Part shown: positions 1 to 64,000 of the stretch, piece after piece
Layout of the letters: each line of letters opens with the position of its first letter
Position numbering within the stretch: the first letter of the stretch is position 1
Origin: Acidobacteriota bacterium
GTDB taxonomy: Bacteria > Acidobacteriota > UBA6911 > RPQK01 > JAJDTT01
DNA: 64,000 bases
Reading direction: 5' to 3'
NCBI GenBank assembly: GCA_965263035.1
Contig: OZ253580.1
Span: 4,576,001 to 4,640,000, forward strand
Made by a program: the position numbers and the translations under genes
Notes under the pieces: model-generated
The model's database searches: none
Told to the model about the DNA's origin: nothing
Seen by the model: the letters and a program-made list of their open reading frames with translations, nothing else

Positions 1-1368
1 GGAGCCAGCCTTCGCCTGGGCACGCCGTTGCCCGGCGGGGTGGCCGTCCGCTTCAACGATCCCGTGGAAGACGACACGGCCTTTTACACCACCATCTTCA
101 AGGACGGCGACATCTACCGCATGTACTACCGGGGTGCGCTCTTCGAGAGGAAGACCACCTGCTACGCCGAGAGCCGTGACGGGATCAATTGGACGAAGCC
201 GGACCTGGGACTGGTCTCCATCGACGGCTCCGCTCGAAACCACGTGATCCTGCCCGAGGCGCGCCAGTTCGTCGCCTTCATCGACGGGCGGCCCGGCGTG
301 CCCGCCTCGGAGCGTTACAAGGGGACTTCGCGGGGACCCGTCGAGCCCAACGCCCTGGTGGGCTTCCTCTCCGGCGACGGCATCCGCTGGCGGATGCTCC
401 GGGACGAGCCCATCGTGCCCAAGGTCCTGATCAACCACTTCGATTCGCAGAACGTCATGTTCTGGTCGGAGGCCGAAGAGCGATACGTGCTCTACGCCCG
501 GCACATGGAAGGAGGCCGCCGCGCCACGGCGCGGTCCACCTCCAAGGACTTCATCAACTGGACTCCCCAGGTCCTCATGAGCTACAGCGACACGGGCACG
601 ACGACTCCCTCGCACCACCTCTACACGAACCAGACCCAGCCCTATTTCCGGGCGCCCCACATCTACATCTCGCTGCCGGCCCGGATCATCTTCGCCGATC
701 CGCGGCACATCAAGCGCGAGGAGGACAAGGAGCTGGCAAGGGGGCGCCAACGCATCATCACGCCCGAGCTCCGGGACTTCGTCAAGGAGAACATGCCCCT
801 GATGGGAACGGCGGGGACGGGAGACCACTCCGACGGCGTCCTGCTCACCAGCCGGGCCGGGTCCACGGTCTACGACTTCACCTTCCGGGAGAGCTTCGTC
901 CGGCCCGGAATCGGCGTCAACAACTGGACGACCCGGACCAACTATCCGGCCTGCGGCATCGTCCCCACCGGTGACGGCGAGATGTCCTTCTACGTGCAGC
1001 GGAACTATGGGCAGAAAGACACGGCGTACCTGGAACGGATGACGCTGCGCCTGGACGGCTTCGCCAGCCTGCACGCGCCCTATCAAGGGGGCGAGATGGT
1101 CACCAAGCCGTTGCGCTTCAAGGGAAACCGGCTGGAGATCAACTACGCCACCAGCGCGGCCGGGAGCCTCCGGATCGAGATCCAGGACCCCAAGGGCCAG
1201 CCGATTCCAGGGTTCACGTTGGACGAGTGTCCCGAGATCATCGGCGACGAGATCGAGCGGAACGTCGCCTGGAAGGGAGATCCCGACCTGAGATCGCTGT
1301 CGGGCAAGCCGGTGCGGATTCGTGTGGTCCTGAAGGACGCCGACCTCTACTCCATCCGTTTCCACTGA
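1..1368 (+). CDS. Beta-propeller glycoside hydrolase-like protein (GH43/32/130-like), copy 1, 5' end outside window
   Basis: Frame open from base 1 (GASLRLGTPLPGG...). Repeated Asp-box-like motifs (YAESRDGINWTKP, SGDGIRW, STSKDFINWT), FDSQN motif, C-terminal RLDGF...DADLYSIRF. Near-identical to 5765-7162. Confidence 0.6.
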   Translation, partial: GASLRLGTPLPGGVAVRFNDPVEDDTAFYTTIFKDGDIYRMYYRGALFERKTTCYAESRDGINWTKPDLGLVSIDGSARNHVILPEARQFVAFIDGRPGVPASERYKGTSRGPVEPNALVGFLSGDGIRWRMLRDEPIVPKVLINHFDSQNVMFWSEAEERYVLYARHMEGGRRATARSTSKDFINWTPQVLMSYSDTGTTTPSHHLYTNQTQPYFRAPHIYISLPARIIFADPRHIKREEDKELARGRQRIITPELRDFVKENMPLMGTAGTGDHSDGVLLTSRAGSTVYDFTFRESFVRPGIGVNNWTTRTNYPACGIVPTGDGEMSFYVQRNYGQKDTAYLERMTLRLDGFASLHAPYQGGEMVTKPLRFKGNRLEINYATSAAGSLRIEIQDPKGQPIPGFTLDECPEIIGDEIERNVAWKGDPDLRSLSGKPVRIRVVLKDADLYSIRFH

Positions 1369-1387
1369 CGCGGCCACGGTGCAGGAA

Positions 1388-3057
1388 ATGAAAAAACACG
1401 GGTTCCTCCTGGCATTCCTGTTGGGCGTCCTCTCCTGCGGCAGCCCTTCCCCGACCCCGAACGTCGCCTCGAAAGGGGAGCCGAAGCGGGAGCGGCGGGT
1501 CCTTTACTACGACTCCGCCGCCGTCCAGTCGCACAGCTACCTGGACCGGGGGAAGGTGGAGCCGTACATGAGCCTCATCTACGACATCCAAACCCACGAC
1601 GATTTCCTGGACGCCAGCGTGCGCATGGTCAAGGGAACCCAGGTGGACACCTACCTGTGGCACATCGGAAACGGGGCCGAGCCGCCGTGGAATATTCCAA
1701 CGGATCTGCTCTGGTCCTGTTTCGATTCCTACGAGCAGGTGAATGACATCGTCATCCGGGCCTGCCGTGAACAGGGTTTGGAGGTCTGGGCGTCGATGCG
1801 CATGAGCGATCTTCACGCGGCCTTCCGGTCCCGGACCCTGGAGGAATTGGACGATGTCTTCAAGACACAACACCCCGAGTACCTGATGGCGCCGATGACG
1901 GACCGCCAGCTCCCGTCCGAGCTGACGGAGCAGCGTCTCTGGGTGTCGTTCGACTACACCCATCCGGAGGTTCGGCAGCATCGTCTCGACTACATCGCGA
2001 AGACCGCCGCCAACCACGACTTCGACGGCTACGAGCTGGACTTCAACCGCATGGGGATCCACTTCCCCATGGGGCAGGGACGGCAAAAAGCCCATCTGAT
2101 TACGGACCTGATGCGGCAGATTCGGGAGCGGCTGAACGCCATCGGAGACGAGCGGGGACGGCCCTACACCCTGGCGGTCCACGTGATGGATTCCCTGGAG
2201 ACCAACCTGGAGATCGGTCTGGACATGGAGGCCTGGGCCCGGGAGGGGCTGGTGGACGCGCTGCTGGTGGGCCTGGGATACATGCCCGACCAGTTGGCCA
2301 TCGGCCAATGGGTGCGGCTGGCCGGGGAGACGGGAGTGCAGGTGTATCCGTCCATCAATCCCAACACCATGCGGGCGGGGGCCTGGGAGACTCTGCGGGG
2401 CAAGCCTCTGTTCCGCGAGGGAATGCGGGCGTATGCCGACTACTACCTGGACCAGGGCGCCGACGGCATCTACCTGTTCAACTTCCGGCACGAGCCGACA
2501 CAACGGCTGACCGAGGAGGAGTTCGAGGGGGTGCTGAGCGAGTTGGGAGCGCCCGAGACCATGGCCGGCAAGGACAAGGTCTACGCCATCAACCCCACGG
2601 CGCATAGCGGCGGGCCGTTCTATCACGGTTCCGAGCCGGCGCTTCTGCCCATCGTGTTGGACCGGGTCGAGCGGAAGTTGCGGATTCATTTGGGTCCCGC
2701 TGCCGAAGACTCGCAGGCAGCCTGCGACTGAGCGTCTTCACGGCCAAGGCCGGAAAGGGGACCACTCTCTGGGTTCGACTCAACCACACCCTGTTAACCG
2801 ACGCCGAGAGGGAAGGGGACTGGTTCCACTTCCAGGTGCCTGCGGGTGTGGCGCGTAACGGAATGAACGAGGTGGGCCTGATCTCGAACGTCCCCGCCGC
2901 CGGCCCCTTCGCGGGTCTGATCGGTCCCCCCAACGCGGATCCGGCCGAGTTCCTGAAGCAAGCCTTCGGCCGCGTCAAGAACGTCATCCAGCGCGACCAG
3001 GACCCGGTTGTGGTCCATCAGGTTTTCCTGGAGATAAGCTACGCTGAGGCGTCCTGA
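1388..3057 (+). pseudogene. TIM-barrel glycoside hydrolase-like (GHL10-like) lipoprotein, copy 1, frameshifted
   Basis: Lipoprotein signal MKKHGFLLAFLLGVLSC; motifs DYTHPEVR, DFDGYELDF, GADGIYLFNF. One C missing at ~2718 (CAG GC AGC vs CAG GCC AGC in copy 2) gives a stop at 2731; the rest of the protein continues in another frame to 3057. Confidence 0.75.
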
Positions 3058-3171
3058 CATGCCTCGGCATCTGTGACCGCGTCCACGAACAGCGGGCGGG
3101 GGTTTTGCTGGTCGAAGTGTCACTGCATTGCGAGCAACTCTTGTACCAGAGACCCTTGTGACCGCCTGTCG

Positions 3172-3516
3172 TTACCGTTCACCTGAATGCAGCGCAGGTC
3201 GAGTGCCGTAACGGCTCTCGCCACGGGCTGCCAGGGTCGCAGCCGGTTTGATATCGGCAATCAGTTGGCTCCTGTCTCCCGCCAGCTTGCGGAAGTCGCA
3301 CTCGACTTGGATGCCATGCCAGAACTTGTCCGACTGACCGAAGAAGGCCCCAAAACGAATCGACATGGGCGGAGTGATCGACCGCCGCCCAAGGACGATT
3401 TCGTTTATGGCCCTCGGGGAGACACCGATGGCGCGGGCCATGACATTCTGTGAAATCCCCATCGGCTTGAGGTATTCCTCGAGCAGAATTTCTCCGGGTG
3501 TAATGGAGTCTTTCAT
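3172..3516 (-). CDS. higA: HigA-family addiction module antitoxin (XRE HTH), orphan copy 1
   Basis: [24 protein letters not shown]...[12 protein letters not shown]...FWHGIQ; 114 aa, same length as the copies at 8967 and 25159. Confidence 0.9.
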
Positions 3517-3785
3517 ATCCATTCGGGGCTGTGATGCTACTTGAAGCCGGTGGCGAGGTTCGTTTCCAGACACGACCGGTCGAAGGGCTGGAGCGCAAAG
3601 TTCCACGAACTCAGTTCGGAACCTATCTGAAGTTTCGTCGCCAAGTGCTCGATGCGTTTCGCAGCTACCAGTTCCCCGTCATCCAGCTCCATCTCTCCGT
3701 CCGCGTGACATGATCCAAGACCATCCCGTCGGTATCCTTCTGCCATCCTGGGATTCCAAGGAGTTTGATGTATCCTGAGTTTCCA

Positions 3786-4465
3786 ATGAACAGCAACGAT
3801 CTGAACTGGATCGCCAACTACATCTGGGGTATCGCCGACGACGTGCTGCGCGACCTCTACGTTCGCGGAAAGTACCGTGACGTTATTCTTCCATAACCGT
3901 CCTGCGACGGTTGGATGCGGTGCTGGAAGACAGTAAACAAGCCGTGCTGGAGATGAAAGCCACTCTCGACGCAGTAGGTGTGGTCGAGCAAGATCCGGCC
4001 CTGCAGGAGGCGGCGGGACGGGCTTTCTACAACACCTCGAAGTTCACCTTGCGCGGCTTGAGGTCCCGCGCTAACCGCCAGCAGCTCACGGCTGACTTTG
4101 AGGCCTACCTCGACACCGGAAAAAGATCCACAAGCGAGGGACAAGAGCTGACCCGCTGCTCGGCCTGTTCGCGACCACCGTCAACGGGCGATCTGCCGTG
4201 GTGGAGTACGAACCGGACACCGATTTGCGCGACACCGAGCAGATCCCTCTACCGGACGCGAGAGGCATTGACGGGTTCCTGAGTCGCGAGGTCCTTCCCT
4301 ATGCCGGCGACGCATGGTATCCGCCCAAGAAAAATGAAGATCGGCTACGAGATCAGTTTCAACCGGTATTTTTTCAAGCCGCAGCCGATGCGGTCGCTGG
4401 AGGAGATTCGAGCGGATATCCTGGCGCTGGAGAAAGAATCGGACGGGCTGCTTGACGAGATTCTT
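3786..4465 (+). pseudogene. hsdM: Internally deleted type I R-M hsdM relic (5' part joined to 3' part)
   Basis: MNSNDLNWIANYIWGIADDVLRDLYVRGKYRDVILP matches the hsdM start at 30868. At ~4115 the sequence jumps to the hsdM C-terminus (VEYEPDTDLRDTEQIPL, KIGYEISFNRYF, LEEIRADILALE). Several frameshifts. Confidence 0.9.
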
Positions 4466-4553
4466 GGCTGTCGACCGATCAATCAGGCCGCTCCGGGCTC
4501 AGGAGCGGACACCACTCGCAACAGGGAGTCGCGGAACTGACGGGAGGAAAACG

Positions 4554-4766
4554 ATGAGGCCAATGGAGATCATATTCGAGGTGACCGAGGCGGTCGAAGG
4601 TGGATACGATGCCAGGGCGCTCGGCTATGACATATTCACGCAGGGGGACGATTGGGACGACCTGAAGGCCATGGCTCGAGATGCGGTGCGCTGTTACTTC
4701 GAGGAAGCCAGTGTGCCCAGGGTGATTCGGCTCCACCTCGTCAGGGAAGAGGCCATCGCGGTGTGA
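4554..4766 (+). CDS. hicB: HicB-like antitoxin (short)
   Basis: MEIIFEVTEAVEGGYDARALGYDIFTQGDDWDDLKAMARDAV; stop overlaps the hicA start (GTGA). Confidence 0.75.
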   Translation: MRPMEIIFEVTEAVEGGYDARALGYDIFTQGDDWDDLKAMARDAVRCYFEEASVPRVIRLHLVREEAIAV

Positions 4767-5011
4767 AGCTGCCCAGGAATCTGTCGGGCGAACGGCTTGT
4801 CGGACTGTTGAGCCGTTATTATGGCTACCGCGTGAGTCGCCAAAGCGGCAGTCACATGAACGTGACGCTGACGGTAGGAGGCAAACGCCACAGCGTTGTC
4901 ATTCCCCGCCACCGACAGGTAAGCGTCGGGACTTTGAACGCGATTATCTCTGCCGTTGCCATATTCCACAGAGTCTCGAAACATGAAGTCCGCGAGCAAC
5001 TGTTCGGTTAG
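4763..5011 (+). CDS. hicA: HicA-family toxin (mRNA interferase)
   Basis: VKLPRNLSGERLVGLL...YRVSRQSGSH...VVIPRH...VGTLNAII: GSH and PxH...GTL signature. Confidence 0.85.
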   Translation: MKLPRNLSGERLVGLLSRYYGYRVSRQSGSHMNVTLTVGGKRHSVVIPRHRQVSVGTLNAIISAVAIFHRVSKHEVREQLFG

Positions 5012-5084
5012 TCACATGATCTCTGACTACCGTTTTGGCAACGCATGCGGTATCAGCCCTACCTTGGAAAACTTCGAGTTCCGC

Positions 5085-5345
5085 CACCGCTGGAGGAGAT
5101 TCGCGCCAACATGCTGCCAATGGAGAGGGAGACCAATGCGTTGTTCGGCGAGATCCTGGGCGAGGTGGGGTCATGATCGCCAATCTTGCGCCGTATCCGG
5201 CCTACAAGGACTCCGGCGTGGAGTGGTTGGGGAAGTGCCGGAGCATTGGGAAGTGCGGTGGCTGGGCCAGTTCGGGACGCTCTCGAAGGGCAATGGCGGC
5301 AACAAAGGCGATGAGGTTCCCTCCGGAATTCCCTGCGTTCGCTAT
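5085..5345 (+). pseudogene. hsdS: hsdM 3' tip plus hsdS 5' fragment
   Basis: PLEEIRANML... then ATGA overlap at 5173: MIANLAPYPAYKDSGVEWLG, frameshift, EVPEHWEVRWLGQFGTLSKGNGG. Homologous to 32760-32960. Confidence 0.85.
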
Positions 5346-5362
5346 GGCGGCCGCTGTCGAGC

Positions 5363-5614
5363 ATGGACAGGACAGAACGGGTGCGTGCCACTTACCTTCA
5401 TGCTTGCCTGCGATATGTGAACCGAGAATACCTGACCAACACTTCAGTGCGGCAGCGGTTCGGAATCGAAACTCGAAACAGCGCTAAGGCTTCACGACTG
5501 ATTGCAGAGGCTGTCAAGGCAGGTGCTATTGTGCCCGACGACCCGGCAGCGGCTCCCATGCTGATGCGCTATGTGCCGGAGTGGGCGAAGGTCGGGGGGC
5601 GCACCGCTACTTGA
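5363..5614 (+). pseudogene. C-terminal winged-helix fragment of an R-M-associated ATP-binding/transcriptional regulator
   Basis: RVRATYLHACLRYV...LTNTSVRQRFGI...ASRLI...YVPEWA resembles the C-terminus of AlbA_2/HATPase_c_4 proteins found in type I R-M operons (recognised from memory). N-terminal part absent. Confidence 0.55.
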
Positions 5615-5764
5615 TCAGATGCCACCGAGCAAACGTTCCATGATTTGTCAGGGCCAATAAGGTGTTTGTATTCAACTAGTTGCACACAACGTGTTTACTT
5701 GACGGGTACTTGACAGGATGCTGAGTGGGGACTGACCCCATCGACCGCGGCATCGAGCGCCTCC

Positions 5765-7162
5765 TTGGATCACCTGCTGGTCGACCGGCTCGTCGGAGCC
5801 AGCCTGCGCCTCGGCACGCCGCTGCCGGGCGGGGTGGCGATTCGTTACGACAAACCCGTGGAAGACGCCACGGCCTTCTACACCACCGTCTTCAAGGACG
5901 GCGACCTCTACCGCATGTACTACCGGGGTGCGCTCTTCGAGAGGAAGACCACCTGCTACGCCGAGAGCCGCGACGGGATCCATTGGACCAAGCCCGACCT
6001 GGGACTGGTCTCAGTCGACGGCTCCTCTCAAAACCACGTGATCCTGCCCGAGGCGCGCCAGTTCGTCGCCTTCATCGACGGGCGGCCCGGCGTGCCCGCC
6101 TCGGAGCGCTACAAGGGGACTTCGCGGGGACCCGTCGAGCCCAACGCCCTGGTGGGCTTTCTCTCCGGCGACGGCATCCACTGGCGGATGCTCCGGGACG
6201 AGCCTATCGTGCCCAAGGTCCTGATCAACCACTTCGATTCGCAGAACGTCATGTTCTGGTCGGAGGTGGAAGAGCAGTACGTGCTCTACGCCCGGCACAT
6301 GGAGGGGGGACGACGCGCCACGGCGCGGTCCACCTCCAAGGATTTCATCAACTGGACCCCCCAGGTCCTCATGAGCTACAGCGACACCGGCACGACGACT
6401 CCCTCGCACCACCTCTACGCGAACCAGACCCAGCCCTATTTCCGGGCGCCCCACATCTACATCTCGCTGCCGGCCCGGATCATCTTCGCCGACCCGCGGC
6501 ACATCAAGCGCGAGGAGGACAAGGAGCTGGCACGGGGGCGCCAACGCATCATCACGCCCGAGCTCCGGGACTTCGTCAAGGAGAACATGCCGCTGATGGG
6601 CACCGCGGGGACGGGGGACCACTCCGACGGCGTCCTGCTCACCACCCGGGCCGGCTCCACGGTCTACGACTTCACCTTCCGGGAGAGCTTCGTCCGGCCC
6701 GGAATCGGCGTCAACAACTGGACGACCCGGACCAACTATCCGGCCTGCGGCATCGTCCCCACCGGCGACGGCGAGATGTCCTTCTACATGCAGCGGAACT
6801 ATGGGCAGAAAGGCACGGCGTACCTGGAACGGATGACGCTCCGCCTGGACGGCTTCGCCAGCCTGCACGCGCCCTATCAAGGGGGCGAGATGGTCACCAA
6901 GCCGTTGCGCTTCAAGGGAAACCGTCTGGAGATCAACTACGCCACCAGCGCGGCCGGGAGCCTCCGGATCGAGATCCAGGACCCCAAGGGCCAGCCGATT
7001 CCAGGGTTCACGTTGGACGAGTGTCCCGAGATCATCGGCGACGAGATCGAGCGGAACGTCGCCTGGAAGGGAGATCCCGACCTGAGATCGCTCTCCGGCA
7101 AGCCGGTACGGATGCGTGTGGTCCTGAAGGACGCCGACCTCTACTCCATCCGTTTCCACTGA
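5765..7162 (+). CDS. Beta-propeller glycoside hydrolase-like protein, copy 2 (probably 5'-truncated)
   Basis: Near-identical to 1-1368. Starts at TTG with no signal peptide; upstream sequence looks unrelated. Confidence 0.6.
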   Translation: MDHLLVDRLVGASLRLGTPLPGGVAIRYDKPVEDATAFYTTVFKDGDLYRMYYRGALFERKTTCYAESRDGIHWTKPDLGLVSVDGSSQNHVILPEARQFVAFIDGRPGVPASERYKGTSRGPVEPNALVGFLSGDGIHWRMLRDEPIVPKVLINHFDSQNVMFWSEVEEQYVLYARHMEGGRRATARSTSKDFINWTPQVLMSYSDTGTTTPSHHLYANQTQPYFRAPHIYISLPARIIFADPRHIKREEDKELARGRQRIITPELRDFVKENMPLMGTAGTGDHSDGVLLTTRAGSTVYDFTFRESFVRPGIGVNNWTTRTNYPACGIVPTGDGEMSFYMQRNYGQKGTAYLERMTLRLDGFASLHAPYQGGEMVTKPLRFKGNRLEINYATSAAGSLRIEIQDPKGQPIPGFTLDECPEIIGDEIERNVAWKGDPDLRSLSGKPVRMRVVLKDADLYSIRFH

Positions 7163-7181
7163 CGCGGCCACGGTGCAGGAA

Positions 7182-8852
7182 ATGAAAAAACACGGATTCC
7201 TCCTGGCGCTCATGTTGGGCATCCTCTCCTGCGGCAGCCCTTTCCCGACCCCGAACGTCGCCTCGAAAGGGGAGCCGAAGCGGGAGCGGCGGGTCCTTTA
7301 CTACGACTCCGCCGCCGTCCAGTCGCACAGCTACCTGGACCGCGGGAAGGTGGAACCGTACATGAGCCTCATCTACGACATCCAAACCCACGACGACTTC
7401 CTGGACGCCAGCGTGCGCATGGTCAAGGGAACCCAGGTGGACACCTACCTGTGGCACATCGGAAATGGGGCTGAGCCGCCGTGGAATATTCCAACGGATC
7501 TGCTTTGGTCCTGTTTTGATTCCTACGAGCAGGTGAATGACATCGTCATCCGGGCCTGCCGTGAACAGGGGTTGGAGGTCTGGGCGTCCGTGCGCATGAG
7601 CGATCTTCACGCGGCCTTCCGGTCCCGGACCCTGGAGGAATTGGACGACGTCTTCAAGACGCAACACCCCGAATACCTGATGGCGCCGATGACGGACCGC
7701 CAGCTCCCTTCCGAGCTGACCGAACAGCGCCTCTGGGTGTCGCTCGACTACACCCATCCGGAGGTTCGGCAGCATCGTCTCGACTACATCGCGAAGACCG
7801 CCGCCAACCACGACTTCGACGGCTACGAGCTGGACTTCAACCGCATGGGGATCCACTTCCCCATGGGACAGGGACGCCGGAACGCCCACCTGATGACGGA
7901 CCTGATGCGGCAGATCCGGGAGCGGCTGAACGCCATCGGAGACCAGCGGGGGCGGCCCTACACCCTGGCGGTCCACGTGATGGATTCCCTGGAGACCAAC
8001 CTGGAGATCGGTCTGGACATGGAGGCCTGGGCCCGGGAGGGGCTGGTGGACGTGCTGCTGGTGGGCCTGGGATACATGCCCGACCAGTTGGCCATTGGCC
8101 AATGGGTGCGGTTGGCTGGGGAGACGGGAGTGCAGGTGTATCCGTCCATCAATCCCAACACCATGCGGGCGGGCGCTTGGGAGACTCTGCGGGGTAAGCC
8201 TCTGTTCCGCGAGGGAATGCGGGCGTACGCCGACTACTACCTGGACCAGGGCGCCGACGGCATCTACCTGTTCAACTTCCGGCATGAGCCGACGCAAAGG
8301 CTGACCGAGGAGGAGTTCGAGGGGGTGCTGAGCGAGTTGGGAGAGCCCGAGACCATGGCCGGCGAGGACAAGGTCTACGCCATCAACCCTACGGCGCACA
8401 GTGGCGGGCCGTTCTATCACGGCTCCGAGCCGGCGCTTCTGCCGATCGTGCTGGACCGGGTCGAACGGAAGCTGCGACTCCATCTGGGTCCCGCCGCCGA
8501 AGACCAGCAGGCCAGCCTGCGTTTGAGCGTCTACACGGCTAAGGCCGGAAAGGCGACCATTCTCTGGGCGCGTCTCAATCACACTCTGTTGTCCGAGCCG
8601 GAACGGGACGGGGATTGGTTCCACTTCCAGGTTCCTGCGGGTGTGGCTCGGAGTGGAATGAACAAGGTGGGCCTAGTTTCGAACGTTCCCGCCGCCGGCC
8701 CCTTCGCGGGCCTAATCGGTCCCCCCAACGCCGACCCGGCGGAGTTCCTGAAGCAGGCCTTCGGCCGCGTCAAGAACGTCGTCCAGCCCGACCAGGAGCC
8801 GGTGGTGGTCCACCAGATCTTTTTGGAAATCAGCTACGCTGAGGCGTCCTGA
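7182..8852 (+). CDS. TIM-barrel glycoside hydrolase-like (GHL10-like) lipoprotein, copy 2, intact
   Basis: Lipobox ILSC; DFDGYELDF, GADGIYLFNF; 556 aa from ATG 7182. Confidence 0.75.
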   Translation: MKKHGFLLALMLGILSCGSPFPTPNVASKGEPKRERRVLYYDSAAVQSHSYLDRGKVEPYMSLIYDIQTHDDFLDASVRMVKGTQVDTYLWHIGNGAEPPWNIPTDLLWSCFDSYEQVNDIVIRACREQGLEVWASVRMSDLHAAFRSRTLEELDDVFKTQHPEYLMAPMTDRQLPSELTEQRLWVSLDYTHPEVRQHRLDYIAKTAANHDFDGYELDFNRMGIHFPMGQGRRNAHLMTDLMRQIRERLNAIGDQRGRPYTLAVHVMDSLETNLEIGLDMEAWAREGLVDVLLVGLGYMPDQLAIGQWVRLAGETGVQVYPSINPNTMRAGAWETLRGKPLFREGMRAYADYYLDQGADGIYLFNFRHEPTQRLTEEEFEGVLSELGEPETMAGEDKVYAINPTAHSGGPFYHGSEPALLPIVLDRVERKLRLHLGPAAEDQQASLRLSVYTAKAGKATILWARLNHTLLSEPERDGDWFHFQVPAGVARSGMNKVGLVSNVPAAGPFAGLIGPPNADPAEFLKQAFGRVKNVVQPDQEPVVVHQIFLEISYAEAS

Positions 8853-8966
8853 CGCGCCTGGGCCTCCAGTGCTAGGTCCACGATCAACGGACTGGAGCCG
8901 CGCTGGTCGAAGCATCATTGCGTTGGGAGCAACTCTTGTAGCTGCGACCCTTGTGGCCGCCTGTCG

Positions 8967-9311
8967 TTACCGTTCACCAGCATGCAGCGCAGGTCGAATG
9001 CCGTGGCGGCTTTCGCCTTGGGCTACCAGGGCCGCAGCCGGTTGAATGCCGGCAATCAGTCTGTTCCTGTCCCCCGCTAGCTTGCGGAAGTCGCACTCGA
9101 CTTGGATGCCATGCCAGAACTTGTCCGACTGACCGAAGAAGGCGCCAAAACGAATCGACATGGGCGGAGTGATCGACCGCCGGCCAAGGCCGATTTCGTT
9201 TATCGTCCTCGGTGAGACACCGACGGCGCCGACCATGGCATTCTGTGAAATCCCCATCGGCTTGAGGTATTCTTCAAGCAAAATCTCTCCGAGCGTGATG
9301 GGCTCTTTCAT
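8967..9311 (-). CDS. higA: HigA-family antitoxin, copy 2
   Basis: [24 protein letters not shown]...; directly downstream of a higB relic. Confidence 0.9.
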
Positions 9312-9320
9312 ATCTATATC

Positions 9321-9334
9321 CTATAATATTATAG
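9321..9334. promoter_or_regulatory. Palindrome upstream of higA (probable operator overlapping a TATAAT box)
   Basis: Perfect palindrome CTATAATATTATAG about 10 bp upstream of the higA start; a related palindrome lies at 25512-25529. Confidence 0.55.
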
Positions 9335-9343
9335 CGTCATAAT

Positions 9344-9620
9344 TCAATGGTAGTCAAACTATCGCCACCTGTACTGGTCCGGCATCGGTCCACCTGAAGA
9401 CGATGCGCCACCGGTTGTTGACGCGAATGGAATGAAAATCTGAAAGTGGACGCTTGAGAGCTTCGAGCCTGTTGCCGGGCCATATGGCATGATCCCGGAG
9501 CACACGGGCTTGAGTCATCTGGATCAATTTTCGTAGCGCAACTCGCGATATATTGGCGAACTGGCGGTTGTTTTCGATTCCAAATGGTCTTTCTTGGCTT
9601 CGTCCGAAAATGATTGAATC
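9344..9620 (-). pseudogene. higB: HigB/RelE-family toxin, degenerate
   Basis: VALRKL...PGNRLEALK...HSIRVNNRWRIVFRW. An extra T converts the usual terminal IVDYH* (ATA GTT GAC TAC CAT TGA) into IV*; no clean start codon. Confidence 0.75.
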
Positions 9621-9930
9621 ATGGAACTCTTGTGGAAAAGAGGCATGCTTGCCTGTGTTTGGCAATAGTCGGTTACACGACCTTTGCAGATCACCTGTTT
9701 GACCTGCTCCGCGTCGTGCTCCGGAATCGGTCACCGGACGAGAGCGGTCGGTAAAGATAACGGGCTAGACGTTCCCAGTGGAGGCGAAGGCGGATTCGTG
9801 ACTTATCATTCTATGATTAACCAGCTATCTTGTCTCGATGACTAGAACTTGACTCTAAAACACCAGTCGCTATCAGGTAGCCGTACCCACCCGTAAACCG
9901 CTCTCTTGACTGCAGAGTGGTCAATGTTTC

Positions 9931-10884
9931 CTACGGAATGCTCAAAAATGCTAGTAGTTTCTCAACTTGTTTCCTCCGATCCCGTGTCAAGCGACTGAGT
10001 GCAAGGCATTCAATCGTTGGCCTCATCGTTCCGCCCTCGTATTCTAGACCCTCAACTTCCGCACTTGCTTCGAGAAATACTTTCCATGCATTGTTTGCTT
10101 CTATAAATTTCATCCGTTGCTTGTCGGAAACCACCTCGAATACCTCATCCAGAGCAGAATCCAAACGCATCTTCTCCTTTGTGAAGTCTTCCGCTGACAC
10201 CATATTCATTTCCATTTGTGTGAGTGGAGCATCTGGGAAGAGTGTTTGGGAAATCAATGCTTCCGACGCCTTCAGGAGTAAAACGCAGTGGTCGAAGCAG
10301 TTGTCGATTTCATCCTTTACTATTTCAAATTTTGATGCAACTTCATGGCAGAAAATATGTCGGAGTTGAAATGTCCTGTCTACATATCGACAACTCTCCT
10401 CTATATCCGAGATAATTGCGACTCTCGGCTTCTTTCTGACTTCAACATCCCATCGATCATAGACTCGCGACACGCTTTCCTTAAAGTTTATACCCAAGAG
10501 TTGGCTCATTGGCGATAATATGTGATCTAATTTACTGACTGGAAGATAGTGAGCGATTATATCTCCAATCGTAATTGTCCGACCGTGTAGGCTTTTCACT
10601 ATGTCGAAGTCCAATCTTTTCTTGGGCATCAACTGCTTCGAATTGGTCAAGTACGGCTCACCTAAATCAATTATCTCTTTGATTGCCATCTGAAAATACG
10701 ATTGAATGCATGCCACTAGTGCAATTGGGAAGTACCGAAGCAGTTCCTTATTTTTGGGGTCCAATCTTCTGTAAGAGTATTCCAAATGCTTTATCCGAAT
10801 CAGCAGTTCCGCACTCGAATTATCACAGTAGCGACGTGTGTTGGCCTCTAATATTTCTTTTATTACTCTTTGACGGTCCATCAT
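9931..10884 (-). CDS. HEPN-like RNase domain fused to C-terminal LprI (DUF1311)-like domain
   Basis: RxxxxH motif (LRHIFCHE); C-terminal TQMEMN...LD...ANNAW...GGTM...C..RLT..R typical of LprI. The longer ORF to 10956 starts inside an IS relic, so the start is moved to MMDRQ at 10884. Low GC. Confidence 0.6.
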   Translation of the reverse strand: MMDRQRVIKEILEANTRRYCDNSSAELLIRIKHLEYSYRRLDPKNKELLRYFPIALVACIQSYFQMAIKEIIDLGEPYLTNSKQLMPKKRLDFDIVKSLHGRTITIGDIIAHYLPVSKLDHILSPMSQLLGINFKESVSRVYDRWDVEVRKKPRVAIISDIEESCRYVDRTFQLRHIFCHEVASKFEIVKDEIDNCFDHCVLLLKASEALISQTLFPDAPLTQMEMNMVSAEDFTKEKMRLDSALDEVFEVVSDKQRMKFIEANNAWKVFLEASAEVEGLEYEGGTMRPTIECLALSRLTRDRRKQVEKLLAFLSIP

Positions 10885-11208
10885 TTGTCGTGAATCCAGA
10901 TTATTCGTGCCACATGTTGATAAAAGCTTCTGGTCCGAATTTGTCGTGTAGGTCACCGCTTGTTACTGAATCGGCTCATAAATAGAACAATTCGGCAAGT
11001 AATACATGGTCCAGAGGCGATGGGGTGCGTCACTCGCCGACAGGTTGACTGGCCGGCGAAACCGGGCGGCCGCTTCGTTCGCTTCCACGCGGGCACGATT
11101 CCTCCTCGGTTCCCCGTCCCGACACGCAAAACACGGCGATTATTCACCTGACGCAAAAATAATCCTGTGTTACTCTCTTTTCATGGTTGATTCACGGGGC
11201 GGCGCGAT

Positions 11209-11322
11209 CTAGTCGAGTTCACGCTTCGCACGTTTGCCGAAGAGCTTTTCCATGATCCCGGCATCGGTCCGTTCCGTGATGTTCTTGGGCAACCGACGTT
11301 TACGCTTGGGAGTTTGAGCCAT
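11209..11322 (-). CDS. Small basic ORF inside IS1595, divergent from the transposase
   Basis: MAQTPKRKRRLPKNITERTDAGIMEKLFGKRAKRELD, 37 aa. Confidence 0.3.
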   Translation of the reverse strand: MAQTPKRKRRLPKNITERTDAGIMEKLFGKRAKRELD

Positions 11323-12268
11323 GAGAAAGTCCCCGAAGAAAAAGAAGGTTAAACCGGAGATGAACCTGATCCGGCTGATCAATCGGTTCTCCTGCGAAGA
11401 GAAGTGCCGGGAATTCCTGGAGCGGCTGCGGTGGCCGGAAGAGGTCTGCTGCACTAGATGCGGTGACACCGACGTCTACGAGATCCCCAAGCGGAACAAG
11501 TGGGCTTGTCTCGGCTGCGGCTACCACTTCAGCGTGACGGCCGGAACCATCATGCACGACTCCCACCTTCCCCTCCGGAAGTGGTTCATCGCCGTCTACC
11601 TGATGCTGGAGTGCAAGAAGGGAATCTCGGCCAATCAGTTGAAGCGAGTCCTGGGAGTCCACTACAAAACGGCTTGGTATCTGTGCCACCGAACCCGCGA
11701 GGCACTGGCGCATACCGAGATCGAAGGGCCTACCCTGTTCGGCATCGTCGAAATGGACGAAACGCTGATTGGGGGGCGCAGAAAGGGTGTCGGTCAGGGG
11801 AACCGGGAAGGCAAGGTTTGGGTCGCCGGAGCCGTCCAGCGTGGCGGGAAAATCCGCCTGGAGCAAATCCCCAACGTGAAACGAAAGACCCTGCACGGGT
11901 TCATTGACCGGCACGTCAAAGACGAGGCCGAAGCCATCTACACCGACGAACTGGCGTCCTATATGGGAATCTCCGACGGTAACACCCGCCATCAGACGGT
12001 CCAGCACAGTGCCGAACAGTGGGTTGTCGGAGACGTTCACACCAACTCCGTCGAGGGCGTCTGGAGTCTCTTCAAGCGATCCATCATCGGAGCCTTTCAC
12101 AAGGTCAGCAAAAAGCACTTGGATCGCTACCTGGAAGAGTTGGAGTGGCGTTTCAACAACCGAGACTACCCCTACATCTTCCGTGATGCCATGCGGAAGA
12201 TCGTCCGGGCCGAAACCCTGACCTACAAAGCGCTGATCGCCGAGAAGGAAGAGGTGGCCGCAGCGTGA
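11321..12268 (+). CDS. IS1595-family DDE transposase
   Basis: Zn ribbon (CTRC...CLGC), VEMDET, IYTDE, HTNSVEGVWS, YLEELEWRFN. The real start may be ATG 11360. Confidence 0.95.
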   Translation: MRKSPKKKKVKPEMNLIRLINRFSCEEKCREFLERLRWPEEVCCTRCGDTDVYEIPKRNKWACLGCGYHFSVTAGTIMHDSHLPLRKWFIAVYLMLECKKGISANQLKRVLGVHYKTAWYLCHRTREALAHTEIEGPTLFGIVEMDETLIGGRRKGVGQGNREGKVWVAGAVQRGGKIRLEQIPNVKRKTLHGFIDRHVKDEAEAIYTDELASYMGISDGNTRHQTVQHSAEQWVVGDVHTNSVEGVWSLFKRSIIGAFHKVSKKHLDRYLEELEWRFNNRDYPYIFRDAMRKIVRAETLTYKALIAEKEEVAAA

Positions 12269-12384
12269 GTTTATTGAAGCCACGAGATTGCCTCCCCCCT
12301 CTTCACTCGTTCTTTCAGGAGCGAAGCCACAGGTTCTCAACGTTGTCCTTTTCGGTCCATAGGGTTCGGTTCTTCCAGTTGGGA

Positions 12385-13074
12385 TTACTCACCGATCATC
12401 ACCTCCTCAACCTCAAACTCGTCCTTGCCTTTCAGCCGAAATCTGTAGTGGCGCTTCCACGATCCCTCAACCTTGCGTGCCCTGATCTCTACGCGTAGTT
12501 TCAGCCAGCCTGTAGGACCGGACCGGTAAAGTCTTCTCCCCCAAGACTCGTCTTTGTGGACAATGTTAGAGTGGTTCTCCCACACTCTTAATCCACCCGA
12601 ATAATCCCGTTCCAACTCGGCAATCTCAATTATAGCGACATCACCTTCTCGAATATATTGCTCACCCTTCCATCGCAGATTAAATGGACTCTGCCTAGTG
12701 ACGCCTGGGCCACTGATCCACCCATAGCCGTAGTGGGAAGCAGTGAGGGAAGCGCGGAGTTCCAAAGTGAAATCCTCGCCGCCACGGGGCGTGATCTTAG
12801 GCGGCATCGGCGGCGGGCGCTTCTTTACTGTTGCGACCGCAGTCATACCCCCGCCGCGTTCGGAAGACCACCTTTCCCCGATACTCATCAAGAAACAGAA
12901 TATTCCCAATATCAACGCTGCCCAAAACAAAGGGGGAATGTCTGCAAAATGTGCATACAAGGAGGCCGGGGTCACTGCAAAACCCGCCTTCCACCACGAT
13001 TGCTTTTGAAGCCATTCCCGGAGTGACACCATCCATTCGAGGTTACGAAGCAGGGAAAATAGACGCCTGAACAT
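12385..13074 (-). CDS. Membrane-anchored hypothetical protein (IS1595 passenger)
   Basis: 229 aa; hydrophobic segment LFWAALILGIFCFLM, Pro-rich linker, beta-rich C-terminal part; lies between the IS inverted repeats. Confidence 0.6.
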   Translation of the reverse strand: MFRRLFSLLRNLEWMVSLREWLQKQSWWKAGFAVTPASLYAHFADIPPLFWAALILGIFCFLMSIGERWSSERGGGMTAVATVKKRPPPMPPKITPRGGEDFTLELRASLTASHYGYGWISGPGVTRQSPFNLRWKGEQYIREGDVAIIEIAELERDYSGGLRVWENHSNIVHKDESWGRRLYRSGPTGWLKLRVEIRARKVEGSWKRHYRFRLKGKDEFEVEEVMIGE

Positions 13075-13412
13075 GACACGGGCACACTACACGCCGCCCG
13101 CATTTGCGTCAAGTGAACAATCGCCCAAAACACGGGCTCCAGAAGCTACCATAATCGATGTTAACCCGTCGCCCCGACACAGCAATAAAAACTATTTCCG
13201 GCCCTGAGACAGAAATCGATACGCTACTCGCAAGGCCGGACCGAGAAAGAGACAGTCTACAACCCCCGTGTGCAAGGTTTACCGGAAGCATGACCGGGAC
13301 AGCTACATCGAACCGACGCTCAATGGGCAGACGTGATACGTGAAAGATGGGGTCCTGAAGAGTCTGGTCTGGAGGCGATAGGTGCCCTTGCTTCGTCGGC
13401 AGTGCAGATTGG

Positions 13413-13715
13413 TTACCGAGCCGAATCTTTCCGAGAACCAATCGGTATCTGGACGATTAGATCTTTACCGAATTTAATGCGGGCAACTTGGCAAGCCTGT
13501 CGGATGCGTTTCAACTTTTCGGAATTGCTGCAGTGCGTCGCAAGCCACCAACCGTTTGGCAGCTCCGCGGCGTAGTTTTGTGGCGCATGGTAGCCGGGGT
13601 AGAGGGCATCCCTGCTCTTGGCCACGTACTCTCTTAATCGTCCACGGTGGGTTTCAGCGTAGCGCCTACAAAAGTCGGAATCCATGGTGGCCAGTTTCCC
13701 GAATGCGGCGACCAT
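13413..13715 (-). pseudogene. SeqA C-terminal-like domain fragment
   Basis: GRLREYVAKSRDAL...ELPNGWWLATHCSN resembles SeqA-C-like domains (from memory). 5' end abuts a glycosidase gene remnant. Confidence 0.4.
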
Positions 13716-13724
13716 GAGAGGCGC

Positions 13725-13751
13725 AACCTATACTCCATCCGCTTCCACTAA
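13725..13751 (+). pseudogene. 3' tip of a third beta-propeller glycosidase gene
   Basis: AAC CTA TAC TCC ATC CGC TTC CAC TAA = NLYSIRFH*, matching DLYSIRFH* of copies 1 and 2. Confidence 0.8.
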
Positions 13752-13770
13752 CACGGTGAAAGTGCCCGAT

Positions 13771-15438
13771 ATGAAAAGACACGGTTTCCTCCTGGCGCCC
13801 CTGTTGGTTGTCGTCTCCTGCGGCAGTCCTTCCCAGACCCCGAACCTCGCCTCAAAAGGCGAGCCGAAGAAGGAGCGGCGGATCCTCTACTACGACTCCG
13901 CCGCCGTCCAGTCGCACAGCTACCTGGACCGCGGGAAGGTGGAGCCGTACATGAGCCTCATCTACGACATCCAAACCCACGACGACTTCCTGGACGCCAG
14001 CGTGCGCATGGTCAAGGGAACCCAGGTGGACACCTACCTGTGGCACATCGGAAACGGGGCCGAGCCGCCGTGGAATATTCCAACGGATCTGCTCTGGTCC
14101 TGTTTCGATTCCTACGAGCAGGTGAATGACATCGTCATCCGGGCCTGCCGTGAACAGGGTTTGGAGGTCTGGGCGTCGATGCGCATGAGCGATCTTCACG
14201 CGGCCTTCCGGTCCCGGACCCTGGAGGAATTGGACGATGTCTTCAAGACACAACACCCCGAGTACCTGATGGCGCCGATGACGGACCGCCAGCTCCCGTC
14301 CGAGCTGACCGAGCAGCGTCTCTGGGTGTCGTTCGACTACACCCACCCGGAGGTTCGGCAGCACCGTCTCGACTACATCGCGAAGACCGCCGCCAACCAC
14401 GACTTCGACGGCTACGAGCTGGACTTCAACCGCATGGGGATCCACTTCCCCATGGGACAGGGACGCCGGAACGCCCACCTGATGACGGACCTGATGCGGC
14501 AGATCCGGGAGCGGCTGAACGCCATCGGAGACCAGCGGGGGCGGCCCTACACCCTGGCGGTCCACGTGATGGATTCCCTGGAGACCAACCTGGAGATCGG
14601 TCTGGACATGGAGGCCTGGGCCCGGGAGGGGCTGGTGGACGTGCTGCTGGTGGGCCTGGGATACATGCCCGACCAGTTGGCCATTGGCCAATGGGTGCGG
14701 TTGGCTGGGGAGACGGGAGTGCAGGTGTATCCGTCCATCAATCCCAACACCATGCGGGCGGGCGCTTGGGAGACTCTGCGGGGTAAGCCTCTGTTCCGCG
14801 AGGGAATGCGGGCGTATGCCGACTACTACCTGGACCAGGGCGCCGACGGCATCTACCTCTTCAACTTCAGGCATGAGCCGACACAGCGGCTGACCGAGGA
14901 GGAGTTCGAGGGAGTGCTGAGCGAGTTGGGAGCGCCCGAGACCATGGCCGGCAAGGACAAGGTCTACGCTATCAACCCCACGGCACATAGTGGCGGGCCC
15001 TTCTATCACGGTTCCGAGCCGGCGTTGTTGCCCATCATTCTGGACCGGGTTGAGCGGAAGCTGCGGTTGCATCTGGGTCCGGCTGCCGAAGACCCGAAGG
15101 CCAGCCTGCGTCTGAGCATATTCACGGCCAAGGCCGGGAAGGGGACTATTCTCTGGGCTCGTCTCAATCACACTCTGTTGTCCGAGGCCGAGAGGGAAGG
15201 GGACTGGTTTCACTTTCAGGTTCCCGCGGGTGTGGCGCGCAACGGCATGAATGAGGTGGGCCTGATTTCAAACGTTCCCGCCGCCGGCCCCTTCGCGGGT
15301 CTGATCGGTCCCCCCAATGCCGATCCTGCCGAGTTCCTGAAGCAGGCCTTCGGCCGAGTCAAGAACGTCATCCAGACTGACCAGGATCCGGTAGTGGTCC
15401 ACCAGATCTTTTTGGAGATCAGCTATCCTGGGAAGTAG
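13771..15438 (+). CDS. TIM-barrel glycoside hydrolase-like lipoprotein, copy 3, intact
   Basis: MKRHGFLLAPLLVVVSC; near-identical to the other two copies; ends SYPGK. Confidence 0.75.
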   Translation: MKRHGFLLAPLLVVVSCGSPSQTPNLASKGEPKKERRILYYDSAAVQSHSYLDRGKVEPYMSLIYDIQTHDDFLDASVRMVKGTQVDTYLWHIGNGAEPPWNIPTDLLWSCFDSYEQVNDIVIRACREQGLEVWASMRMSDLHAAFRSRTLEELDDVFKTQHPEYLMAPMTDRQLPSELTEQRLWVSFDYTHPEVRQHRLDYIAKTAANHDFDGYELDFNRMGIHFPMGQGRRNAHLMTDLMRQIRERLNAIGDQRGRPYTLAVHVMDSLETNLEIGLDMEAWAREGLVDVLLVGLGYMPDQLAIGQWVRLAGETGVQVYPSINPNTMRAGAWETLRGKPLFREGMRAYADYYLDQGADGIYLFNFRHEPTQRLTEEEFEGVLSELGAPETMAGKDKVYAINPTAHSGGPFYHGSEPALLPIILDRVERKLRLHLGPAAEDPKASLRLSIFTAKAGKGTILWARLNHTLLSEAEREGDWFHFQVPAGVARNGMNEVGLISNVPAAGPFAGLIGPPNADPAEFLKQAFGRVKNVIQTDQDPVVVHQIFLEISYPGK

Positions 15439-15513
15439 GAACTCGTCGTCAGTAGGAGCAACAACGGACAACCGGAACACGAGCATCCCAAATGGAAAGG
15501 AGGTGAACCGACG

Positions 15514-15732
15514 ATGAACTGGGAGGCCTGTTCGGCAGTGGAACGCAATCCCCGCAAGATCAGCGGAGCCTGGGCCTTCACCGGGACAAGAGTGCCGGTA
15601 TACGCCCTGTTCGAAAATCTGGAGAGCGGCGCCACCGTGAAGCAGTTCCTGGAATGGTACCCGGAGGTAAAGCAGTGGCAAGTGGCGGCTATTCTCAAGC
15701 ATGAAGTGGAATTCTTCAAAACGCCAGCCTGA
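15514..15732 (+). CDS. DUF433 (VapB45-like) antitoxin
   Basis: VERNPRKISGAWAFTGTRVPVYALFENLESGATVKQFLEWYP; strong RBS AGGAGGTG upstream. Confidence 0.85.
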   Translation: MNWEACSAVERNPRKISGAWAFTGTRVPVYALFENLESGATVKQFLEWYPEVKQWQVAAILKHEVEFFKTPA

Positions 15733-15734
15733 CC

Positions 15735-15900
15735 ATGAAGATCCTGTTCGACGATGGGACGCCGGCGCCCCTTAGAAACCATCTCCGGGAACATTCAGTG
15801 GACAGATCGGCCGAGAAGGGGTGGGAATTGCTGGAAAACGGAGAGTTGATCCGCAAGGCCGAGGAGGAAGGGTACAAGGTCATCGTAACCACGGACCAGA
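15735..15900 (+). pseudogene. DUF5615 PIN-like toxin, 3'-truncated
   Basis: MKILFDDGTPAPLR...NGELIRKAEEEGYKVIVTTDQ, then similarity to the full copy at 40658 stops and GC drops. Confidence 0.8.
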
Positions 15901-15987
15901 GGGGAATTATAGCGTTGACTAGACCTTTCCCCATCTCCCGTCTCCATCCATCCCAAAGTCATATTAACGTGGTACAGTTCTTCCACC

Positions 15988-16869
15988 ATGGGAGAAGACC
16001 ACCTTCTCAAAGTCATCGCTGGTCATCCTGATCATCCTCTGGTCATCGGTGACATCCACATCCCCTGTTACGTCTTGGAGAATGAAAGTCGAGTACTCAC
16101 CCAAAGAGGACTATTCTTCGCAGTCAACAGCCGCATCGGACCCAGTGGGCGTGAAATCCTCAATTTCATAGATCGAAATTGGATAATACCCTTTATTTCC
16201 AATACTTTATCTTTGGGCGTGAAATCTCCAATCCCATTCCTTTGGAAGACAAAGAGGATGCTCGGATATCCCTCTGAACTCCTTCCAGATCTATGTGCCT
16301 CCATCATCAACGCTCATGTAGCCGGAGCCACAACGACCCGACAAGCTTCCATCGTAAGGAGAGCCTACACCTTGCAGGCTTCCTTCGCCAAGGTCGGAAT
16401 AGTTGCCCTGATCGATGAGGCCACCGGATACCAGACCATCCGAGACCGAGAAGCTCTTCACAAGCTCTTGGATCGTTTTCTGAGAGAAGAGCACGCCAAG
16501 TGGGCCAAACGATTTCCAGATGAGTTCTACATACAAATGTTCCGTCTCAAGAATTGGCCGTGGAGAGGCATGAAAATCAACCGACCTCAAGTCGTAGGCA
16601 TCTACACGAATCAGATCGTCTGGGATCGTCTTGCTCCTGGACTCAGAAAAGAACTCGAACGACGGAACCCACCGAACGAGAATGGAGAAAGGCCCTTCAG
16701 ACATCATCAATTTCTAACTGAGGACATCGGCCATCCTGCTCTCCAAGAACACCTTCACGGAGTGATCGCTATCATGCGAGCTGCTCAATCCTGGGCTCAC
16801 TTCCAAGATCTCCTGACGACTGCCTACCCAAAAAGACACGAAAACAAAATCCTCCCATACGACCAATAA
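15988..16869 (+). CDS. P63C domain-containing protein
   Basis: IPCYVLE..RVLTQRG, VGIVALIDEATGYQ, KWAKRFPDEFY, RHHQFLT..IGHPAL. Confidence 0.85.
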   Translation: MGEDHLLKVIAGHPDHPLVIGDIHIPCYVLENESRVLTQRGLFFAVNSRIGPSGREILNFIDRNWIIPFISNTLSLGVKSPIPFLWKTKRMLGYPSELLPDLCASIINAHVAGATTTRQASIVRRAYTLQASFAKVGIVALIDEATGYQTIRDREALHKLLDRFLREEHAKWAKRFPDEFYIQMFRLKNWPWRGMKINRPQVVGIYTNQIVWDRLAPGLRKELERRNPPNENGERPFRHHQFLTEDIGHPALQEHLHGVIAIMRAAQSWAHFQDLLTTAYPKRHENKILPYDQ

Positions 16870-16879
16870 ACATCCCAAG

Positions 16880-17218
16880 TTACAGATTCTTAAAGTAATC
16901 GTAGACTTCCGTAACTGTCGCCGAATTGTCAAAGTCCTTTAGAACACGACCGCGTAGATTCTCCTCACGAACTTCGATTTTCACTGTCTTATGATTATAA
17001 GAGATCGCATATCGATTTCCGCCAATATGCACCCACATGCAATTCTTAAAGTCTCCATCCTGTGCCCGAACTCTAAGCTCTCCTTCCATTCGCCAAAGAA
17101 TCGCTCCAGTCATCACCAAGATAACCTCCCGGACATTCTTCGCATGATCCCGTGAGCGATACATCACACCTGAAATGTACCTACGAAACTCCCTAATCGT
17201 CGTAATCGTCGCCATCAC
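16880..17218 (-). CDS. VCH_CASS14-like (integron cassette protein family) protein
   Basis: YISGVM.R..HA.NV.E..L...GAILWR...KN..WV.I.G.RYA.SYNH....IE.R...G.....FDNS matches my recollection of Vibrio cassette protein Cass14; RBS AAGGAG upstream. Confidence 0.7.
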   Translation of the reverse strand: MMATITTIREFRRYISGVMYRSRDHAKNVREVILVMTGAILWRMEGELRVRAQDGDFKNCMWVHIGGNRYAISYNHKTVKIEVREENLRGRVLKDFDNSATVTEVYDYFKNL

Positions 17219-17470
17219 CTTCTCCTTATCTTGTAAGGGAGATTGTCTGCCTGACTAGATTCCTCCCAATGTAAACGATGTGAAAACTCGGGGATTGTCT
17301 ATTTAACTTGACGTCCCCGCATCACAAGACGCTCTATCTTCCTTCCCACTTGCCAAGGCGAAGTACTGGAGGAGGAGGCCACACAGGACATCTACAGTCT
17401 AATCGTCCGGGTATTATAGGAAGGCCACCTTCCCGAAGATTAACGACACGGCCAAGAAAGAGGGAGCATC

Positions 17471-17941
17471 TCACTTGGAAGCAAGCACCAGGATAAGAAT
17501 GGAAAGAAAATACGCCAAGATACCAATGGGCATCGTCCAGAGCGGACGGACGCCAAAGGATTCCATTTGAGGAGGTGCAAGGGTGACTAAAACTATCACC
17601 AGTCCTGGCGGTCTCACAATCGCTTTCTTCCACTTCTCCCAAATCAGAAGTTTTGCTATGAGTCGCAGCAGGACTGTGTAGTCTTGTCTTTTTAGATTCG
17701 ACACCCAGGCATCGACAAAGGTCGCTGCAAACACAAAGAAAAATGCCACGCGGAACATTCGACCGTAAAACCTTGCCTCATGAACCGCATACATATCCTC
17801 CGATTGGCCACCGGGGACGGCCAGCATCAAATCAATGATTTCCATCCATTGATAGAACTCCCAACCAAAACCGAAATTGAACAAGGCTGTGGCCACCGTC
17901 AGACCGACGAACTTTAACAATCTGACCAAGGACTTCAACAT
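17471..17941 (-). CDS. Hypothetical multi-pass membrane protein
   Basis: 156 aa with 3-4 hydrophobic segments; GAGGA upstream. Confidence 0.5.
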   Translation of the reverse strand: MLKSLVRLLKFVGLTVATALFNFGFGWEFYQWMEIIDLMLAVPGGQSEDMYAVHEARFYGRMFRVAFFFVFAATFVDAWVSNLKRQDYTVLLRLIAKLLIWEKWKKAIVRPPGLVIVLVTLAPPQMESFGVRPLWTMPIGILAYFLSILILVLASK

Positions 17942-19255
17942 CTATTCTGTCCTCTCCTCGTGGATCATCTGTCCACGAAATCGGGACACCTTCAAGATGC
18001 TTTGTTCATCAAATCCCGATCCCGAACGCTTCCTCCAGCAGACTGTAATCGGCGACCAGGTCTAACATCTTCAGAGCACGCTTAGAGAATTGCATCGGGA
18101 CGAGTTTGTCGGTGATAAGCGCTGAGCGCAGTTTCATCCTTTCGACTGGGATATTCGTCAATTGTGCGAGCCGTTTTCGACTGGAGTGAAGGTACGACAT
18201 GCGGTCAAGGTGCCTCTGAATTGGTGTGCGGACACCGGCATTGGCGACGTTAGTATATTCGGCCAGACGCTCGCCAATCTCACCGATTGTACGATCGAAC
18301 CTTAGACGCTTGCACTCAATCACATAGACCACATCGGTATGAAGCTGCCAAGCGAGGACGTCAATATCGCCGAGTTCGCTGCCGCCGCCTAGACTAGTTA
18401 AATCCAACTCGCTATGCACCTTCCAGTGAAGTTCATTGAGCCGTAGAGCAACTCTGCGGTTGAAGTCATGACCATTCCGGTCAGCCACATGCCCGATCCA
18501 GGATTTCATCTCTTCGCTATCGAAGAGACTAGTGGGCAAGTCTCCAGACTCAGCCATGCCGAGGTAACCGAGCGTTCTATCGAGCAACGTTGGCATAATT
18601 AACACATCCGGATCCTTGTTGGTCGAGATCTGCACAAGAGGGCGGCGCATAAGCGACAGACGGCGATTGTAGCGCCAAGGATACCAGTCGCGCTTGTTGG
18701 CTTGCTCAGGTCTATCCTCATCCCACTTTGGCCTAGGTGACAAGGAAAACATTCCAAATGTACGTTCTGGATGCACCACTCCGAGGTGTCTCAATCGACA
18801 CAGCACATTACTTCTCGAGAGCCAGAAAAGCGCTGTGCGTTGCTCCAAAGCTTTCTCAGTGACACTAACAACAAATTTGCTGTATTGAGTTATGCTCAGA
18901 CCGAACTCCTTAGTGAAAGCTGCGTCGAAATCTTTGTCTATCACTTCCCCCTCACCATCACTCACAAGAGCCGAGCCATCGTTGTCCGCAGCCTTCTGGA
19001 AAGTTCGCTCGCCGTACGCCTCCAAAAAAGGGGCTAGCGTCCCGCCGATTGACAGATCAAAGCCAAACGAGCCGTTGGCATGCACGATGGGCTTATGAGC
19101 CACTAGATCATAGTACATTGCATCGCTCTGGCTGGCGCATTCCAAAAGTGTCACCACCTCCGCGATCAGAAAATCCAGGTCCGCACCAGTGCAGGCCATA
19201 CCGCCATGGCACGGCGAGGTGCAGAGTGCCATTTCTGTAATCACGCGACTAGCTA

Positions 19256-20405
19256 GTGTAGTGTCCCGTTAGTTCGTGTATAATAATAGGCGGTTCCTCA
19301 TTCAGAAAGGAGACTGCCTATGCCCCGCGGACGCAAACTTCCCCCCTTGGTACTCAGCGACGAGCAGCGACATCAACTCCAGGGAGTCGCCCGTTCCACC
19401 AGTCTGCCTCACGGCTTGGTCCTGCGAGCCCGCATGATCCTGGCCAGTGCCGAGGGCCTCACCAACCGGGCAGTGGCCGAACGGGTCGGGGCTTCGCCCC
19501 AAGCCGTCGGCAAGTGGCGTCGACGCTTCCTCGAACTCGGCGTTCAGGGCTTGCATGACGAGCTTCGTCCCGGTCGTCCCCGCAGCTACGACGACGAGAA
19601 GGTCGCCCAGGTGATCAGCCGCGCTCTGCAGCAGAAGCCGGCCAACGCCGAGAACTGGAGCGTGCGCTTGATGGGCGCCGCCGAGGGCGTCTCCAAGACC
19701 ACCGTGCAGCGCTGGTTCTCGCTTTTTGGCATCAAGCCTCATCTGGCCCAGACCTTCAAGCTCTCCAACGACCCCTTCTTCATCGAGAAGGTCCGAGATA
19801 TCGTGGGACTTTACCTCCATCCCCCCGACCACGCCATGGTGCTGTGCGTCGACGAGAAGTCTCAAATCCAGGCCCTGGACCGGACCCAACGGGCCCTGCC
19901 CCTGGGTCTCGGGTACGTTCAAGGATATACGCACGATTACATCCGCCACGGCACCACCACCCTTTTCGCGGCCCTGGATGCCGCCACGGGTCGCGTGATC
20001 GCTCAATGCAAGAAGCGCCACCGCCACCAGGACTTCCTGGCCTTTCTGAGGTTGATCGACCGGGAAGTGCCGCCCGATCTGGACCTCCACTTGGTCGTCG
20101 ACAACTATGCCACGCACAAGCATCCACGGGTCCGGGCCTGGATTGCCAAGCGGCCACGCTACCACTTACACTTCACCCCCACCTACGCCTCCTGGCTCAA
20201 CCAAGTGGAGCGCTGGTTCGGTTTGATCACACAGCGAGCGATCAAGCGCACCTCGTTCCGCAACGTGAGACACTTGGTGAAGACGATTGAGGAATTCACC
20301 CATCGATACAACCAAGAGGCGAAACCCTTCGTGTGGGCCGCCACAGCCCAATCCATCCTGGACAAGCTAGCACGATTATCTACTCGTATTTCCAGGACAC
20401 CACAC
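19256..20405 (+). mobile_element. Complete IS630-family element
   Basis: Imperfect ~25-bp inverted repeats (GTGTAGTGTCCCG... / GTGTGGTGTCCTG...); TA duplicated within a CTAG target. Confidence 0.92.
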
Positions 20406-20408
20406 TAG
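19320..20408 (+). CDS. IS630-family transposase
   Basis: RPGRP, CVDEKSQIQAL, YIRHGTTTL, VVDNYATHK, SWLNQVERWF; the stop codon is supplied by the target TAG. Confidence 0.95.
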   Translation: MPRGRKLPPLVLSDEQRHQLQGVARSTSLPHGLVLRARMILASAEGLTNRAVAERVGASPQAVGKWRRRFLELGVQGLHDELRPGRPRSYDDEKVAQVISRALQQKPANAENWSVRLMGAAEGVSKTTVQRWFSLFGIKPHLAQTFKLSNDPFFIEKVRDIVGLYLHPPDHAMVLCVDEKSQIQALDRTQRALPLGLGYVQGYTHDYIRHGTTTLFAALDAATGRVIAQCKKRHRHQDFLAFLRLIDREVPPDLDLHLVVDNYATHKHPRVRAWIAKRPRYHLHFTPTYASWLNQVERWFGLITQRAIKRTSFRNVRHLVKTIEEFTHRYNQEAKPFVWAATAQSILDKLARLSTRISRTPH

Positions 20409-22151
20409 GCCAGCAAGATCTCGTTGGCCATATCGCTCGTTCACAACTTGTACTACTTCCGCGGTATTGCTGTGCATTGCAAGTAGAGCAGCTGCCGCGC
20501 GGTGCCAATCCCTCCGATCCTTCTGGATTGCCTCGAAGTTCAAGAGAGACCGCTCGATCACGGTCGCACGGTCGAGGGTAAGCAACCGAGCCTTGATGCG
20601 TTCCCAAACCGCGTCCACCGCTTGTATCAAAATCTTATTAGCCCGAGACTCAGGGATTGGCCCTGGAGGTGAAGTCCAGCCCGCCTTACGTGCGAGGCCG
20701 AGACGACTCCATGCCAAATCCTCTGGTTGCAAGAACCTTGGTTGCGGCAACGGGACTGAGTCGTAGATTATATCTTTGGGATTTGTAGCAGGAATGAGGT
20801 GCAAGCAGCGTGCGTCGTCAGAACGGACTACATTCTGCACGAATTCGCTCAGCGCCGCCGCGTGTGGGACCGGGACATCGCAGAGCATGTACGCACCTCG
20901 CACCAGTGCGGCAATCATTAGGCGGTCGCCCACATTCTGCCTGTTAACAAAACTACGCAGATATCCGGGCGAGCACATGATCAACACTTTTCCGTTATAT
21001 ATCTCAACCGATGGTGCCGATGAAGGCTCTTTGATCAACGCGAAGTCGTCCGTAAATCTTTCTATATCTGGGAACCGAAGGCGGTAGGTGACAGGCGCTG
21101 GAGGTAGCGTTGTTAGTTGTTTCTCGAGTAACGGTGCCAAAGGAACCAGCCAGTTAAGGACCAATCTTACTATTTCGGCTACAAGGCGTCGAAGCCGTTT
21201 CGGTCCTCGAACCTCGTTACAATGAACCCACCATGGACGTGTGCTGGTCTCGACACACGCCAACAGTTCGCCCCCGACTGCGTGGTGGGGACTAACGAAA
21301 ACAAGCTGGTTTTGAGTTTCGCGAAAGAAGGTACTCGGAGTTTCACGCTCGACCTCGATCCATGATTTCTCATCTGGGGCGATGATGCCATGCCGGTCGA
21401 GAGCTACGCGCAGCCGATGACGCAAGAGCGCAATGGAGTCGGTGTGCAAATAGATTAGCCCAAGTTCCATGCTCTCTGGAATGAGTTCAAAATCCCGGCA
21501 AGAGGCGGATGCGTAAAGGTTTAAAAAGCCACCCAGGTTCAAGATGGAGACATCACGTTTTTGAAGCGCGGTCTCTTGATTGAGTAGCTTCCAGGCTCGA
21601 AGAGCTGTGAACTTGGATTCGCTCCCCAGAAAAATGAAGTCAGAGATGGGCAAGGCCAAACGCTGCCAACTAGGTGGAGGTTCGCCAAACTCGGCGAAGA
21701 ATCCACGTCCAATACCGCCGTGGACGAGCAAAGTCAATCCGCGGCGGTAATCGCGTTTGGACGCAAGAACCGCCGTGCGTGCGTTAATGCACTCGCCGAT
21801 CGCCCTCACGAGTGACTGAACGCTCTGAAGCCCTTCCCGAGCGGTCTCAGCGAGATCGTCTGGGACAAAGATTAGATGGACGTAACCGCCATCGTCGAAC
21901 TCCCCCACAAGATTCACTATACCTTCCGACCCGATTGGCTCCGGCGCGGTGGTCGATTGGATATTCCACGCTTGGCATCCCAGCGCGTAGACATTGTAGA
22001 GTTGTTCCTCAGTAGTTGCTGCATGAAGTACCTCAAGGTTCCCGGCCACGGTGGCTTGCTCAATGATAAATCTTCGGATGGCCGCGCCGATAGCAGTCGG
22101 GAGCGCGACGATCGTCTGGTCGTTGAAACGCACGAGAGGGCGGCGCTCTAA

Positions 22152-23916
22152 CCTGCATTTCTCATCAGTAGAACAATAAACGGAAGTTGAACCGTCGTCT
22201 GGGTGATTCTTTATCCATACGAGTTCAAGAGGCAGTTTTCGTGCTCGAACGTGCCGACCAACGGCCAGATGCAGCGCTTCTCCAGAGCCTTTTGACGCCC
22301 ATCCTGCGCTTCTGAGCGACGACTCTCGACCCGGTGCCCACTCCGGGGCGCAGTCCATCCTGGGGACTCCCAAGTCGCCATCGTCCAAAGAGTTCTTTCC
22401 ATCCGTTGCTAACAGCGAAGCGGGAGGGCTTGCACTTGCGTCAGAGCCGTCCTCAACAGCGCCGCATACGGATAGCTCTCGGAAAAGGACAACCAGACCT
22501 TGCGGCTGGTGATCCGGACCTGTGCCCCGATCTTCAGCAATCTCACCCGCAGGGTCCAGCTCTGCGCCCGCGCCAGCTTCGTCCCCGCCAGCCCCACCCG
22601 TCGCAACGTCTCCATCATCACGTAGGCGAATGCCGAGAAATACAACCGCAGTTGATTCCCCGCCAGCTTCCGGGTCGACGTGCGGTCCGCAAACAGACCC
22701 ATCTGCTGTTCCTTTATCCGATTCTCCATGTCTCCCCGCGCGCAGTAGACCTCCTCGTACAATCTTCGCCCATCGCATTCCTGGACCGGGACCGAAGTCA
22801 CGATGAATCGCGGGTTCTTTCCCCGGGGCAGGTGCTCCACCTTCGCCACCACCCGGCGCTCGCACGACCAACTCTTGTGCGTCTGATAGCGCAGTTCCTG
22901 GAACTGCCTCACGGCCTTCCCGATCGCCCGCTGCAACTGCCGGACGGTCTCCATCCGGGTCGCGATCCTCCGCTTCAGCCGATCGTTCTGCGCCAACCCC
23001 AGGACGTAATCGATCCCTTCCTTCTCGCACCAGACCATCAACTCGTCGTTGGAGAAGGCACTGTCCCCTCGAACCGTGATCCGCACCTGGGGCCACGCTT
23101 CACGCAGCCGCCTCACGATTGGTTCCAACTCCGCCACCACCCCGTGGGCCGCGCCTCGATCCGCCGTGCGCAGCCGCGCACGCAACAGGTGTTCCCCACA
23201 GAAGACGTACAGCGGCAGGTAGCAGTAGCGTTTGTAATAGCCGTGGAAGAACCGTCCCTCCTGCTTCCCATGCAGCGGATCGTCCGTGGCGTCTACATCC
23301 AGGATCACCTCCTCCGGGGGCTCCGGATGCGCTTCCACAAACACCTCCAGCAGCAGCTCGTCCATCCCCGCCGGGTCGGCCACGATCTTCTTGTACGCGC
23401 CCTCCGGTCCCTCCAACGGAGTCCGCTCCAGTCGGTTCAGGGTGCTCTTGCCTGCCAGCGGCTTGCCTCGATCCGACTCCACGCGCCGGAACTCCCCCGT
23501 CAGATCATCTCGATCACACAACAGCGCCAAGAGCCGGTCCCGGCACAACTCGTCGTGGTCGTTGAGGTCCTCGTAGCCCAGGCACAGCCCCAGCACCCGC
23601 TGTTTGATCAACGCCTCCACCGGGTGTTCGACTCGATCCGAGTCTCGATAGTCGGTGAAGCATTCGCTCAGACGACCCAGAATCCGGGTCCGCTGCTCCA
23701 CTTCGCGCAGGAGCACGCCACCGGCGTCGGAGGTGATCTCGCCGCCGTCGAACCGGCCCACGACATCCCGTCCGTCCAGGCCCTGAAATCTGAGCTTTAT
23801 TCTGGTACACTCTGCGGTCATAAGGTCGCGTCCCTTCTGCTTTGTAAGTTATTGATTACACAACACTTATAGCAGAAAACGCGGCCTTTATCAATCTTTC
23901 TGATGAGATATCCGGG
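22152..23916 (-). mobile_element. Complete IS1380-family element (type A)
   Basis: Inverted repeats CCTGCATTTCTCATCAG / CCCGGATATCTCATCAG; 4-bp target duplication CTAA (22148-22151, 23917-23920). Confidence 0.9.
22409..23821 (-). CDS. IS1380-family transposase
   Basis: FDGGEITSDAG, GYEDLNDH, LDVDATDDPLHGKQEG, RGDSAF, YCARGDMENRIKEQ. Confidence 0.95.
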   Translation of the reverse strand: MTAECTRIKLRFQGLDGRDVVGRFDGGEITSDAGGVLLREVEQRTRILGRLSECFTDYRDSDRVEHPVEALIKQRVLGLCLGYEDLNDHDELCRDRLLALLCDRDDLTGEFRRVESDRGKPLAGKSTLNRLERTPLEGPEGAYKKIVADPAGMDELLLEVFVEAHPEPPEEVILDVDATDDPLHGKQEGRFFHGYYKRYCYLPLYVFCGEHLLRARLRTADRGAAHGVVAELEPIVRRLREAWPQVRITVRGDSAFSNDELMVWCEKEGIDYVLGLAQNDRLKRRIATRMETVRQLQRAIGKAVRQFQELRYQTHKSWSCERRVVAKVEHLPRGKNPRFIVTSVPVQECDGRRLYEEVYCARGDMENRIKEQQMGLFADRTSTRKLAGNQLRLYFSAFAYVMMETLRRVGLAGTKLARAQSWTLRVRLLKIGAQVRITSRKVWLSFSESYPYAALLRTALTQVQALPLRC

Positions 23917-25024
23917 CTAAGGCAGTATGTCCCAGCGTTTCTTCGACAAGTAGGGCTGCGTGCCTCGGCTGAAAGACAAACGGGTTGAGATCTTCAGGGG
24001 ATACGCCCAACGCAAAGATATCAGCTTCGCTAAAGCTCACGTGAGCTGCACACGACCTGAGGGTTGAAGCAGTGATCTTTATGGGTTGCTTCGGTAGACT
24101 TTCCGTGAGCGTGTTCCGGGTTGCGCAGACACGTTCAGCTACGGCTTCGCTGACGCGAAGCATGGCCATGACACGCCTCTGTACCACGGTTACCCAGGGA
24201 CGGTCCCTGATCCTAGACAGGGCAGCGAGGCACGTCTGAACATAGTGATCATTGTTGTGCCAATCGCCCATGAAAAGGCGAGCGTTGCCAAACGAAGTGA
24301 CGACATTTGAGACGAAAACATCTTCAATGGGGTCTTCAATCTCCGTAATCCGATCTTGGAGGATGATGACATTCAGCCATTCCTGCACCTGTCGTTGGGT
24401 CGGTGCCAGCGAGCCGTGACATGTCAACGCCGCAAGGTGAATGAGTGCCTCGATCCGTTTAGTAGCGGTATGGTTCTCAGGTTGTGTCAGCAATCCTGCG
24501 AGAGGTTGCGCTAGTGAAAGGAAGTTGAATTTTTCAAGGCGCCGAATCAACCTCTTGAGACGTAAGGCAATATCTTTGATTCGATAAACGTCATTGGCTA
24601 CAGACATTGCCATGAATTCGTTCATTGCATTACTAATCTGATCGTGTGGCGGCATATTTTCACTCATAACACATGCTCAGCGGATAACAGCGTGGCAACT
24701 GAGTTCACGATGATAATACTCAGAGGCTCTGTCTCGGTCTGAAATTGGGCCGTCGTCATGGGTTGGAATTAGACTGGTTGTCGCGCATGGAGCGGCTCGG
24801 GGAAGCCAAGTCGGGATTCCGCAACGTGACCGAGGCAAGCCAACACGACCAGTCCGGGCGGCCGAACAGTGATAAAGATGATGGGGGACTTCGCCAAAGA
24901 TCGGCAATCTCTTGGAACTTATTGAACCTCTCTCCGGTGCTTTCTCGGTGCCCTTTTGAGCCTTTCTCCCGGGCTTCCCGCAGAGACTATTGAGACGGGA
25001 GCGACCCTCCCAGAGAGTATGGCG

Positions 25025-25055
25025 GAGAGAGAAGGTGACAGTCACCTTCTCTCTC
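25025..25055. repeat. Perfect 15-bp-arm palindrome (REP-like)
   Basis: GAGAGAGAAGGTGAC-A-GTCACCTTCTCTCTC; related cores at 30521-30540 and 42554-42573. Confidence 0.65.
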
Positions 25056-25158
25056 GCGGTCACGTTCTCTCGCGACCGGCGGGCGGGAGCCGCACAGATC
25101 GAAACATCATTGAGTTGGGGGCAATTCCTGTAGCAGCGACCCTTGTGGCTGCCTGTCG

Positions 25159-25503
25159 CTACCGTTGACCAGAATGCGGCACGGGTCGAGCACCGTGGCG
25201 GCCTTCGTTCCGGGCTGCGACCGCCGTAGCGGGTTGAATGCCGGCAATCAGTCGGATCCTGTCCCCGGCCAGCTTGCGAAAGTCACACTCGACTTGGATG
25301 CCATGCCAGAACTTGTCCGACTGACCGAAGAAGGCGCCAAAACGAATCGACATGGGCGGAGTGATCGACCGCCGGCCAAGGACGATTTCATTAATCGCCC
25401 TCGGGGAGACACCAATGGCGCGGGCCATTGCATTCTGTGAAATCCCCATTGGCTTGAGGTATTCCTCAAGCAAAATCTCTCCGGGCGTGATGGGCTCTTT
25501 CAT
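25159..25503 (-). CDS. higA: HigA-family antitoxin, copy 3
   Basis: [24 protein letters not shown]...; RBS AAGGAG. Confidence 0.9.
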
Positions 25504-25511
25504 TCTCCTTT

Positions 25512-25529
25512 TCCTATAACGTTATAGGA
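25512..25529. promoter_or_regulatory. 18-bp palindrome upstream of higA (probable operator)
   Basis: TCCTATAACGTTATAGGA, a perfect palindrome in the same position as 9321-9334. Confidence 0.6.
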
Positions 25530-25537
25530 TAGTTCTT

Positions 25538-25614
25538 CAATGTGAATCTACGATAACCTCCGATCGCCACCTGTTCTGGCCCTGTCTCGGTCCACCTGAA
25601 CCCGGATTATTCAC
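25538..25614 (-). pseudogene. higB: higB 3' remnant truncated at an IS1380-type terminus
   Basis: FRWTETGPEQVAI matches FRWTDAGPVQVAI at ~9360-9400; CCCGGATTATTCAC begins immediately at 25601. Confidence 0.7.
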
Positions 25615-25780
25615 GGATGGGATTCAAACAGCTCTTGTTCGGCCCGAACACGGGCATCGGACCGCCTCAATCCGATCCTCGTCTGAACCTGCTTCCCCTG
25701 TTCTCGTGACGCTACGAAAAGTGGGGGAAGTCCTGATCCTTCTATCACTGCTTCCTCCAGATGGCTCGTGGTGAACTCCT

Positions 25781-28700
25781 TCATGAGACCGCCTCCCCGG
25801 ATAGCACTTTCCAGAGGCGCTTGTATCCGCCCCCTGAGAGAGCAGCGCTGTCCGGGCGGGCGCGGTGCCAGTCGCGTTCACTGAGGTTCTTCAGGAACTC
25901 GCGCGCCTGGACAACGGAGTACCGGCCATCGTTCTCGCCGACTGTCTCGCGGTATAGCTTGCCAAGATTCTCTGCGACGCTACGGGGTGCAGCATTCATA
26001 CGCATCAGAACCGCGTCTTCCGTCCTGACGCCGTGGTAGATCATCGCCGGAAGCGCGTTGATCCTATGGGCCTCGGCTTCGGACAGCCTATCGAAGTCGA
26101 GACCGGAAACGCGGCTCAACGCGGCAATGCCCCAAGTTCCGCTATTGACAATGGTCCGGTAGATCGCACGGCAGGCATCCGTAATTGCCCGGGTTCCACC
26201 CTCGTCGTCTGATTCGCGGCTGAAATACTTCCGGGCGATGGCGTCGATTGCCTTGCCGTTGACCCAGTCGCGCGTGATTTCGGAAATCCGCATTCGGCCG
26301 CGACCTTCTCCGCGAATCTCATCAAGTTGCCTTTTCAGTTGCGGCACTTTCAACATCACTCCGTACAAATCGGCGATCCTGCCGCCTTCGCCGAAAAGGC
26401 TCTCCGGAGCCCAATCCGAGGGCGTGAGCCGAGTCTCGAGATTGCGCAGTTCCATCATCGCTCTTGTAACGCCTTCCGGGGAGAATCCCGTCGAGTCCGC
26501 AAGCTCGGCGACGCCACCGGGCATGTCGGCGAGCCTGTGGGCGTAGGCGCGCGTCGCGTCCAGCAACGCGTCGGCCTTATGCCGTTGCGAAGGGTCGTTT
26601 CGCAGCGACGTATATCCGAAGGTCTGCCGAAGAAGTTGTTCAGAGTCCGACAGCACGGCGTCCAAGTTCTTCTTTTCTGCCCACAGATGGGCGACATAGC
26701 AGCGGAAGTCTTCCCATTGATCCTGCCACAGCACCTCGGAGAGTCTTGCCAGTTCCCCTTGCGCGGCAAGTTCGTTCAATTGCGACACCAGACGGGAGAC
26801 AAGCGCGCCCGTGCTGCGGCTCACGAACTCGATGACGGATTGCGGGTCAGAACCTTCCGCAAGGCCGATTACACCCACGCTGTCATGGCCAATCCGGCCC
26901 GCGCGACCGGCAAGATTCCAGAATTCGCGCGACGACATTTCCACTCCATAGGGATACTTGTGCGTTTGCAGAAAAACGGAGGCAACCGGGAAATTGATGC
27001 CCTGCGCAATGGTGATGGTCGCACATAGGATCCTAAGGGTTCCTGTCTCGGCGAGCCATTCCATCAGGGCTCGTGCATCGTCGGACAAGCCGGCATGATG
27101 GACGCCCACCCCCTTCTCCAGGGTCGCGACAAGCTGGAAGGTCGAGCCGACCTCGGTGCGCAGGAAGTCCTGAACAAGCCGGATAGCCGGCGGCACCGGT
27201 TCGAGATCCGGCAGGCTTTGCGCGGCCTTTGCCGCCATTTTCCACACAGTGGGAATGTTGTTTGCGATAGCGATACTCGTGCCACGGGTAGACATGACCG
27301 TTGCCATTGCCGCCGTCTGGAGACCCAAGCCGTTTTGTCGACCCTTGGTGATGACGCGGCTTTTGGGTACATTGATGGGCCTCACCCCACCAACGCGGTG
27401 CGTGCCACTAAGCGCCATGGCCTTCGGCGTCGCGGTCAAGGTCTCGAAACGGAGATGCCAGCCGGCGCGCTGGCTGTTGTCCGGAGAAGCGCCATAGAGT
27501 CCGATAATCCGTTCGTTGGGCTTCCAAGGCACGGTGCCGAGGCTGATGGCCCGGCCCGCACTGACATCCTGAGCCAGCCACCGCGCAACCGATTCGGCCC
27601 CCTCGACATAGGGCGTGAGAAGCAGGAAGTTGGCCCGCGGACAATCCATCTTCACGGTGGCGAGCAACAGCTCGATGCGCAGTCCCCGGTCTTTGGATTC
27701 AATATTATGGGCTTCGTCCATGACCACGAGGGCCAGCGGGCGTTGCTCCACCTTCTTGTTGCGGATCAAGAGAGACAGTTTCTCGGGTGTGGCCACGAGA
27801 ATGTGGAAGGGCTGATGCGTTTCCGTCAGCAACTCTTCCTCAAAGGTATCCACCTCGACCGCCGCTGTTAGTTGTTCGACCCTAAGGCCGATGGGATCGA
27901 AATCCGTTTTCAGCCCCCGGGTGATCTGCGCGCACAGGGCCCGCGTCGGCGCCACATAGGCAACCCAGCCCTTTTCGGCATCGAACTGGTTCAGCGCCTG
28001 CAGGATGCGGAACTGCGCAAGCAATGTTTTTCCGCCCGATGTCGGCAAGTCGATCACGATCGCGGTCTTGGCCTGATCGAGGAGTCCCTGTTCCAAGAGC
28101 GCCGCGCGCTGCGGCGGCAGAAGTTCGAACATCGCCCGATGTTCGCGATGGGTGAGGGAGCGGACAAAGTGCGTCGTCCGTGAATTGACGGCGCGTGTTG
28201 CCCACCACAGGGAGTTGGTGACCATGATCCGCGCGGTTGCATGCATCCAGCGGAGGATCAATTCATGCTGGGCATCGCCTGACGCCGTCGCCGCTCGGAT
28301 GGCGCCGTCATAGTGCTTGTCGAGCGAGCCAAACGGGTTGGCCGGCTGACCTTGCAGCATGTAACGGGCCAGGATCTCGGTACCTCTTGCCCAGTGATAA
28401 AGTGCCGCGAGCCGCAGGGCGATTGCCCTGTCCTCTGCGGGCGAGCCGTTCTGGAGACGACCCTTCTCAAAGCGCTTTTGATCCTCGCGCAGTCCGGCGA
28501 TGATCTCCCTGATCCGGTCAAGATCGTCCCAGCCGCGCTTGCGAAACAACCGGACCCAGCAGTGAAAAAGTCGATACAGCAGGCGGCGGTCCCACGGCGT
28601 CCCGGCGACGCTCGGAGGCTTGAGGGCCTGTTCATTCTCCTTGTACCAGCGGCGAAGGTCGGACCAGCGGTCTCCGCAATAGGCGACGGCGGAAAGCTGT

Positions 28701-29056
28701 AGCACAAAGAAAAGGCGATCGTGCCTCTCAGCTGGAACCGGCAGCAAACGGCGGATGTCGAACGCGCGGAACGATGCAGCGGTCGCCTGATCGCGCAGTT
28801 CCATGTTCTCCCCGGAAGGCCGACTCAGTTCCTCCAGCCCTTCGATCGCAGCCATCTCGAACGCGAGTGCAACCCGTTCCAGCAAAGTGTCGTGGTCCTC
28901 GCTCCACGAAAACGAAAAGGCGATCTGTCCGCCAACAGCCCGATGAGCGAGGCGTTCATTCACGAGCCTTTCAGCACGCGCCAGATCAGCTGCGCCGATC
29001 GCGTTCACGGCCCAGTGACTTCGGAGCGCCTCGAGGGCCTGCCTGGACAGACTCAT
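25781..29056 (-). CDS. hamB: Ski2-like SF2 DEAD/DEAH helicase, Hachiman HamB-like
   Basis: LPTSGGKT, ATPEKL, MDEAH, GVGVHHAGL, TIAQGINFP, NLAGRAGR; start overlaps the hamA stop (ATGA). Confidence 0.75.
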   Translation of the reverse strand: MSLSRQALEALRSHWAVNAIGAADLARAERLVNERLAHRAVGGQIAFSFSWSEDHDTLLERVALAFEMAAIEGLEELSRPSGENMELRDQATAASFRAFDIRRLLPVPAERHDRLFFVLQLSAVAYCGDRWSDLRRWYKENEQALKPPSVAGTPWDRRLLYRLFHCWVRLFRKRGWDDLDRIREIIAGLREDQKRFEKGRLQNGSPAEDRAIALRLAALYHWARGTEILARYMLQGQPANPFGSLDKHYDGAIRAATASGDAQHELILRWMHATARIMVTNSLWWATRAVNSRTTHFVRSLTHREHRAMFELLPPQRAALLEQGLLDQAKTAIVIDLPTSGGKTLLAQFRILQALNQFDAEKGWVAYVAPTRALCAQITRGLKTDFDPIGLRVEQLTAAVEVDTFEEELLTETHQPFHILVATPEKLSLLIRNKKVEQRPLALVVMDEAHNIESKDRGLRIELLLATVKMDCPRANFLLLTPYVEGAESVARWLAQDVSAGRAISLGTVPWKPNERIIGLYGASPDNSQRAGWHLRFETLTATPKAMALSGTHRVGGVRPINVPKSRVITKGRQNGLGLQTAAMATVMSTRGTSIAIANNIPTVWKMAAKAAQSLPDLEPVPPAIRLVQDFLRTEVGSTFQLVATLEKGVGVHHAGLSDDARALMEWLAETGTLRILCATITIAQGINFPVASVFLQTHKYPYGVEMSSREFWNLAGRAGRIGHDSVGVIGLAEGSDPQSVIEFVSRSTGALVSRLVSQLNELAAQGELARLSEVLWQDQWEDFRCYVAHLWAEKKNLDAVLSDSEQLLRQTFGYTSLRNDPSQRHKADALLDATRAYAHRLADMPGGVAELADSTGFSPEGVTRAMMELRNLETRLTPSDWAPESLFGEGGRIADLYGVMLKVPQLKRQLDEIRGEGRGRMRISEITRDWVNGKAIDAIARKYFSRESDDEGGTRAITDACRAIYRTIVNSGTWGIAALSRVSGLDFDRLSEAEAHRINALPAMIYHGVRTEDAVLMRMNAAPRSVAENLGKLYRETVGENDGRYSVVQAREFLKNLSERDWHRARPDSAALSGGGYKRLWKVLSGEAVS

Positions 29057-29850
29057 GACACCGCTCCCGCCCTGGCCGCGATAGCGCCGTCGCCGATCCC
29101 TTCAAGGCGACCGACCGGTAGGTACAACGCAATTAGCTCGATCCTCGTGCCATCGGGGCAGCCCTTGCCGAGACTCTCGACCCGCACTCTCACATCGTCC
29201 TTGTGTGGCGAGACGTCCCGGACGAGAAATCCGAACAGCCGCACGTCGGACTTGTTGACCAGATAGCGTTTCCCCGCCCGTCGGAAACGTTGCAGCCAGG
29301 CGGCCCCCTTGGCGCGATAGCCGAGGTACTTGAAGAGGTCGTCCCGTATGGAGGTACTGTCGCGAAGATCTTCAAGCTGCTGCTTGAGACCCGTGCGACC
29401 ATACATCGCTCCCGGCGGGTACCTGTCTTCTGAGGCTGTCTTGACTTCGCCGAAAGCCAGACAATCGCTTTGGGCATCTGCGTGCAGACCAACTAGATCA
29501 GCTCCCGGAAGGCTGGAACCGCGCTTTCGCTCGTCGCGTCCGTCGGGCCACGGGAAGCGGCAGTCGCGGTGATCAGTCAGCCAGGTCTCGGCGATTGCCT
29601 CTCCCACCCGCCAGTCCTCGATTCGCTCCGGTTCGGCAAGAACGCGGCGCAGGCCATCCTGCTCGAATGCGGTGTCGACGATTCCGCGCAGTATCTCTTC
29701 GATGTCGGCCCTGCCTTCGTCGTCGAACAACACGGCGGCCACCGGGCCATTCAATGCCGCGTCGAGTTCCTCGCCGGACCACTCAAGACCAAGCCCGGTG
29801 GAGGGTGGATCACCCGCGGAGTAATCGGCTTCTCCCGATGCTACTGTCGC
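29053..29850 (-). CDS. hamA: HamA-like (DUF1837-like) nuclease
   Basis: WRVGEAIAE...PGADLVG...FGEVKT (E...D...ExK). The frame is open upstream of TTG 29754 to 29850, where the codon is GCG (possible lost GTG start). Confidence 0.65.
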   Translation of the reverse strand, partial: ATVASGEADYSAGDPPSTGLGLEWSGEELDAALNGPVAAVLFDDEGRADIEEILRGIVDTAFEQDGLRRVLAEPERIEDWRVGEAIAETWLTDHRDCRFPWPDGRDERKRGSSLPGADLVGLHADAQSDCLAFGEVKTASEDRYPPGAMYGRTGLKQQLEDLRDSTSIRDDLFKYLGYRAKGAAWLQRFRRAGKRYLVNKSDVRLFGFLVRDVSPHKDDVRVRVESLGKGCPDGTRIELIALYLPVGRLEGIGDGAIAARAGAVS

Positions 29851-30050
29851 GCCACGGCCTCCACCAGTTTCTCGGATTCACGGACGCGGATTTCGCCGGA
29901 GATGAGCTTTGGGAGAAGGGCATCGCGGCGGGCGGCGAGGCTAACGGCGTCCTTCATGTTAGCGGAGAGCCGACCGTACGGCGGGCGGCCAAGAGGCTCA
30001 AAGACCCGAAGAATCGCGTGCGACGACACAAGCACGGATATCAAGCGAAA
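29841..30050 (-). pseudogene. hsdS: hsdS 3' remnant of a different type I R-M system
   Basis: ...SLAARRDALLPKLISGEIRV..., the canonical HsdS C-terminus. Confidence 0.8.
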
Positions 30051-30867
30051 CGACATCTTGCTGATCTCCGGACATGTCGAGCCGCCGGCAGTGTCCCCAA
30101 TGTGACCGAGACTGTGATGACACCAGTTCAATACATACAGGCTCTGCAAGCGCTTCTCGCATCTCATTGCCATGGATCCTTGGTCCACGGCGGTCGGCAC
30201 CTCGGCGAGCGCTAGGTGTCCAGTTCTCACTCGGAAATTCGTAAGTTACTGAGAAATAAGGAGTAGGAGGTATTTTCAAGCCCCGGTGTTGTCATGGTCA
30301 GTTGTTACGCTATGGGTGACAAATCAAAGAGAACAAACGACTTACACAAAAACGAAGGCTTGAAACATGCGTCGAAAACAGGAAAATCAGATTCCGCTCC
30401 CAAGGTCTTGGACGACAACTCCTTAATCTTGAATCCGGTTCTACACGTTCTGTGTGACACAGGCAACTCACCTCAGGGGACTACCGGTCTCTCCGCCGAG
30501 CAGGTCCTACGGGTGAGAGCAAGAACGTGACTGTTCCCTTCACGCTTTTTCTTGTCCCCCCATTCCTCCTCGTCCTCTGGCTCCATCGGAGTTTGACGGC
30601 GGAGAGCCGACGCTCCCAGACTATTCTTTTTCTGTCCGGATTCCGCCGGCCCGCGACCGGTGGGGGAGCATATGAGAAGTCTTCGGGTTTTCCAGGGGCC
30701 GCAAAAGAGCCGGATCGCCCGCACGGGACGAAGAACCGATGCTCCTCTGAGAGAACGGGAGAGTCCACTACCAAATCGGTGTCGCAATGCCAGGACCAAG
30801 TTTCATCCCGCCGGAATACTCCCGGTCTCCTGGGATTCTGGACAGTTTGAGATATCCTGAGTATCCG

Positions 30868-32850
30868 ATGAACAGCACCGATCTGAACTGGATCGCCAAC
30901 TACATCTGGGGCATCGCCGACGACGTTCTGCGCGATCTCTACGTGCGCGGCAAGTACCGCGACGTCATTCTTCCCATGACCGTTCTGCGGCGGCTGGATG
31001 TGGTGATCGAGGACACGAAGCAGGCCGTGCTTGATATGAAAGCCAGTCTCGATGGGCTGGGTATCGTCGAGCAGGATCCGGCCCTGCGGCAGGCCTCGAA
31101 ACAGGAATTCTACAACACCTCGAAGTTCACCTTGCGCGACTTGAGGTCCCGCGGCAACCGGCAGCAGCTCACGGCCGACTTCAAGGCCTACCTCGACGGT
31201 TTTTCTCCCAACGTCCAGGATATTCTGGACAACTTCGAATTCCGCAACCAGATTCCACGGCTGTCCAGGGCCGATGCCTTGGGCTCGCTGATCGAGAAGC
31301 TCACTTCGCCGGAAATCAATCTGAGTCCCGACCCGGTCCTGAATGCTGACGGGTCCGTGCGGCACCCCGGCCTCGACAACCACGGGATTGGGTCGATCTT
31401 CGAAGAGCTGGTTCGGCGTTTCAACGAGGAGAACAACGAGGAGGCGGGGGAACACTGGACCCCGCGGGACGCCGTGACGCTGATGGCGAAGCTCCTCTTC
31501 CTGCCCATCGCCGACGAGATCAAGTCCGGAACCTACCTGCTCTACGACGGCGCCTGTGGGACCGGCGGCATGTTGACCGTGGCCGAGGAGACCCTGTCGC
31601 GGCTCGCCGCGGAGCGCGGCAAGCAGGTCTCCACACACCTCTACGGCCAGGAGATCAACGCCGAGACCTACGCCATCTGCAAGGCCGACCTGCTGCTGAA
31701 GGGCGAAGGCGCGGCGGCCGACAACATCGTGGGCGGGCCGGAGCACTCGACACTCTCCAACGACGCGTTCCCATCCAGCGAGTTCGACTTCATGCTCTCC
31801 AATCCGCCCTACGGCAAGAGCTGGAAGAGCGACCTGGCACGCATGGGCGGCAAGAAGGAGATGCGCGACCCGCGTTTCGTGATCGAGCATGCGGGCGATC
31901 CCGAGTACTCGCTGGTCACGCGGACCAGCGACGGCCAGATGCTGTTTCTCGCCAACAAGCTCTCCAAGATGAAACGGCACACGCCCCTGGGCAGCCGGAT
32001 CGCCGAAGTCCACAACGGCAGCTCGCTGTTCACGGGCCATGCCGGACAGGGGGAGAGCAACATCCGCCGCTGGATCATCGAGAACGACTGGTTGGAGACG
32101 GTCGTCGCCCTGCCTCTCAACATGTTCTACAACACCGGCATCGCCACCTATGTCTGGGTACTCACCAACCGGAAACCCGATCACCGGAAGGGCAAGGTGC
32201 AGCTGATCGACGCTACGAAGAGATACGAGCCGTTGCGGAAGAATCTGGGGAAGAAGAACTGCGAACTCAGCGAGAAGGATATCGATTGGATCTGCGAGAC
32301 GTTCCTCGCATTTGAGGAGAGCGAACAAAGCAGGATTTTTGACAACGCCACGTTCGGCTACTGGAAGGTGACGGTGGAAAGGCCGTTGCGCCTCGAAGGT
32401 GTCGATTCCGACCGCTCGTACAAGGCTGCGGAGATCAGGAGACTGAAAGCAAGCGGGAAGCGGAGCGAGACGGCGTCGGCCGTGATCAGAAGGATCCACA
32501 AGCGGGGGACGAAAGCTGATCCGCTGCACGGCTTGTTCGCTACCACCGTCAACGGGCGATCTGTCGTGGTGGAGTATGAACCGGACACCAATCTGCGCGA
32601 TACGGAGCAGATCCCGCTGCTGGAGGAGGGAGGCATCGACGGGTTCCTGAGTCGCGAGGTCCTCCCCTATGCCGGCGACGCTTGGTATCCGCCGAACAAA
32701 GTGAAGATCGGCTACGAGATCAGTTTCAATCGATATTTCTACAAGCCGAAGCCCATGCGGACGTTGGAGGAAATTCGTGCGGACATCCTGGCACTGGAGC
32801 ACGAGACGGAAGGATTGCTCGCCGATATCCTGCGCGACATGAGGCCATGA
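30868..32850 (+). CDS. hsdM: Type I R-M methyltransferase subunit (m6A)
   Basis: GEHWTPR, YDGACGTGGML, NPPY, LPLNMFYNTGIATY. Confidence 0.95.
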   Translation: MNSTDLNWIANYIWGIADDVLRDLYVRGKYRDVILPMTVLRRLDVVIEDTKQAVLDMKASLDGLGIVEQDPALRQASKQEFYNTSKFTLRDLRSRGNRQQLTADFKAYLDGFSPNVQDILDNFEFRNQIPRLSRADALGSLIEKLTSPEINLSPDPVLNADGSVRHPGLDNHGIGSIFEELVRRFNEENNEEAGEHWTPRDAVTLMAKLLFLPIADEIKSGTYLLYDGACGTGGMLTVAEETLSRLAAERGKQVSTHLYGQEINAETYAICKADLLLKGEGAAADNIVGGPEHSTLSNDAFPSSEFDFMLSNPPYGKSWKSDLARMGGKKEMRDPRFVIEHAGDPEYSLVTRTSDGQMLFLANKLSKMKRHTPLGSRIAEVHNGSSLFTGHAGQGESNIRRWIIENDWLETVVALPLNMFYNTGIATYVWVLTNRKPDHRKGKVQLIDATKRYEPLRKNLGKKNCELSEKDIDWICETFLAFEESEQSRIFDNATFGYWKVTVERPLRLEGVDSDRSYKAAEIRRLKASGKRSETASAVIRRIHKRGTKADPLHGLFATTVNGRSVVVEYEPDTNLRDTEQIPLLEEGGIDGFLSREVLPYAGDAWYPPNKVKIGYEISFNRYFYKPKPMRTLEEIRADILALEHETEGLLADILRDMRP

Positions 32851-34301
32851 TCGCCAATCAAAAGCCCTATTCGGCCTACAAGGATTCCGGCGTGGAGTGG
32901 CTTGGCGAGGTGCCACAGCATTGGGAAGTGGTTCCACTTAAGCGAGTCGGCTGGTTCAGTAGTGGTGCTGGTTTCCCGATCTCTGCTCAGGGGAACGTTC
33001 AGGGAGAGATTCCGTTCGCAAAAGTTTCCGACATGAATCGTCCTGGTAATGATCGCGAGATCGTCAGTGTGGCCAATGCCGTAACAAGAGAGGTTGCTGA
33101 TGAACTCGGAGCTAATGAGTTCCCGCAAGGTACGATAGTTTTTCCGAAGGTCGGAGGGGCACTTCTCACCAACAAACGACGTATCCTTGTACGTGGGACG
33201 TGCATTGACAACAATCTTATGGGTTGTGTGGTCACCGGAGCAGATACGGAGTTCACGTTCCGGATATTGCGGTGGCTTGACCTTGGTCGGATAGCCAAGC
33301 CTGGACCTGTACCAGCAATCAGCGAGGGCGAAATCAAGGAACTGCGCGTTCAGCTTCCGCCCCTCTCCGAACAATTCGCCATCGTCCGCTTTCTCGACCA
33401 CGCCGAGCGTCGCATCCGGCGCTACATCCGGTCCAAGGAAAGGCTGATCGAGCTTCTGGAGGAGCAGAAGCAGGCCATCATCCACCAAGCCGTGACGGGC
33501 CAGATCGATGTCCGAACCGGCCAGCCCTATCCGGCATACAAGGACTCCGGCGTGGAGTGGCTCGGCAAGGTGCCGGTTCACTGGCACGTTATTGCACTAA
33601 AGCGGATCCTTGATTTACTGGTTGACTGCGAACACAAGACAGCGCCGGCCGTTGATGAAAGTGAGTATCGGGTCGTTCGCACGACAGCTGTTCGCAGGGG
33701 CCGACTCAGGTGGGAAGGAACTTACTGTACGAGTAAGGAAGCTTTTTTGGATTGGACTAAGCGGACAAGTCCGGAGCCGGGAGATGTTGTTTTCACGAGA
33801 GAGGCCCCGGTTGGCGAATCGTGTGTCGTACCGGAGGGCACACGAGTTTGTCTTGGTCAGCGTACGGTCCTCATGAGACCTATACGCGGCGAATATGACC
33901 CCGATTTCCTGGTTCACGTGATCTACACCGGACCACCGAGGCATCAAGTCCGATTGGCATCACAGGGATCCACGGTAGGTCATTTCAACATGAAGGACAT
34001 TGGGTCATTGCGGGTGCTCAAACCACCTTTCGACGAACAGCTACGGATCAAAAACGAGATAGGTAAGCAGATGTACGATCTGGACTTGGCAGTGGCTCGT
34101 ACGGTCCGACAGGTCAGTCTTCTCCAGGAATACCGCACCCGCTTGATAGCCGATGTCGTCACCGGCAAGCTCGATGTCCGTGAGTTGGCGGCCTCGCTAG
34201 CCGAGGTCGAACCCCTGGCAGCAGTGGAAGACACCCTGGATGGATCCGTTAGAGGAATTCCAGAAGCAAATTTAGATAAACTGAATCCCACCCTCGCATA
34301 G
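32847..34301 (+). CDS. hsdS: Type I R-M specificity subunit
   Basis: ATGA overlap with hsdM; two YKDSGVEWLG conserved repeats, two lower-GC TRDs, PPLSEQ/PPFDEQ, EYRTRLIADVVTGK. Confidence 0.95.
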   Translation: MIANQKPYSAYKDSGVEWLGEVPQHWEVVPLKRVGWFSSGAGFPISAQGNVQGEIPFAKVSDMNRPGNDREIVSVANAVTREVADELGANEFPQGTIVFPKVGGALLTNKRRILVRGTCIDNNLMGCVVTGADTEFTFRILRWLDLGRIAKPGPVPAISEGEIKELRVQLPPLSEQFAIVRFLDHAERRIRRYIRSKERLIELLEEQKQAIIHQAVTGQIDVRTGQPYPAYKDSGVEWLGKVPVHWHVIALKRILDLLVDCEHKTAPAVDESEYRVVRTTAVRRGRLRWEGTYCTSKEAFLDWTKRTSPEPGDVVFTREAPVGESCVVPEGTRVCLGQRTVLMRPIRGEYDPDFLVHVIYTGPPRHQVRLASQGSTVGHFNMKDIGSLRVLKPPFDEQLRIKNEIGKQMYDLDLAVARTVRQVSLLQEYRTRLIADVVTGKLDVRELAASLAEVEPLAAVEDTLDGSVRGIPEANLDKLNPTLA

Positions 34302-34309
34302 TCTCATAT

Positions 34310-37300
34310 ATGACTACGGACACAACCGAACGCGGCCTCGAACGCCTGATCTGTAAGGCCTTGACTGGCGATCCCTGCGACCCTCCTGCCGATTGCACGA
34401 TTGGCGACCCGCCCGCCGGGTACGGTGGCGTCGGCTGGTCCTGCGGCAACCACCGCGACTACAACCGTGAGTACTGCGTCGACCTGGTCCAACTCCGCGC
34501 CTTTCTGAACACCACCCAACCCGAAGCCGCCACGGCCCTGCGACTGACCGAAGACGGCCCCGGACGCCGCAGGTTCCTTGCCCGGTTGCAGGGCGAGATC
34601 TCCAAACGCGGCACCATCGACGTCCTCCGAAACGGCATCCGGCACGGTCCCCACGAAATCGATCTCTTCTACGGAACCCCCTCGCCCGAGAACGAGCAGG
34701 CCAAGCAGCGCTTCTGGCAGAATCGTTTCACCGTCATCCGTCAGCTCCGCTACGGCCGGCACGGCACCCAGCGCGCACTCGACATCGGACTCTTCATCAA
34801 CGGTCTTCCCGTCTTCACCTTCGAACTCAAGAACCGCCTGACCAAGCAGACGGTGAGCGACGCCATGGAGCAGTACAGGAAGGACCGCAACCCGCGCGAG
34901 AAGCTCTTCGAGTTCGGCCGTTGCGCGGCCCACTTCGCGGTGGACGAGAACGAGGTCCATTTCTGCACCCATCTCAAGGGGAAGGCCTCCTGGTTCCTGC
35001 CCTTCAACCGGGGTTGGAACGACGGTGCGGGAAACCCGCCCAACCCCAACGGCCTGCGGTCGGACTACCTGTGGCGCCAGGTGCTGACCCGCCGGAGCCT
35101 GACCAACATCCTGGAGAACTACGCCCAGGTCGTGGAATCGAAGGACGCCAAGACGGGGAAGAAGCGGCGAGTCCAGATCTGGCCGCGCTATCACCAGATC
35201 GACGCGGTGCGCGAGCTCCTGGCCGACGCGGGAGCCCGCGGGGCGGGGAAGCGTTACCTGGTCCAGCACTCGGCGGGCAGCGGCAAGAGCTTTTCGATCG
35301 CTTGGCTGGCCCACCAACTGATCCGGCTGGAAAAGGACGACGCTCCGGTCTTCGACTCCATCATCGTCGTCACCGACCGCCGCATCCTCGACCGGCAGAT
35401 CCGAGACACGATAAAGGAAATACGCCCAGGTGCGCTCGACGGTGGGACACGCCGAGCGTTCCGGCGATCTGCGACGGTTCATCGAGTCCGGCAAGAAGAT
35501 CATCATCACGACGATCCAGAAGTTCCCCTTCATTCTCGATGAGATCGGCAACGAACATCGCGGGAGGCGCTTTGCCATCATCATCGACGAGGCCCACTCA
35601 AGCCAGGGCGGCCGCACCGCCGCAGCCATGGCCAAGGCGCTGGGCAAGGCGGGAGAAGCCGAGGACGAGGAGACCTACGAGGATCGGATCAACCGCGCGA
35701 TGGAATCGCGCAAGATCCTCCCCAACGCCAGCTACTTCGCCTTCACCGCCACGCCCAAGAACAAGACGCTGGAGATCTTCGGCGACGCGGACCCGCAGAG
35801 CGACGGTACGGTCCGGCATCACGCCTTTCACACCTACAGCATGAAGCAGGCGATCCAGGAGGGTTTCATCCTGGACGTGCTGCGCCACTACACGCCGGTC
35901 AAGAGCTACTACAAGCTCGCCAAGATGGTGGACGACGATCCCGAGTTCGACGTCAAGAAGGCCCGCAGGAAGCTGCGGCGCTACGTCGAGGGGCACGACC
36001 ACGCGATCCGCCTCAAGTCGGAGATCGTGGTGGACCACTTCCACACCCAGGTCCTGTCCCATGGCAAGATCGGCGGCAGCGCCCGGGCGATGGTCGTCAC
36101 CAACGGGATCGAACGGGCGATCCAATACTACCATGCCATCCGCGACTACCTGAAGGAACGAAAGAGCCGCTACCAGGCCATCGTGGCCTTCTCGGGGAAG
36201 CATGAGTACGGCGGAGCGAAGCTGAGCGAGTCCAAGCTGAACGGCTTTCCGTCGAACAAGATTGCCGAGAGGTTCCGGGAGGATCCGTACCGCTTTCTGG
36301 TCTGTGCGGACAAGTTCCAGACCGGCTACGACGAACCTCTGCTGCACACGATGTACGTGGACAAGACGCTCTCCGGCATCAAGGCGGTTCAGACCCTCTC
36401 CCGGCTCAACCGGGCGCACCCCAAGAAGCACGATGTGTTCGTGCTGGATTTCCTGAACGAGTCGGACACCATCCGAGACGCCTTCGCCGACTACTATCGA
36501 GGGACGATCCTGTCCGAAGAAACCGATCCCAACAAGCTGCACGACCTCCAGACCGACCTGGACAGCGCCCAGGTCTATTCATCCGAGCAGGTCAAAGACT
36601 TCGTGTCGCGCTATTTGGCCGACGAGGACCGCGAAGAGCTGGATCCCATCCTGGAGGCTTGCGTAGAGGTGTACCTGCAGGACCTGGACGAAGACGGGCA
36701 AGTTCAGTTCAAGCGCCAGGCCAAGGGATTTTTGAGAACCTACGCCTTCCTCTCTTCGATCCTGCCGTACAACAACGCCAGGTGGGAAGAACGCTCGATC
36801 TTCCTGAACTTCCTGGTCTCGAAGTTACCGTCCCCGCGTGAGGAGGGTATGTCCAAGGGCATCCTCGACGCCATCGACATGGACAGCTACCGGGTCGAGA
36901 AGAAGGCGATGCAGAAGATCCTCCTGCCGGATGATGATGCCGAGATCGACCCCAGTTCGGACTCCGGTTCCGGTGGCCGTGCCGAGCCCGAGCTGGACCT
37001 CTTGTCCAACATCATCAAGGCTTTCAACGATCTCTTTGGCAACATTCCCTGGGAGGACGGAGACCGGGTGCTCCAACTCATCACCGAAACGATTCCGTCG
37101 CGAGTCGCGCAGGACACCGCTTTCAGGAACGCTCAGAAGAACTCGGACCGGGAGAACGCCCGTATCGAGCACGACAAGGCTCTCCTACGAGTCATGATGG
37201 CGGTGATGAAGGACGACACCCAACTGTTCAAGAAGTTCATGGACGATCCGGATTTCAAGCAGTGGATGAGCAATCTGTCGTTCCGGCAAACGTACAAACC

Positions 37301-37316
37301 GACGGGGCCGCCGTAA
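34310..37316 (+). pseudogene. hsdR: Type I R-M restriction subunit with a +1 frameshift
   Basis: FELKN nuclease motif, HSAGSGKS, IIDEAHS, FTATP. One extra base at ~35416-35420 (ATA AAG GAA A TAC GCC CAG GTG) splits the gene between ORFs 34310-35542 and 35430-37316. Confidence 0.9.
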
Positions 37317-37317
37317 A

Positions 37318-37378
37318 CTCGGATTATTCATGGAACAAGTTGATAAGGGCTTCCAGCGCGACATTTTCGTGCCGTCGC
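37318..37378 (-). mobile_element. IS1380 right-end remnant
   Basis: CTCGGATTATTCATGGAACAAGTTGATAAGGGCTTCCA aligns with the reverse complement of 56433-56493. Confidence 0.75.
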
Positions 37379-37447
37379 ATCCCCGTGGTTTGCTCGGCTC
37401 CCTCCTGCACAACCATGGGGTCCCGCATTGCTATTGACGCCATTCGC

Positions 37448-37695
37448 TCAGTTGGACACGCGCCGCAAGACAAGGGCTTCAACTAACTTCGCGTCGTCAG
37501 GCGCGCTTCTGCTCAGGCCAGCGGGGTCCCCGTGCGCTCCCTCCCAGGGATGCTTGCCGGTGTTCAGGCTTTTATCTTCACGACACGGAGCTGCTCCGGC
37601 GACAGGTCGTCGTAGCCGTCTTCATAACCGTTGACCACCACGCGCAAATCGGCAGCGTGATTCTGCAATATGCTCATCAGTTCCGCTACGGTCAC
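37448..37695 (-). pseudogene. Small hypothetical protein, frameshifted in an A-run (not in ORF track)
   Basis: GTG start 3 bp after the hicB stop: MTVAELMSILQNHAADLRVVVNGYEDGYDDLSPEQLRVVKI, shift at ~37570-37573, then LNTGKHPWEGAHGDP...LRRVSN*. Confidence 0.5.
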
Positions 37696-37698
37696 GGC

Positions 37699-37920
37699 TC
37701 ACCCCGCTGCCGCTGAAACTTCCACAACGTCGGAGGTAGCCTGCGGCTCCGGGATGGGTTCGCCGTCTTCGCGCATACCCTCGATGTGAAACTCGATGGC
37801 CTCCCGGATCTCCTCCAACAGCTCGCCGCGGGTGCTCGCCGTAACCACGCAGCCGGGCAGGTCCGGCACGTAAGCTGCAAAGTTGTTCGGGGTCCTTTCA
37901 ATCACGACGGTGTACTTCAT
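37699..37920 (-). CDS. hicB: HicB-family antitoxin (orphan)
   Basis: [25 protein letters not shown]...[22 protein letters not shown]. Confidence 0.9.
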
Positions 37921-37938
37921 GACGTTGTTTCCTTCCTT

Positions 37939-38046
37939 GTGCTTGTATTCGGCTGCATCCATCGAGCCGCGGAGCGCATCGGCCATCGCCCACAACTCGG
38001 CCTCGTAGCCTGTCGTCGCACCGCCATCGGTTTGTCTGTTTGCCAT
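37939..38046 (-). pseudogene. hsdM: hsdM 5' remnant of a different type I family
   Basis: [28 protein letters not shown], the typical HsdM N-terminal motif, ending abruptly at the hicB RBS. Confidence 0.85.
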
Positions 38047-38535
38047 CTTCCTTGCTGTCTTTATTCTCCCTTCGCCCAAGACGATTTCCCGGAACCGGGT
38101 CGCAGCCAAAATACGACATATGGCGCGCCGGTACACACCTTGTCGGGGCAGGTTGCAATCTTACAGAGATTATCGGCCCGCACTTGGCCGATTGGTGCGA
38201 AAGTCGGTAGAGGGATCCCGATTGGACAGGAAGACGTGAGGGGCGAATTGTTGATGGTCGTTCTGACGGAGTCCCGTCACCAGTAGTCCTGACTCGGCGA
38301 CAAGGCGGGGCAAGCGAGATCGGTTCTGCAAGTCCGACCCCGCTGACGCATAGGAATGATACGCTCCCCCTCCGGAACGATCGGAAATGGGGTAAGCAAC
38401 AGGAGCGGTGGGCCGTAGACGATCGAAGCTGATCCTGCCCATGGTCCCGGCTCTCAGAGGGACGCCGGTCCTTCGTCCACTGTGGTGATTCGGTTTCCGG
38501 ACAGGGCACGCCAAGAAATTTCTTGAGTTCGTACA

Positions 38536-39402
38536 GTGTCTCGCGCCGCGCAGTTATGCATTCATGATCCCGTGAAGTTCAGATACCGGGGTGTCTGGAT
38601 CAGCGGGCACATCGCCCGCAAGACTCCTCAGAAAGCCGATATCGTGGGATCTGACGGCGGCGAGTACCGAGTGCCATGGGACCTCCTCGCTCAAAACGAA
38701 GCCGAAAGTCGAAAGCGAGTGACTCTGAGGCGAGACCAGCTCAAAGCCCAATTCCGCCCGGATGACGAGGTCTTGATCCCGCACGGTCAGGGCAGGATCG
38801 AGGGCATCCTCGCGCGTCTCGGGCCCAAGCGCGCCCTGGTCGCCACGGAGCACGGAAGCTACTACGTTCCGTATGGTCTGCTGACTCGAGCCGGACCGAA
38901 TCCTGATCGCGACGATGGCCGGCGATTGGCCGAAGTTGCGGCGGAGGCTGAGCGGCTGATGAGTCGGCACGGACTCACGGGATGGAGCTTTCAGTTCGAG
39001 GATGCCTCCAAGCAGGCGGGAGTCTGCGTTTTCGGCCTCAAGGTCATTGGACTCTCCCGCCTCTATTGCCTTCACGCAACCGACCGGCAAGTAAGGGACA
39101 CGATTCTCCACGAGATCGCTCATGCCCTGGTCGGCCCGAAGCATAATCATGATGCCGCCTGGAAGGCAGTCGCGCGTTCGATCGGATGCGCCGGCGACCG
39201 TTGCCACAAAGTGGAGTTTGCCCCGCCTCGCTATATTGCGCGGTGCATCACGTGCGGCTGGGCCGTCAAACGAAATGTCAGGAAACGGGGAGCGATCTGC
39301 AAGGCTTGCAGGACCCCCGTGAGCTACGTCACATACACGAAGAAGGGGTGGGAACTGGCAACAAATGCATCTGACGAGCGGATGGAGACTTGTTCTCGGT
39401 GA
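38536..39402 (+). CDS. SprT-like zinc metalloprotease-domain protein
   Basis: DTILHEIAHAL...HNHDAAWK; C-terminal CITC...CKAC Zn ribbon; two N-terminal SH3-like repeats (YRVPWDLL, YYVPYGLL). Confidence 0.8.
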   Translation: MSRAAQLCIHDPVKFRYRGVWISGHIARKTPQKADIVGSDGGEYRVPWDLLAQNEAESRKRVTLRRDQLKAQFRPDDEVLIPHGQGRIEGILARLGPKRALVATEHGSYYVPYGLLTRAGPNPDRDDGRRLAEVAAEAERLMSRHGLTGWSFQFEDASKQAGVCVFGLKVIGLSRLYCLHATDRQVRDTILHEIAHALVGPKHNHDAAWKAVARSIGCAGDRCHKVEFAPPRYIARCITCGWAVKRNVRKRGAICKACRTPVSYVTYTKKGWELATNASDERMETCSR

Positions 39403-39419
39403 TCAGCTTCTTGACGGGA

Positions 39420-39695
39420 AACACCTGGGGAAGAAGAACTGCGAGCTCGGCAAGGAGGGCATCGCTTGGATTTACGAGACATTCCTCGCGTTCAAGGAGA
39501 ACGAGCACAGCAAGATCTTCGACAATGCCGCCTTCGACTACTGGAAGGTGACGGTGGAAAGGCCGTTGCGCATCGAAGGCATCGATCCCAACTGCGCATA
39601 CAAGCCTGAGCCGATGCGGACGCTGGAGGAGATTCGAGCGGATATCCTGGCGCTGGAGAAAGAAACGGACGGGCTGCTTGACGAGATTCTTGGCC
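39420..39695 (+). pseudogene. hsdM: hsdM 3' relic with internal deletion
   Basis: LGKKNCEL...YWKVTVERPLR...YK|PEPMRTLEEIRADILALE; homologous to 32245-32424 joined to 32745-32830. Confidence 0.88.
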
Positions 39696-39788
39696 GTCAA
39701 CCGATCAATCAGGCCGCTCCGGGCTCAGGAGCGGAAACCATTCACAACAGGGAGTCACGGAACTGACGGAAGGAAAACGATCAGGCCA

Positions 39789-39992
39789 ATGGAGATCATA
39801 TTCGAGGTGACCGAGGCGGTCGAAGGTGGATACGATGCCAGGGCGCTTGGCTATGACATATTCACGCAGGGGGACGATTGGGACGACCTGAAGGCCATGG
39901 CTCGAGATGCGGTGCGCTGTTACTTCGAGGGAGGCAGTGCATCCAAGGTGATTCGGCTCCATCTCGTCACGGAAGAGACCACCGCGGTGTGA
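39789..39992 (+). CDS. hicB: HicB-like antitoxin, copy 2
   Basis: Near-identical to 4563-4766. Confidence 0.75.
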   Translation: MEIIFEVTEAVEGGYDARALGYDIFTQGDDWDDLKAMARDAVRCYFEGGSASKVIRLHLVTEETTAV

Positions 39993-40040
39993 AGCTGCAG
40001 AGTGTCGAAACATGAAGTCCGCGAGCAGCCGTTCGGATAG
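39989..40040 (+). pseudogene. hicA: hicA with most of the gene deleted
   Basis: GTGAAGCTGC joined to AGAGTGTCGAAACATGAAGTCC..., i.e. the first ~10 and last ~42 nt of 4763-5011. Confidence 0.85.
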
Positions 40041-40109
40041 TCACCTGATCTCTGATTGCCGCTTTGGCAACTCACGTGGTATCAGCCCTACCTTGGACAA
40101 CTTCGGGTT

Positions 40110-40400
40110 CCGCCACCGCTGGAGGAGATTCGCGGTAACATCCTGCCAATGGAGAGGGTGACCAAAGCGCTGCTCGGCGAGATCCTGGGCGAGGTGAGGT
40201 CATGATCGCCAACCTCACGCCCTGTACGGCCTACAGGGACTCCGGCGTTGAGTGGTTGGGGGAGGAGCCGGAGCATTGGGGGTGGCGGCGTTGCGTCATC
40301 TCGCCACGAAGTTCGGTTCAGGAAGCACACCCCGTGGTGGAGCAACCGTCTACGTACCGAGAGGCGTTCCGTTTCTGAGAAGTCAGAACGTGCATTATGC
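40110..40400 (+). pseudogene. hsdS: hsdM 3' tip plus hsdS 5' fragment
   Basis: PLEEIRGNIL..., ATG 40202 MIANLTPCTAYRDSGVEWLGEEPEHW, then LRHLATKFGSGSTPRGG...VPFLRSQNV (a different TRD start). Confidence 0.85.
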
Positions 40401-40433
40401 GACCGAACACGACATTGCGAAGGAGGCCGTCCC

Positions 40434-40661
40434 ATGACGAACTGGAACACCTGCCCGGCCGTCGAGCGGGTCCCGGGAAGGGTGAGCGGGGCCTGGGTCT
40501 TTTCGGGCACACGGATTCCACTGTTCGCGCTCTACGAGAACCTTGCCAGCGGCGCGACGATCGACGAGTTCGTCGAGTGGTTTCCGGGCGTCGATGAGTG
40601 GCAAGTCCGTGCGGTGCTCGAACACGAGGCGAAGGCGCTGAGAACAGCGGTGGCGCGTTGA
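40434..40661 (+). CDS. DUF433 antitoxin
   Basis: MTNWNTCPAVERVPGRVSGAWVFSGTRIPLFALYENLASGATIDEFVEWFP; RBS AAGGAGG. Confidence 0.85.
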   Translation: MTNWNTCPAVERVPGRVSGAWVFSGTRIPLFALYENLASGATIDEFVEWFPGVDEWQVRAVLEHEAKALRTAVAR

Positions 40662-40984
40662 AGCTGCTCTTCGATCAGGGCACGCCCGCACCGTTGCGGA
40701 GACACCTGCACGGGCACTCCGTGGACACGCTGGCGGAGAAGGGCTGGTCCCAGAAGGGCAACGGCGAGTTGCTCGATCTGGCGGAGCGCGACGGGTACGA
40801 CGTTCTGGTGACAACCGACCAGAGCCTGCCCCACCAACAGAATCTGGCCCGGTGGCGAGTCGGTGTCGTCGTGCTGCTGTCAACGGATTGGTCCAGGGTT
40901 CGGCTCTGCACCGGAGAGATCGCCCGGGGCATCGAGGCGGTGCGCCCCGGCCAAGCCGTCGAAGTGCGCATCCGGCCCGAGTGA
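40658..40984 (+). CDS. DUF5615 PIN-like toxin
   Basis: LKLLFDQGTPAPLRR...NGELLDLAE...LVTTDQSLPHQQNL; TTGA overlap with DUF433. Confidence 0.85.
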   Translation: MKLLFDQGTPAPLRRHLHGHSVDTLAEKGWSQKGNGELLDLAERDGYDVLVTTDQSLPHQQNLARWRVGVVVLLSTDWSRVRLCTGEIARGIEAVRPGQAVEVRIRPE

Positions 40985-40985
40985 C

Positions 40986-41176
40986 GTGACGACCGACCTC
41001 GCCGAAGCAGGCCTCGAACGCCTGATCTGCGAGGCACTCACCGGCGACCCGTGCGAGCCGGCATCGGGGGCCACGGTCGGCGAGCCGTCCCCCGGATGCG
41101 GCGGTGGCGGCTGGTCCCCCGGCAACCGTCACGACTACGATCGCGAGTACTGCGTCGACCTCTGCCAACTCCGCAT
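40986..41176 (+). pseudogene. hsdR: hsdR 5' relic
   Basis: VTTDLAEAGLERLICEALTGDPCEP...DYDREYCVDLCQLR matches 34310-34498, then breaks off into low-GC DNA. Confidence 0.88.
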
Positions 41177-41303
41177 TGAGTTAAAGTTGAACGCCAAATC
41201 CAAGAACGCTCGTTGGAAGAATATACTTAGGTTTGGCCCATACACTTGGTGTCGATGTGCGAGAGATTCTAGTTGGAATTTATCGGACGTGATGGACACT
41301 GAT

Positions 41304-41540
41304 CTACAACTCCCGTATTTGCCTGGAACCGGCTATCCGAGCTTCGTAAACTATCCGCTTGAGATGCTCCGGATCGTGCATTCCGATCCATCCGTCAGCT
41401 GACGCCCTGAGCGACTCGACGACGCTGGCCGGGGATACGACCTCCCCTACGGACACGACTACTTCCTTGCCTTCTTCGAGGTAAATCCTCTCTTGCGGAA
41501 CGAACACACCCTTTGAATACTTCGCTTTGATCCTTCTCAT
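41304..41540 (-). CDS. DUF104/AF2212-like putative antitoxin
   Basis: MRRIKAKYSKGVFVPQERIYLEEGKEVVVSV. Confidence 0.7.
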   Translation of the reverse strand: MRRIKAKYSKGVFVPQERIYLEEGKEVVVSVGEVVSPASVVESLRASADGWIGMHDPEHLKRIVYEARIAGSRQIREL

Positions 41541-41764
41541 CGCTACAGGTCTTTTCCATAAAACCTTGAATTGCGACATCTTAGCAATTTGCGAGTCCGG
41601 GATCTTGAATCCACCGGCTGCCAACACGATGCCAGAACGTCGCCAGACACGCCGAATCCCGGCGAGCGGAATTCACCTCGACGCCTTCTTTGTGTCGTCG
41701 AAGTCTTGGGCTTCCGACATGGCTGATCCGACATGATGCGGAAGCGCGGGAAGACTTGAAAACC

Positions 41765-41922
41765 ATGCCCCTGACACGGAACTTCAGCGAATCGATCCTG
41801 GCGCGCATCGAGCGTGATCCTGTGTTCCGCGAGGAGTTGCTCAAGGCAGCGGTCGAGTGCCTCCGTTCTGGCGACGTGGATACCGGGAGGGCGGTATTGA
41901 GCAAGTATGTTGAAGCCACTGC
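41765..41922 (+). pseudogene. Addiction-module antidote/transcriptional regulator truncated by an IS fragment
   Basis: MPLTRNFSESILARIERDPVFREELLKAAVECLRSGDVDTGRAVLSKYVEAT, then IS1380 sequence. Confidence 0.7.
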
Positions 41923-42425
41923 TGGAGGCCGGGGTTCGACCCCACAACGAAGTCTTGTTCCTGCTGAATCTGCTGGGGTACGGGATCCTGCACCTGGGTC
42001 GGGTGCTGATGGAGCAGGCGACGCGTCGGGGCTGGAGTCTGCGTCGTTTTCGCGAGCGGGTGTTGCGAGTGGCGTCTCGGGCGCTACGCCAGGGGAGGCG
42101 ATTGATTTTCGTCATCAGTCAAGGGGCGACGGACTGGAAGCGGTTGTGGAAGAGCCTGGCGCGGGTGTCCTGGGCGCCGGGATAGGGGACGGAGGAGGAA
42201 TCGGGCCCGTGGAAGGGACCGAAACGGTGGGAATTTCTCACCGGAAAGTCAACCTGTCGGCGGGTGACGGTCCCCCTGGCCGGAAAACGGTTTATGACAG
42301 GTTCAACAGTCCTGTTTTTGAGCCGATTCAGTCGAATCGACAGAGGTTCAAGAGAAACCGGGCTCCGACCGCACGAAAATGCCGGGTTGGAATCCCTTAT
42401 CAACATGTCCCATGAATAATCTGGG
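41923..42425 (+). mobile_element. 3' fragment of IS1380 (type B) including the right inverted repeat
   Basis: Near-identical to 55991-56493; ends TGAATAATCTGGG. Confidence 0.9.
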
Positions 42426-42599
42426 ATAATGTAGCCGAACTCTCACCTCTTGTAAAATGGTGTTCTACCTTCTCTGCCACGTCTGACTTCGTTCCTCTTC
42501 TGCCTCGCCGCGTCACCCTGCCGACTAAAACTAAGCGGTAAGCCCGACGGAGGAGGGGACAGTCACCTTCTCTATCTCTTCTCCAAGGCCACCGTGCCC

Positions 42600-43188
42600 T
42601 GATCGCTCCGGCTCGCCACCCGCAGGCTCGGGTCCCGGCGCAGGCGGTCGGCATCGGACTGGTCCCCTCAGCCCAGCCCCGGCAGCAGGAGTCGAGTCCG
42701 CAACACATCTGGAAGCGTATAGCGCACCCCGTCAGGGTTTCGCGGATCGTGTAGACGCTCGGTCAACCAGTCGATGAGGCCACTTCGATCCAGCATCTCC
42801 CATTGCACCAATGTTCCCGCCTCGGCACTGAGTAGCTCGGACCGCATCTCGATTCTGAGGGACCGGTTGAATGAGGGCCGGATCTGGGGTAAGGTTTCAA
42901 GCATGGCGTGCTCCATTGTTTGTGTTTGTTTATGTGACACTGGAATTATAACATAAATGACGGAGACGCTGCTTCTTTTTCCTTCTCTTGAAGGACGAGA
43001 AAACCGATGGAAATGCTCGGCTTAATGACCCCCTTAACCCAATGATCAGGCGGAAGTCGAAGACAAAGATAGCGTTTTACCAGCGGGGGGACTTGGCCTT
43101 TTTCGGTGGTTGTCTGGTAACATTCTGATTCGACTCGACATGACGGGCATGTTTGCCCATTTTTTAATTACGTGATGAATAATCTGGG
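42600..43188 (-). mobile_element. 5' fragment of an IS1380 (type B-like) including the left inverted repeat
   Basis: CCCAGATTATTCATCACG reading from 43188 on the minus strand; MLETLPQIRPSFNRSLRIE... from 42904 is homologous to 54781. Confidence 0.85.
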
Positions 43189-43450
43189 GATCTTCAGCTC
43201 CCGTTAGGTTTCCACAGCCAGTACAGGACATTGTTATCCGCGCCCGTACTCCGTGAGTCCCGATTCCTCGTGGTTCCGATGAACGTGCGGTTGAGCAGAG
43301 TGCCAGAATGGGCGGACTCACACGAAGTGTTTCGGAAAGGAAGTCCCGCAACGGCTCTGCGATTGCTAAGTGCAGGAATCCTGCGAAGACGTTTGTCTTG
43401 CCTGGCAGAGGAGGTTCCTTTGAGACATTGCAATAGACGACAGTTGAAAT

Positions 43451-45004
43451 ATGGGCAATGAGCAAGGTTTCTCTATCGTCGCACTCGACAACTTCATACG
43501 CGCGACACGCGACTCGGGCTACAAGGGTACGGCGAGCGCCGTGGCCGAACTAATAGACAACTCGCTGCAAGCGAGAGCTACCGAGATTTCGGTCAACGTG
43601 AAGGTAGACGTAGAACAGCGCGAATACCCGCTCGTGCTAACCGTACTCGATAACGGTACGGGGATGGGCGCGACGACACTCCGCACAGCATTACGTTTCG
43701 GCGGAAGCACACGGTTCGATGATCGCCTTGGCTTAGGCCGCTACGGAATGGGGTTGCCCAATAGTTCACTTAGCCAAGCCAAACGGGTCAACGTTCATTC
43801 CTGGGGATCGAGCCGTGGAGATGTATTACATTCGTATCTGGACGTCGACGAGATCGCCTCTGGCGCAATGACCGAGGTTCCAGAACCTCAAAGGGTACTG
43901 CGGCCGTCCTTTTTGAACGGACACGTCACCGGAACTGCTGTCACCTGGACTCGTTGTGACCGCTTGGACAACAGGCGGGTATCGACACTCACGAGGAAGC
44001 TTTTGTTCTCGCTTGGTCGCCAGTTTCGCTTTTTCCTGTGGGATGGCGTCTCGATCCAAGTTAATGGCGATGCAGTCGAACCGATCGACCCGCTGTTTCT
44101 GCATCCTCATTCGTGCTTCAGCGGAGCGGCTCAGTTCGGCAAGGATCTAGTGTACAGGATCGCGGCGGATCGCAATGACAGGCGCCGGACTGGCACCGTC
44201 CGGATCCGCTTTTCGGAACTTCCTGTCGGCGAGTGGTCAAAGCTGAGCAATAAGGAAAAGCGTGTCAGGCGTATTACAAAGGGTGCAGGTGTCTCGGTGG
44301 TTCGTGGCGGCCGAGAGGTGGACTATGGCTGGTTCTTTCTTCGTAGGAAGCGCCGGGAGAACTACGACGACTGGTGGCGTTGCGAGATACAGTTCGACCC
44401 GGTACTTGACGAGGCGTTCGGAATCACCCATACAAAGCAACAGATCCGACCCAGGCCACATCTGCGAGAGGCTTTGACTTCTGATATCGAGTCGGTGGCA
44501 CGAGTCCTAAACACGCGCGCTCGCAAGGCTCATCAGACCGTGAAAGTCGCCGAACGCTTCAGCGCGTCAGAGGAACGAGCCGCCCGAAAAGATGCCATGC
44601 TGACGCCTCTGCCTCGACATCGCCGTCCTCGGGACGAGCAGGTGCTCGCTGCCTTGGGGCTCACGATAGATCCACCACTGACAGAAGCCGGCTCGAACAA
44701 ACCGTCCACCGAATACAGAATTCTGTCTTCAGCACTCAGCGAGACGTCGTTCTTCAACTACGCGCGCGATGACGGACGGCTCGTGCTCATCGTCAATCCC
44801 GAACACCCTTTTTTCAAGGTTGTATACGGCAAGCTTCTCGATTCCGATTCTCCTCACGACATCGCGCTTCGATCACAGATTGATTTGCTGCTCCTCGCGG
44901 CAGCGCGTAATGAGGCCCTGCTGGACGACCAGCGGTCAATCGACGTAGCGGAATCTATGCGTAAAGGGTGGAGTGACACCTTGGCGACGTACCTGAGCGG
45001 GTGA
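43451..45004 (+). CDS. MORC-family GHKL ATPase (HATPase_c_3)
   Basis: RDSGY...AELIDNSLQA, LDNGTGM, GLGRYGMGL; S5-like region with FDPVLDEAFGITHTKQ; C-terminal VNPEHPF. Confidence 0.88.
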   Translation: MGNEQGFSIVALDNFIRATRDSGYKGTASAVAELIDNSLQARATEISVNVKVDVEQREYPLVLTVLDNGTGMGATTLRTALRFGGSTRFDDRLGLGRYGMGLPNSSLSQAKRVNVHSWGSSRGDVLHSYLDVDEIASGAMTEVPEPQRVLRPSFLNGHVTGTAVTWTRCDRLDNRRVSTLTRKLLFSLGRQFRFFLWDGVSIQVNGDAVEPIDPLFLHPHSCFSGAAQFGKDLVYRIAADRNDRRRTGTVRIRFSELPVGEWSKLSNKEKRVRRITKGAGVSVVRGGREVDYGWFFLRRKRRENYDDWWRCEIQFDPVLDEAFGITHTKQQIRPRPHLREALTSDIESVARVLNTRARKAHQTVKVAERFSASEERAARKDAMLTPLPRHRRPRDEQVLAALGLTIDPPLTEAGSNKPSTEYRILSSALSETSFFNYARDDGRLVLIVNPEHPFFKVVYGKLLDSDSPHDIALRSQIDLLLLAAARNEALLDDQRSIDVAESMRKGWSDTLATYLSG

Positions 45005-45007
45005 GTT

Positions 45008-47041
45008 GTGGATCTCTCGACACATAACGATTGGTTACCTCTGTCTCCATTGCTTGGCAAGTCTAATTCTGCCCATGCCATCTTCCGGGAATATGCTAGG
45101 CGACTATCAGATGCCATTGAGGATGACACCGGCATTAAGTCCCAGCGTTCGCTGGGCGAATCCGTTGCCATGGCACCTAGCGGGCAGATTCACCAGGCCC
45201 TTCGTGCGGCGCTCGGTGTGTTGATGGACCTTGCCCGGCAACGCTGGTCAATCCGCGTCACTGGCGAAGGCTTTGTCGAGGTCAAGCGTCCCGAGGGGGA
45301 GAGGATCGATTCCCTCCGGGAAAAGGCCAGAATTCGGCAGCAAGAACTTGTCAAACGTGACGAACAGCTCCGGGAACCGGCGACTCGGAGGTTCGTCCGC
45401 AGGATGGAGAGTAGTGTTATCTACGAAAACCAGCCGGTCTCGGTGTTTTCGTTGTTTCGAGATGGTCCCGAACTCGCCCACTCGTTGAGAAGTGCCCGCA
45501 CGCTGCCACCACACCGACGAGATGAAGGTCTTCGTGCGGCGCTGGATCCATACCTCCAGTTCGTCGACGACTCCGCTGCATGTGAACATACGGGCCTCCG
45601 CCTTCAGGACATCTGGCGGTATTTCCGTCATACTTGGTCCAACCAGTACACAAGCACCCCGGGACGCCGGATGGCATTTCTGGTCCGCGATCGTGCTCGC
45701 ACGTTTCACCCCGTCATGGGAATCGGTGCCATCGGCAGCCCGATCGTACAGATCCGGGAGCGCGACGTATGGATCGGTTGGGATGCTGGGACCTTTCTAG
45801 AATCTGTCGCGGAGGCGCCTTCTACCGAACTTGTGCCATGGCTTAGAAGAATCGTGGATCGTGCGATCAACGAACTCTTCATTGAAGACTTTCTGGAAGA
45901 GCAACTCCTCGACCGACGGGATCTCAAGGAGCCGTCGTTGGAGATAATCGCCCGCTTGAAGACCCATGGCACGAGGCAGCGGGCGCTGCATCACCGGTTC
46001 GTAAGCTCGCAGGAACATAAGTCTTGGCCGGAGGGTAACGAGAGAGCATGGAGGCAGCGAGCCCTGACACATCTTTACCGTAGCAAGCGCGCACTGTCCC
46101 TCTCCCAGCTACTACGTGCTCGCCGGACGTTGCGCGAATTCTTCGGAAAGCGACCTATTAGCACGTCCGTCCGTGCGTTCATTAGAAACCGCGAAGGACG
46201 TCGGACTGTGAGATCCATCCTGCGGAAGGCCAAAGCAGACCGCGTCGGCATCGCCATTGCCGACATTACCGTGTGCGGCGCTATAGAACCGTACAGCCAG
46301 ATTCTCGTCGGCAAGCTCGTTTCGATGCTGGCCGCGAGTCCAGAGGTGATACTCGCCTACCGTAACAAGTACTTGGAGCAAGAAAGCGAGATCGCATCGT
46401 CGATGGCCGGACGTCCTGTTATCCGGCCTTCGCATCTAGTTTTTTTGGGAACGACCTCGCTCTACGGTGTGGGCTCGAGCCAGTACAACAGGCTTAAGAT
46501 GCCAGCCGAACTCTTGGGTGGGCTTCCGGGCGAGCACCTCGAGTACCAGCACCTCGGCAAGTCGAAATCCTACGGCACGTCGCACTTCAGCACCCACACA
46601 GTCGATGCACTCGTCACGTTGGTTGAGCAGACCAGTAATGGCCAGCGCGTGAACAGCATCTTCGGCGAAGGGGTGAGCCCAAAGCTGCGAAAGGTTCGCG
46701 ACGGATTGGGCGTACTCGGACTTCGAGCCAGCGAACTACTTCAGCACGGCAGACAGAGGATCGTCTACGGAGTACGTCTCGTGCGGAACGTTCGGGAGTT
46801 TCTCCTGGGCTTAAATGAGGAACCCAACTACTTGTTTGACTTGACGGACCCCAAAAAAGGGACTGCTGTCATCATGGACTGGTGGACGAGACGGTGGCTA
46901 TCGAAACGTGTCATGAACGACGAAATTCTGGCACGCCTTGATGAGCATTCCCTCGTCCGACCCATTCGCCACGGCGCTCGCGTTCCCCTTCCACGAACCA
47001 GCCCCGAGCAGGGATCGTTCTTCGAGGATATTGAAGGCTAA
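45008..47041 (+). CDS. DUF4338 / Druantia DruA-like protein (long form)
   Basis: WRYFRHTWS...PGRRMAFLVRD, DITVCGAIEPYSQILVGKLVSML, TTSLYGVGSSQYNRL, GKSKSYGTSHF, VNSIFGEGVSPKLR. Confidence 0.8.
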   Translation: MDLSTHNDWLPLSPLLGKSNSAHAIFREYARRLSDAIEDDTGIKSQRSLGESVAMAPSGQIHQALRAALGVLMDLARQRWSIRVTGEGFVEVKRPEGERIDSLREKARIRQQELVKRDEQLREPATRRFVRRMESSVIYENQPVSVFSLFRDGPELAHSLRSARTLPPHRRDEGLRAALDPYLQFVDDSAACEHTGLRLQDIWRYFRHTWSNQYTSTPGRRMAFLVRDRARTFHPVMGIGAIGSPIVQIRERDVWIGWDAGTFLESVAEAPSTELVPWLRRIVDRAINELFIEDFLEEQLLDRRDLKEPSLEIIARLKTHGTRQRALHHRFVSSQEHKSWPEGNERAWRQRALTHLYRSKRALSLSQLLRARRTLREFFGKRPISTSVRAFIRNREGRRTVRSILRKAKADRVGIAIADITVCGAIEPYSQILVGKLVSMLAASPEVILAYRNKYLEQESEIASSMAGRPVIRPSHLVFLGTTSLYGVGSSQYNRLKMPAELLGGLPGEHLEYQHLGKSKSYGTSHFSTHTVDALVTLVEQTSNGQRVNSIFGEGVSPKLRKVRDGLGVLGLRASELLQHGRQRIVYGVRLVRNVREFLLGLNEEPNYLFDLTDPKKGTAVIMDWWTRRWLSKRVMNDEILARLDEHSLVRPIRHGARVPLPRTSPEQGSFFEDIEG

Positions 47042-47188
47042 AGGGTTGCTGGTTGTGAACCGAGTCCGTCCATTATGAAAACGTCCTGTAACGGATTTCG
47101 TGGTCACAATAACAGTGAGCCAGACGTCAACCCAGCCGACTAATTGGCAGATTACCGCAACTCCTGCATCTCTCTTTAGCCAGGATCG

Positions 47189-50100
47189 ATGACCATGTCT
47201 TACTCGGTCAGCATACGGGAGGCCGAAAGGAGCCTTGCGAGCCACTTTGCCAAGCTGCGCGACAGTCGCACCGGCCCGATCTTCTTTATCGAGCACGGTC
47301 TTTCCGAGCCAGACTCGCGAAAACTCCGTGACTTTGTCAGCCAGGCGGCGAGGTACCGGCTAATTCAGAGCGGATGGTGGCGTGAGTATCCTCTTCCCCT
47401 TCTCGTGACTGCAACCGAAGTGGGGTACAGATACCGCGGAACAGGTACGGATTTCTGGCCGAAGCTCGAATCGAAACTCAAGATAGACATCGGTGCAGCG
47501 GCACGCCAACAGGTGCGGGAACTCTTCGTAAGCTGCTCGGAATGGTATAGGGGTGCGAAACCGGCGGATACGCCGTGGACAACCAACTTCTGTCTCATCG
47601 CCTGGCCAATTACGCACGCTCTTGTTCCTGTGGAGTTTCATCGTCAGCTTGCGGCGGCTCTCGCGAACCTGCGTTTAAGCGCCTATTCACTTGACAATGA
47701 AGACCTCCACGCTGCGGTTCGGATCGCCGCAGGACAGCCGTCGGCACGCTTTCATACGTTCCTGGAGGACGCCAGCCTAGCCGTCCCAGTCATTCGCGCT
47801 TTGTTAGGCGAAGGGAATGGCGAGATCTCTCCGGGCTCAATCGATCGGATCGCAAAGGATCTGGAGTCGGACTCGGATGCACATCAGAACATCAAGATCG
47901 CGAAACAAGTCCAGCGCCGTCTTCAATCCCGCAAATCACGAGCGAACAAAACTATCGAACTGGTCGAGCCGGAGGCTGTCAAGGGAGTCCTTCAATTGCG
48001 AGTCCGTGAAGGAGACCGGATTGGGGTTGAGGCCCTGTTCCCGCGACGCGAGGGGCCTGAAACCGATCGGCTCCGACGAACACTTCGCAGACGCCGTTTC
48101 GCGCCTAAGCTCTGGGGGCTGACCTCCCAGGTGCCTAGCGAGAGGCTGTTTTCCGGCGTGCCCTTTCCAATAAACTTGCGGTCGTTACCGGACATTGGTG
48201 CACCCTTATTCCCCGGACTGCGCGAACTCGGGATTGAGAACGACCTTGTAATCACTCTAAATTCGTTTCAACTCAACTTCGAGTTGCCCCTACTATTCGC
48301 TGCAAATGGCGAGAGAAACCTAGCCCGCATGGTGCGTGGTTTCGATATTTCGGCGTATCGTGAATACTGGTTATTGGGAAAGCAGGGCACGCTTGAGTCA
48401 TTCACTGGAATTGTGCAGTTCAAGATAAACGAACCGTTCGTCTGCTACAGAGTGAAACCGCTCCAATCGGGTGTCCAAGAGGTGCTTAGGGGATTAGGAT
48501 ACACAGTCCGCCACGGCGTCTCGGTCTCGATCGCGGGTGCCCCTACAATTGACGAGCACGACGGTTTATCCCGCTTCAACGTAGGAGACGAGCGGATTGT
48601 GGTGCCCAGGCGGCGGCACTCGGCCGAGACGTTTGTCGAGTTTGGCGGCAAAACGGTCGAGTTGAACGATGACTTGGTCCGGGTACGCACAGGAGAAGGG
48701 AGACAACACTCTTTCGATCTACAGCCGGGGAACGTTATGGCAGGACCAGTTCGAAGGTGTACCGGCCGCCGCCACAACCGCCAAACATCCGGTTTGTTGG
48801 TTTGAGCTATCTGCAGATGAAATGACAGTGCAGGCACTTCTTGCAGGCAACATTTCTTTCGGTGTCCACGGACCAGCGCCGCTTGAGGGCCTAACAATAA
48901 CGCTGGAACTGGAGGCCGGCGGTCGGCGATCGGGTGTCTCCACCTCACTCGATCCGCTTCCCCATATGTTCCTCGCAGAGGACGAAATTTGGCTCAGCCT
49001 CCTCAACCCAGCAACTCGCGCACGCCTGCTGGAGGATCCGAGTCCGGTTCTGCACGCCCGTGTGGATTCTCTCGCTGCGGAATCGTGGACCCTTGAACAA
49101 CGCATTCGGCCATGTTGGTGGCGGGGCAGTCCATCCTCCCTCGTCCTTGAGAGCGAGCTTGGACCGCTGGACTATGGAGCAATCCCTATTTCAACCCCGG
49201 CTTCGCAACCGGTTCCAGCGGAACACGGTGCGGGATCCGACGCGGTTCTGCTTGCACCGTTAAGACCCGATAAATCGGTCCTCGGACCGGCCGCAAGCTT
49301 CGTTACATTTTGCGTTGCGCCCGAAAGAACCACTCTATCGTTGCCGCGAATAGAGAGCCCGAGGCTATGCCGATCCCGTCGGGGCAGGTCCGGATCTATG
49401 GGGGTAGAAGACCTCGTTGAAGCGTGGTTTCGGTGGTCTCTCGCGGAGGCCGATTCTCTAACTGCTCAAATCCGGAAGGCACAAGCAAGTTCCACACTAG
49501 ACCGTTGGCTCGCGGAACTCTCCTGCGGCGAAGTATGGGCGCGGCGTGAAACTTACATTAATGCTGGATTTCGCGATCCTTGGAAGCTGTTCGCCGACGA
49601 GTGCCGAAAGAGCCGACTTGGACTTGACGATTTCGTCGAACTTGGCGAACGTGACGAAGTCCAGGTCGTTCGATACGCTGAGGCCGAGATTCGGCGCACC
49701 CAACCGCAACTCTGGGTACGAGTTGGCCCGCTCCCACATCTAGATAATGACACGCGCAGATCCTTGCTAGACGACGACGAATACGCAGTCCTTGATGCAG
49801 CGTTTGAAGGAGGCTACCAGAAACTCGCCTCGAGATACCGAAGGGCAGGCAACGTCCGGTTGGCAAGGAAAATCGAACAAGCTGACCCAGGGGCTGGGCC
49901 GGATCAATGGGATCCGGTTCTCGATGCTGTTCGGTCGAAATGGGAACTCCACGAGCTGGCTGAGTTGCTGTACCCGACTGACACCGCACAGTGGCTGACG
50001 ACTCTTGACCTGACGCTGATGGCGCTCAACGATATCGCTGATGAATTACATCGCTGGGCTACCGCATCTCGTAACGCTCTCGCTGCCGATGTCCCGTCCC

Positions 50101-50270
50101 ACCAGGCTCTCATGGCAGTCCTCGCCATCTGGATCGCTCCAAGCACAGCGGTTAGTTTGGACTGGCGTGGTGCGCTCGACACTTTGGTTGCCGATAGATC
50201 GCTTTCCCGCGCAGTTCGATACCTTGCTTTAAGGGCCCGCAGCGCTCGCATTGAATTTGAATCGAAATGA
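47189..50270 (+). pseudogene. ~1026-aa hypothetical protein (possibly Druantia DruF-like) with one frameshift
   Basis: ORFs 47189-48805 and 48669-50270 join if one G is removed from GGG 48698-48700 (RTGEG|DNTLSIY). N-terminal FFIEHGL...ATEVGY...FW...IAWPITHA resembles my recollection of type II Druantia accessory proteins. Confidence 0.65.
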
Positions 50271-53200
50271 GAAACGCTTACACTGAACTCTGTCTGTCAG
50301 TGCAGGCATTGAGGCGGCAATTCGAAGGATTGCGTACGCCGCTCGCACCCGCGACCGGCGTTGCTGCATTTGTATACACCCACCAAGTAGCGAATGTCTT
50401 TCGCGTGCTGACCGACGTTCGGGTGCGGCACCTCCTGGCCGATGAAGTCGGTCTGGGCAAGACTGTCCAGGCCCTAATGATCCTCAATGCTCTCCGATAC
50501 CAAAGGAAGGATCTTCAGGCTCTCATTATCGTTCCGGATGCGCTCGTGCCCCAATGGCGCGACGAAATCACGATTCGGGCCCACTCCGTTCCAATCGGCG
50601 ATGAAACAGGTGGTGAGGGCCAGCAATACATCCGGTTGGCCTGGGAAGCCCAGTTGAAGAGGTCGGCTACTGGGCGGACTCGCGGCTGGACGCTTGCCGA
50701 CATCGATCCCGACAAATACGATATCCTTGTGGTCGACGAATTCCACCGCCTTCGCACGGACCTTCAGGAGCGCATCGCCCGGGTGGCGGATGGATTCGAA
50801 CATCTGCTGCTACTAACCGCGACTCCTTCATTTCAGGATGTCAAGCGGCATGCCCAACTGTTCACCCTTTTAGAGCCGGAACGCAGTTTTTTGGCCAAAA
50901 GGCGCGATGGGACAGACGGTGGCGTGGTCGAAGGCATTCTCAATCGGGACAGGCGCGAAGCATTGTCATGCACTCCTAAGGACCTAACTGCAGCCGCGCT
51001 GGCTCACTGTGCCTATCGACGCATCATCCGCACCAGACGAGCCGATTACGAGGGGGTACTACCCAAAAGAAAGCATACCCCTCGCAGAACGCGACCGTTA
51101 GGTGCTGAAGAAGAACGTCAGTCGCTGATGTGGAAGTACTTCAGGCGCCTCGACGACGTGCGCCTTGCAGTCGACCCAGTGAGATTGGCCAAACGTGTCG
51201 TCCTAAGTCCACCATCTCTTGAGCAGCGAGTCGACTTCCTACGTCGCAGGGGCCACGAACGAGAGGGCCTACTTGAGCGTGCGAAGCCTCTCGTTCACCG
51301 CACACAGGGCGACTCGCGGGCAGACGCGCTTGTAGATCTACTTGCCGAAATCTGGACCAAAGATGCATCCGAGCATGTCCTCGTGGCCGCGCAGGACAAC
51401 TTGACCGTCGACTATCTGTTTGACATCGTCCGGGCCCGGTTGCCACTCATAGGCCGGATTGGAAGCCGAGTGCCGCTAGTCGCGGCCCGAGTCAGGCAAG
51501 GAATGATGACCGAGGCCGTCGAGGATCTTGCCGGTTTCAAGAACGAAACAAATGAGAACCTCGAAGCGTTCCAGAGAGGGGATGCCCAAGTGCTGTTTGC
51601 TCCAGAAGCAGCACAGGTGGGACTGAACCTCCAGTGCGCACGGATACTGGTGCTCTACAGCGTACCCTGGCGGCCAGAAGAGGTGGACCAGTGGATCGGC
51701 CGGCTGGACAGGATTGGCAATGCCGTTGCCTTTGCGCCGGAAGAAGAGACCAAAACCATCGACATCTACACCATTGCACAAAAGGGGTTGGTCGATGATA
51801 AAGTCGTGACCGTTCTGCAACGGTTCCATGCGTTTGAGCGTAGCGTGAACCTGGATGGGACTCACCTGAAGAAAGTGTCTCAGACGATCGAAACTGCCGC
51901 GCTGAGACCTGAACAAGCGAACTGGAACGCAATTGAGAACGCGACCGAAACGATGGCTTACGAGGACGAGATTAAAGAATTGGATTCGGATCTCTGTCCG
52001 CACCTTCCCTGGAATGTTAAGTGGGCGACGGAAGTACGGAGAAGCCTAGCGAACCTTGAACCAGCTCCGCTGGCACTTGAGTCGTTCCGACGATTTACTG
52101 CCGGGCCGGGTTCGTGGGACCGTGCTTTTGAAGGTATGTTGAAACTCCTCGCTCGATCAAAGGAGTACGCCATATGGCTGAATGAAGACCCGTACGGGGG
52201 GAAGTTCCGATCACTTTGGTACCGGTTCGGACCTCATGGAATATACGGAGTCAGGGAAGTACTCTCCAAGGTTTTGTTCTCTTTCGGACAAGATCCTGGC
52301 AGCGGCCGAAGCCCCAGGCACGCTCACGCATACATCACCCGGCGTGGGGACATCTCATCGCCTCCTAGACGTCACGTGACATTGACCTTCGACGAGCAAG
52401 AGTTTCGTCGCCCTCTCCACTTCGTGAGCTTCGGGAACGCCCTTCACGACGAAATTGTCACCGGCTGGCAGCCGAACTCGGCCGAGACATACTCGGCAGA
52501 CATCTACCTTTCGGGAGACCATCCTTTCTTTGGATACGGAGAGACCGGGATCTACATAGTTCGGCTGTCGGTTCTCGACCCGGCGTCATGTCTACAAGCT
52601 GCGACTGTCGTCGAACGGGCGTTAGGAGCCATTTTCGAGGCATCTGTCCGAGTTTCGTCAAACCATTCGACTACTTTAATGCGTCTCTTCCAACGCGCAG
52701 TGCGATGCGGAATTGAGGCGGATATCCGATGGGTACGGGGAACTCTGACCGCGGAACTGTGCATCCAAGGGCTAAAGGCGACGCAGGGTAGTTGGAAAGT
52801 CGCTACTATTGATGAAGTAACCGCGCTTTTTAATCCGCTCATCCATTCGAGCACTGGAGTGCCGTTGGTTGCCGAATGGACGCCGTCGGAACGGTTAAGA
52901 GATCGTATCAGCGGAATGCTGGAACAGCTACGCCACTTGGACCAAAATACGGCCCAGAATACCTGGGGTTCTCGATTGGCGAATTTAAAATCAGCTCTGG
53001 ACATAAGACGCGAGGTGATCCGCAACGAAGCCCAAGACGCCGTCGAGTTGGCTGAATTCAAATTGGCCAAAACCCGAATCGACCTAGGCACGGCTCTCGC
53101 GCGGGGCATTCAAGGACAGATAACTCGCGCGCGAAACTTGCGTGATATAGCGGCGGACACTGTAGACATGACGAGAGTTCTTTGGGAACAGCGAATTGCT

Positions 53201-53287
53201 TGGCTTGAGGAGTGCTGTGCGGCGGTTCCGACGGCTTTGCCTGAGGAACGGCTTACTGCGGTGCTAAGAGTTAGCCGGCTGAACTAA
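50267..53287 (+). CDS. SNF2/RapA-like SF2 helicase
   Basis: LLADEVGLGKT, VVDEFH, LLLTATP, GLNLQ, PWRPEEVDQWIGRLDRIG; ATGA overlap with the upstream gene. Confidence 0.9.
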   Translation: MRNAYTELCLSVQALRRQFEGLRTPLAPATGVAAFVYTHQVANVFRVLTDVRVRHLLADEVGLGKTVQALMILNALRYQRKDLQALIIVPDALVPQWRDEITIRAHSVPIGDETGGEGQQYIRLAWEAQLKRSATGRTRGWTLADIDPDKYDILVVDEFHRLRTDLQERIARVADGFEHLLLLTATPSFQDVKRHAQLFTLLEPERSFLAKRRDGTDGGVVEGILNRDRREALSCTPKDLTAAALAHCAYRRIIRTRRADYEGVLPKRKHTPRRTRPLGAEEERQSLMWKYFRRLDDVRLAVDPVRLAKRVVLSPPSLEQRVDFLRRRGHEREGLLERAKPLVHRTQGDSRADALVDLLAEIWTKDASEHVLVAAQDNLTVDYLFDIVRARLPLIGRIGSRVPLVAARVRQGMMTEAVEDLAGFKNETNENLEAFQRGDAQVLFAPEAAQVGLNLQCARILVLYSVPWRPEEVDQWIGRLDRIGNAVAFAPEEETKTIDIYTIAQKGLVDDKVVTVLQRFHAFERSVNLDGTHLKKVSQTIETAALRPEQANWNAIENATETMAYEDEIKELDSDLCPHLPWNVKWATEVRRSLANLEPAPLALESFRRFTAGPGSWDRAFEGMLKLLARSKEYAIWLNEDPYGGKFRSLWYRFGPHGIYGVREVLSKVLFSFGQDPGSGRSPRHAHAYITRRGDISSPPRRHVTLTFDEQEFRRPLHFVSFGNALHDEIVTGWQPNSAETYSADIYLSGDHPFFGYGETGIYIVRLSVLDPASCLQAATVVERALGAIFEASVRVSSNHSTTLMRLFQRAVRCGIEADIRWVRGTLTAELCIQGLKATQGSWKVATIDEVTALFNPLIHSSTGVPLVAEWTPSERLRDRISGMLEQLRHLDQNTAQNTWGSRLANLKSALDIRREVIRNEAQDAVELAEFKLAKTRIDLGTALARGIQGQITRARNLRDIAADTVDMTRVLWEQRIAWLEECCAAVPTALPEERLTAVLRVSRLN

Positions 53288-53292
53288 GCTAG

Positions 53293-54315
53293 CTAACTGA
53301 GCATGGACCAAGGATCAAGCGCACCATCGTTCACTCTCCAGGACCATCCGGATCGTCGTTGCCCCAACAAGTCCATCACTGCGACGAATTGGTCTGGGGC
53401 AGGGAAAGTCAACTGAACAACACCGTTCCGTCTCTCGACTCTCTCTTCAACTCTGGTTGACTTACCCCGCGCTAGCAGAGCCCAGCACCACTCGTCCGTG
53501 TCATATAGGTCCAGTGCACGAAGATGACCACCGTCAATCGCCACGATAATCGGGTGCCAATGAGCTTGGTTGTATCCGCGTCGATATGCGCACCAGATTC
53601 CATCCACTGCGCCTTCGGTCCAGCGACCCTCGCATGCCTCCGAATTGTGCCTTCCAAAATACTTTCCGGGGTCGTCGCAAACTAACCGGACCTCAGCGTC
53701 GTTTCCCAACGGCAGGCCTTCTTCCTGTACTGCGGAGACGAGTAGTTCCCAGAACTGGGCCAGACTTAGCTCGTCGCTACGGATCAGCCTGGCCTCTCTC
53801 CGCATCGCATGCAGGAGATACTCGTTTGGTCGTAACCACTCTTCAAGCGAAGTCTCGCGAACTCCTGCTAAGTGCAAGTCTGCTTGCTCTTGTTCGTCCC
53901 GAACGAAGATACGCCGCACAATATCCCTTCTCCAGGTATCCGGGAACTGTTCGACTATCCCGTCGGGAACAGGCTCTACGCCGAGCAGGGTGGCAGATTC
54001 GTACCCGCTTCGGATCCATTGCGGCCGTGCCGGGGCGATATATGTCTCGCCGTCAATGTGAACCTCAACGCATTCCTTTAAGCGCACCATCTGTCTCAAG
54101 ACCTTCGCCAGTTTCCCGGACGCTTCGTCCCTGAGGCCAGCGGCCTCCAGTTGGGTTCTGGCATAGCTCAGCACTTTTATCCGTGTACTCAGTCCCCAGC
54201 GAGCCAACGGTAAACGTAACAAATCTGCCAGAGCTCGAATCGAGATCTCACCTGCTTCCGAGATCAGACCAATTTCGCGCGCATAAGATTCGCGCGTGAT
54301 CGACTCCAAAGTCAT
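53293..54315 (-). CDS. Hypothetical protein (possibly DruG-like), last gene of the DruE operon
   Basis: 340 aa, Trp-rich; start overlaps the NERD-helicase stop (ATGA 54312-54315); GGAG RBS. Confidence 0.65.
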   Translation of the reverse strand: MTLESITRESYAREIGLISEAGEISIRALADLLRLPLARWGLSTRIKVLSYARTQLEAAGLRDEASGKLAKVLRQMVRLKECVEVHIDGETYIAPARPQWIRSGYESATLLGVEPVPDGIVEQFPDTWRRDIVRRIFVRDEQEQADLHLAGVRETSLEEWLRPNEYLLHAMRREARLIRSDELSLAQFWELLVSAVQEEGLPLGNDAEVRLVCDDPGKYFGRHNSEACEGRWTEGAVDGIWCAYRRGYNQAHWHPIIVAIDGGHLRALDLYDTDEWCWALLARGKSTRVEERVERRNGVVQLTFPAPDQFVAVMDLLGQRRSGWSWRVNDGALDPWSMLS

Positions 54316-54497
54316 ATCTCCGCCTCCGAGACCAGTGAAGCTTTTTCAAGCACTGCCAGACACTCGTCCCCGTGGGCAATGGCGATCAGCAGAAACCTTG
54401 CGCGGGTGCATGCAACGTATAGGTCCTTCTTTTGGAACAGCTTTCCAAAATCACCCAAATCGTAGAGCAGAATGACATCTGCCTCAAGCCCTTTAAA

Positions 54498-56493
54498 CCC
54501 AGATTATTCACCACGCAAACATAAAATGAGCAAGCGTGCCCGTCATGTCGAGTCGGATCAGAGGGTTACCGGATACCCACAGAAAACGGCTGAGACCCGA
54601 CCTGGGTGAAACGCTATATTTGTTTTCAACGTCGGTTTAACCCCAGGATTCAAGTGGGGCCGAAACCCAAGCATTTCCACGGTTTTCGTCCCCTCCAAGG
54701 GCGGCATAAAGAGACGGCGTGCCCGTCATTTGTGGTATGATTATAGTGCTAAGAAACAACCACAATAAACGGAGCACGCCATGCCTGAGACGATACCGCA
54801 GATCCGGCCCTCATTCAACCGATCCCTCCGCCTCGAGACCCGCCCCGAGTTGCTCAGTGCGGACACGGGAGCCCTGGTGCAACGGGAGCTGATGGAGCGC
54901 AGCGGCCTCATCGACTGGTTGACCGAGCGGTTGCACGATCCGCGACACCCGAGTTCGATCCGCTATCCGCTGTCGGATCTGCTGCGGACTCGACTCCTGC
55001 TGCTGGGTCAGGGCTGGCGCGACCAGTCCGACGCCGACCGCCTGCGTCAGGATCCGAGCTTGCGGGTGGCGAGCCAGACCCGTCGGGGCACGGCGGCCTT
55101 GGAGGAGGGCCAGGGGCTGGCATCGCAGCCGACCTTGTCCCGACTGCTGGACACGCTCAGCCGGGAGGAGAACCTTTCGGTCCTGCACCAGGCGGTGACG
55201 GAGCTGGCGTGCCGTCGGATCGAGATGATCGAAGGCCGGCGGCGAAAACGGGGGAAAAAGACCCCACGGAAGAAGAGACGGAAAAAGACGATGTACCTGG
55301 ACGTGGACGGTCTCCCGGTCGAGGTCCATGGGCATCCCCCGGGAAGCGAATGGAACGGATACTATCGCCAGCGGATGTACCACGGGTTGGTGGCGAGTTG
55401 TGCCGAGACGGGGGACCTGATCGACGGGGAGATTTTTCCGGGAGCCAGCTACCTGGGGAAAAAGGCGCTGAAGTTGACGCTGCGGGTGGTGGACCGCTGT
55501 CGGGGGCGTCTGTGCGGCTCGATGATCGTGCGGATGGATGCGGGGTTCCCGGAGCCGGGGCTGCTGAAGGGGCTGGAGTCGAGAAGCGTGCCCTATATCG
55601 CTCGAATCCGCAAGAATGAGGTCCTGAACCGGATGGCGAAGCCCTACTTGACCCAGCCGGCGGGGCGATCCCCGGATGCACCACCGAAGCTCTGGTTCCA
55701 TGAGCTGACCTACCAGGCGGGGACGTGGGATCGGGCGCGCCGGGTGGTGCTGGTGGTGCGGGAGCGACCGGGGGAGTTGTATCCGGATCATTTCTGGTTG
55801 CTGACGAGCCTGAGCCGGAAGCGTTATGAGGCGGAAGCGCTGCTGACACAGTATCGAAAGCGGGGGAAGGCGGAAGGGCACATGGGGGAGTTGATGGACG
55901 TGCTCGATCCGGCCTTGTCCTCCGCGAGCCGGCCCAAGACGCACTACCGGGGGAAGCCGCTGAAGCCGGGAGCGAAGCCGGAAGCGACGACGGAGGCCGG
56001 CGTTCGACCCCACAACGAAGTCTTGTTCCTGCTGAATCTGCTGGGGTACGAGATCCTGCACCTGGGTCGGGTGCTGATGGAGCAGGCGACGCGTCGGGGC
56101 TGGAGTCTGCGTCGTTTTCGCGAGCGGATGTTGCGAGTGGCGTCTCGGGCGCTGCGCCAGGGGAGGCGATTGATTTTCGTCATCAGTCAAGGGGCGACGG
56201 ACTGGAAGCGGTTGTGGAAGAGACTGGCGCGGGTGTCCTGGGCGCCGGGATAGCGGACGGAGGAGGAATCGGGCCCGTGGAAGGGACCGAAACGGTGGGG
56301 ATTTCTCACCGGAGAGTCAATCTGTCGGCGGGTGACGGTCCCCCTGGCCGGAAAACGGTTTATGACTGGTTCAATCGTCCTGTTTTCGAGCCGATTCAGT
56401 CGAATCGACAGAGCTTCAAGAGAAACCGGGCTGCGACCGCACGAAAACGCCGGGTTGGAAGCCCTTATCAACATGTCCCATGAATAATCTGGG
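54498..56493 (+). mobile_element. Complete IS1380-family element (type B)
   Basis: Perfect 13-bp inverted repeats CCCAGATTATTCA; 5-bp target duplication TTAAA (54493-54497, 56494-56498). Confidence 0.93.
54781..56253 (+). CDS. IS1380-family transposase
   Basis: LSADTG, LASQPTLSRL, LDVDG..VEVHG, VRMDAGF, YRKRGKAEGHMGE. Confidence 0.92.
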   Translation: MPETIPQIRPSFNRSLRLETRPELLSADTGALVQRELMERSGLIDWLTERLHDPRHPSSIRYPLSDLLRTRLLLLGQGWRDQSDADRLRQDPSLRVASQTRRGTAALEEGQGLASQPTLSRLLDTLSREENLSVLHQAVTELACRRIEMIEGRRRKRGKKTPRKKRRKKTMYLDVDGLPVEVHGHPPGSEWNGYYRQRMYHGLVASCAETGDLIDGEIFPGASYLGKKALKLTLRVVDRCRGRLCGSMIVRMDAGFPEPGLLKGLESRSVPYIARIRKNEVLNRMAKPYLTQPAGRSPDAPPKLWFHELTYQAGTWDRARRVVLVVRERPGELYPDHFWLLTSLSRKRYEAEALLTQYRKRGKAEGHMGELMDVLDPALSSASRPKTHYRGKPLKPGAKPEATTEAGVRPHNEVLFLLNLLGYEILHLGRVLMEQATRRGWSLRRFRERMLRVASRALRQGRRLIFVISQGATDWKRLWKRLARVSWAPG

Positions 56494-58057
56494 TTAAAGG
56501 ATCTCGATGTAGTAACTAGGACTCCCCTGCCGTCGTACCAATCTTCCGAGTTCGTAATCAGAGGCACTGCTTTCACTTTATCTACGCTTGCAAGACTACC
56601 TTTTGCTTTCGATCTTGGCCCTATCAATGCGATTTGTCGTGGTTTGATGCCACCGTCAGTGAAAAGCCGCCTTAGTTCCCGCAGCACAAGATCATATTGT
56701 TCCCGAGAAGATCTGGCTCGGAGTATTCGCATGGTCGTGCCAGCCGGTGCGCGAGCAAAACTTCGGGATTCCAACTTCATTAACGAAGCGCTCGCTGCTG
56801 CGATTTTTCGGGTATTCCTGCAATTGATCTTTAGCGAAAATGTCGTATCGAATTCGATCGGGGGACGTTCGACCTCGCCTCGGAGAGACTGATTCGGGTC
56901 CATAAATGCGTAGACCGGGCTATCTTCCCCTCGGAGTAGAGATTGCGTCAGAGCGTACCACCAGCCTAATGAAAAGTCCTGAGCCTCATCAACGACCATA
57001 GCGCCGTACCTAACATCGATTCCTCTTATGTCATGATCTAGAATCGCCTGTTCCAGTAAGTCTGGAACTTCTTCGTCCCAAAACTTAGGCGTCAACGATC
57101 CTCCCTGTGCAGGGCGAAATCTCACTCCAACTTTGGCAGCCATTTCCTTCGCTAGCGAATGAAAGTTCTGCACCGTAAGAAAAGATCGATACTCTCGCGT
57201 CCGAGGGTCTCCTTCCACCTGTCGGCGAAGCCACGCAGCAAGGGCACTGTTGTAGCAGATGAACAGCGTGCGAATGCCAGCACGTGCGAATGCGAGCGCC
57301 CGTTCCAGGGCAAGAAAAGTTTTTCCGGACCCCGCGACCCCTTCCACCAGCACCCTATCCTGAATGTAAAGGCCCTCGAATACCTGCGCCTGTTGCTGTG
57401 TCAGTTCCAACAGTATCTCGGACGCGGACGCAATGTCTGGACCGATTCTGCGGATGATCTTGAACTTGGGCATTAGGCAGTCGTAAAGCAAAATCCGATA
57501 TTCGTCGCCTCGCAACTCCCGCAATCCAGTGCGCCAAGCCCTGAATGCCCTCATGAGCGCCTGATCGATGAACGGCAAGTGGCGTCGAGAAAGCACGATC
57601 GCTGATTCAGCATGTGGTGGTGGCGTGCCGCCATAGTCAGCGTGCGGGAACATGACTGCATAGCCGTAGACGAAATCCCCCCTGTTTATCCTGTTTCCCG
57701 AACGCTGCTGGACAATGTCTAGAAGCGCGTGCATATTCCGTTGAGCCTGACGGAATGGGTCTTGGAACTCTCTTGGACCATGAGCGCTGTGCCGGAACCA
57801 CCGGCCTCCTTCATATCGGATGTCCTGTCCGCCCTTGACCTCAAGCACCAAAAGGCCGTGGCGAGGGTGAAGGACCACGAAATCAGCCTCGCCCTCAGCA
57901 ATAGCTGCGTTTTTCCTCCAGCGACGGAGCCAGGGATACGAGTGAAGCACGACGAAATCATCGGAAAGCTGGTCGCGAAGGGCTTTGTAAACGGGGACCT
58001 CAGAACTGTGTTCGAGTTGAGCGGTATCGAAGTTGGGAATCATCCGTGCCATAAGAC

Positions 58058-61000
58058 TCAGCGGATTCGCTCTAAGGCCCCATCGATAAACACACCGAAC
58101 GCTTTCCCTACAACTCGTATCTCTGATTGACGCGCCATCTCGGAGCGTGGTGCCTCATACGAGTAATAGAGAATGTGGACCTTGTCCTCACGCTTTCTTG
58201 GCAATCCGAAGGTCCAGCGCTCGCCGGTAGCATTGAAAGCACCGATACGGCTCGTCAGTAGGCGCGGTAATCGGTCGTTTCCGACATTCACGATTGTACT
58301 TTCTTCAGTAGGCACAAATACGACCCACGCTCCTCGCGGGAAAAGGGCCTTCGGCATGCGCTCGAGTGTCGGTCGTGTTAGCTGCACGAGGAAAGCGTCT
58401 GAAGGCACACCGTCTACCCTCACAGTTGCCAATGGCGATGGCCGCGCGTCGTATTCAAACATTGACGAAGTGTAAACTGGACACCCTTCTGGATCTTCCT
58501 GTAGGAATTCAGGCACGGAAGGTCCTTCCGGAGTCGTGTTGTCGACACCGGTAACGGCCCTGACAGCGGCAGGCAACGCGTTATCCACGAGCAGTGAGTC
58601 CACGACGTATACATCGTGATCTGTAGCTAGGACTCGTCCCGCGACGGTCCCAGGCTGGCTCGGAATAAGGGGGTGACCTAGAATTACGTAACGATCATAG
58701 TCGACTAGCCGGATACCACCGCCGATTTCTTCTACCAACTGTCCAGATTCCACAAGATCAAGGGCAAGTGAGTGGAGCATTCGTCGCTCGTCGACTTCAG
58801 GAATAGTCGGGATTTCTCCGTGGACAACGTGGCGGAGCAATGCGGCGCCAAGAGTGCGATGGAGGTGCTTATGGTCCCACCTGTTTTTATAACTTCTTAG
58901 GCACTCGTAGCAGGAGTGCGTGCAGTTGCATGATTCCAATCTGTTGAGGGCGGAGTCGAAAAGCGCGACGGGGTCTCCAACGGCGGCTCGTACGAATCCG
59001 GCGCCGCCAGGAGTCAAATCGTACAGGTATACCTCGGCCTCTTTACCGGTCCGGCCACCTTCAGTCATGGCCACCCGATACTCTGCACCAATATCGGATT
59101 CTTCAATGTCCTGAAGTCGTGCCGCCGCCGTCGACAGCGCCTCAGCGACGGTGGTGAGCACGATCTCTGCGACCGTGGATCCTGGGGTTAACTTGGCCTT
59201 ACCCGCCAGCCGGAACCGGATGAGACCTATGTCGGTTTCGAATTCGTTGCCGAAAACGACTTTGGTCGAATACCCATTACAACTGGACCCATGGGGGAAA
59301 TGGTCCGGAAATGGTTTAAGGTGTCCACCTCTCTGTCTCAGCTCCCCCGCTGACCAGCCGTTCGGTTCGGTCCTTCCGCAGAGTGGGCAATGTAGAAAGC
59401 CGGGTTTCCACGGGTCGCGAGACCCGGTGTTTGTAAGCACGAGTCTCTGCTTTTCCGTCCAGATATCGTATCCGGCACCGTTCGCTGCGGTCTCCGATGC
59501 ACTCGTAGACCCGGTATCCGTGAACGGGGCGCTCAGTTTTGCCCGGGTTGACCGGGTAGGCGTTGGACTATCCGCAAGTGGCAGTTCTGCCTCAATATCC
59601 ACGGGATGTGCAAAGCCGGGAGGTCTAATCCATTGCATGCCCACGCCGAGCGACCCCTCGGTACCGCAGGCAGGACAATTCAGGACCTGGTCCACAAAAA
59701 AGTCATCTCCACGCGGTTCGACCTTTGCATATCCACAGCGGCTACACTCAAAGTAGACCTTACTCCGGTTCCATGCTCGCCAGCATTCTCGACTTCTGAA
59801 CGGGGTCCACACGGCGAATGAATAATGGCGCTCGCCATTGACCCAAACCTCACGTCCAGGAGCGTAGCTCGAAAGTGCTTGATTCAGACCTAGTTGTGGT
59901 GTGTATCGAAGCTTCGCTCGCCGCTCCGTACTCTGTGCCTTGTCAAATATATGAAATGTGACAACATCAGTAGGAAACGCGTATCTAGGCAACACACCGC
60001 GGTCAAATAGTCGGTCAAGAAGCTTCTCGGGATCCATGCCTTGTTCGGGAGATTCCTCAAGCCCGCTCTCGGACTCAACGTAACTTTCGGGACCAAGATC
60101 GATTCGCTCCCCCCAATCCAGGCTGACGACTCCGCCTCTCCCTCCGCGACTCGTTACTTCGTTCAGAATATCGTCGTTGGAGGGAGGTGTCTGCGCGGCG
60201 ATTTCATGGGCCCGTAATGGTCCAGCACCGACGCTTCTAAGGGCAGCGAGTAGCGAGTCCGAGACCTCGTCTATGAAATCCGGTGTCTTGTCCAGCACGT
60301 TGGTCGGGACAATGTCGGTAAGAGTTTCTCGTAAACTGGACCGGGTATCTAACAGCCAAGACTTAAGGCCCGCATAGGAAAACTCGTCACGATGTCCTTG
60401 CTGAAAGTCTCGAAGTGTTCCGAGGCTATCGAACACGTTGGCACTAACCTCCCTTCCCTCACCAAGGTCTGGAATGGCGCTCTGTTGGAAGAGGCTCATC
60501 AGTAAGGCAAAACAATGACGCCGTACAATCTCGATATTGTCGAGGTTCAACGTGGGAACCGGAACCGGCCCGCTCACCATCCCAGCCGGGTCCGCATAGA
60601 ACTGCTGGTCATGGCTGTCAGCACCACAGTACGTGATTACTGTCGAGAGTGCTGAACCACGCCGACCAGCGCGGCCGGCCCGTTGCTGATAGTTCGCACG
60701 GCCGGGAGGAACGTTTCGAAGTGCGACAGCGGTCAAACTGCCAATGTCAATGCCAACTTCCATGGTTGTTGTGCAGGAGAGCACATCTATCGGCCCCTCG
60801 CGTCTGCTCTCCGGTCCTTCGACATCGAGGTCTTGAAATCGGAGTTCGTGCCATTCAGCCCGTGCCACATCCGTCCGGTCACCGCTAGCGTTGAGCGCTG
60901 CCGAGTGCTCCGCTGCGACAAAGGGGTGCGGCGCATAGCCAGGCTCGCTCTCGAGTCGCTCGAAATGCCGACGATAATGGCCCTTGCGAGAGACAAAAAC

Positions 61001-64000
61001 GGGATCCGCTGTCGGATCAAGAGATTGCGTCTTTCCCGAGCAATATCGATTGCCGACCCGAACTGTGCAGAGGTGTCCGGCAATCGGGTTACTCGGCTGT
61101 GCGGTAGTGCATCTGTTGCAACGCCTCCACGAGATGCCATCGTGGACGACCCGCAGTTTGGCTGCACGCAGAACAAACCCGTTCGCGGTATGCGAAACAC
61201 CAAGAGTGCGGGAGACGAACTTCACCCAAGGAGGCTCGTGGCCCCCTCTTCGGCGAAGATTTCTGCTAAACCAAGGAGACCCGACCAAATCCCTCAAGAT
61301 TTTGGGAAACGTGCCCTTCACTCGACGGATCTTTGCTCCGGATTTCGAATCCAACCATTCGCTGGGCGTCGTGGGCAATAATAGGGCATGCCTCGCGACG
61401 GCATCCGCCACCCATAGGTTCAGCAGGGCCTGACGTAGCTCTTGGGTACTTAGGTGACTGGGGCTAGGGGGAACGGGTAACTGCGAGAGGACACGCTCGT
61501 CCGCAGCACTGAGACTCGCCCGAATTGCTGCAAGCCCCAACGCACTCAGTCCGGTGTGGCGGTCGTTGAGCACCGGATAAACGGCGAGCATCAGGGACTT
61601 GTTCGTTCGGAGATGGTTGAATTCACCGGATGCCTCAAGAAAATCTTGCTTTTCGGCCGGCGGGTTGGCGATCAGCAATTCCCGAATGGCAGTAAGGTCT
61701 TCATCAAAGTGGGGTGCTTGGATTGGACGCAAGTTGACACCGTGAAGTACACATCCAGCAAGAAGAGCAGCATACGAATGGTCGAGGGCCACGGGGGTTG
61801 AATAGAGGCGCTCTAACTCGGTAATGCCCGCAAGAAGCAACGGACGTACAGCGTCCTGCATGGAGTACTGCTGGAGTCGACCTGCCAGGCGTGAAGCTGC
61901 CTGACGACCGTCCGAGAAGATGAGAGACTTCCTGCCCCTTAGTGGCGTGTGAACGTTTGCCCGAGGTGGCTGCTCGAGTAGTTGGGCAGAAATGATTTCC
62001 TGGAAAGGCTGGTCACCCTTAGTAACGTGATTTGATATGCTCATGGTGCCGTTGGCTCCGCAAACCGGGCACTTCGCAAACATTCCAGGATCAGTGGTAT
62101 TCCCACCCAGTGGGGAGAGCCAGACCTCACGGGCCGCGCTATTTCCAGAACCGAGTCGTCCGGACACCGGATCAAGGAATTGAAACCGGGCACCAGATCC
62201 GTCGGGAGGGTCCTCAAGCAACAGGTGCACGGGTTTGATGACACCCGTGTATTCGTCATCGATCGAATCCATTTCCTCGGTCCAGAGATATTTGGGATTG
62301 TCGGCGTCGAATGCGTAAGCGTTCAAGTATGCTGTTCCGCAGTCCCGGCAGGTGTGGATTTCAAACACTCGTGCACCACACTCGCAGTTGCGCCTTGGCT
62401 GGGGATAAAGAACTCCTGTCGGGGGTAGTTCGTCTCCCCATTTATCGCGCAGGTGGGTCGGGACCTCACTACACGTCGGGTCGGCGCACGCCCACAATCC
62501 GGGTAGTCCTCGAAGAAACATGTGCACACGTGCCGCCAACAGAGGCCGCCCCTTACCGCGACGCGCCATCGAAGCCAGTTCAATCAGCCTGTCTGTCGCC
62601 TCACGGGACAGACCTGGGTCTACAGCAGGGAAGAGGCGCGGTCCGAGTGCATAGACAGCCTGTGCCGGGCCGGCACCGGACGGGTCTGTTTCGTTATCTC
62701 CGGCGGCTTGCGCCCCACTTGTGAGGTTGCGTAAGCGGCCCGTGACCGGCAATTGACTCAGGCAACTATGGAGAATTCTCGCGACCGGATCCTGGCTGCT
62801 TTCCAACTGCACACCGGATGACTCGTTTATGCGAAGTTCCGGTACTCCGCCGACGTTGACCCGCACGGATTCCGTGCTTGTGCCGCCGACGATTGCGATC
62901 ACGTCGCGCGGCAGTTCCTCTGGTGCTGGGGAGAGACGAAAGCCAAGGTTGATTATTTCACACTCGGAAGTGAGGCATCGCAAATCTGCATTGGTACCAA
63001 CTGGCCCCACGACCGTAAGTGAAGCATATTCTCTCGGTGCTGCAAGATTGAGGACCGGCATTACAGCTTGTATGCGTGCTTCTAGGTCGTCTTTACGTAG
63101 CGCCTGGAGGTCTACGGACACGAGTGCGATTGCCATCGCTTGGTCGCCCGGTCCCGAAGGGCGCGCGGCACGCTTGTTGCCGGTTAACGGCACAAATCCC
63201 GACACTGGCTTGCCGGTTAAGTCGGCCGCGAAGTCGCAAGCGGCATCCGGATTAGAGAAGGAAGCACTCGTGCAGACAACCTGTATCTGCCCCATAGACA
63301 GACCAAGGCGATTTCGGAGACGCCGAATCAGCATCCCCACCTCCGTTCCCTGGGCTCCTCGATAAAGGTGTGCTTCATCCAGAACAAGCATCAGTCGCTG
63401 GCTCGGATTGGCAGCATAGTACTCCGCAGTCGTGCTAAAGATCTCGCGCTCGACAGGACGCAGCAACATGTATTCGAGCATTGAGTAATTTGTCACTAGG
63501 AGATCGGGCACACCCTCGTGGACTTCTTGTCGAAGAAACAGTTCCGGATCCTCTGGTCGCTCGATGGTACGTACCCACCGGCCCTCTTTTTTCCACCTAC
63601 CCCTCCCGTACCAAGAGGAAATACCATCCTCAATTCCCGATCTACTGGCAGGTTTAGAGGGCCACTTGCCTCGCTTCTGAAGTTCGGCAATCAATGCTCC
63701 GGCCTCAAGATCTGTCGTGGCTTGGTGTTCGAGGTCCAAATAGAACTTCAGACTCTGTAATCGTTCCCGATGCTTATCCGTACTCTCTTTTCGGCGCCCC
63801 GGATATAGAGTTCGCCCGGTATATCGGGCGAACTTCATGGGACGCCCGGCGTGCTCTTCGAACCACGTAGCCAACGTGCGTTGCCCAAAAAGAAGACGCA
63901 AGCGCCCGAGCTGGTCATTGACCAAGGCATTCATGGGATAGAGCAACAAGGATCTCAAGGCGCGCGTTCCGAAGCTATTGCAAACCCTCGCCTCCTCCGC
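58058..64000 (-). CDS. druE: DruE-like large DEAD/DEAH helicase with DUF1998 (MrfA-like Zn-binding) domain; 5' end outside window
   Basis: YPMNALVNDQ, RYTGRT, TNYSMLEYMLLRP, LDEAH, FSDGRQ, TTTMEVGIDIG, NYQQRAGRAGRR, LPRYAFP, YDLTPGGAGF...CNCTHSCYECL; several CxxC pairs; frame open to 64000 and Walker A not in window. Confidence 0.85.
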   Translation of the reverse strand, partial: AEEARVCNSFGTRALRSLLLYPMNALVNDQLGRLRLLFGQRTLATWFEEHAGRPMKFARYTGRTLYPGRRKESTDKHRERLQSLKFYLDLEHQATTDLEAGALIAELQKRGKWPSKPASRSGIEDGISSWYGRGRWKKEGRWVRTIERPEDPELFLRQEVHEGVPDLLVTNYSMLEYMLLRPVEREIFSTTAEYYAANPSQRLMLVLDEAHLYRGAQGTEVGMLIRRLRNRLGLSMGQIQVVCTSASFSNPDAACDFAADLTGKPVSGFVPLTGNKRAARPSGPGDQAMAIALVSVDLQALRKDDLEARIQAVMPVLNLAAPREYASLTVVGPVGTNADLRCLTSECEIINLGFRLSPAPEELPRDVIAIVGGTSTESVRVNVGGVPELRINESSGVQLESSQDPVARILHSCLSQLPVTGRLRNLTSGAQAAGDNETDPSGAGPAQAVYALGPRLFPAVDPGLSREATDRLIELASMARRGKGRPLLAARVHMFLRGLPGLWACADPTCSEVPTHLRDKWGDELPPTGVLYPQPRRNCECGARVFEIHTCRDCGTAYLNAYAFDADNPKYLWTEEMDSIDDEYTGVIKPVHLLLEDPPDGSGARFQFLDPVSGRLGSGNSAAREVWLSPLGGNTTDPGMFAKCPVCGANGTMSISNHVTKGDQPFQEIISAQLLEQPPRANVHTPLRGRKSLIFSDGRQAASRLAGRLQQYSMQDAVRPLLLAGITELERLYSTPVALDHSYAALLAGCVLHGVNLRPIQAPHFDEDLTAIRELLIANPPAEKQDFLEASGEFNHLRTNKSLMLAVYPVLNDRHTGLSALGLAAIRASLSAADERVLSQLPVPPSPSHLSTQELRQALLNLWVADAVARHALLLPTTPSEWLDSKSGAKIRRVKGTFPKILRDLVGSPWFSRNLRRRGGHEPPWVKFVSRTLGVSHTANGFVLRAAKLRVVHDGISWRRCNRCTTAQPSNPIAGHLCTVRVGNRYCSGKTQSLDPTADPVFVSRKGHYRRHFERLESEPGYAPHPFVAAEHSAALNASGDRTDVARAEWHELRFQDLDVEGPESRREGPIDVLSCTTTMEVGIDIGSLTAVALRNVPPGRANYQQRAGRAGRRGSALSTVITYCGADSHDQQFYADPAGMVSGPVPVPTLNLDNIEIVRRHCFALLMSLFQQSAIPDLGEGREVSANVFDSLGTLRDFQQGHRDEFSYAGLKSWLLDTRSSLRETLTDIVPTNVLDKTPDFIDEVSDSLLAALRSVGAGPLRAHEIAAQTPPSNDDILNEVTSRGGRGGVVSLDWGERIDLGPESYVESESGLEESPEQGMDPEKLLDRLFDRGVLPRYAFPTDVVTFHIFDKAQSTERRAKLRYTPQLGLNQALSSYAPGREVWVNGERHYSFAVWTPFRSRECWRAWNRSKVYFECSRCGYAKVEPRGDDFFVDQVLNCPACGTEGSLGVGMQWIRPPGFAHPVDIEAELPLADSPTPTRSTRAKLSAPFTDTGSTSASETAANGAGYDIWTEKQRLVLTNTGSRDPWKPGFLHCPLCGRTEPNGWSAGELRQRGGHLKPFPDHFPHGSSCNGYSTKVVFGNEFETDIGLIRFRLAGKAKLTPGSTVAEIVLTTVAEALSTAAARLQDIEESDIGAEYRVAMTEGGRTGKEAEVYLYDLTPGGAGFVRAAVGDPVALFDSALNRLESCNCTHSCYECLRSYKNRWDHKHLHRTLGAALLRHVVHGEIPTIPEVDERRMLHSLALDLVESGQLVEEIGGGIRLVDYDRYVILGHPLIPSQPGTVAGRVLATDHDVYVVDSLLVDNALPAAVRAVTGVDNTTPEGPSVPEFLQEDPEGCPVYTSSMFEYDARPSPLATVRVDGVPSDAFLVQLTRPTLERMPKALFPRGAWVVFVPTEESTIVNVGNDRLPRLLTSRIGAFNATGERWTFGLPRKREDKVHILYYSYEAPRSEMARQSEIRVVGKAFGVFIDGALERIR

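Follow-up and report, generated by a model that had tools for sequence, protein, structure and literature searches.

A probable inactivated copy of a conserved seven-gene defence locus related to Druantia type I in an Acidobacteriota genome

Introduction

The 64,000-nucleotide stretch of Acidobacteriota DNA analysed herein (the window) ends in two tightly packed convergent operons, in which Druantia hallmarks stand next to a GHKL ATPase, a SNF2 translocase and a NERD-UvrD nuclease-helicase. This arrangement raises the question of whether the two operons make up one defence system, and if so, whether that system belongs to a defined Druantia type and is still intact in this genome.

Organization of the locus

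Re-examination of the open reading frames of the window confirmed seven genes, their strands and every junction, and reproduced the close gene spacing and the convergence across a 5-bp gap that a sequence-only reading had proposed. The features are as follows, in window coordinates.

43451..45004, plus strand: GHKL ATPase gene (MutL/MORC-like, HATPase_c_3; PF13589), 517 aa
45008..47041, plus strand: long-form DruA gene (DUF4338, GNAT-like; PADLOC DruA1, PF14236), 677 aa
47189..50270, plus strand: gene C, of no known family, frameshifted here; about 1024 aa, a single ORF in orthologues
50267..53287, plus strand: SNF2-family translocase gene (SNF2-rel_dom and Helicase_C), 1006 aa
53293..54315, minus strand: gene for the 340-aa protein, a likely remote DruD-superfamily member with a predicted N-terminal winged helix
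54312..54497, minus strand: 3' fragment of the NERD-UvrD gene, C-terminal 62 codons (matches the C-termini of the GajB and RTasNERD-Hel models)
54498..56493, plus strand: IS1380-family element (transposase 54781-56253; TTAAA duplication at the flanks)
56494..58052, minus strand: 5' part of the NERD-UvrD (SF1) nuclease-helicase gene (NERD, PF08378)
58058..64000 within the window, minus strand: DruE gene (YprA/MrfA-family SF2 helicase, MZB domain), 2106 aa, start codon at 64378

The facing 3' ends of the operons lie 5 bp apart (SNF2 gene end at 53287, 340-aa gene at 53293). On the plus strand, the GHKL gene is followed by DruA after 3 bp, and the end of gene C overlaps the SNF2 start in an ATGA; on the minus strand, the 340-aa gene and the end of the NERD-UvrD gene (54312) share a further ATGA overlap, and the NERD-UvrD start (58052) is separated by 5 bp from the DruE stop (58058). 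The DruE gene runs 378 nt beyond the window end, up to window position 64378. A tRNA-Gln call at 50156-50234 falls inside the C coding frame and was taken as a false positive. The domain calls made beforehand (GHKL, DUF4338, SNF2, NERD-UvrD and DruE) proved right in Pfam, PADLOC and NCBIfam matches.

Relationship to Druantia type I

Druantia type I, as Doron is said to have described it in 2018, has the composition DruA-DruB-DruC-DruD-DruE. Two of these components, DruA (DUF4338/PF14236) and a DruE of the type I kind, were recognized in the locus by their model scores. DruA matched the PADLOC model DruA1 (PDLC00001) with 662 bits over model positions 59-664 of 675, and PF14236 with 112 bits (cut-off 27); it was 27% identical to the canonical 413-aa DruA and carried extra N-terminal and internal segments. 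Since the 675-position PADLOC model fits this long DruA end to end, long DruAs were already in the PADLOC training set. DruE matched DruE1 (PDLC00013) with 1286 bits, the DruE2, DruE3 and DruE4 models giving 462 bits at most, and contained an MZB domain (PF09369, 48 bits). Its identity to canonical type I DruE was 34%, its C-terminus was longer by about 160 residues, and its C-terminal 207 aa gave no credible Pfam match. The canonical reference in these comparisons was the type I locus of the Ralstonia plasmid NZ_CP012941.

DruB and DruC were a different matter, as no locus protein matched any DruB model, nor the DruC models in the same searches, even at E values up to 10. In the PADLOC controls, canonical DruB matched PDLC00005 with 674 bits and canonical DruC matched PDLC00006 with 854 bits. 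Instead of the single co-directional five-gene operon of type I, the locus has seven genes in two convergent operons, and this full layout was found in 14 genome loci. One might nevertheless suppose that the locus is plain type I Druantia (DruABCDE) as already defined, in which DruB and DruC have diverged and nothing is new, as the strong DruA1 and DruE1 matches, the end-to-end fit of the DruA model and the link to DruD described below would allow. This is hardly probable at all, given that the DruB1 and DruC1 models find the canonical proteins but neither the locus proteins nor their orthologues, that three conserved enzymes (GHKL, SNF2 and NERD-UvrD) lie outside the type I definition, that the layout is one of two convergent operons, and that our literature search found no paper pairing 'Druantia' with 'GHKL' or 'MORC'.

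PADLOC also has models named DruM, DruF, DruG, DruH and DruL. None of those for type II (DruM/DruF/DruG), type III (DruH) or type IV (DruF/DruL) was matched at E values up to 0.01, and no methyltransferase domain was found by Pfam in any of the seven proteins. The sequence-only reading had seen parts of several subtypes combined here, a view that does not hold, as DruA and DruE score as type I and the DruF, DruG, DruH, DruL and DruM models are unmatched; it had also referred to a type IV with an Snf2-like helicase, whereas type IV in PADLOC consists of DruE, DruF and DruL according to the accessible text of its description (PMC8565338). Judged from protein sequence, the locus is best regarded as a derivative of Druantia type I, to which GHKL, SNF2 and NERD-UvrD would be additions.

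Protein C and the 340-aa protein

In at least 14 orthologues, gene C is one ORF of about 1000-1050 aa. The C family comprises five groups. Its product gave no matches in Pfam, PADLOC, NCBIfam or PDB sequences (the C family against PDB chains, E up to 10), and none of the 17 C-family sequences scanned matched a DruB or DruC model. Likewise, hhalign detected no similarity between protein C and canonical DruB (E 0.69) or DruC (E 0.44). An AF2 model of one orthologue (L004) predicted a helical fold at both ends of the protein and beta-sandwiches in tandem between them; Foldseek searches of the PDB with this model and with that of the 340-aa protein returned nothing at E values up to 0.001. In three further loci (L101, L108 and L111), a C-like protein directly precedes genuine DruD (330-545 bits) and DruE1 (2071 bits). 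Protein C sits where other variants have DruB and DruC, an equivalence of gene position alone.

The 340-aa protein of the window gave no match to the DruD models of PADLOC. Within its family, 4 of 21 members matched DruD models and no others, as did 28 of 55 distant profile matches (best E 2.6e-11); the homologue in locus L024 matched a DruD model at E 1.3e-5, and hhalign aligned the 340-aa protein weakly with Ralstonia DruD (E 0.004, probability 8%). The protein is likely a remote relative of DruD rather than a member of the same family. In a VIA search with its predicted model, the matches listed were winged helices, none being listed for residues ~120-340. The family had no sequence match among PDB chains at E values up to 10, and Foldseek of the model against BFVD returned nothing at E up to 0.001. 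HMMs of both C and the 340-aa protein found no matches in a Haloplanus plasmid, a Hymenobacter plasmid or the canonical Ralstonia locus.

GHKL, SNF2 and NERD-UvrD proteins

The GHKL protein matched PF13589 with 77 bits and stayed far below the cut-off for MzaB (NCBIfam 78.5 bits against 850; PADLOC 52 bits). The GHKL ATP-binding motifs expected of a MORC protein (N-box, G1 and G2) were present, being kept in 10 of 10 aligned orthologues; residues 200-517 had no credible Pfam match. As MORC proper is defined by an S5 domain with the MORC-specific motif in addition to GHKL, 'MutL/MORC-like GHKL ATPase' would be a safe name for this protein. For the SNF2 protein, the nearest named relatives were DpdE, BrxH, DrmD and RapA, all scoring far under the family cut-offs; motifs I and II were kept in 19/19 orthologues, and the C-terminal half had no credible Pfam match. 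The NERD-UvrD protein combined a NERD domain (PF08378, 44 bits) with UvrD/AAA_19, and matched the PADLOC models RTasNERD-Hel (176 bits) and 'NERD+UvrD' (112 bits). Its acidic/EVK motif of the NERD domain and helicase motifs I and II were retained in all 19 of 19 orthologues. Intact orthologues were 576-581 aa in length, and the 3' fragment in the window aligned to their C-terminus. The conservation of ATPase and nuclease motifs across all aligned orthologues suggests that the enzymes of the system are active.

Co-occurrence of the two operons

In the first co-occurrence test, 20 species genomes were found via the 340-aa protein, and a gene was counted only where the contig allowed it to be tested. 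DruE was present in 19/19 testable loci, NERD-UvrD in 20/20, SNF2 and C in 19/19 each, DruA in 16/16 and GHKL in 12/13. The reciprocal test, on 34 close metagenome loci found via C, gave 17/17 for both SNF2 and the 340-aa gene, 16/16 for NERD, 15/15 for DruE, 23/25 for DruA and 14/15 for GHKL, many of these loci being near-duplicates (e.g., L035, L036, L037 and L067) and kin not independent. Two genes appear less fixed than the other five: L017 and L033 lack GHKL, and no DruA was detected in L055 or L073. Rearranged copies, in L013 and on a Leisingera plasmid (L024), kept all modules, and the coupled junctions were conserved across loci.

These data bear on the possibility that two separate systems are juxtaposed, namely a MORC/GHKL plus SNF2 restriction-like operon and an operon of DruE with a NERD-helicase. 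Such a reading would accord with the two convergent transcription units and with MORC plus SNF2 operons described on their own in the accessible text of PMC2292703. Moreover, GHKL and DruA have shifted together as a unit in L013 and L024, and L017, L033 and L075 either lack the pair or have other genes in its place. In L105, a distant relative of the C-SNF2 pair stands beside DrmA/DrmB and a NERD-UvrD helicase, DruE being replaced. Nonetheless, we consider the two-system reading unlikely. The Druantia hallmarks are divided across both operons (DruA belongs to the plus-strand operon, DruE and the DruD-like protein to the minus-strand operon), and C and SNF2 accompany the DruE operon in every testable locus of both tests. 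In addition, many loci have operons whose 3' ends touch or share 8 nt, and in the co-directional relatives L057, L085 and L098 the order C-SNF2-(DruD-like)-DruE has the look of one operon.

The recurrence is far beyond chance, and by this comparison of gene content the two convergent operons appear to be one conserved unit. Chance juxtaposition had been named beforehand as what would overturn the proposal, and the co-occurrence held in both the species genomes and the metagenome loci; the earlier picture of a coherent Druantia-related locus with GHKL, SNF2 and NERD-UvrD is thereby sustained, the layout being shared by relatives.

Inactivation of the locus

The NERD-UvrD gene is split by a 1996-bp element of the IS1380 family (54498-56493), which is bounded by terminal inverted repeats and flanked by a 5-bp duplication of its target, TTAAA. 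Its transposase matched NCBIfam transpos_IS1380 with 227 bits and PF13701 with 222 bits, and the genome carries about 16 full-length copies of the element, one of them 100% identical. A second lesion lies in gene C, where a net gain of 1 nt at about 48696 breaks the gene into two overlapping ORFs (47189-48805 and 48669-50270). The product had been described as a 1026-aa hypothetical protein; a single-ORF protein of about 1024 aa is indeed what orthologues encode, but not what the window encodes. The protein P0178 is such an intact 1024-aa C, with 99.6% identity to both window halves.

Public sequencing runs from other studies (X6 and X8) contain gene C without the extra base, and in a contig of X8 position 54492 is joined to 56494, the IS element being absent. 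Further candidates for intact natural copies are the loci of Arsenicitalea aurantiaca, Corallococcus exercitus and the Leisingera plasmid. Independent Logan contigs of runs X1 and X2, which may be the window's own source, show both the insertion and the frameshift. A programmed frameshift in C was ruled out, because orthologues encode the protein in one ORF and the extra base is absent from sister populations. An assembly error behind the two lesions is unlikely, given that the X1 and X2 contigs carry both, with the reservation that the window may itself stem from one of these runs.

Because two genes are inactivated, the NERD-UvrD gene by the insertion and gene C by the frameshift, the copy in the window is a decaying example rather than a working system. 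Inactivated copies were found in L010, L011 and L023 as well, and such repeated natural knock-outs may reflect a cost of carrying the system.

Distribution and genomic context

At 56.3%, the GC content of the locus is lower than the 62.1% of the genome and falls under the 1st percentile of 20-kb windows. A sample of 401 genomes from the phylum yielded the 340-aa protein in 2, and among 4 congeners 1 had it. A copy of the system is borne by a mobilizable plasmid, and an IMG/VR contig (predicted viral) contains all seven genes. A type I R-M system adjoins the locus, giving it a defence-island context. The cluster is genuine, and widely shared yet rare.

Housekeeping relatives exist for all of YprA/MrfA, UvrD, SNF2/RapA and MutL-like ATPases, from which one could argue that the locus is no anti-phage system at all but a machine that repairs DNA, maintains the chromosome or acts against plasmids and is carried by mobile elements. 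We regard this as quite improbable: the patchy distribution, foreign GC content, carriage on a plasmid and a predicted viral contig, position in a defence island beside a type I R-M system and repeated inactivation suggest an accessory conflict system rather than a housekeeping one. The defence role itself is read from kinship and genomic context. The locus, in our assessment, is probably a copy, acquired horizontally and since inactivated, of a conserved defence system of seven genes that descends from Druantia type I.

Discussion

With Druantia type I, the locus shares DruA (DUF4338), a DruE scoring best as type I, a DruD-superfamily protein of about 340 aa and, in the position of DruB plus DruC, a product of about 1000 aa. 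It differs from type I in having no detectable DruB or DruC, in the added GHKL, SNF2 and NERD-UvrD, in a DruA of 677 aa, and in its two convergent operons in place of one.

The available text on ARMADA type II (PMC12458937) describes ArmA as a BrxHII-like SNF2 protein, ArmB as a PglX methyltransferase, ArmC as YprA-like and ArmD as a RelE-GajB-like UvrD protein. On that description, both systems combine a SNF2 translocase, a YprA-family helicase and an SF1 UvrD-like helicase with an N-terminal nuclease domain, and encode the nuclease-helicase right after the YprA helicase. Unlike ARMADA II, the present locus has a NERD nuclease (PD-(D/E)xK) in place of RelE and a YprA helicase of the Druantia I kind, and its GHKL, DruA, C and DruD-like proteins have no counterpart in the ARMADA described there; a PglX-like methyltransferase and a RelE domain were absent from it in Pfam and PADLOC searches, in which ARMADA was judged by its domains.

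With DISARM, which is defined by DrmA and DrmB plus a methyltransferase (DrmMI/MII) and either DrmD or DrmC/DrmE, the locus has in common a YprA-family helicase and a DrmD-like SNF2 translocase, the latter matching DrmD with 77-96 bits (NCBIfam 96 bits, cut-off 610). It differs by the absence of a methyltransferase and of a PLD nuclease and by a single-chain DruE in contrast to the split DrmA/DrmB, the DrmA models giving weak partial matches of 47 bits at most. Prokaryotic MORC/paraMORC plus SWI2/SNF2 restriction-like operons were reported by Iyer, Abhiman and Aravind in 2008 (PMC2292703). As far as the available text of that work goes, these resemble the locus in joining a GHKL ATPase to a SNF2 helicase in one operon with a nuclease gene near, but their nucleases are of the HNH or EcoRII-like kinds, methylases are often present, and none is reported there with DUF4338 or a YprA helicase.

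The seven-gene layout was not described in the literature searched, although the supplements of Doron 2018, PADLOC and Bell 2025 may include such loci among their type I entries. The earlier statement that no described Druantia type has a MORC ATPase or a NERD-UvrD protein likewise stood, as our literature search found none. A mapping of all genes to one defined Druantia model, which would have spoken against novelty, did not occur; the PADLOC models do not cover the locus as a type I-IV system. The locus is apparently not yet described in print. Tentatively, and with slightly more doubt than belief, we propose an undescribed Druantia type, in which the core of type I (a long DruA, the DruD-like protein and DruE) would have recruited a MORC-like GHKL clamp, a SNF2 translocase, a NERD-UvrD effector and a new 1000-aa scaffold; C, SNF2 and NERD-UvrD would form a portable module for DruE or DrmA/DrmB, and the type would be a second Druantia-DISARM 'missing link' beside ARMADA.

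As to mechanism, DruE may load on the DNA of replicating phage where this is single-stranded or forked, and unwind it, activities that are reported for type III DruE in the accessible part of the literature. In type I DruE, the Vsr-like nuclease domain at the C-terminus is predicted to lack activity (PMC12458937, available text), which would leave the cutting to NERD-UvrD, encoded 5 bp downstream of DruE. The DruD-like protein, which carries a winged helix, may act as an adaptor, and GHKL, DruA, C and SNF2 could constitute a DNA-scanning and licensing module, parallel to the SNF2 plus methyltransferase pairs of DISARM and ARMADA minus the methyltransferase. Since none of the seven proteins has a methyltransferase domain, no self/non-self marker is evident; considering also that DUF4338 is termed GNAT-like in the accessible text of PMC10853773, self and foreign DNA may be told apart by a non-methyl mark or by DNA structure. 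In this genome, the IS insertion and the frameshift have shut the system off.

Recent preprints on the Druantia mechanism, as far as their accessible text goes, solve the two-gene type III only, and one preprint, with the same proviso, reports m6A changes for type I Druantia without any methylase gene. Against this background, the locus indicates which parts of type I are kept (DruA, the DruD-like protein and DruE) and which are exchangeable, one 1000-aa protein, accompanied by SNF2 or not, apparently standing in for DruB and DruC. The separate nuclease-helicase NERD-UvrD is a testable candidate effector, and annotation tools gain a gene set that is currently missed. The shared module of C, SNF2 and the NERD-helicase would tie Druantia to DISARM and ARMADA.

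Gene organization of the locus

As listed below, the seven-gene layout proposed in the sequence-only reading was reproduced exactly by an ORF map, and its domain calls (GHKL, DruA/DUF4338, SNF2, NERD-UvrD and DruE) agreed with domain scans.

43451-45004, plus strand: GHKL ATPase (ORF map; PF13589), with a 3-bp gap downstream
45008-47041, plus strand: DruA (PF14236; PADLOC model DruA1, 662 bits)
47189-50270, plus strand: long gene of protein C (ORF map), its end overlapping the SNF2 start in ATGA
50267-53287, plus strand: SNF2 helicase (SNF2-rel_dom and Helicase_C), 5 bases from the minus-strand gene ends
53293-54315, minus strand: 340-aa gene (ORF map), with an ATGA overlap with the NERD-UvrD gene
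Minus strand: NERD-UvrD helicase gene (NERD and UvrD-type P-loop), with DruE 5 bp upstream
Minus strand: DruE, 2106 aa (DruE1, 1286 bits; MZB domain), starting 378 nt past the window end

The locus is single-copy in the genome. For GHKL, SNF2, DruE, the UvrD core and the NERD nuclease, both ATP-binding and catalytic motifs were kept in every aligned orthologue. A tRNA-Gln called by ARAGORN at 50156-50234 sits inside the C coding frame and is most likely a false positive.

Conservation of the two operons

An alignment of the 340-aa protein family led to 20 loci in a one-genome-per-species collection, assigned by their record titles to Acidobacteriota, Pseudomonadota, Myxococcota and Sumerlaeia. 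Counted only where the contig was long enough for a test, profile searches detected NERD-UvrD in 20/20, DruE, SNF2 and C each in 19/19, DruA in 16/16 and GHKL in 12/13. The exact gene order of the window was found in 14 of the 20; in L013 (L-numbers denote genomic or metagenomic loci) DruA lies upstream of DruE, and L017, the locus without GHKL, has a diverged DruA on the opposite strand.

The reciprocal search from C yielded 304 metagenome relatives. From the best 80, which were retained, the 34 close ones were counted; several of these are near-duplicates and thus not independent events. Among testable loci, SNF2 and the 340-aa gene were each present in 17/17, NERD-UvrD in 16/16, DruE in 15/15, DruA in 23/25 and GHKL in 14/15. 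Gene junctions were also conserved, the 340-aa gene and SNF2 overlapping tail-to-tail by 8 nt in many loci, and all modules are present, though in rearranged order, on a mobilizable Leisingera plasmid. The sequence-only reading had allowed for a chance juxtaposition of the two operons; they co-occur both in species genomes and in close metagenome loci, and, judged from these comparisons, they constitute one conserved unit.

Five loci (L009:17071-18156, L011:10320-11600, L013:335-1501, L015:17071-18138 and L020:8416-9486) have an optional eighth gene after DruA. Its product of about 355 aa shows 67-83% identity between loci and has no Pfam match; the window's genome lacks the gene. In Corallococcus (L015:2-1918) and on the Leisingera plasmid (L024:9578-11503), the system is adjoined by another GHKL ATPase, which is longer (638-641 aa).

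Relation to Druantia type I

The control was a Ralstonia plasmid with a canonical type I system, whose proteins matched the PADLOC models DruA1, DruB1, DruC1, DruD1 and DruE1 at 508-2300 bits; in the window locus only DruA and DruE matched among the PADLOC Druantia models. The window's 340-aa protein had no PADLOC match; its relatives matched, out of 5027 models, solely those of DruD. Such matches were observed in the Leisingera homologue (E 1.3e-5), in 4 of 21 family members, and in 28 of 55 distant full-length relatives retrieved when 1.84 billion representatives were searched with a profile; the strongest (2.6e-11) covered nearly the whole model. These matches suggest that the 340-aa protein is a remote DruD relative. 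The 388-aa database protein P0368 combines part of the DruE C-terminal region (DruE1 positions 1534-1707) with the C-terminal half of a member of the 340-aa family, and may represent a miscalled or fused gene.

Protein C had no match in Pfam, PADLOC, NCBIfam or PDB sequences, and no similarity to DruB or DruC. L101, L108 and L111 each have a C-like protein (956-1014 aa) immediately ahead of a genuine DruD (330-545 bits) and of DruE1 (2071 bits), the place of DruB/DruC in canonical type I; in L111 it also directly follows a weakly detected DruA fragment (21 bits). Co-directional groups of C, SNF2, a DruD-like protein in some cases, and DruE occur in L057, L085 and L098. In L105 (800-15921), a distant C-SNF2 pair is divergent from a GajB-like UvrD helicase, DrmA (698 bits), DrmB (281 bits) and a NERD-UvrD helicase. 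This locus, the only one of its group scanned with PADLOC, is resembled by L079-L084, L087, L089 and L097; it has a DISARM-type helicase and the same accessory module, with no methyltransferase in view. The neighbourhoods of distant C relatives thus indicate that C repeatedly accompanies helicases of the YprA family, to which DruE belongs, whether SNF2 is present or not.

Disrupted genes in the window's strain

Two genes of the locus, those of NERD-UvrD and C, are broken in the window's genome. The former is interrupted by a 1996-bp IS1380-family element (54498-56493) with a 490-aa transposase, terminal inverted repeats and a 5-bp TTAAA duplication. The genome contains about 16 full-length copies of 95-100% identity; about four further copies have lost about 245 bp internally, and fragments are also present. 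Since one genomic copy is 100% identical, the insertion looks recent, and the element is in active expansion in this genome. Just upstream of the GHKL gene, 41924-42429 is a fragment of this IS1380-family element and 42668-42940 a DDE transposase remnant.

A net +1 frameshift near 48696 divides the C gene into two overlapping ORFs. Logan contigs of two sequencing runs (X1 and X2), either of which is possibly the window's own source sample and hence not independent of it, matched the window across the frameshift and extended into both IS ends. Contigs from other studies (X6 and X8) were without the extra base, and in one X8 contig 54492 is followed directly by 56494, without the IS and one duplication copy. 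The database protein P0178 is an intact 1024-aa C protein that shares 99.6% identity with each half. The two lesions are real, and specific to the window's strain; broken copies of the locus were also found in L010, L011 and L023.

Genomic context

The GC content of the locus was 56.3% vs 62.1% for the genome, below the first percentile of 20-kb windows. In a phylum sample of 401 genomes, two had the 340-aa protein, as did one of four other genomes of the genus, and two IMG/VR contigs carry the protein or system, one with all seven genes. The locus adjoins IS remnants and, upstream, a type I R-M system.

30787-32850: HsdM
32682-34301: HsdS
34310-35542 and 35430-37316: HsdR
25781-29754: DEAD/ResIII helicase (1091 aa) and a 233-aa partner without Pfam match

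The two overlapping HsdR ORFs probably represent another frameshifted defence gene, and the helicase with its partner may add another defence gene to the island. Past the window end, a TonB-dependent receptor (L002:1842-4169; window 64842-67169) consists of two in-frame ORFs with a stop codon between them; this receptor and the split HsdR suggest that pseudogenes are numerous in the genome.

Other architectures and novelty

Long-form DruA was also observed with an FtsK-like translocase and other uncharacterised proteins on plasmids of Haloplanus (L028, NZ_CP098517) and Hymenobacter (L029, NZ_CP114768). On the former, an archaeal plasmid, it is divergent from genes of 484 and 611 aa, followed by a DruE-like helicase, which may represent another undescribed DruA/DruE architecture. 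The HMMs of C and the 340-aa protein matched neither plasmid. Instead of the GHKL-DruA pair, L075 (1-9163) encodes three proteins: a DruA of 1238 aa with a fused SspF/DndF-like region, an SspG-like protein, and a protein of 1359 aa that matches DndH/mad8 weakly. This locus links DruA to Dnd/Ssp restriction modules, an arrangement fitting the GNAT-DndF fusions mentioned in a passage of PMC10853773.

Passages of the literature to date describe Druantia types I-IV, the PADLOC type IV being given as DruE, DruF and DruL (PMC8565338), and a published DruE tree has four clades. The sequence-only reading had proposed a new defence system or subtype; no mention of Druantia together with GHKL or MORC was found in the literature searched, and supplementary tables might already list such loci under type I. 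In one paper with both Druantia and NERD (PMC12458937), NERD denotes TALON.

Proposed mechanism

Partial accounts in the literature describe type III DruE as a 3'-to-5' helicase engaging single-stranded or forked DNA, and type I DruE as having a Vsr-like nuclease domain predicted to be inactive (PMC12458937). ARMADA II, in another passage of PMC12458937, brings together SNF2 and YprA-like helicases with a UvrD-like helicase fused to a nuclease, every gene being needed. Excerpts elsewhere term DUF4338 GNAT-like (PMC10853773) and predict GHKL-SNF2 operons to be restriction-like (PMC2292703).

In our proposal, DruE would sense and unwind phage replication intermediates, which NERD-UvrD would degrade; the DruD-like winged-helix protein would connect the partners, and GHKL, DruA, C and SNF2 would serve in DNA scanning or licensing. 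We give NERD-UvrD an even chance of being the effector, and hold only tentatively, as a rather doubtful idea, that DruA sets a mark. The seven genes probably form a defence system acting as one unit.
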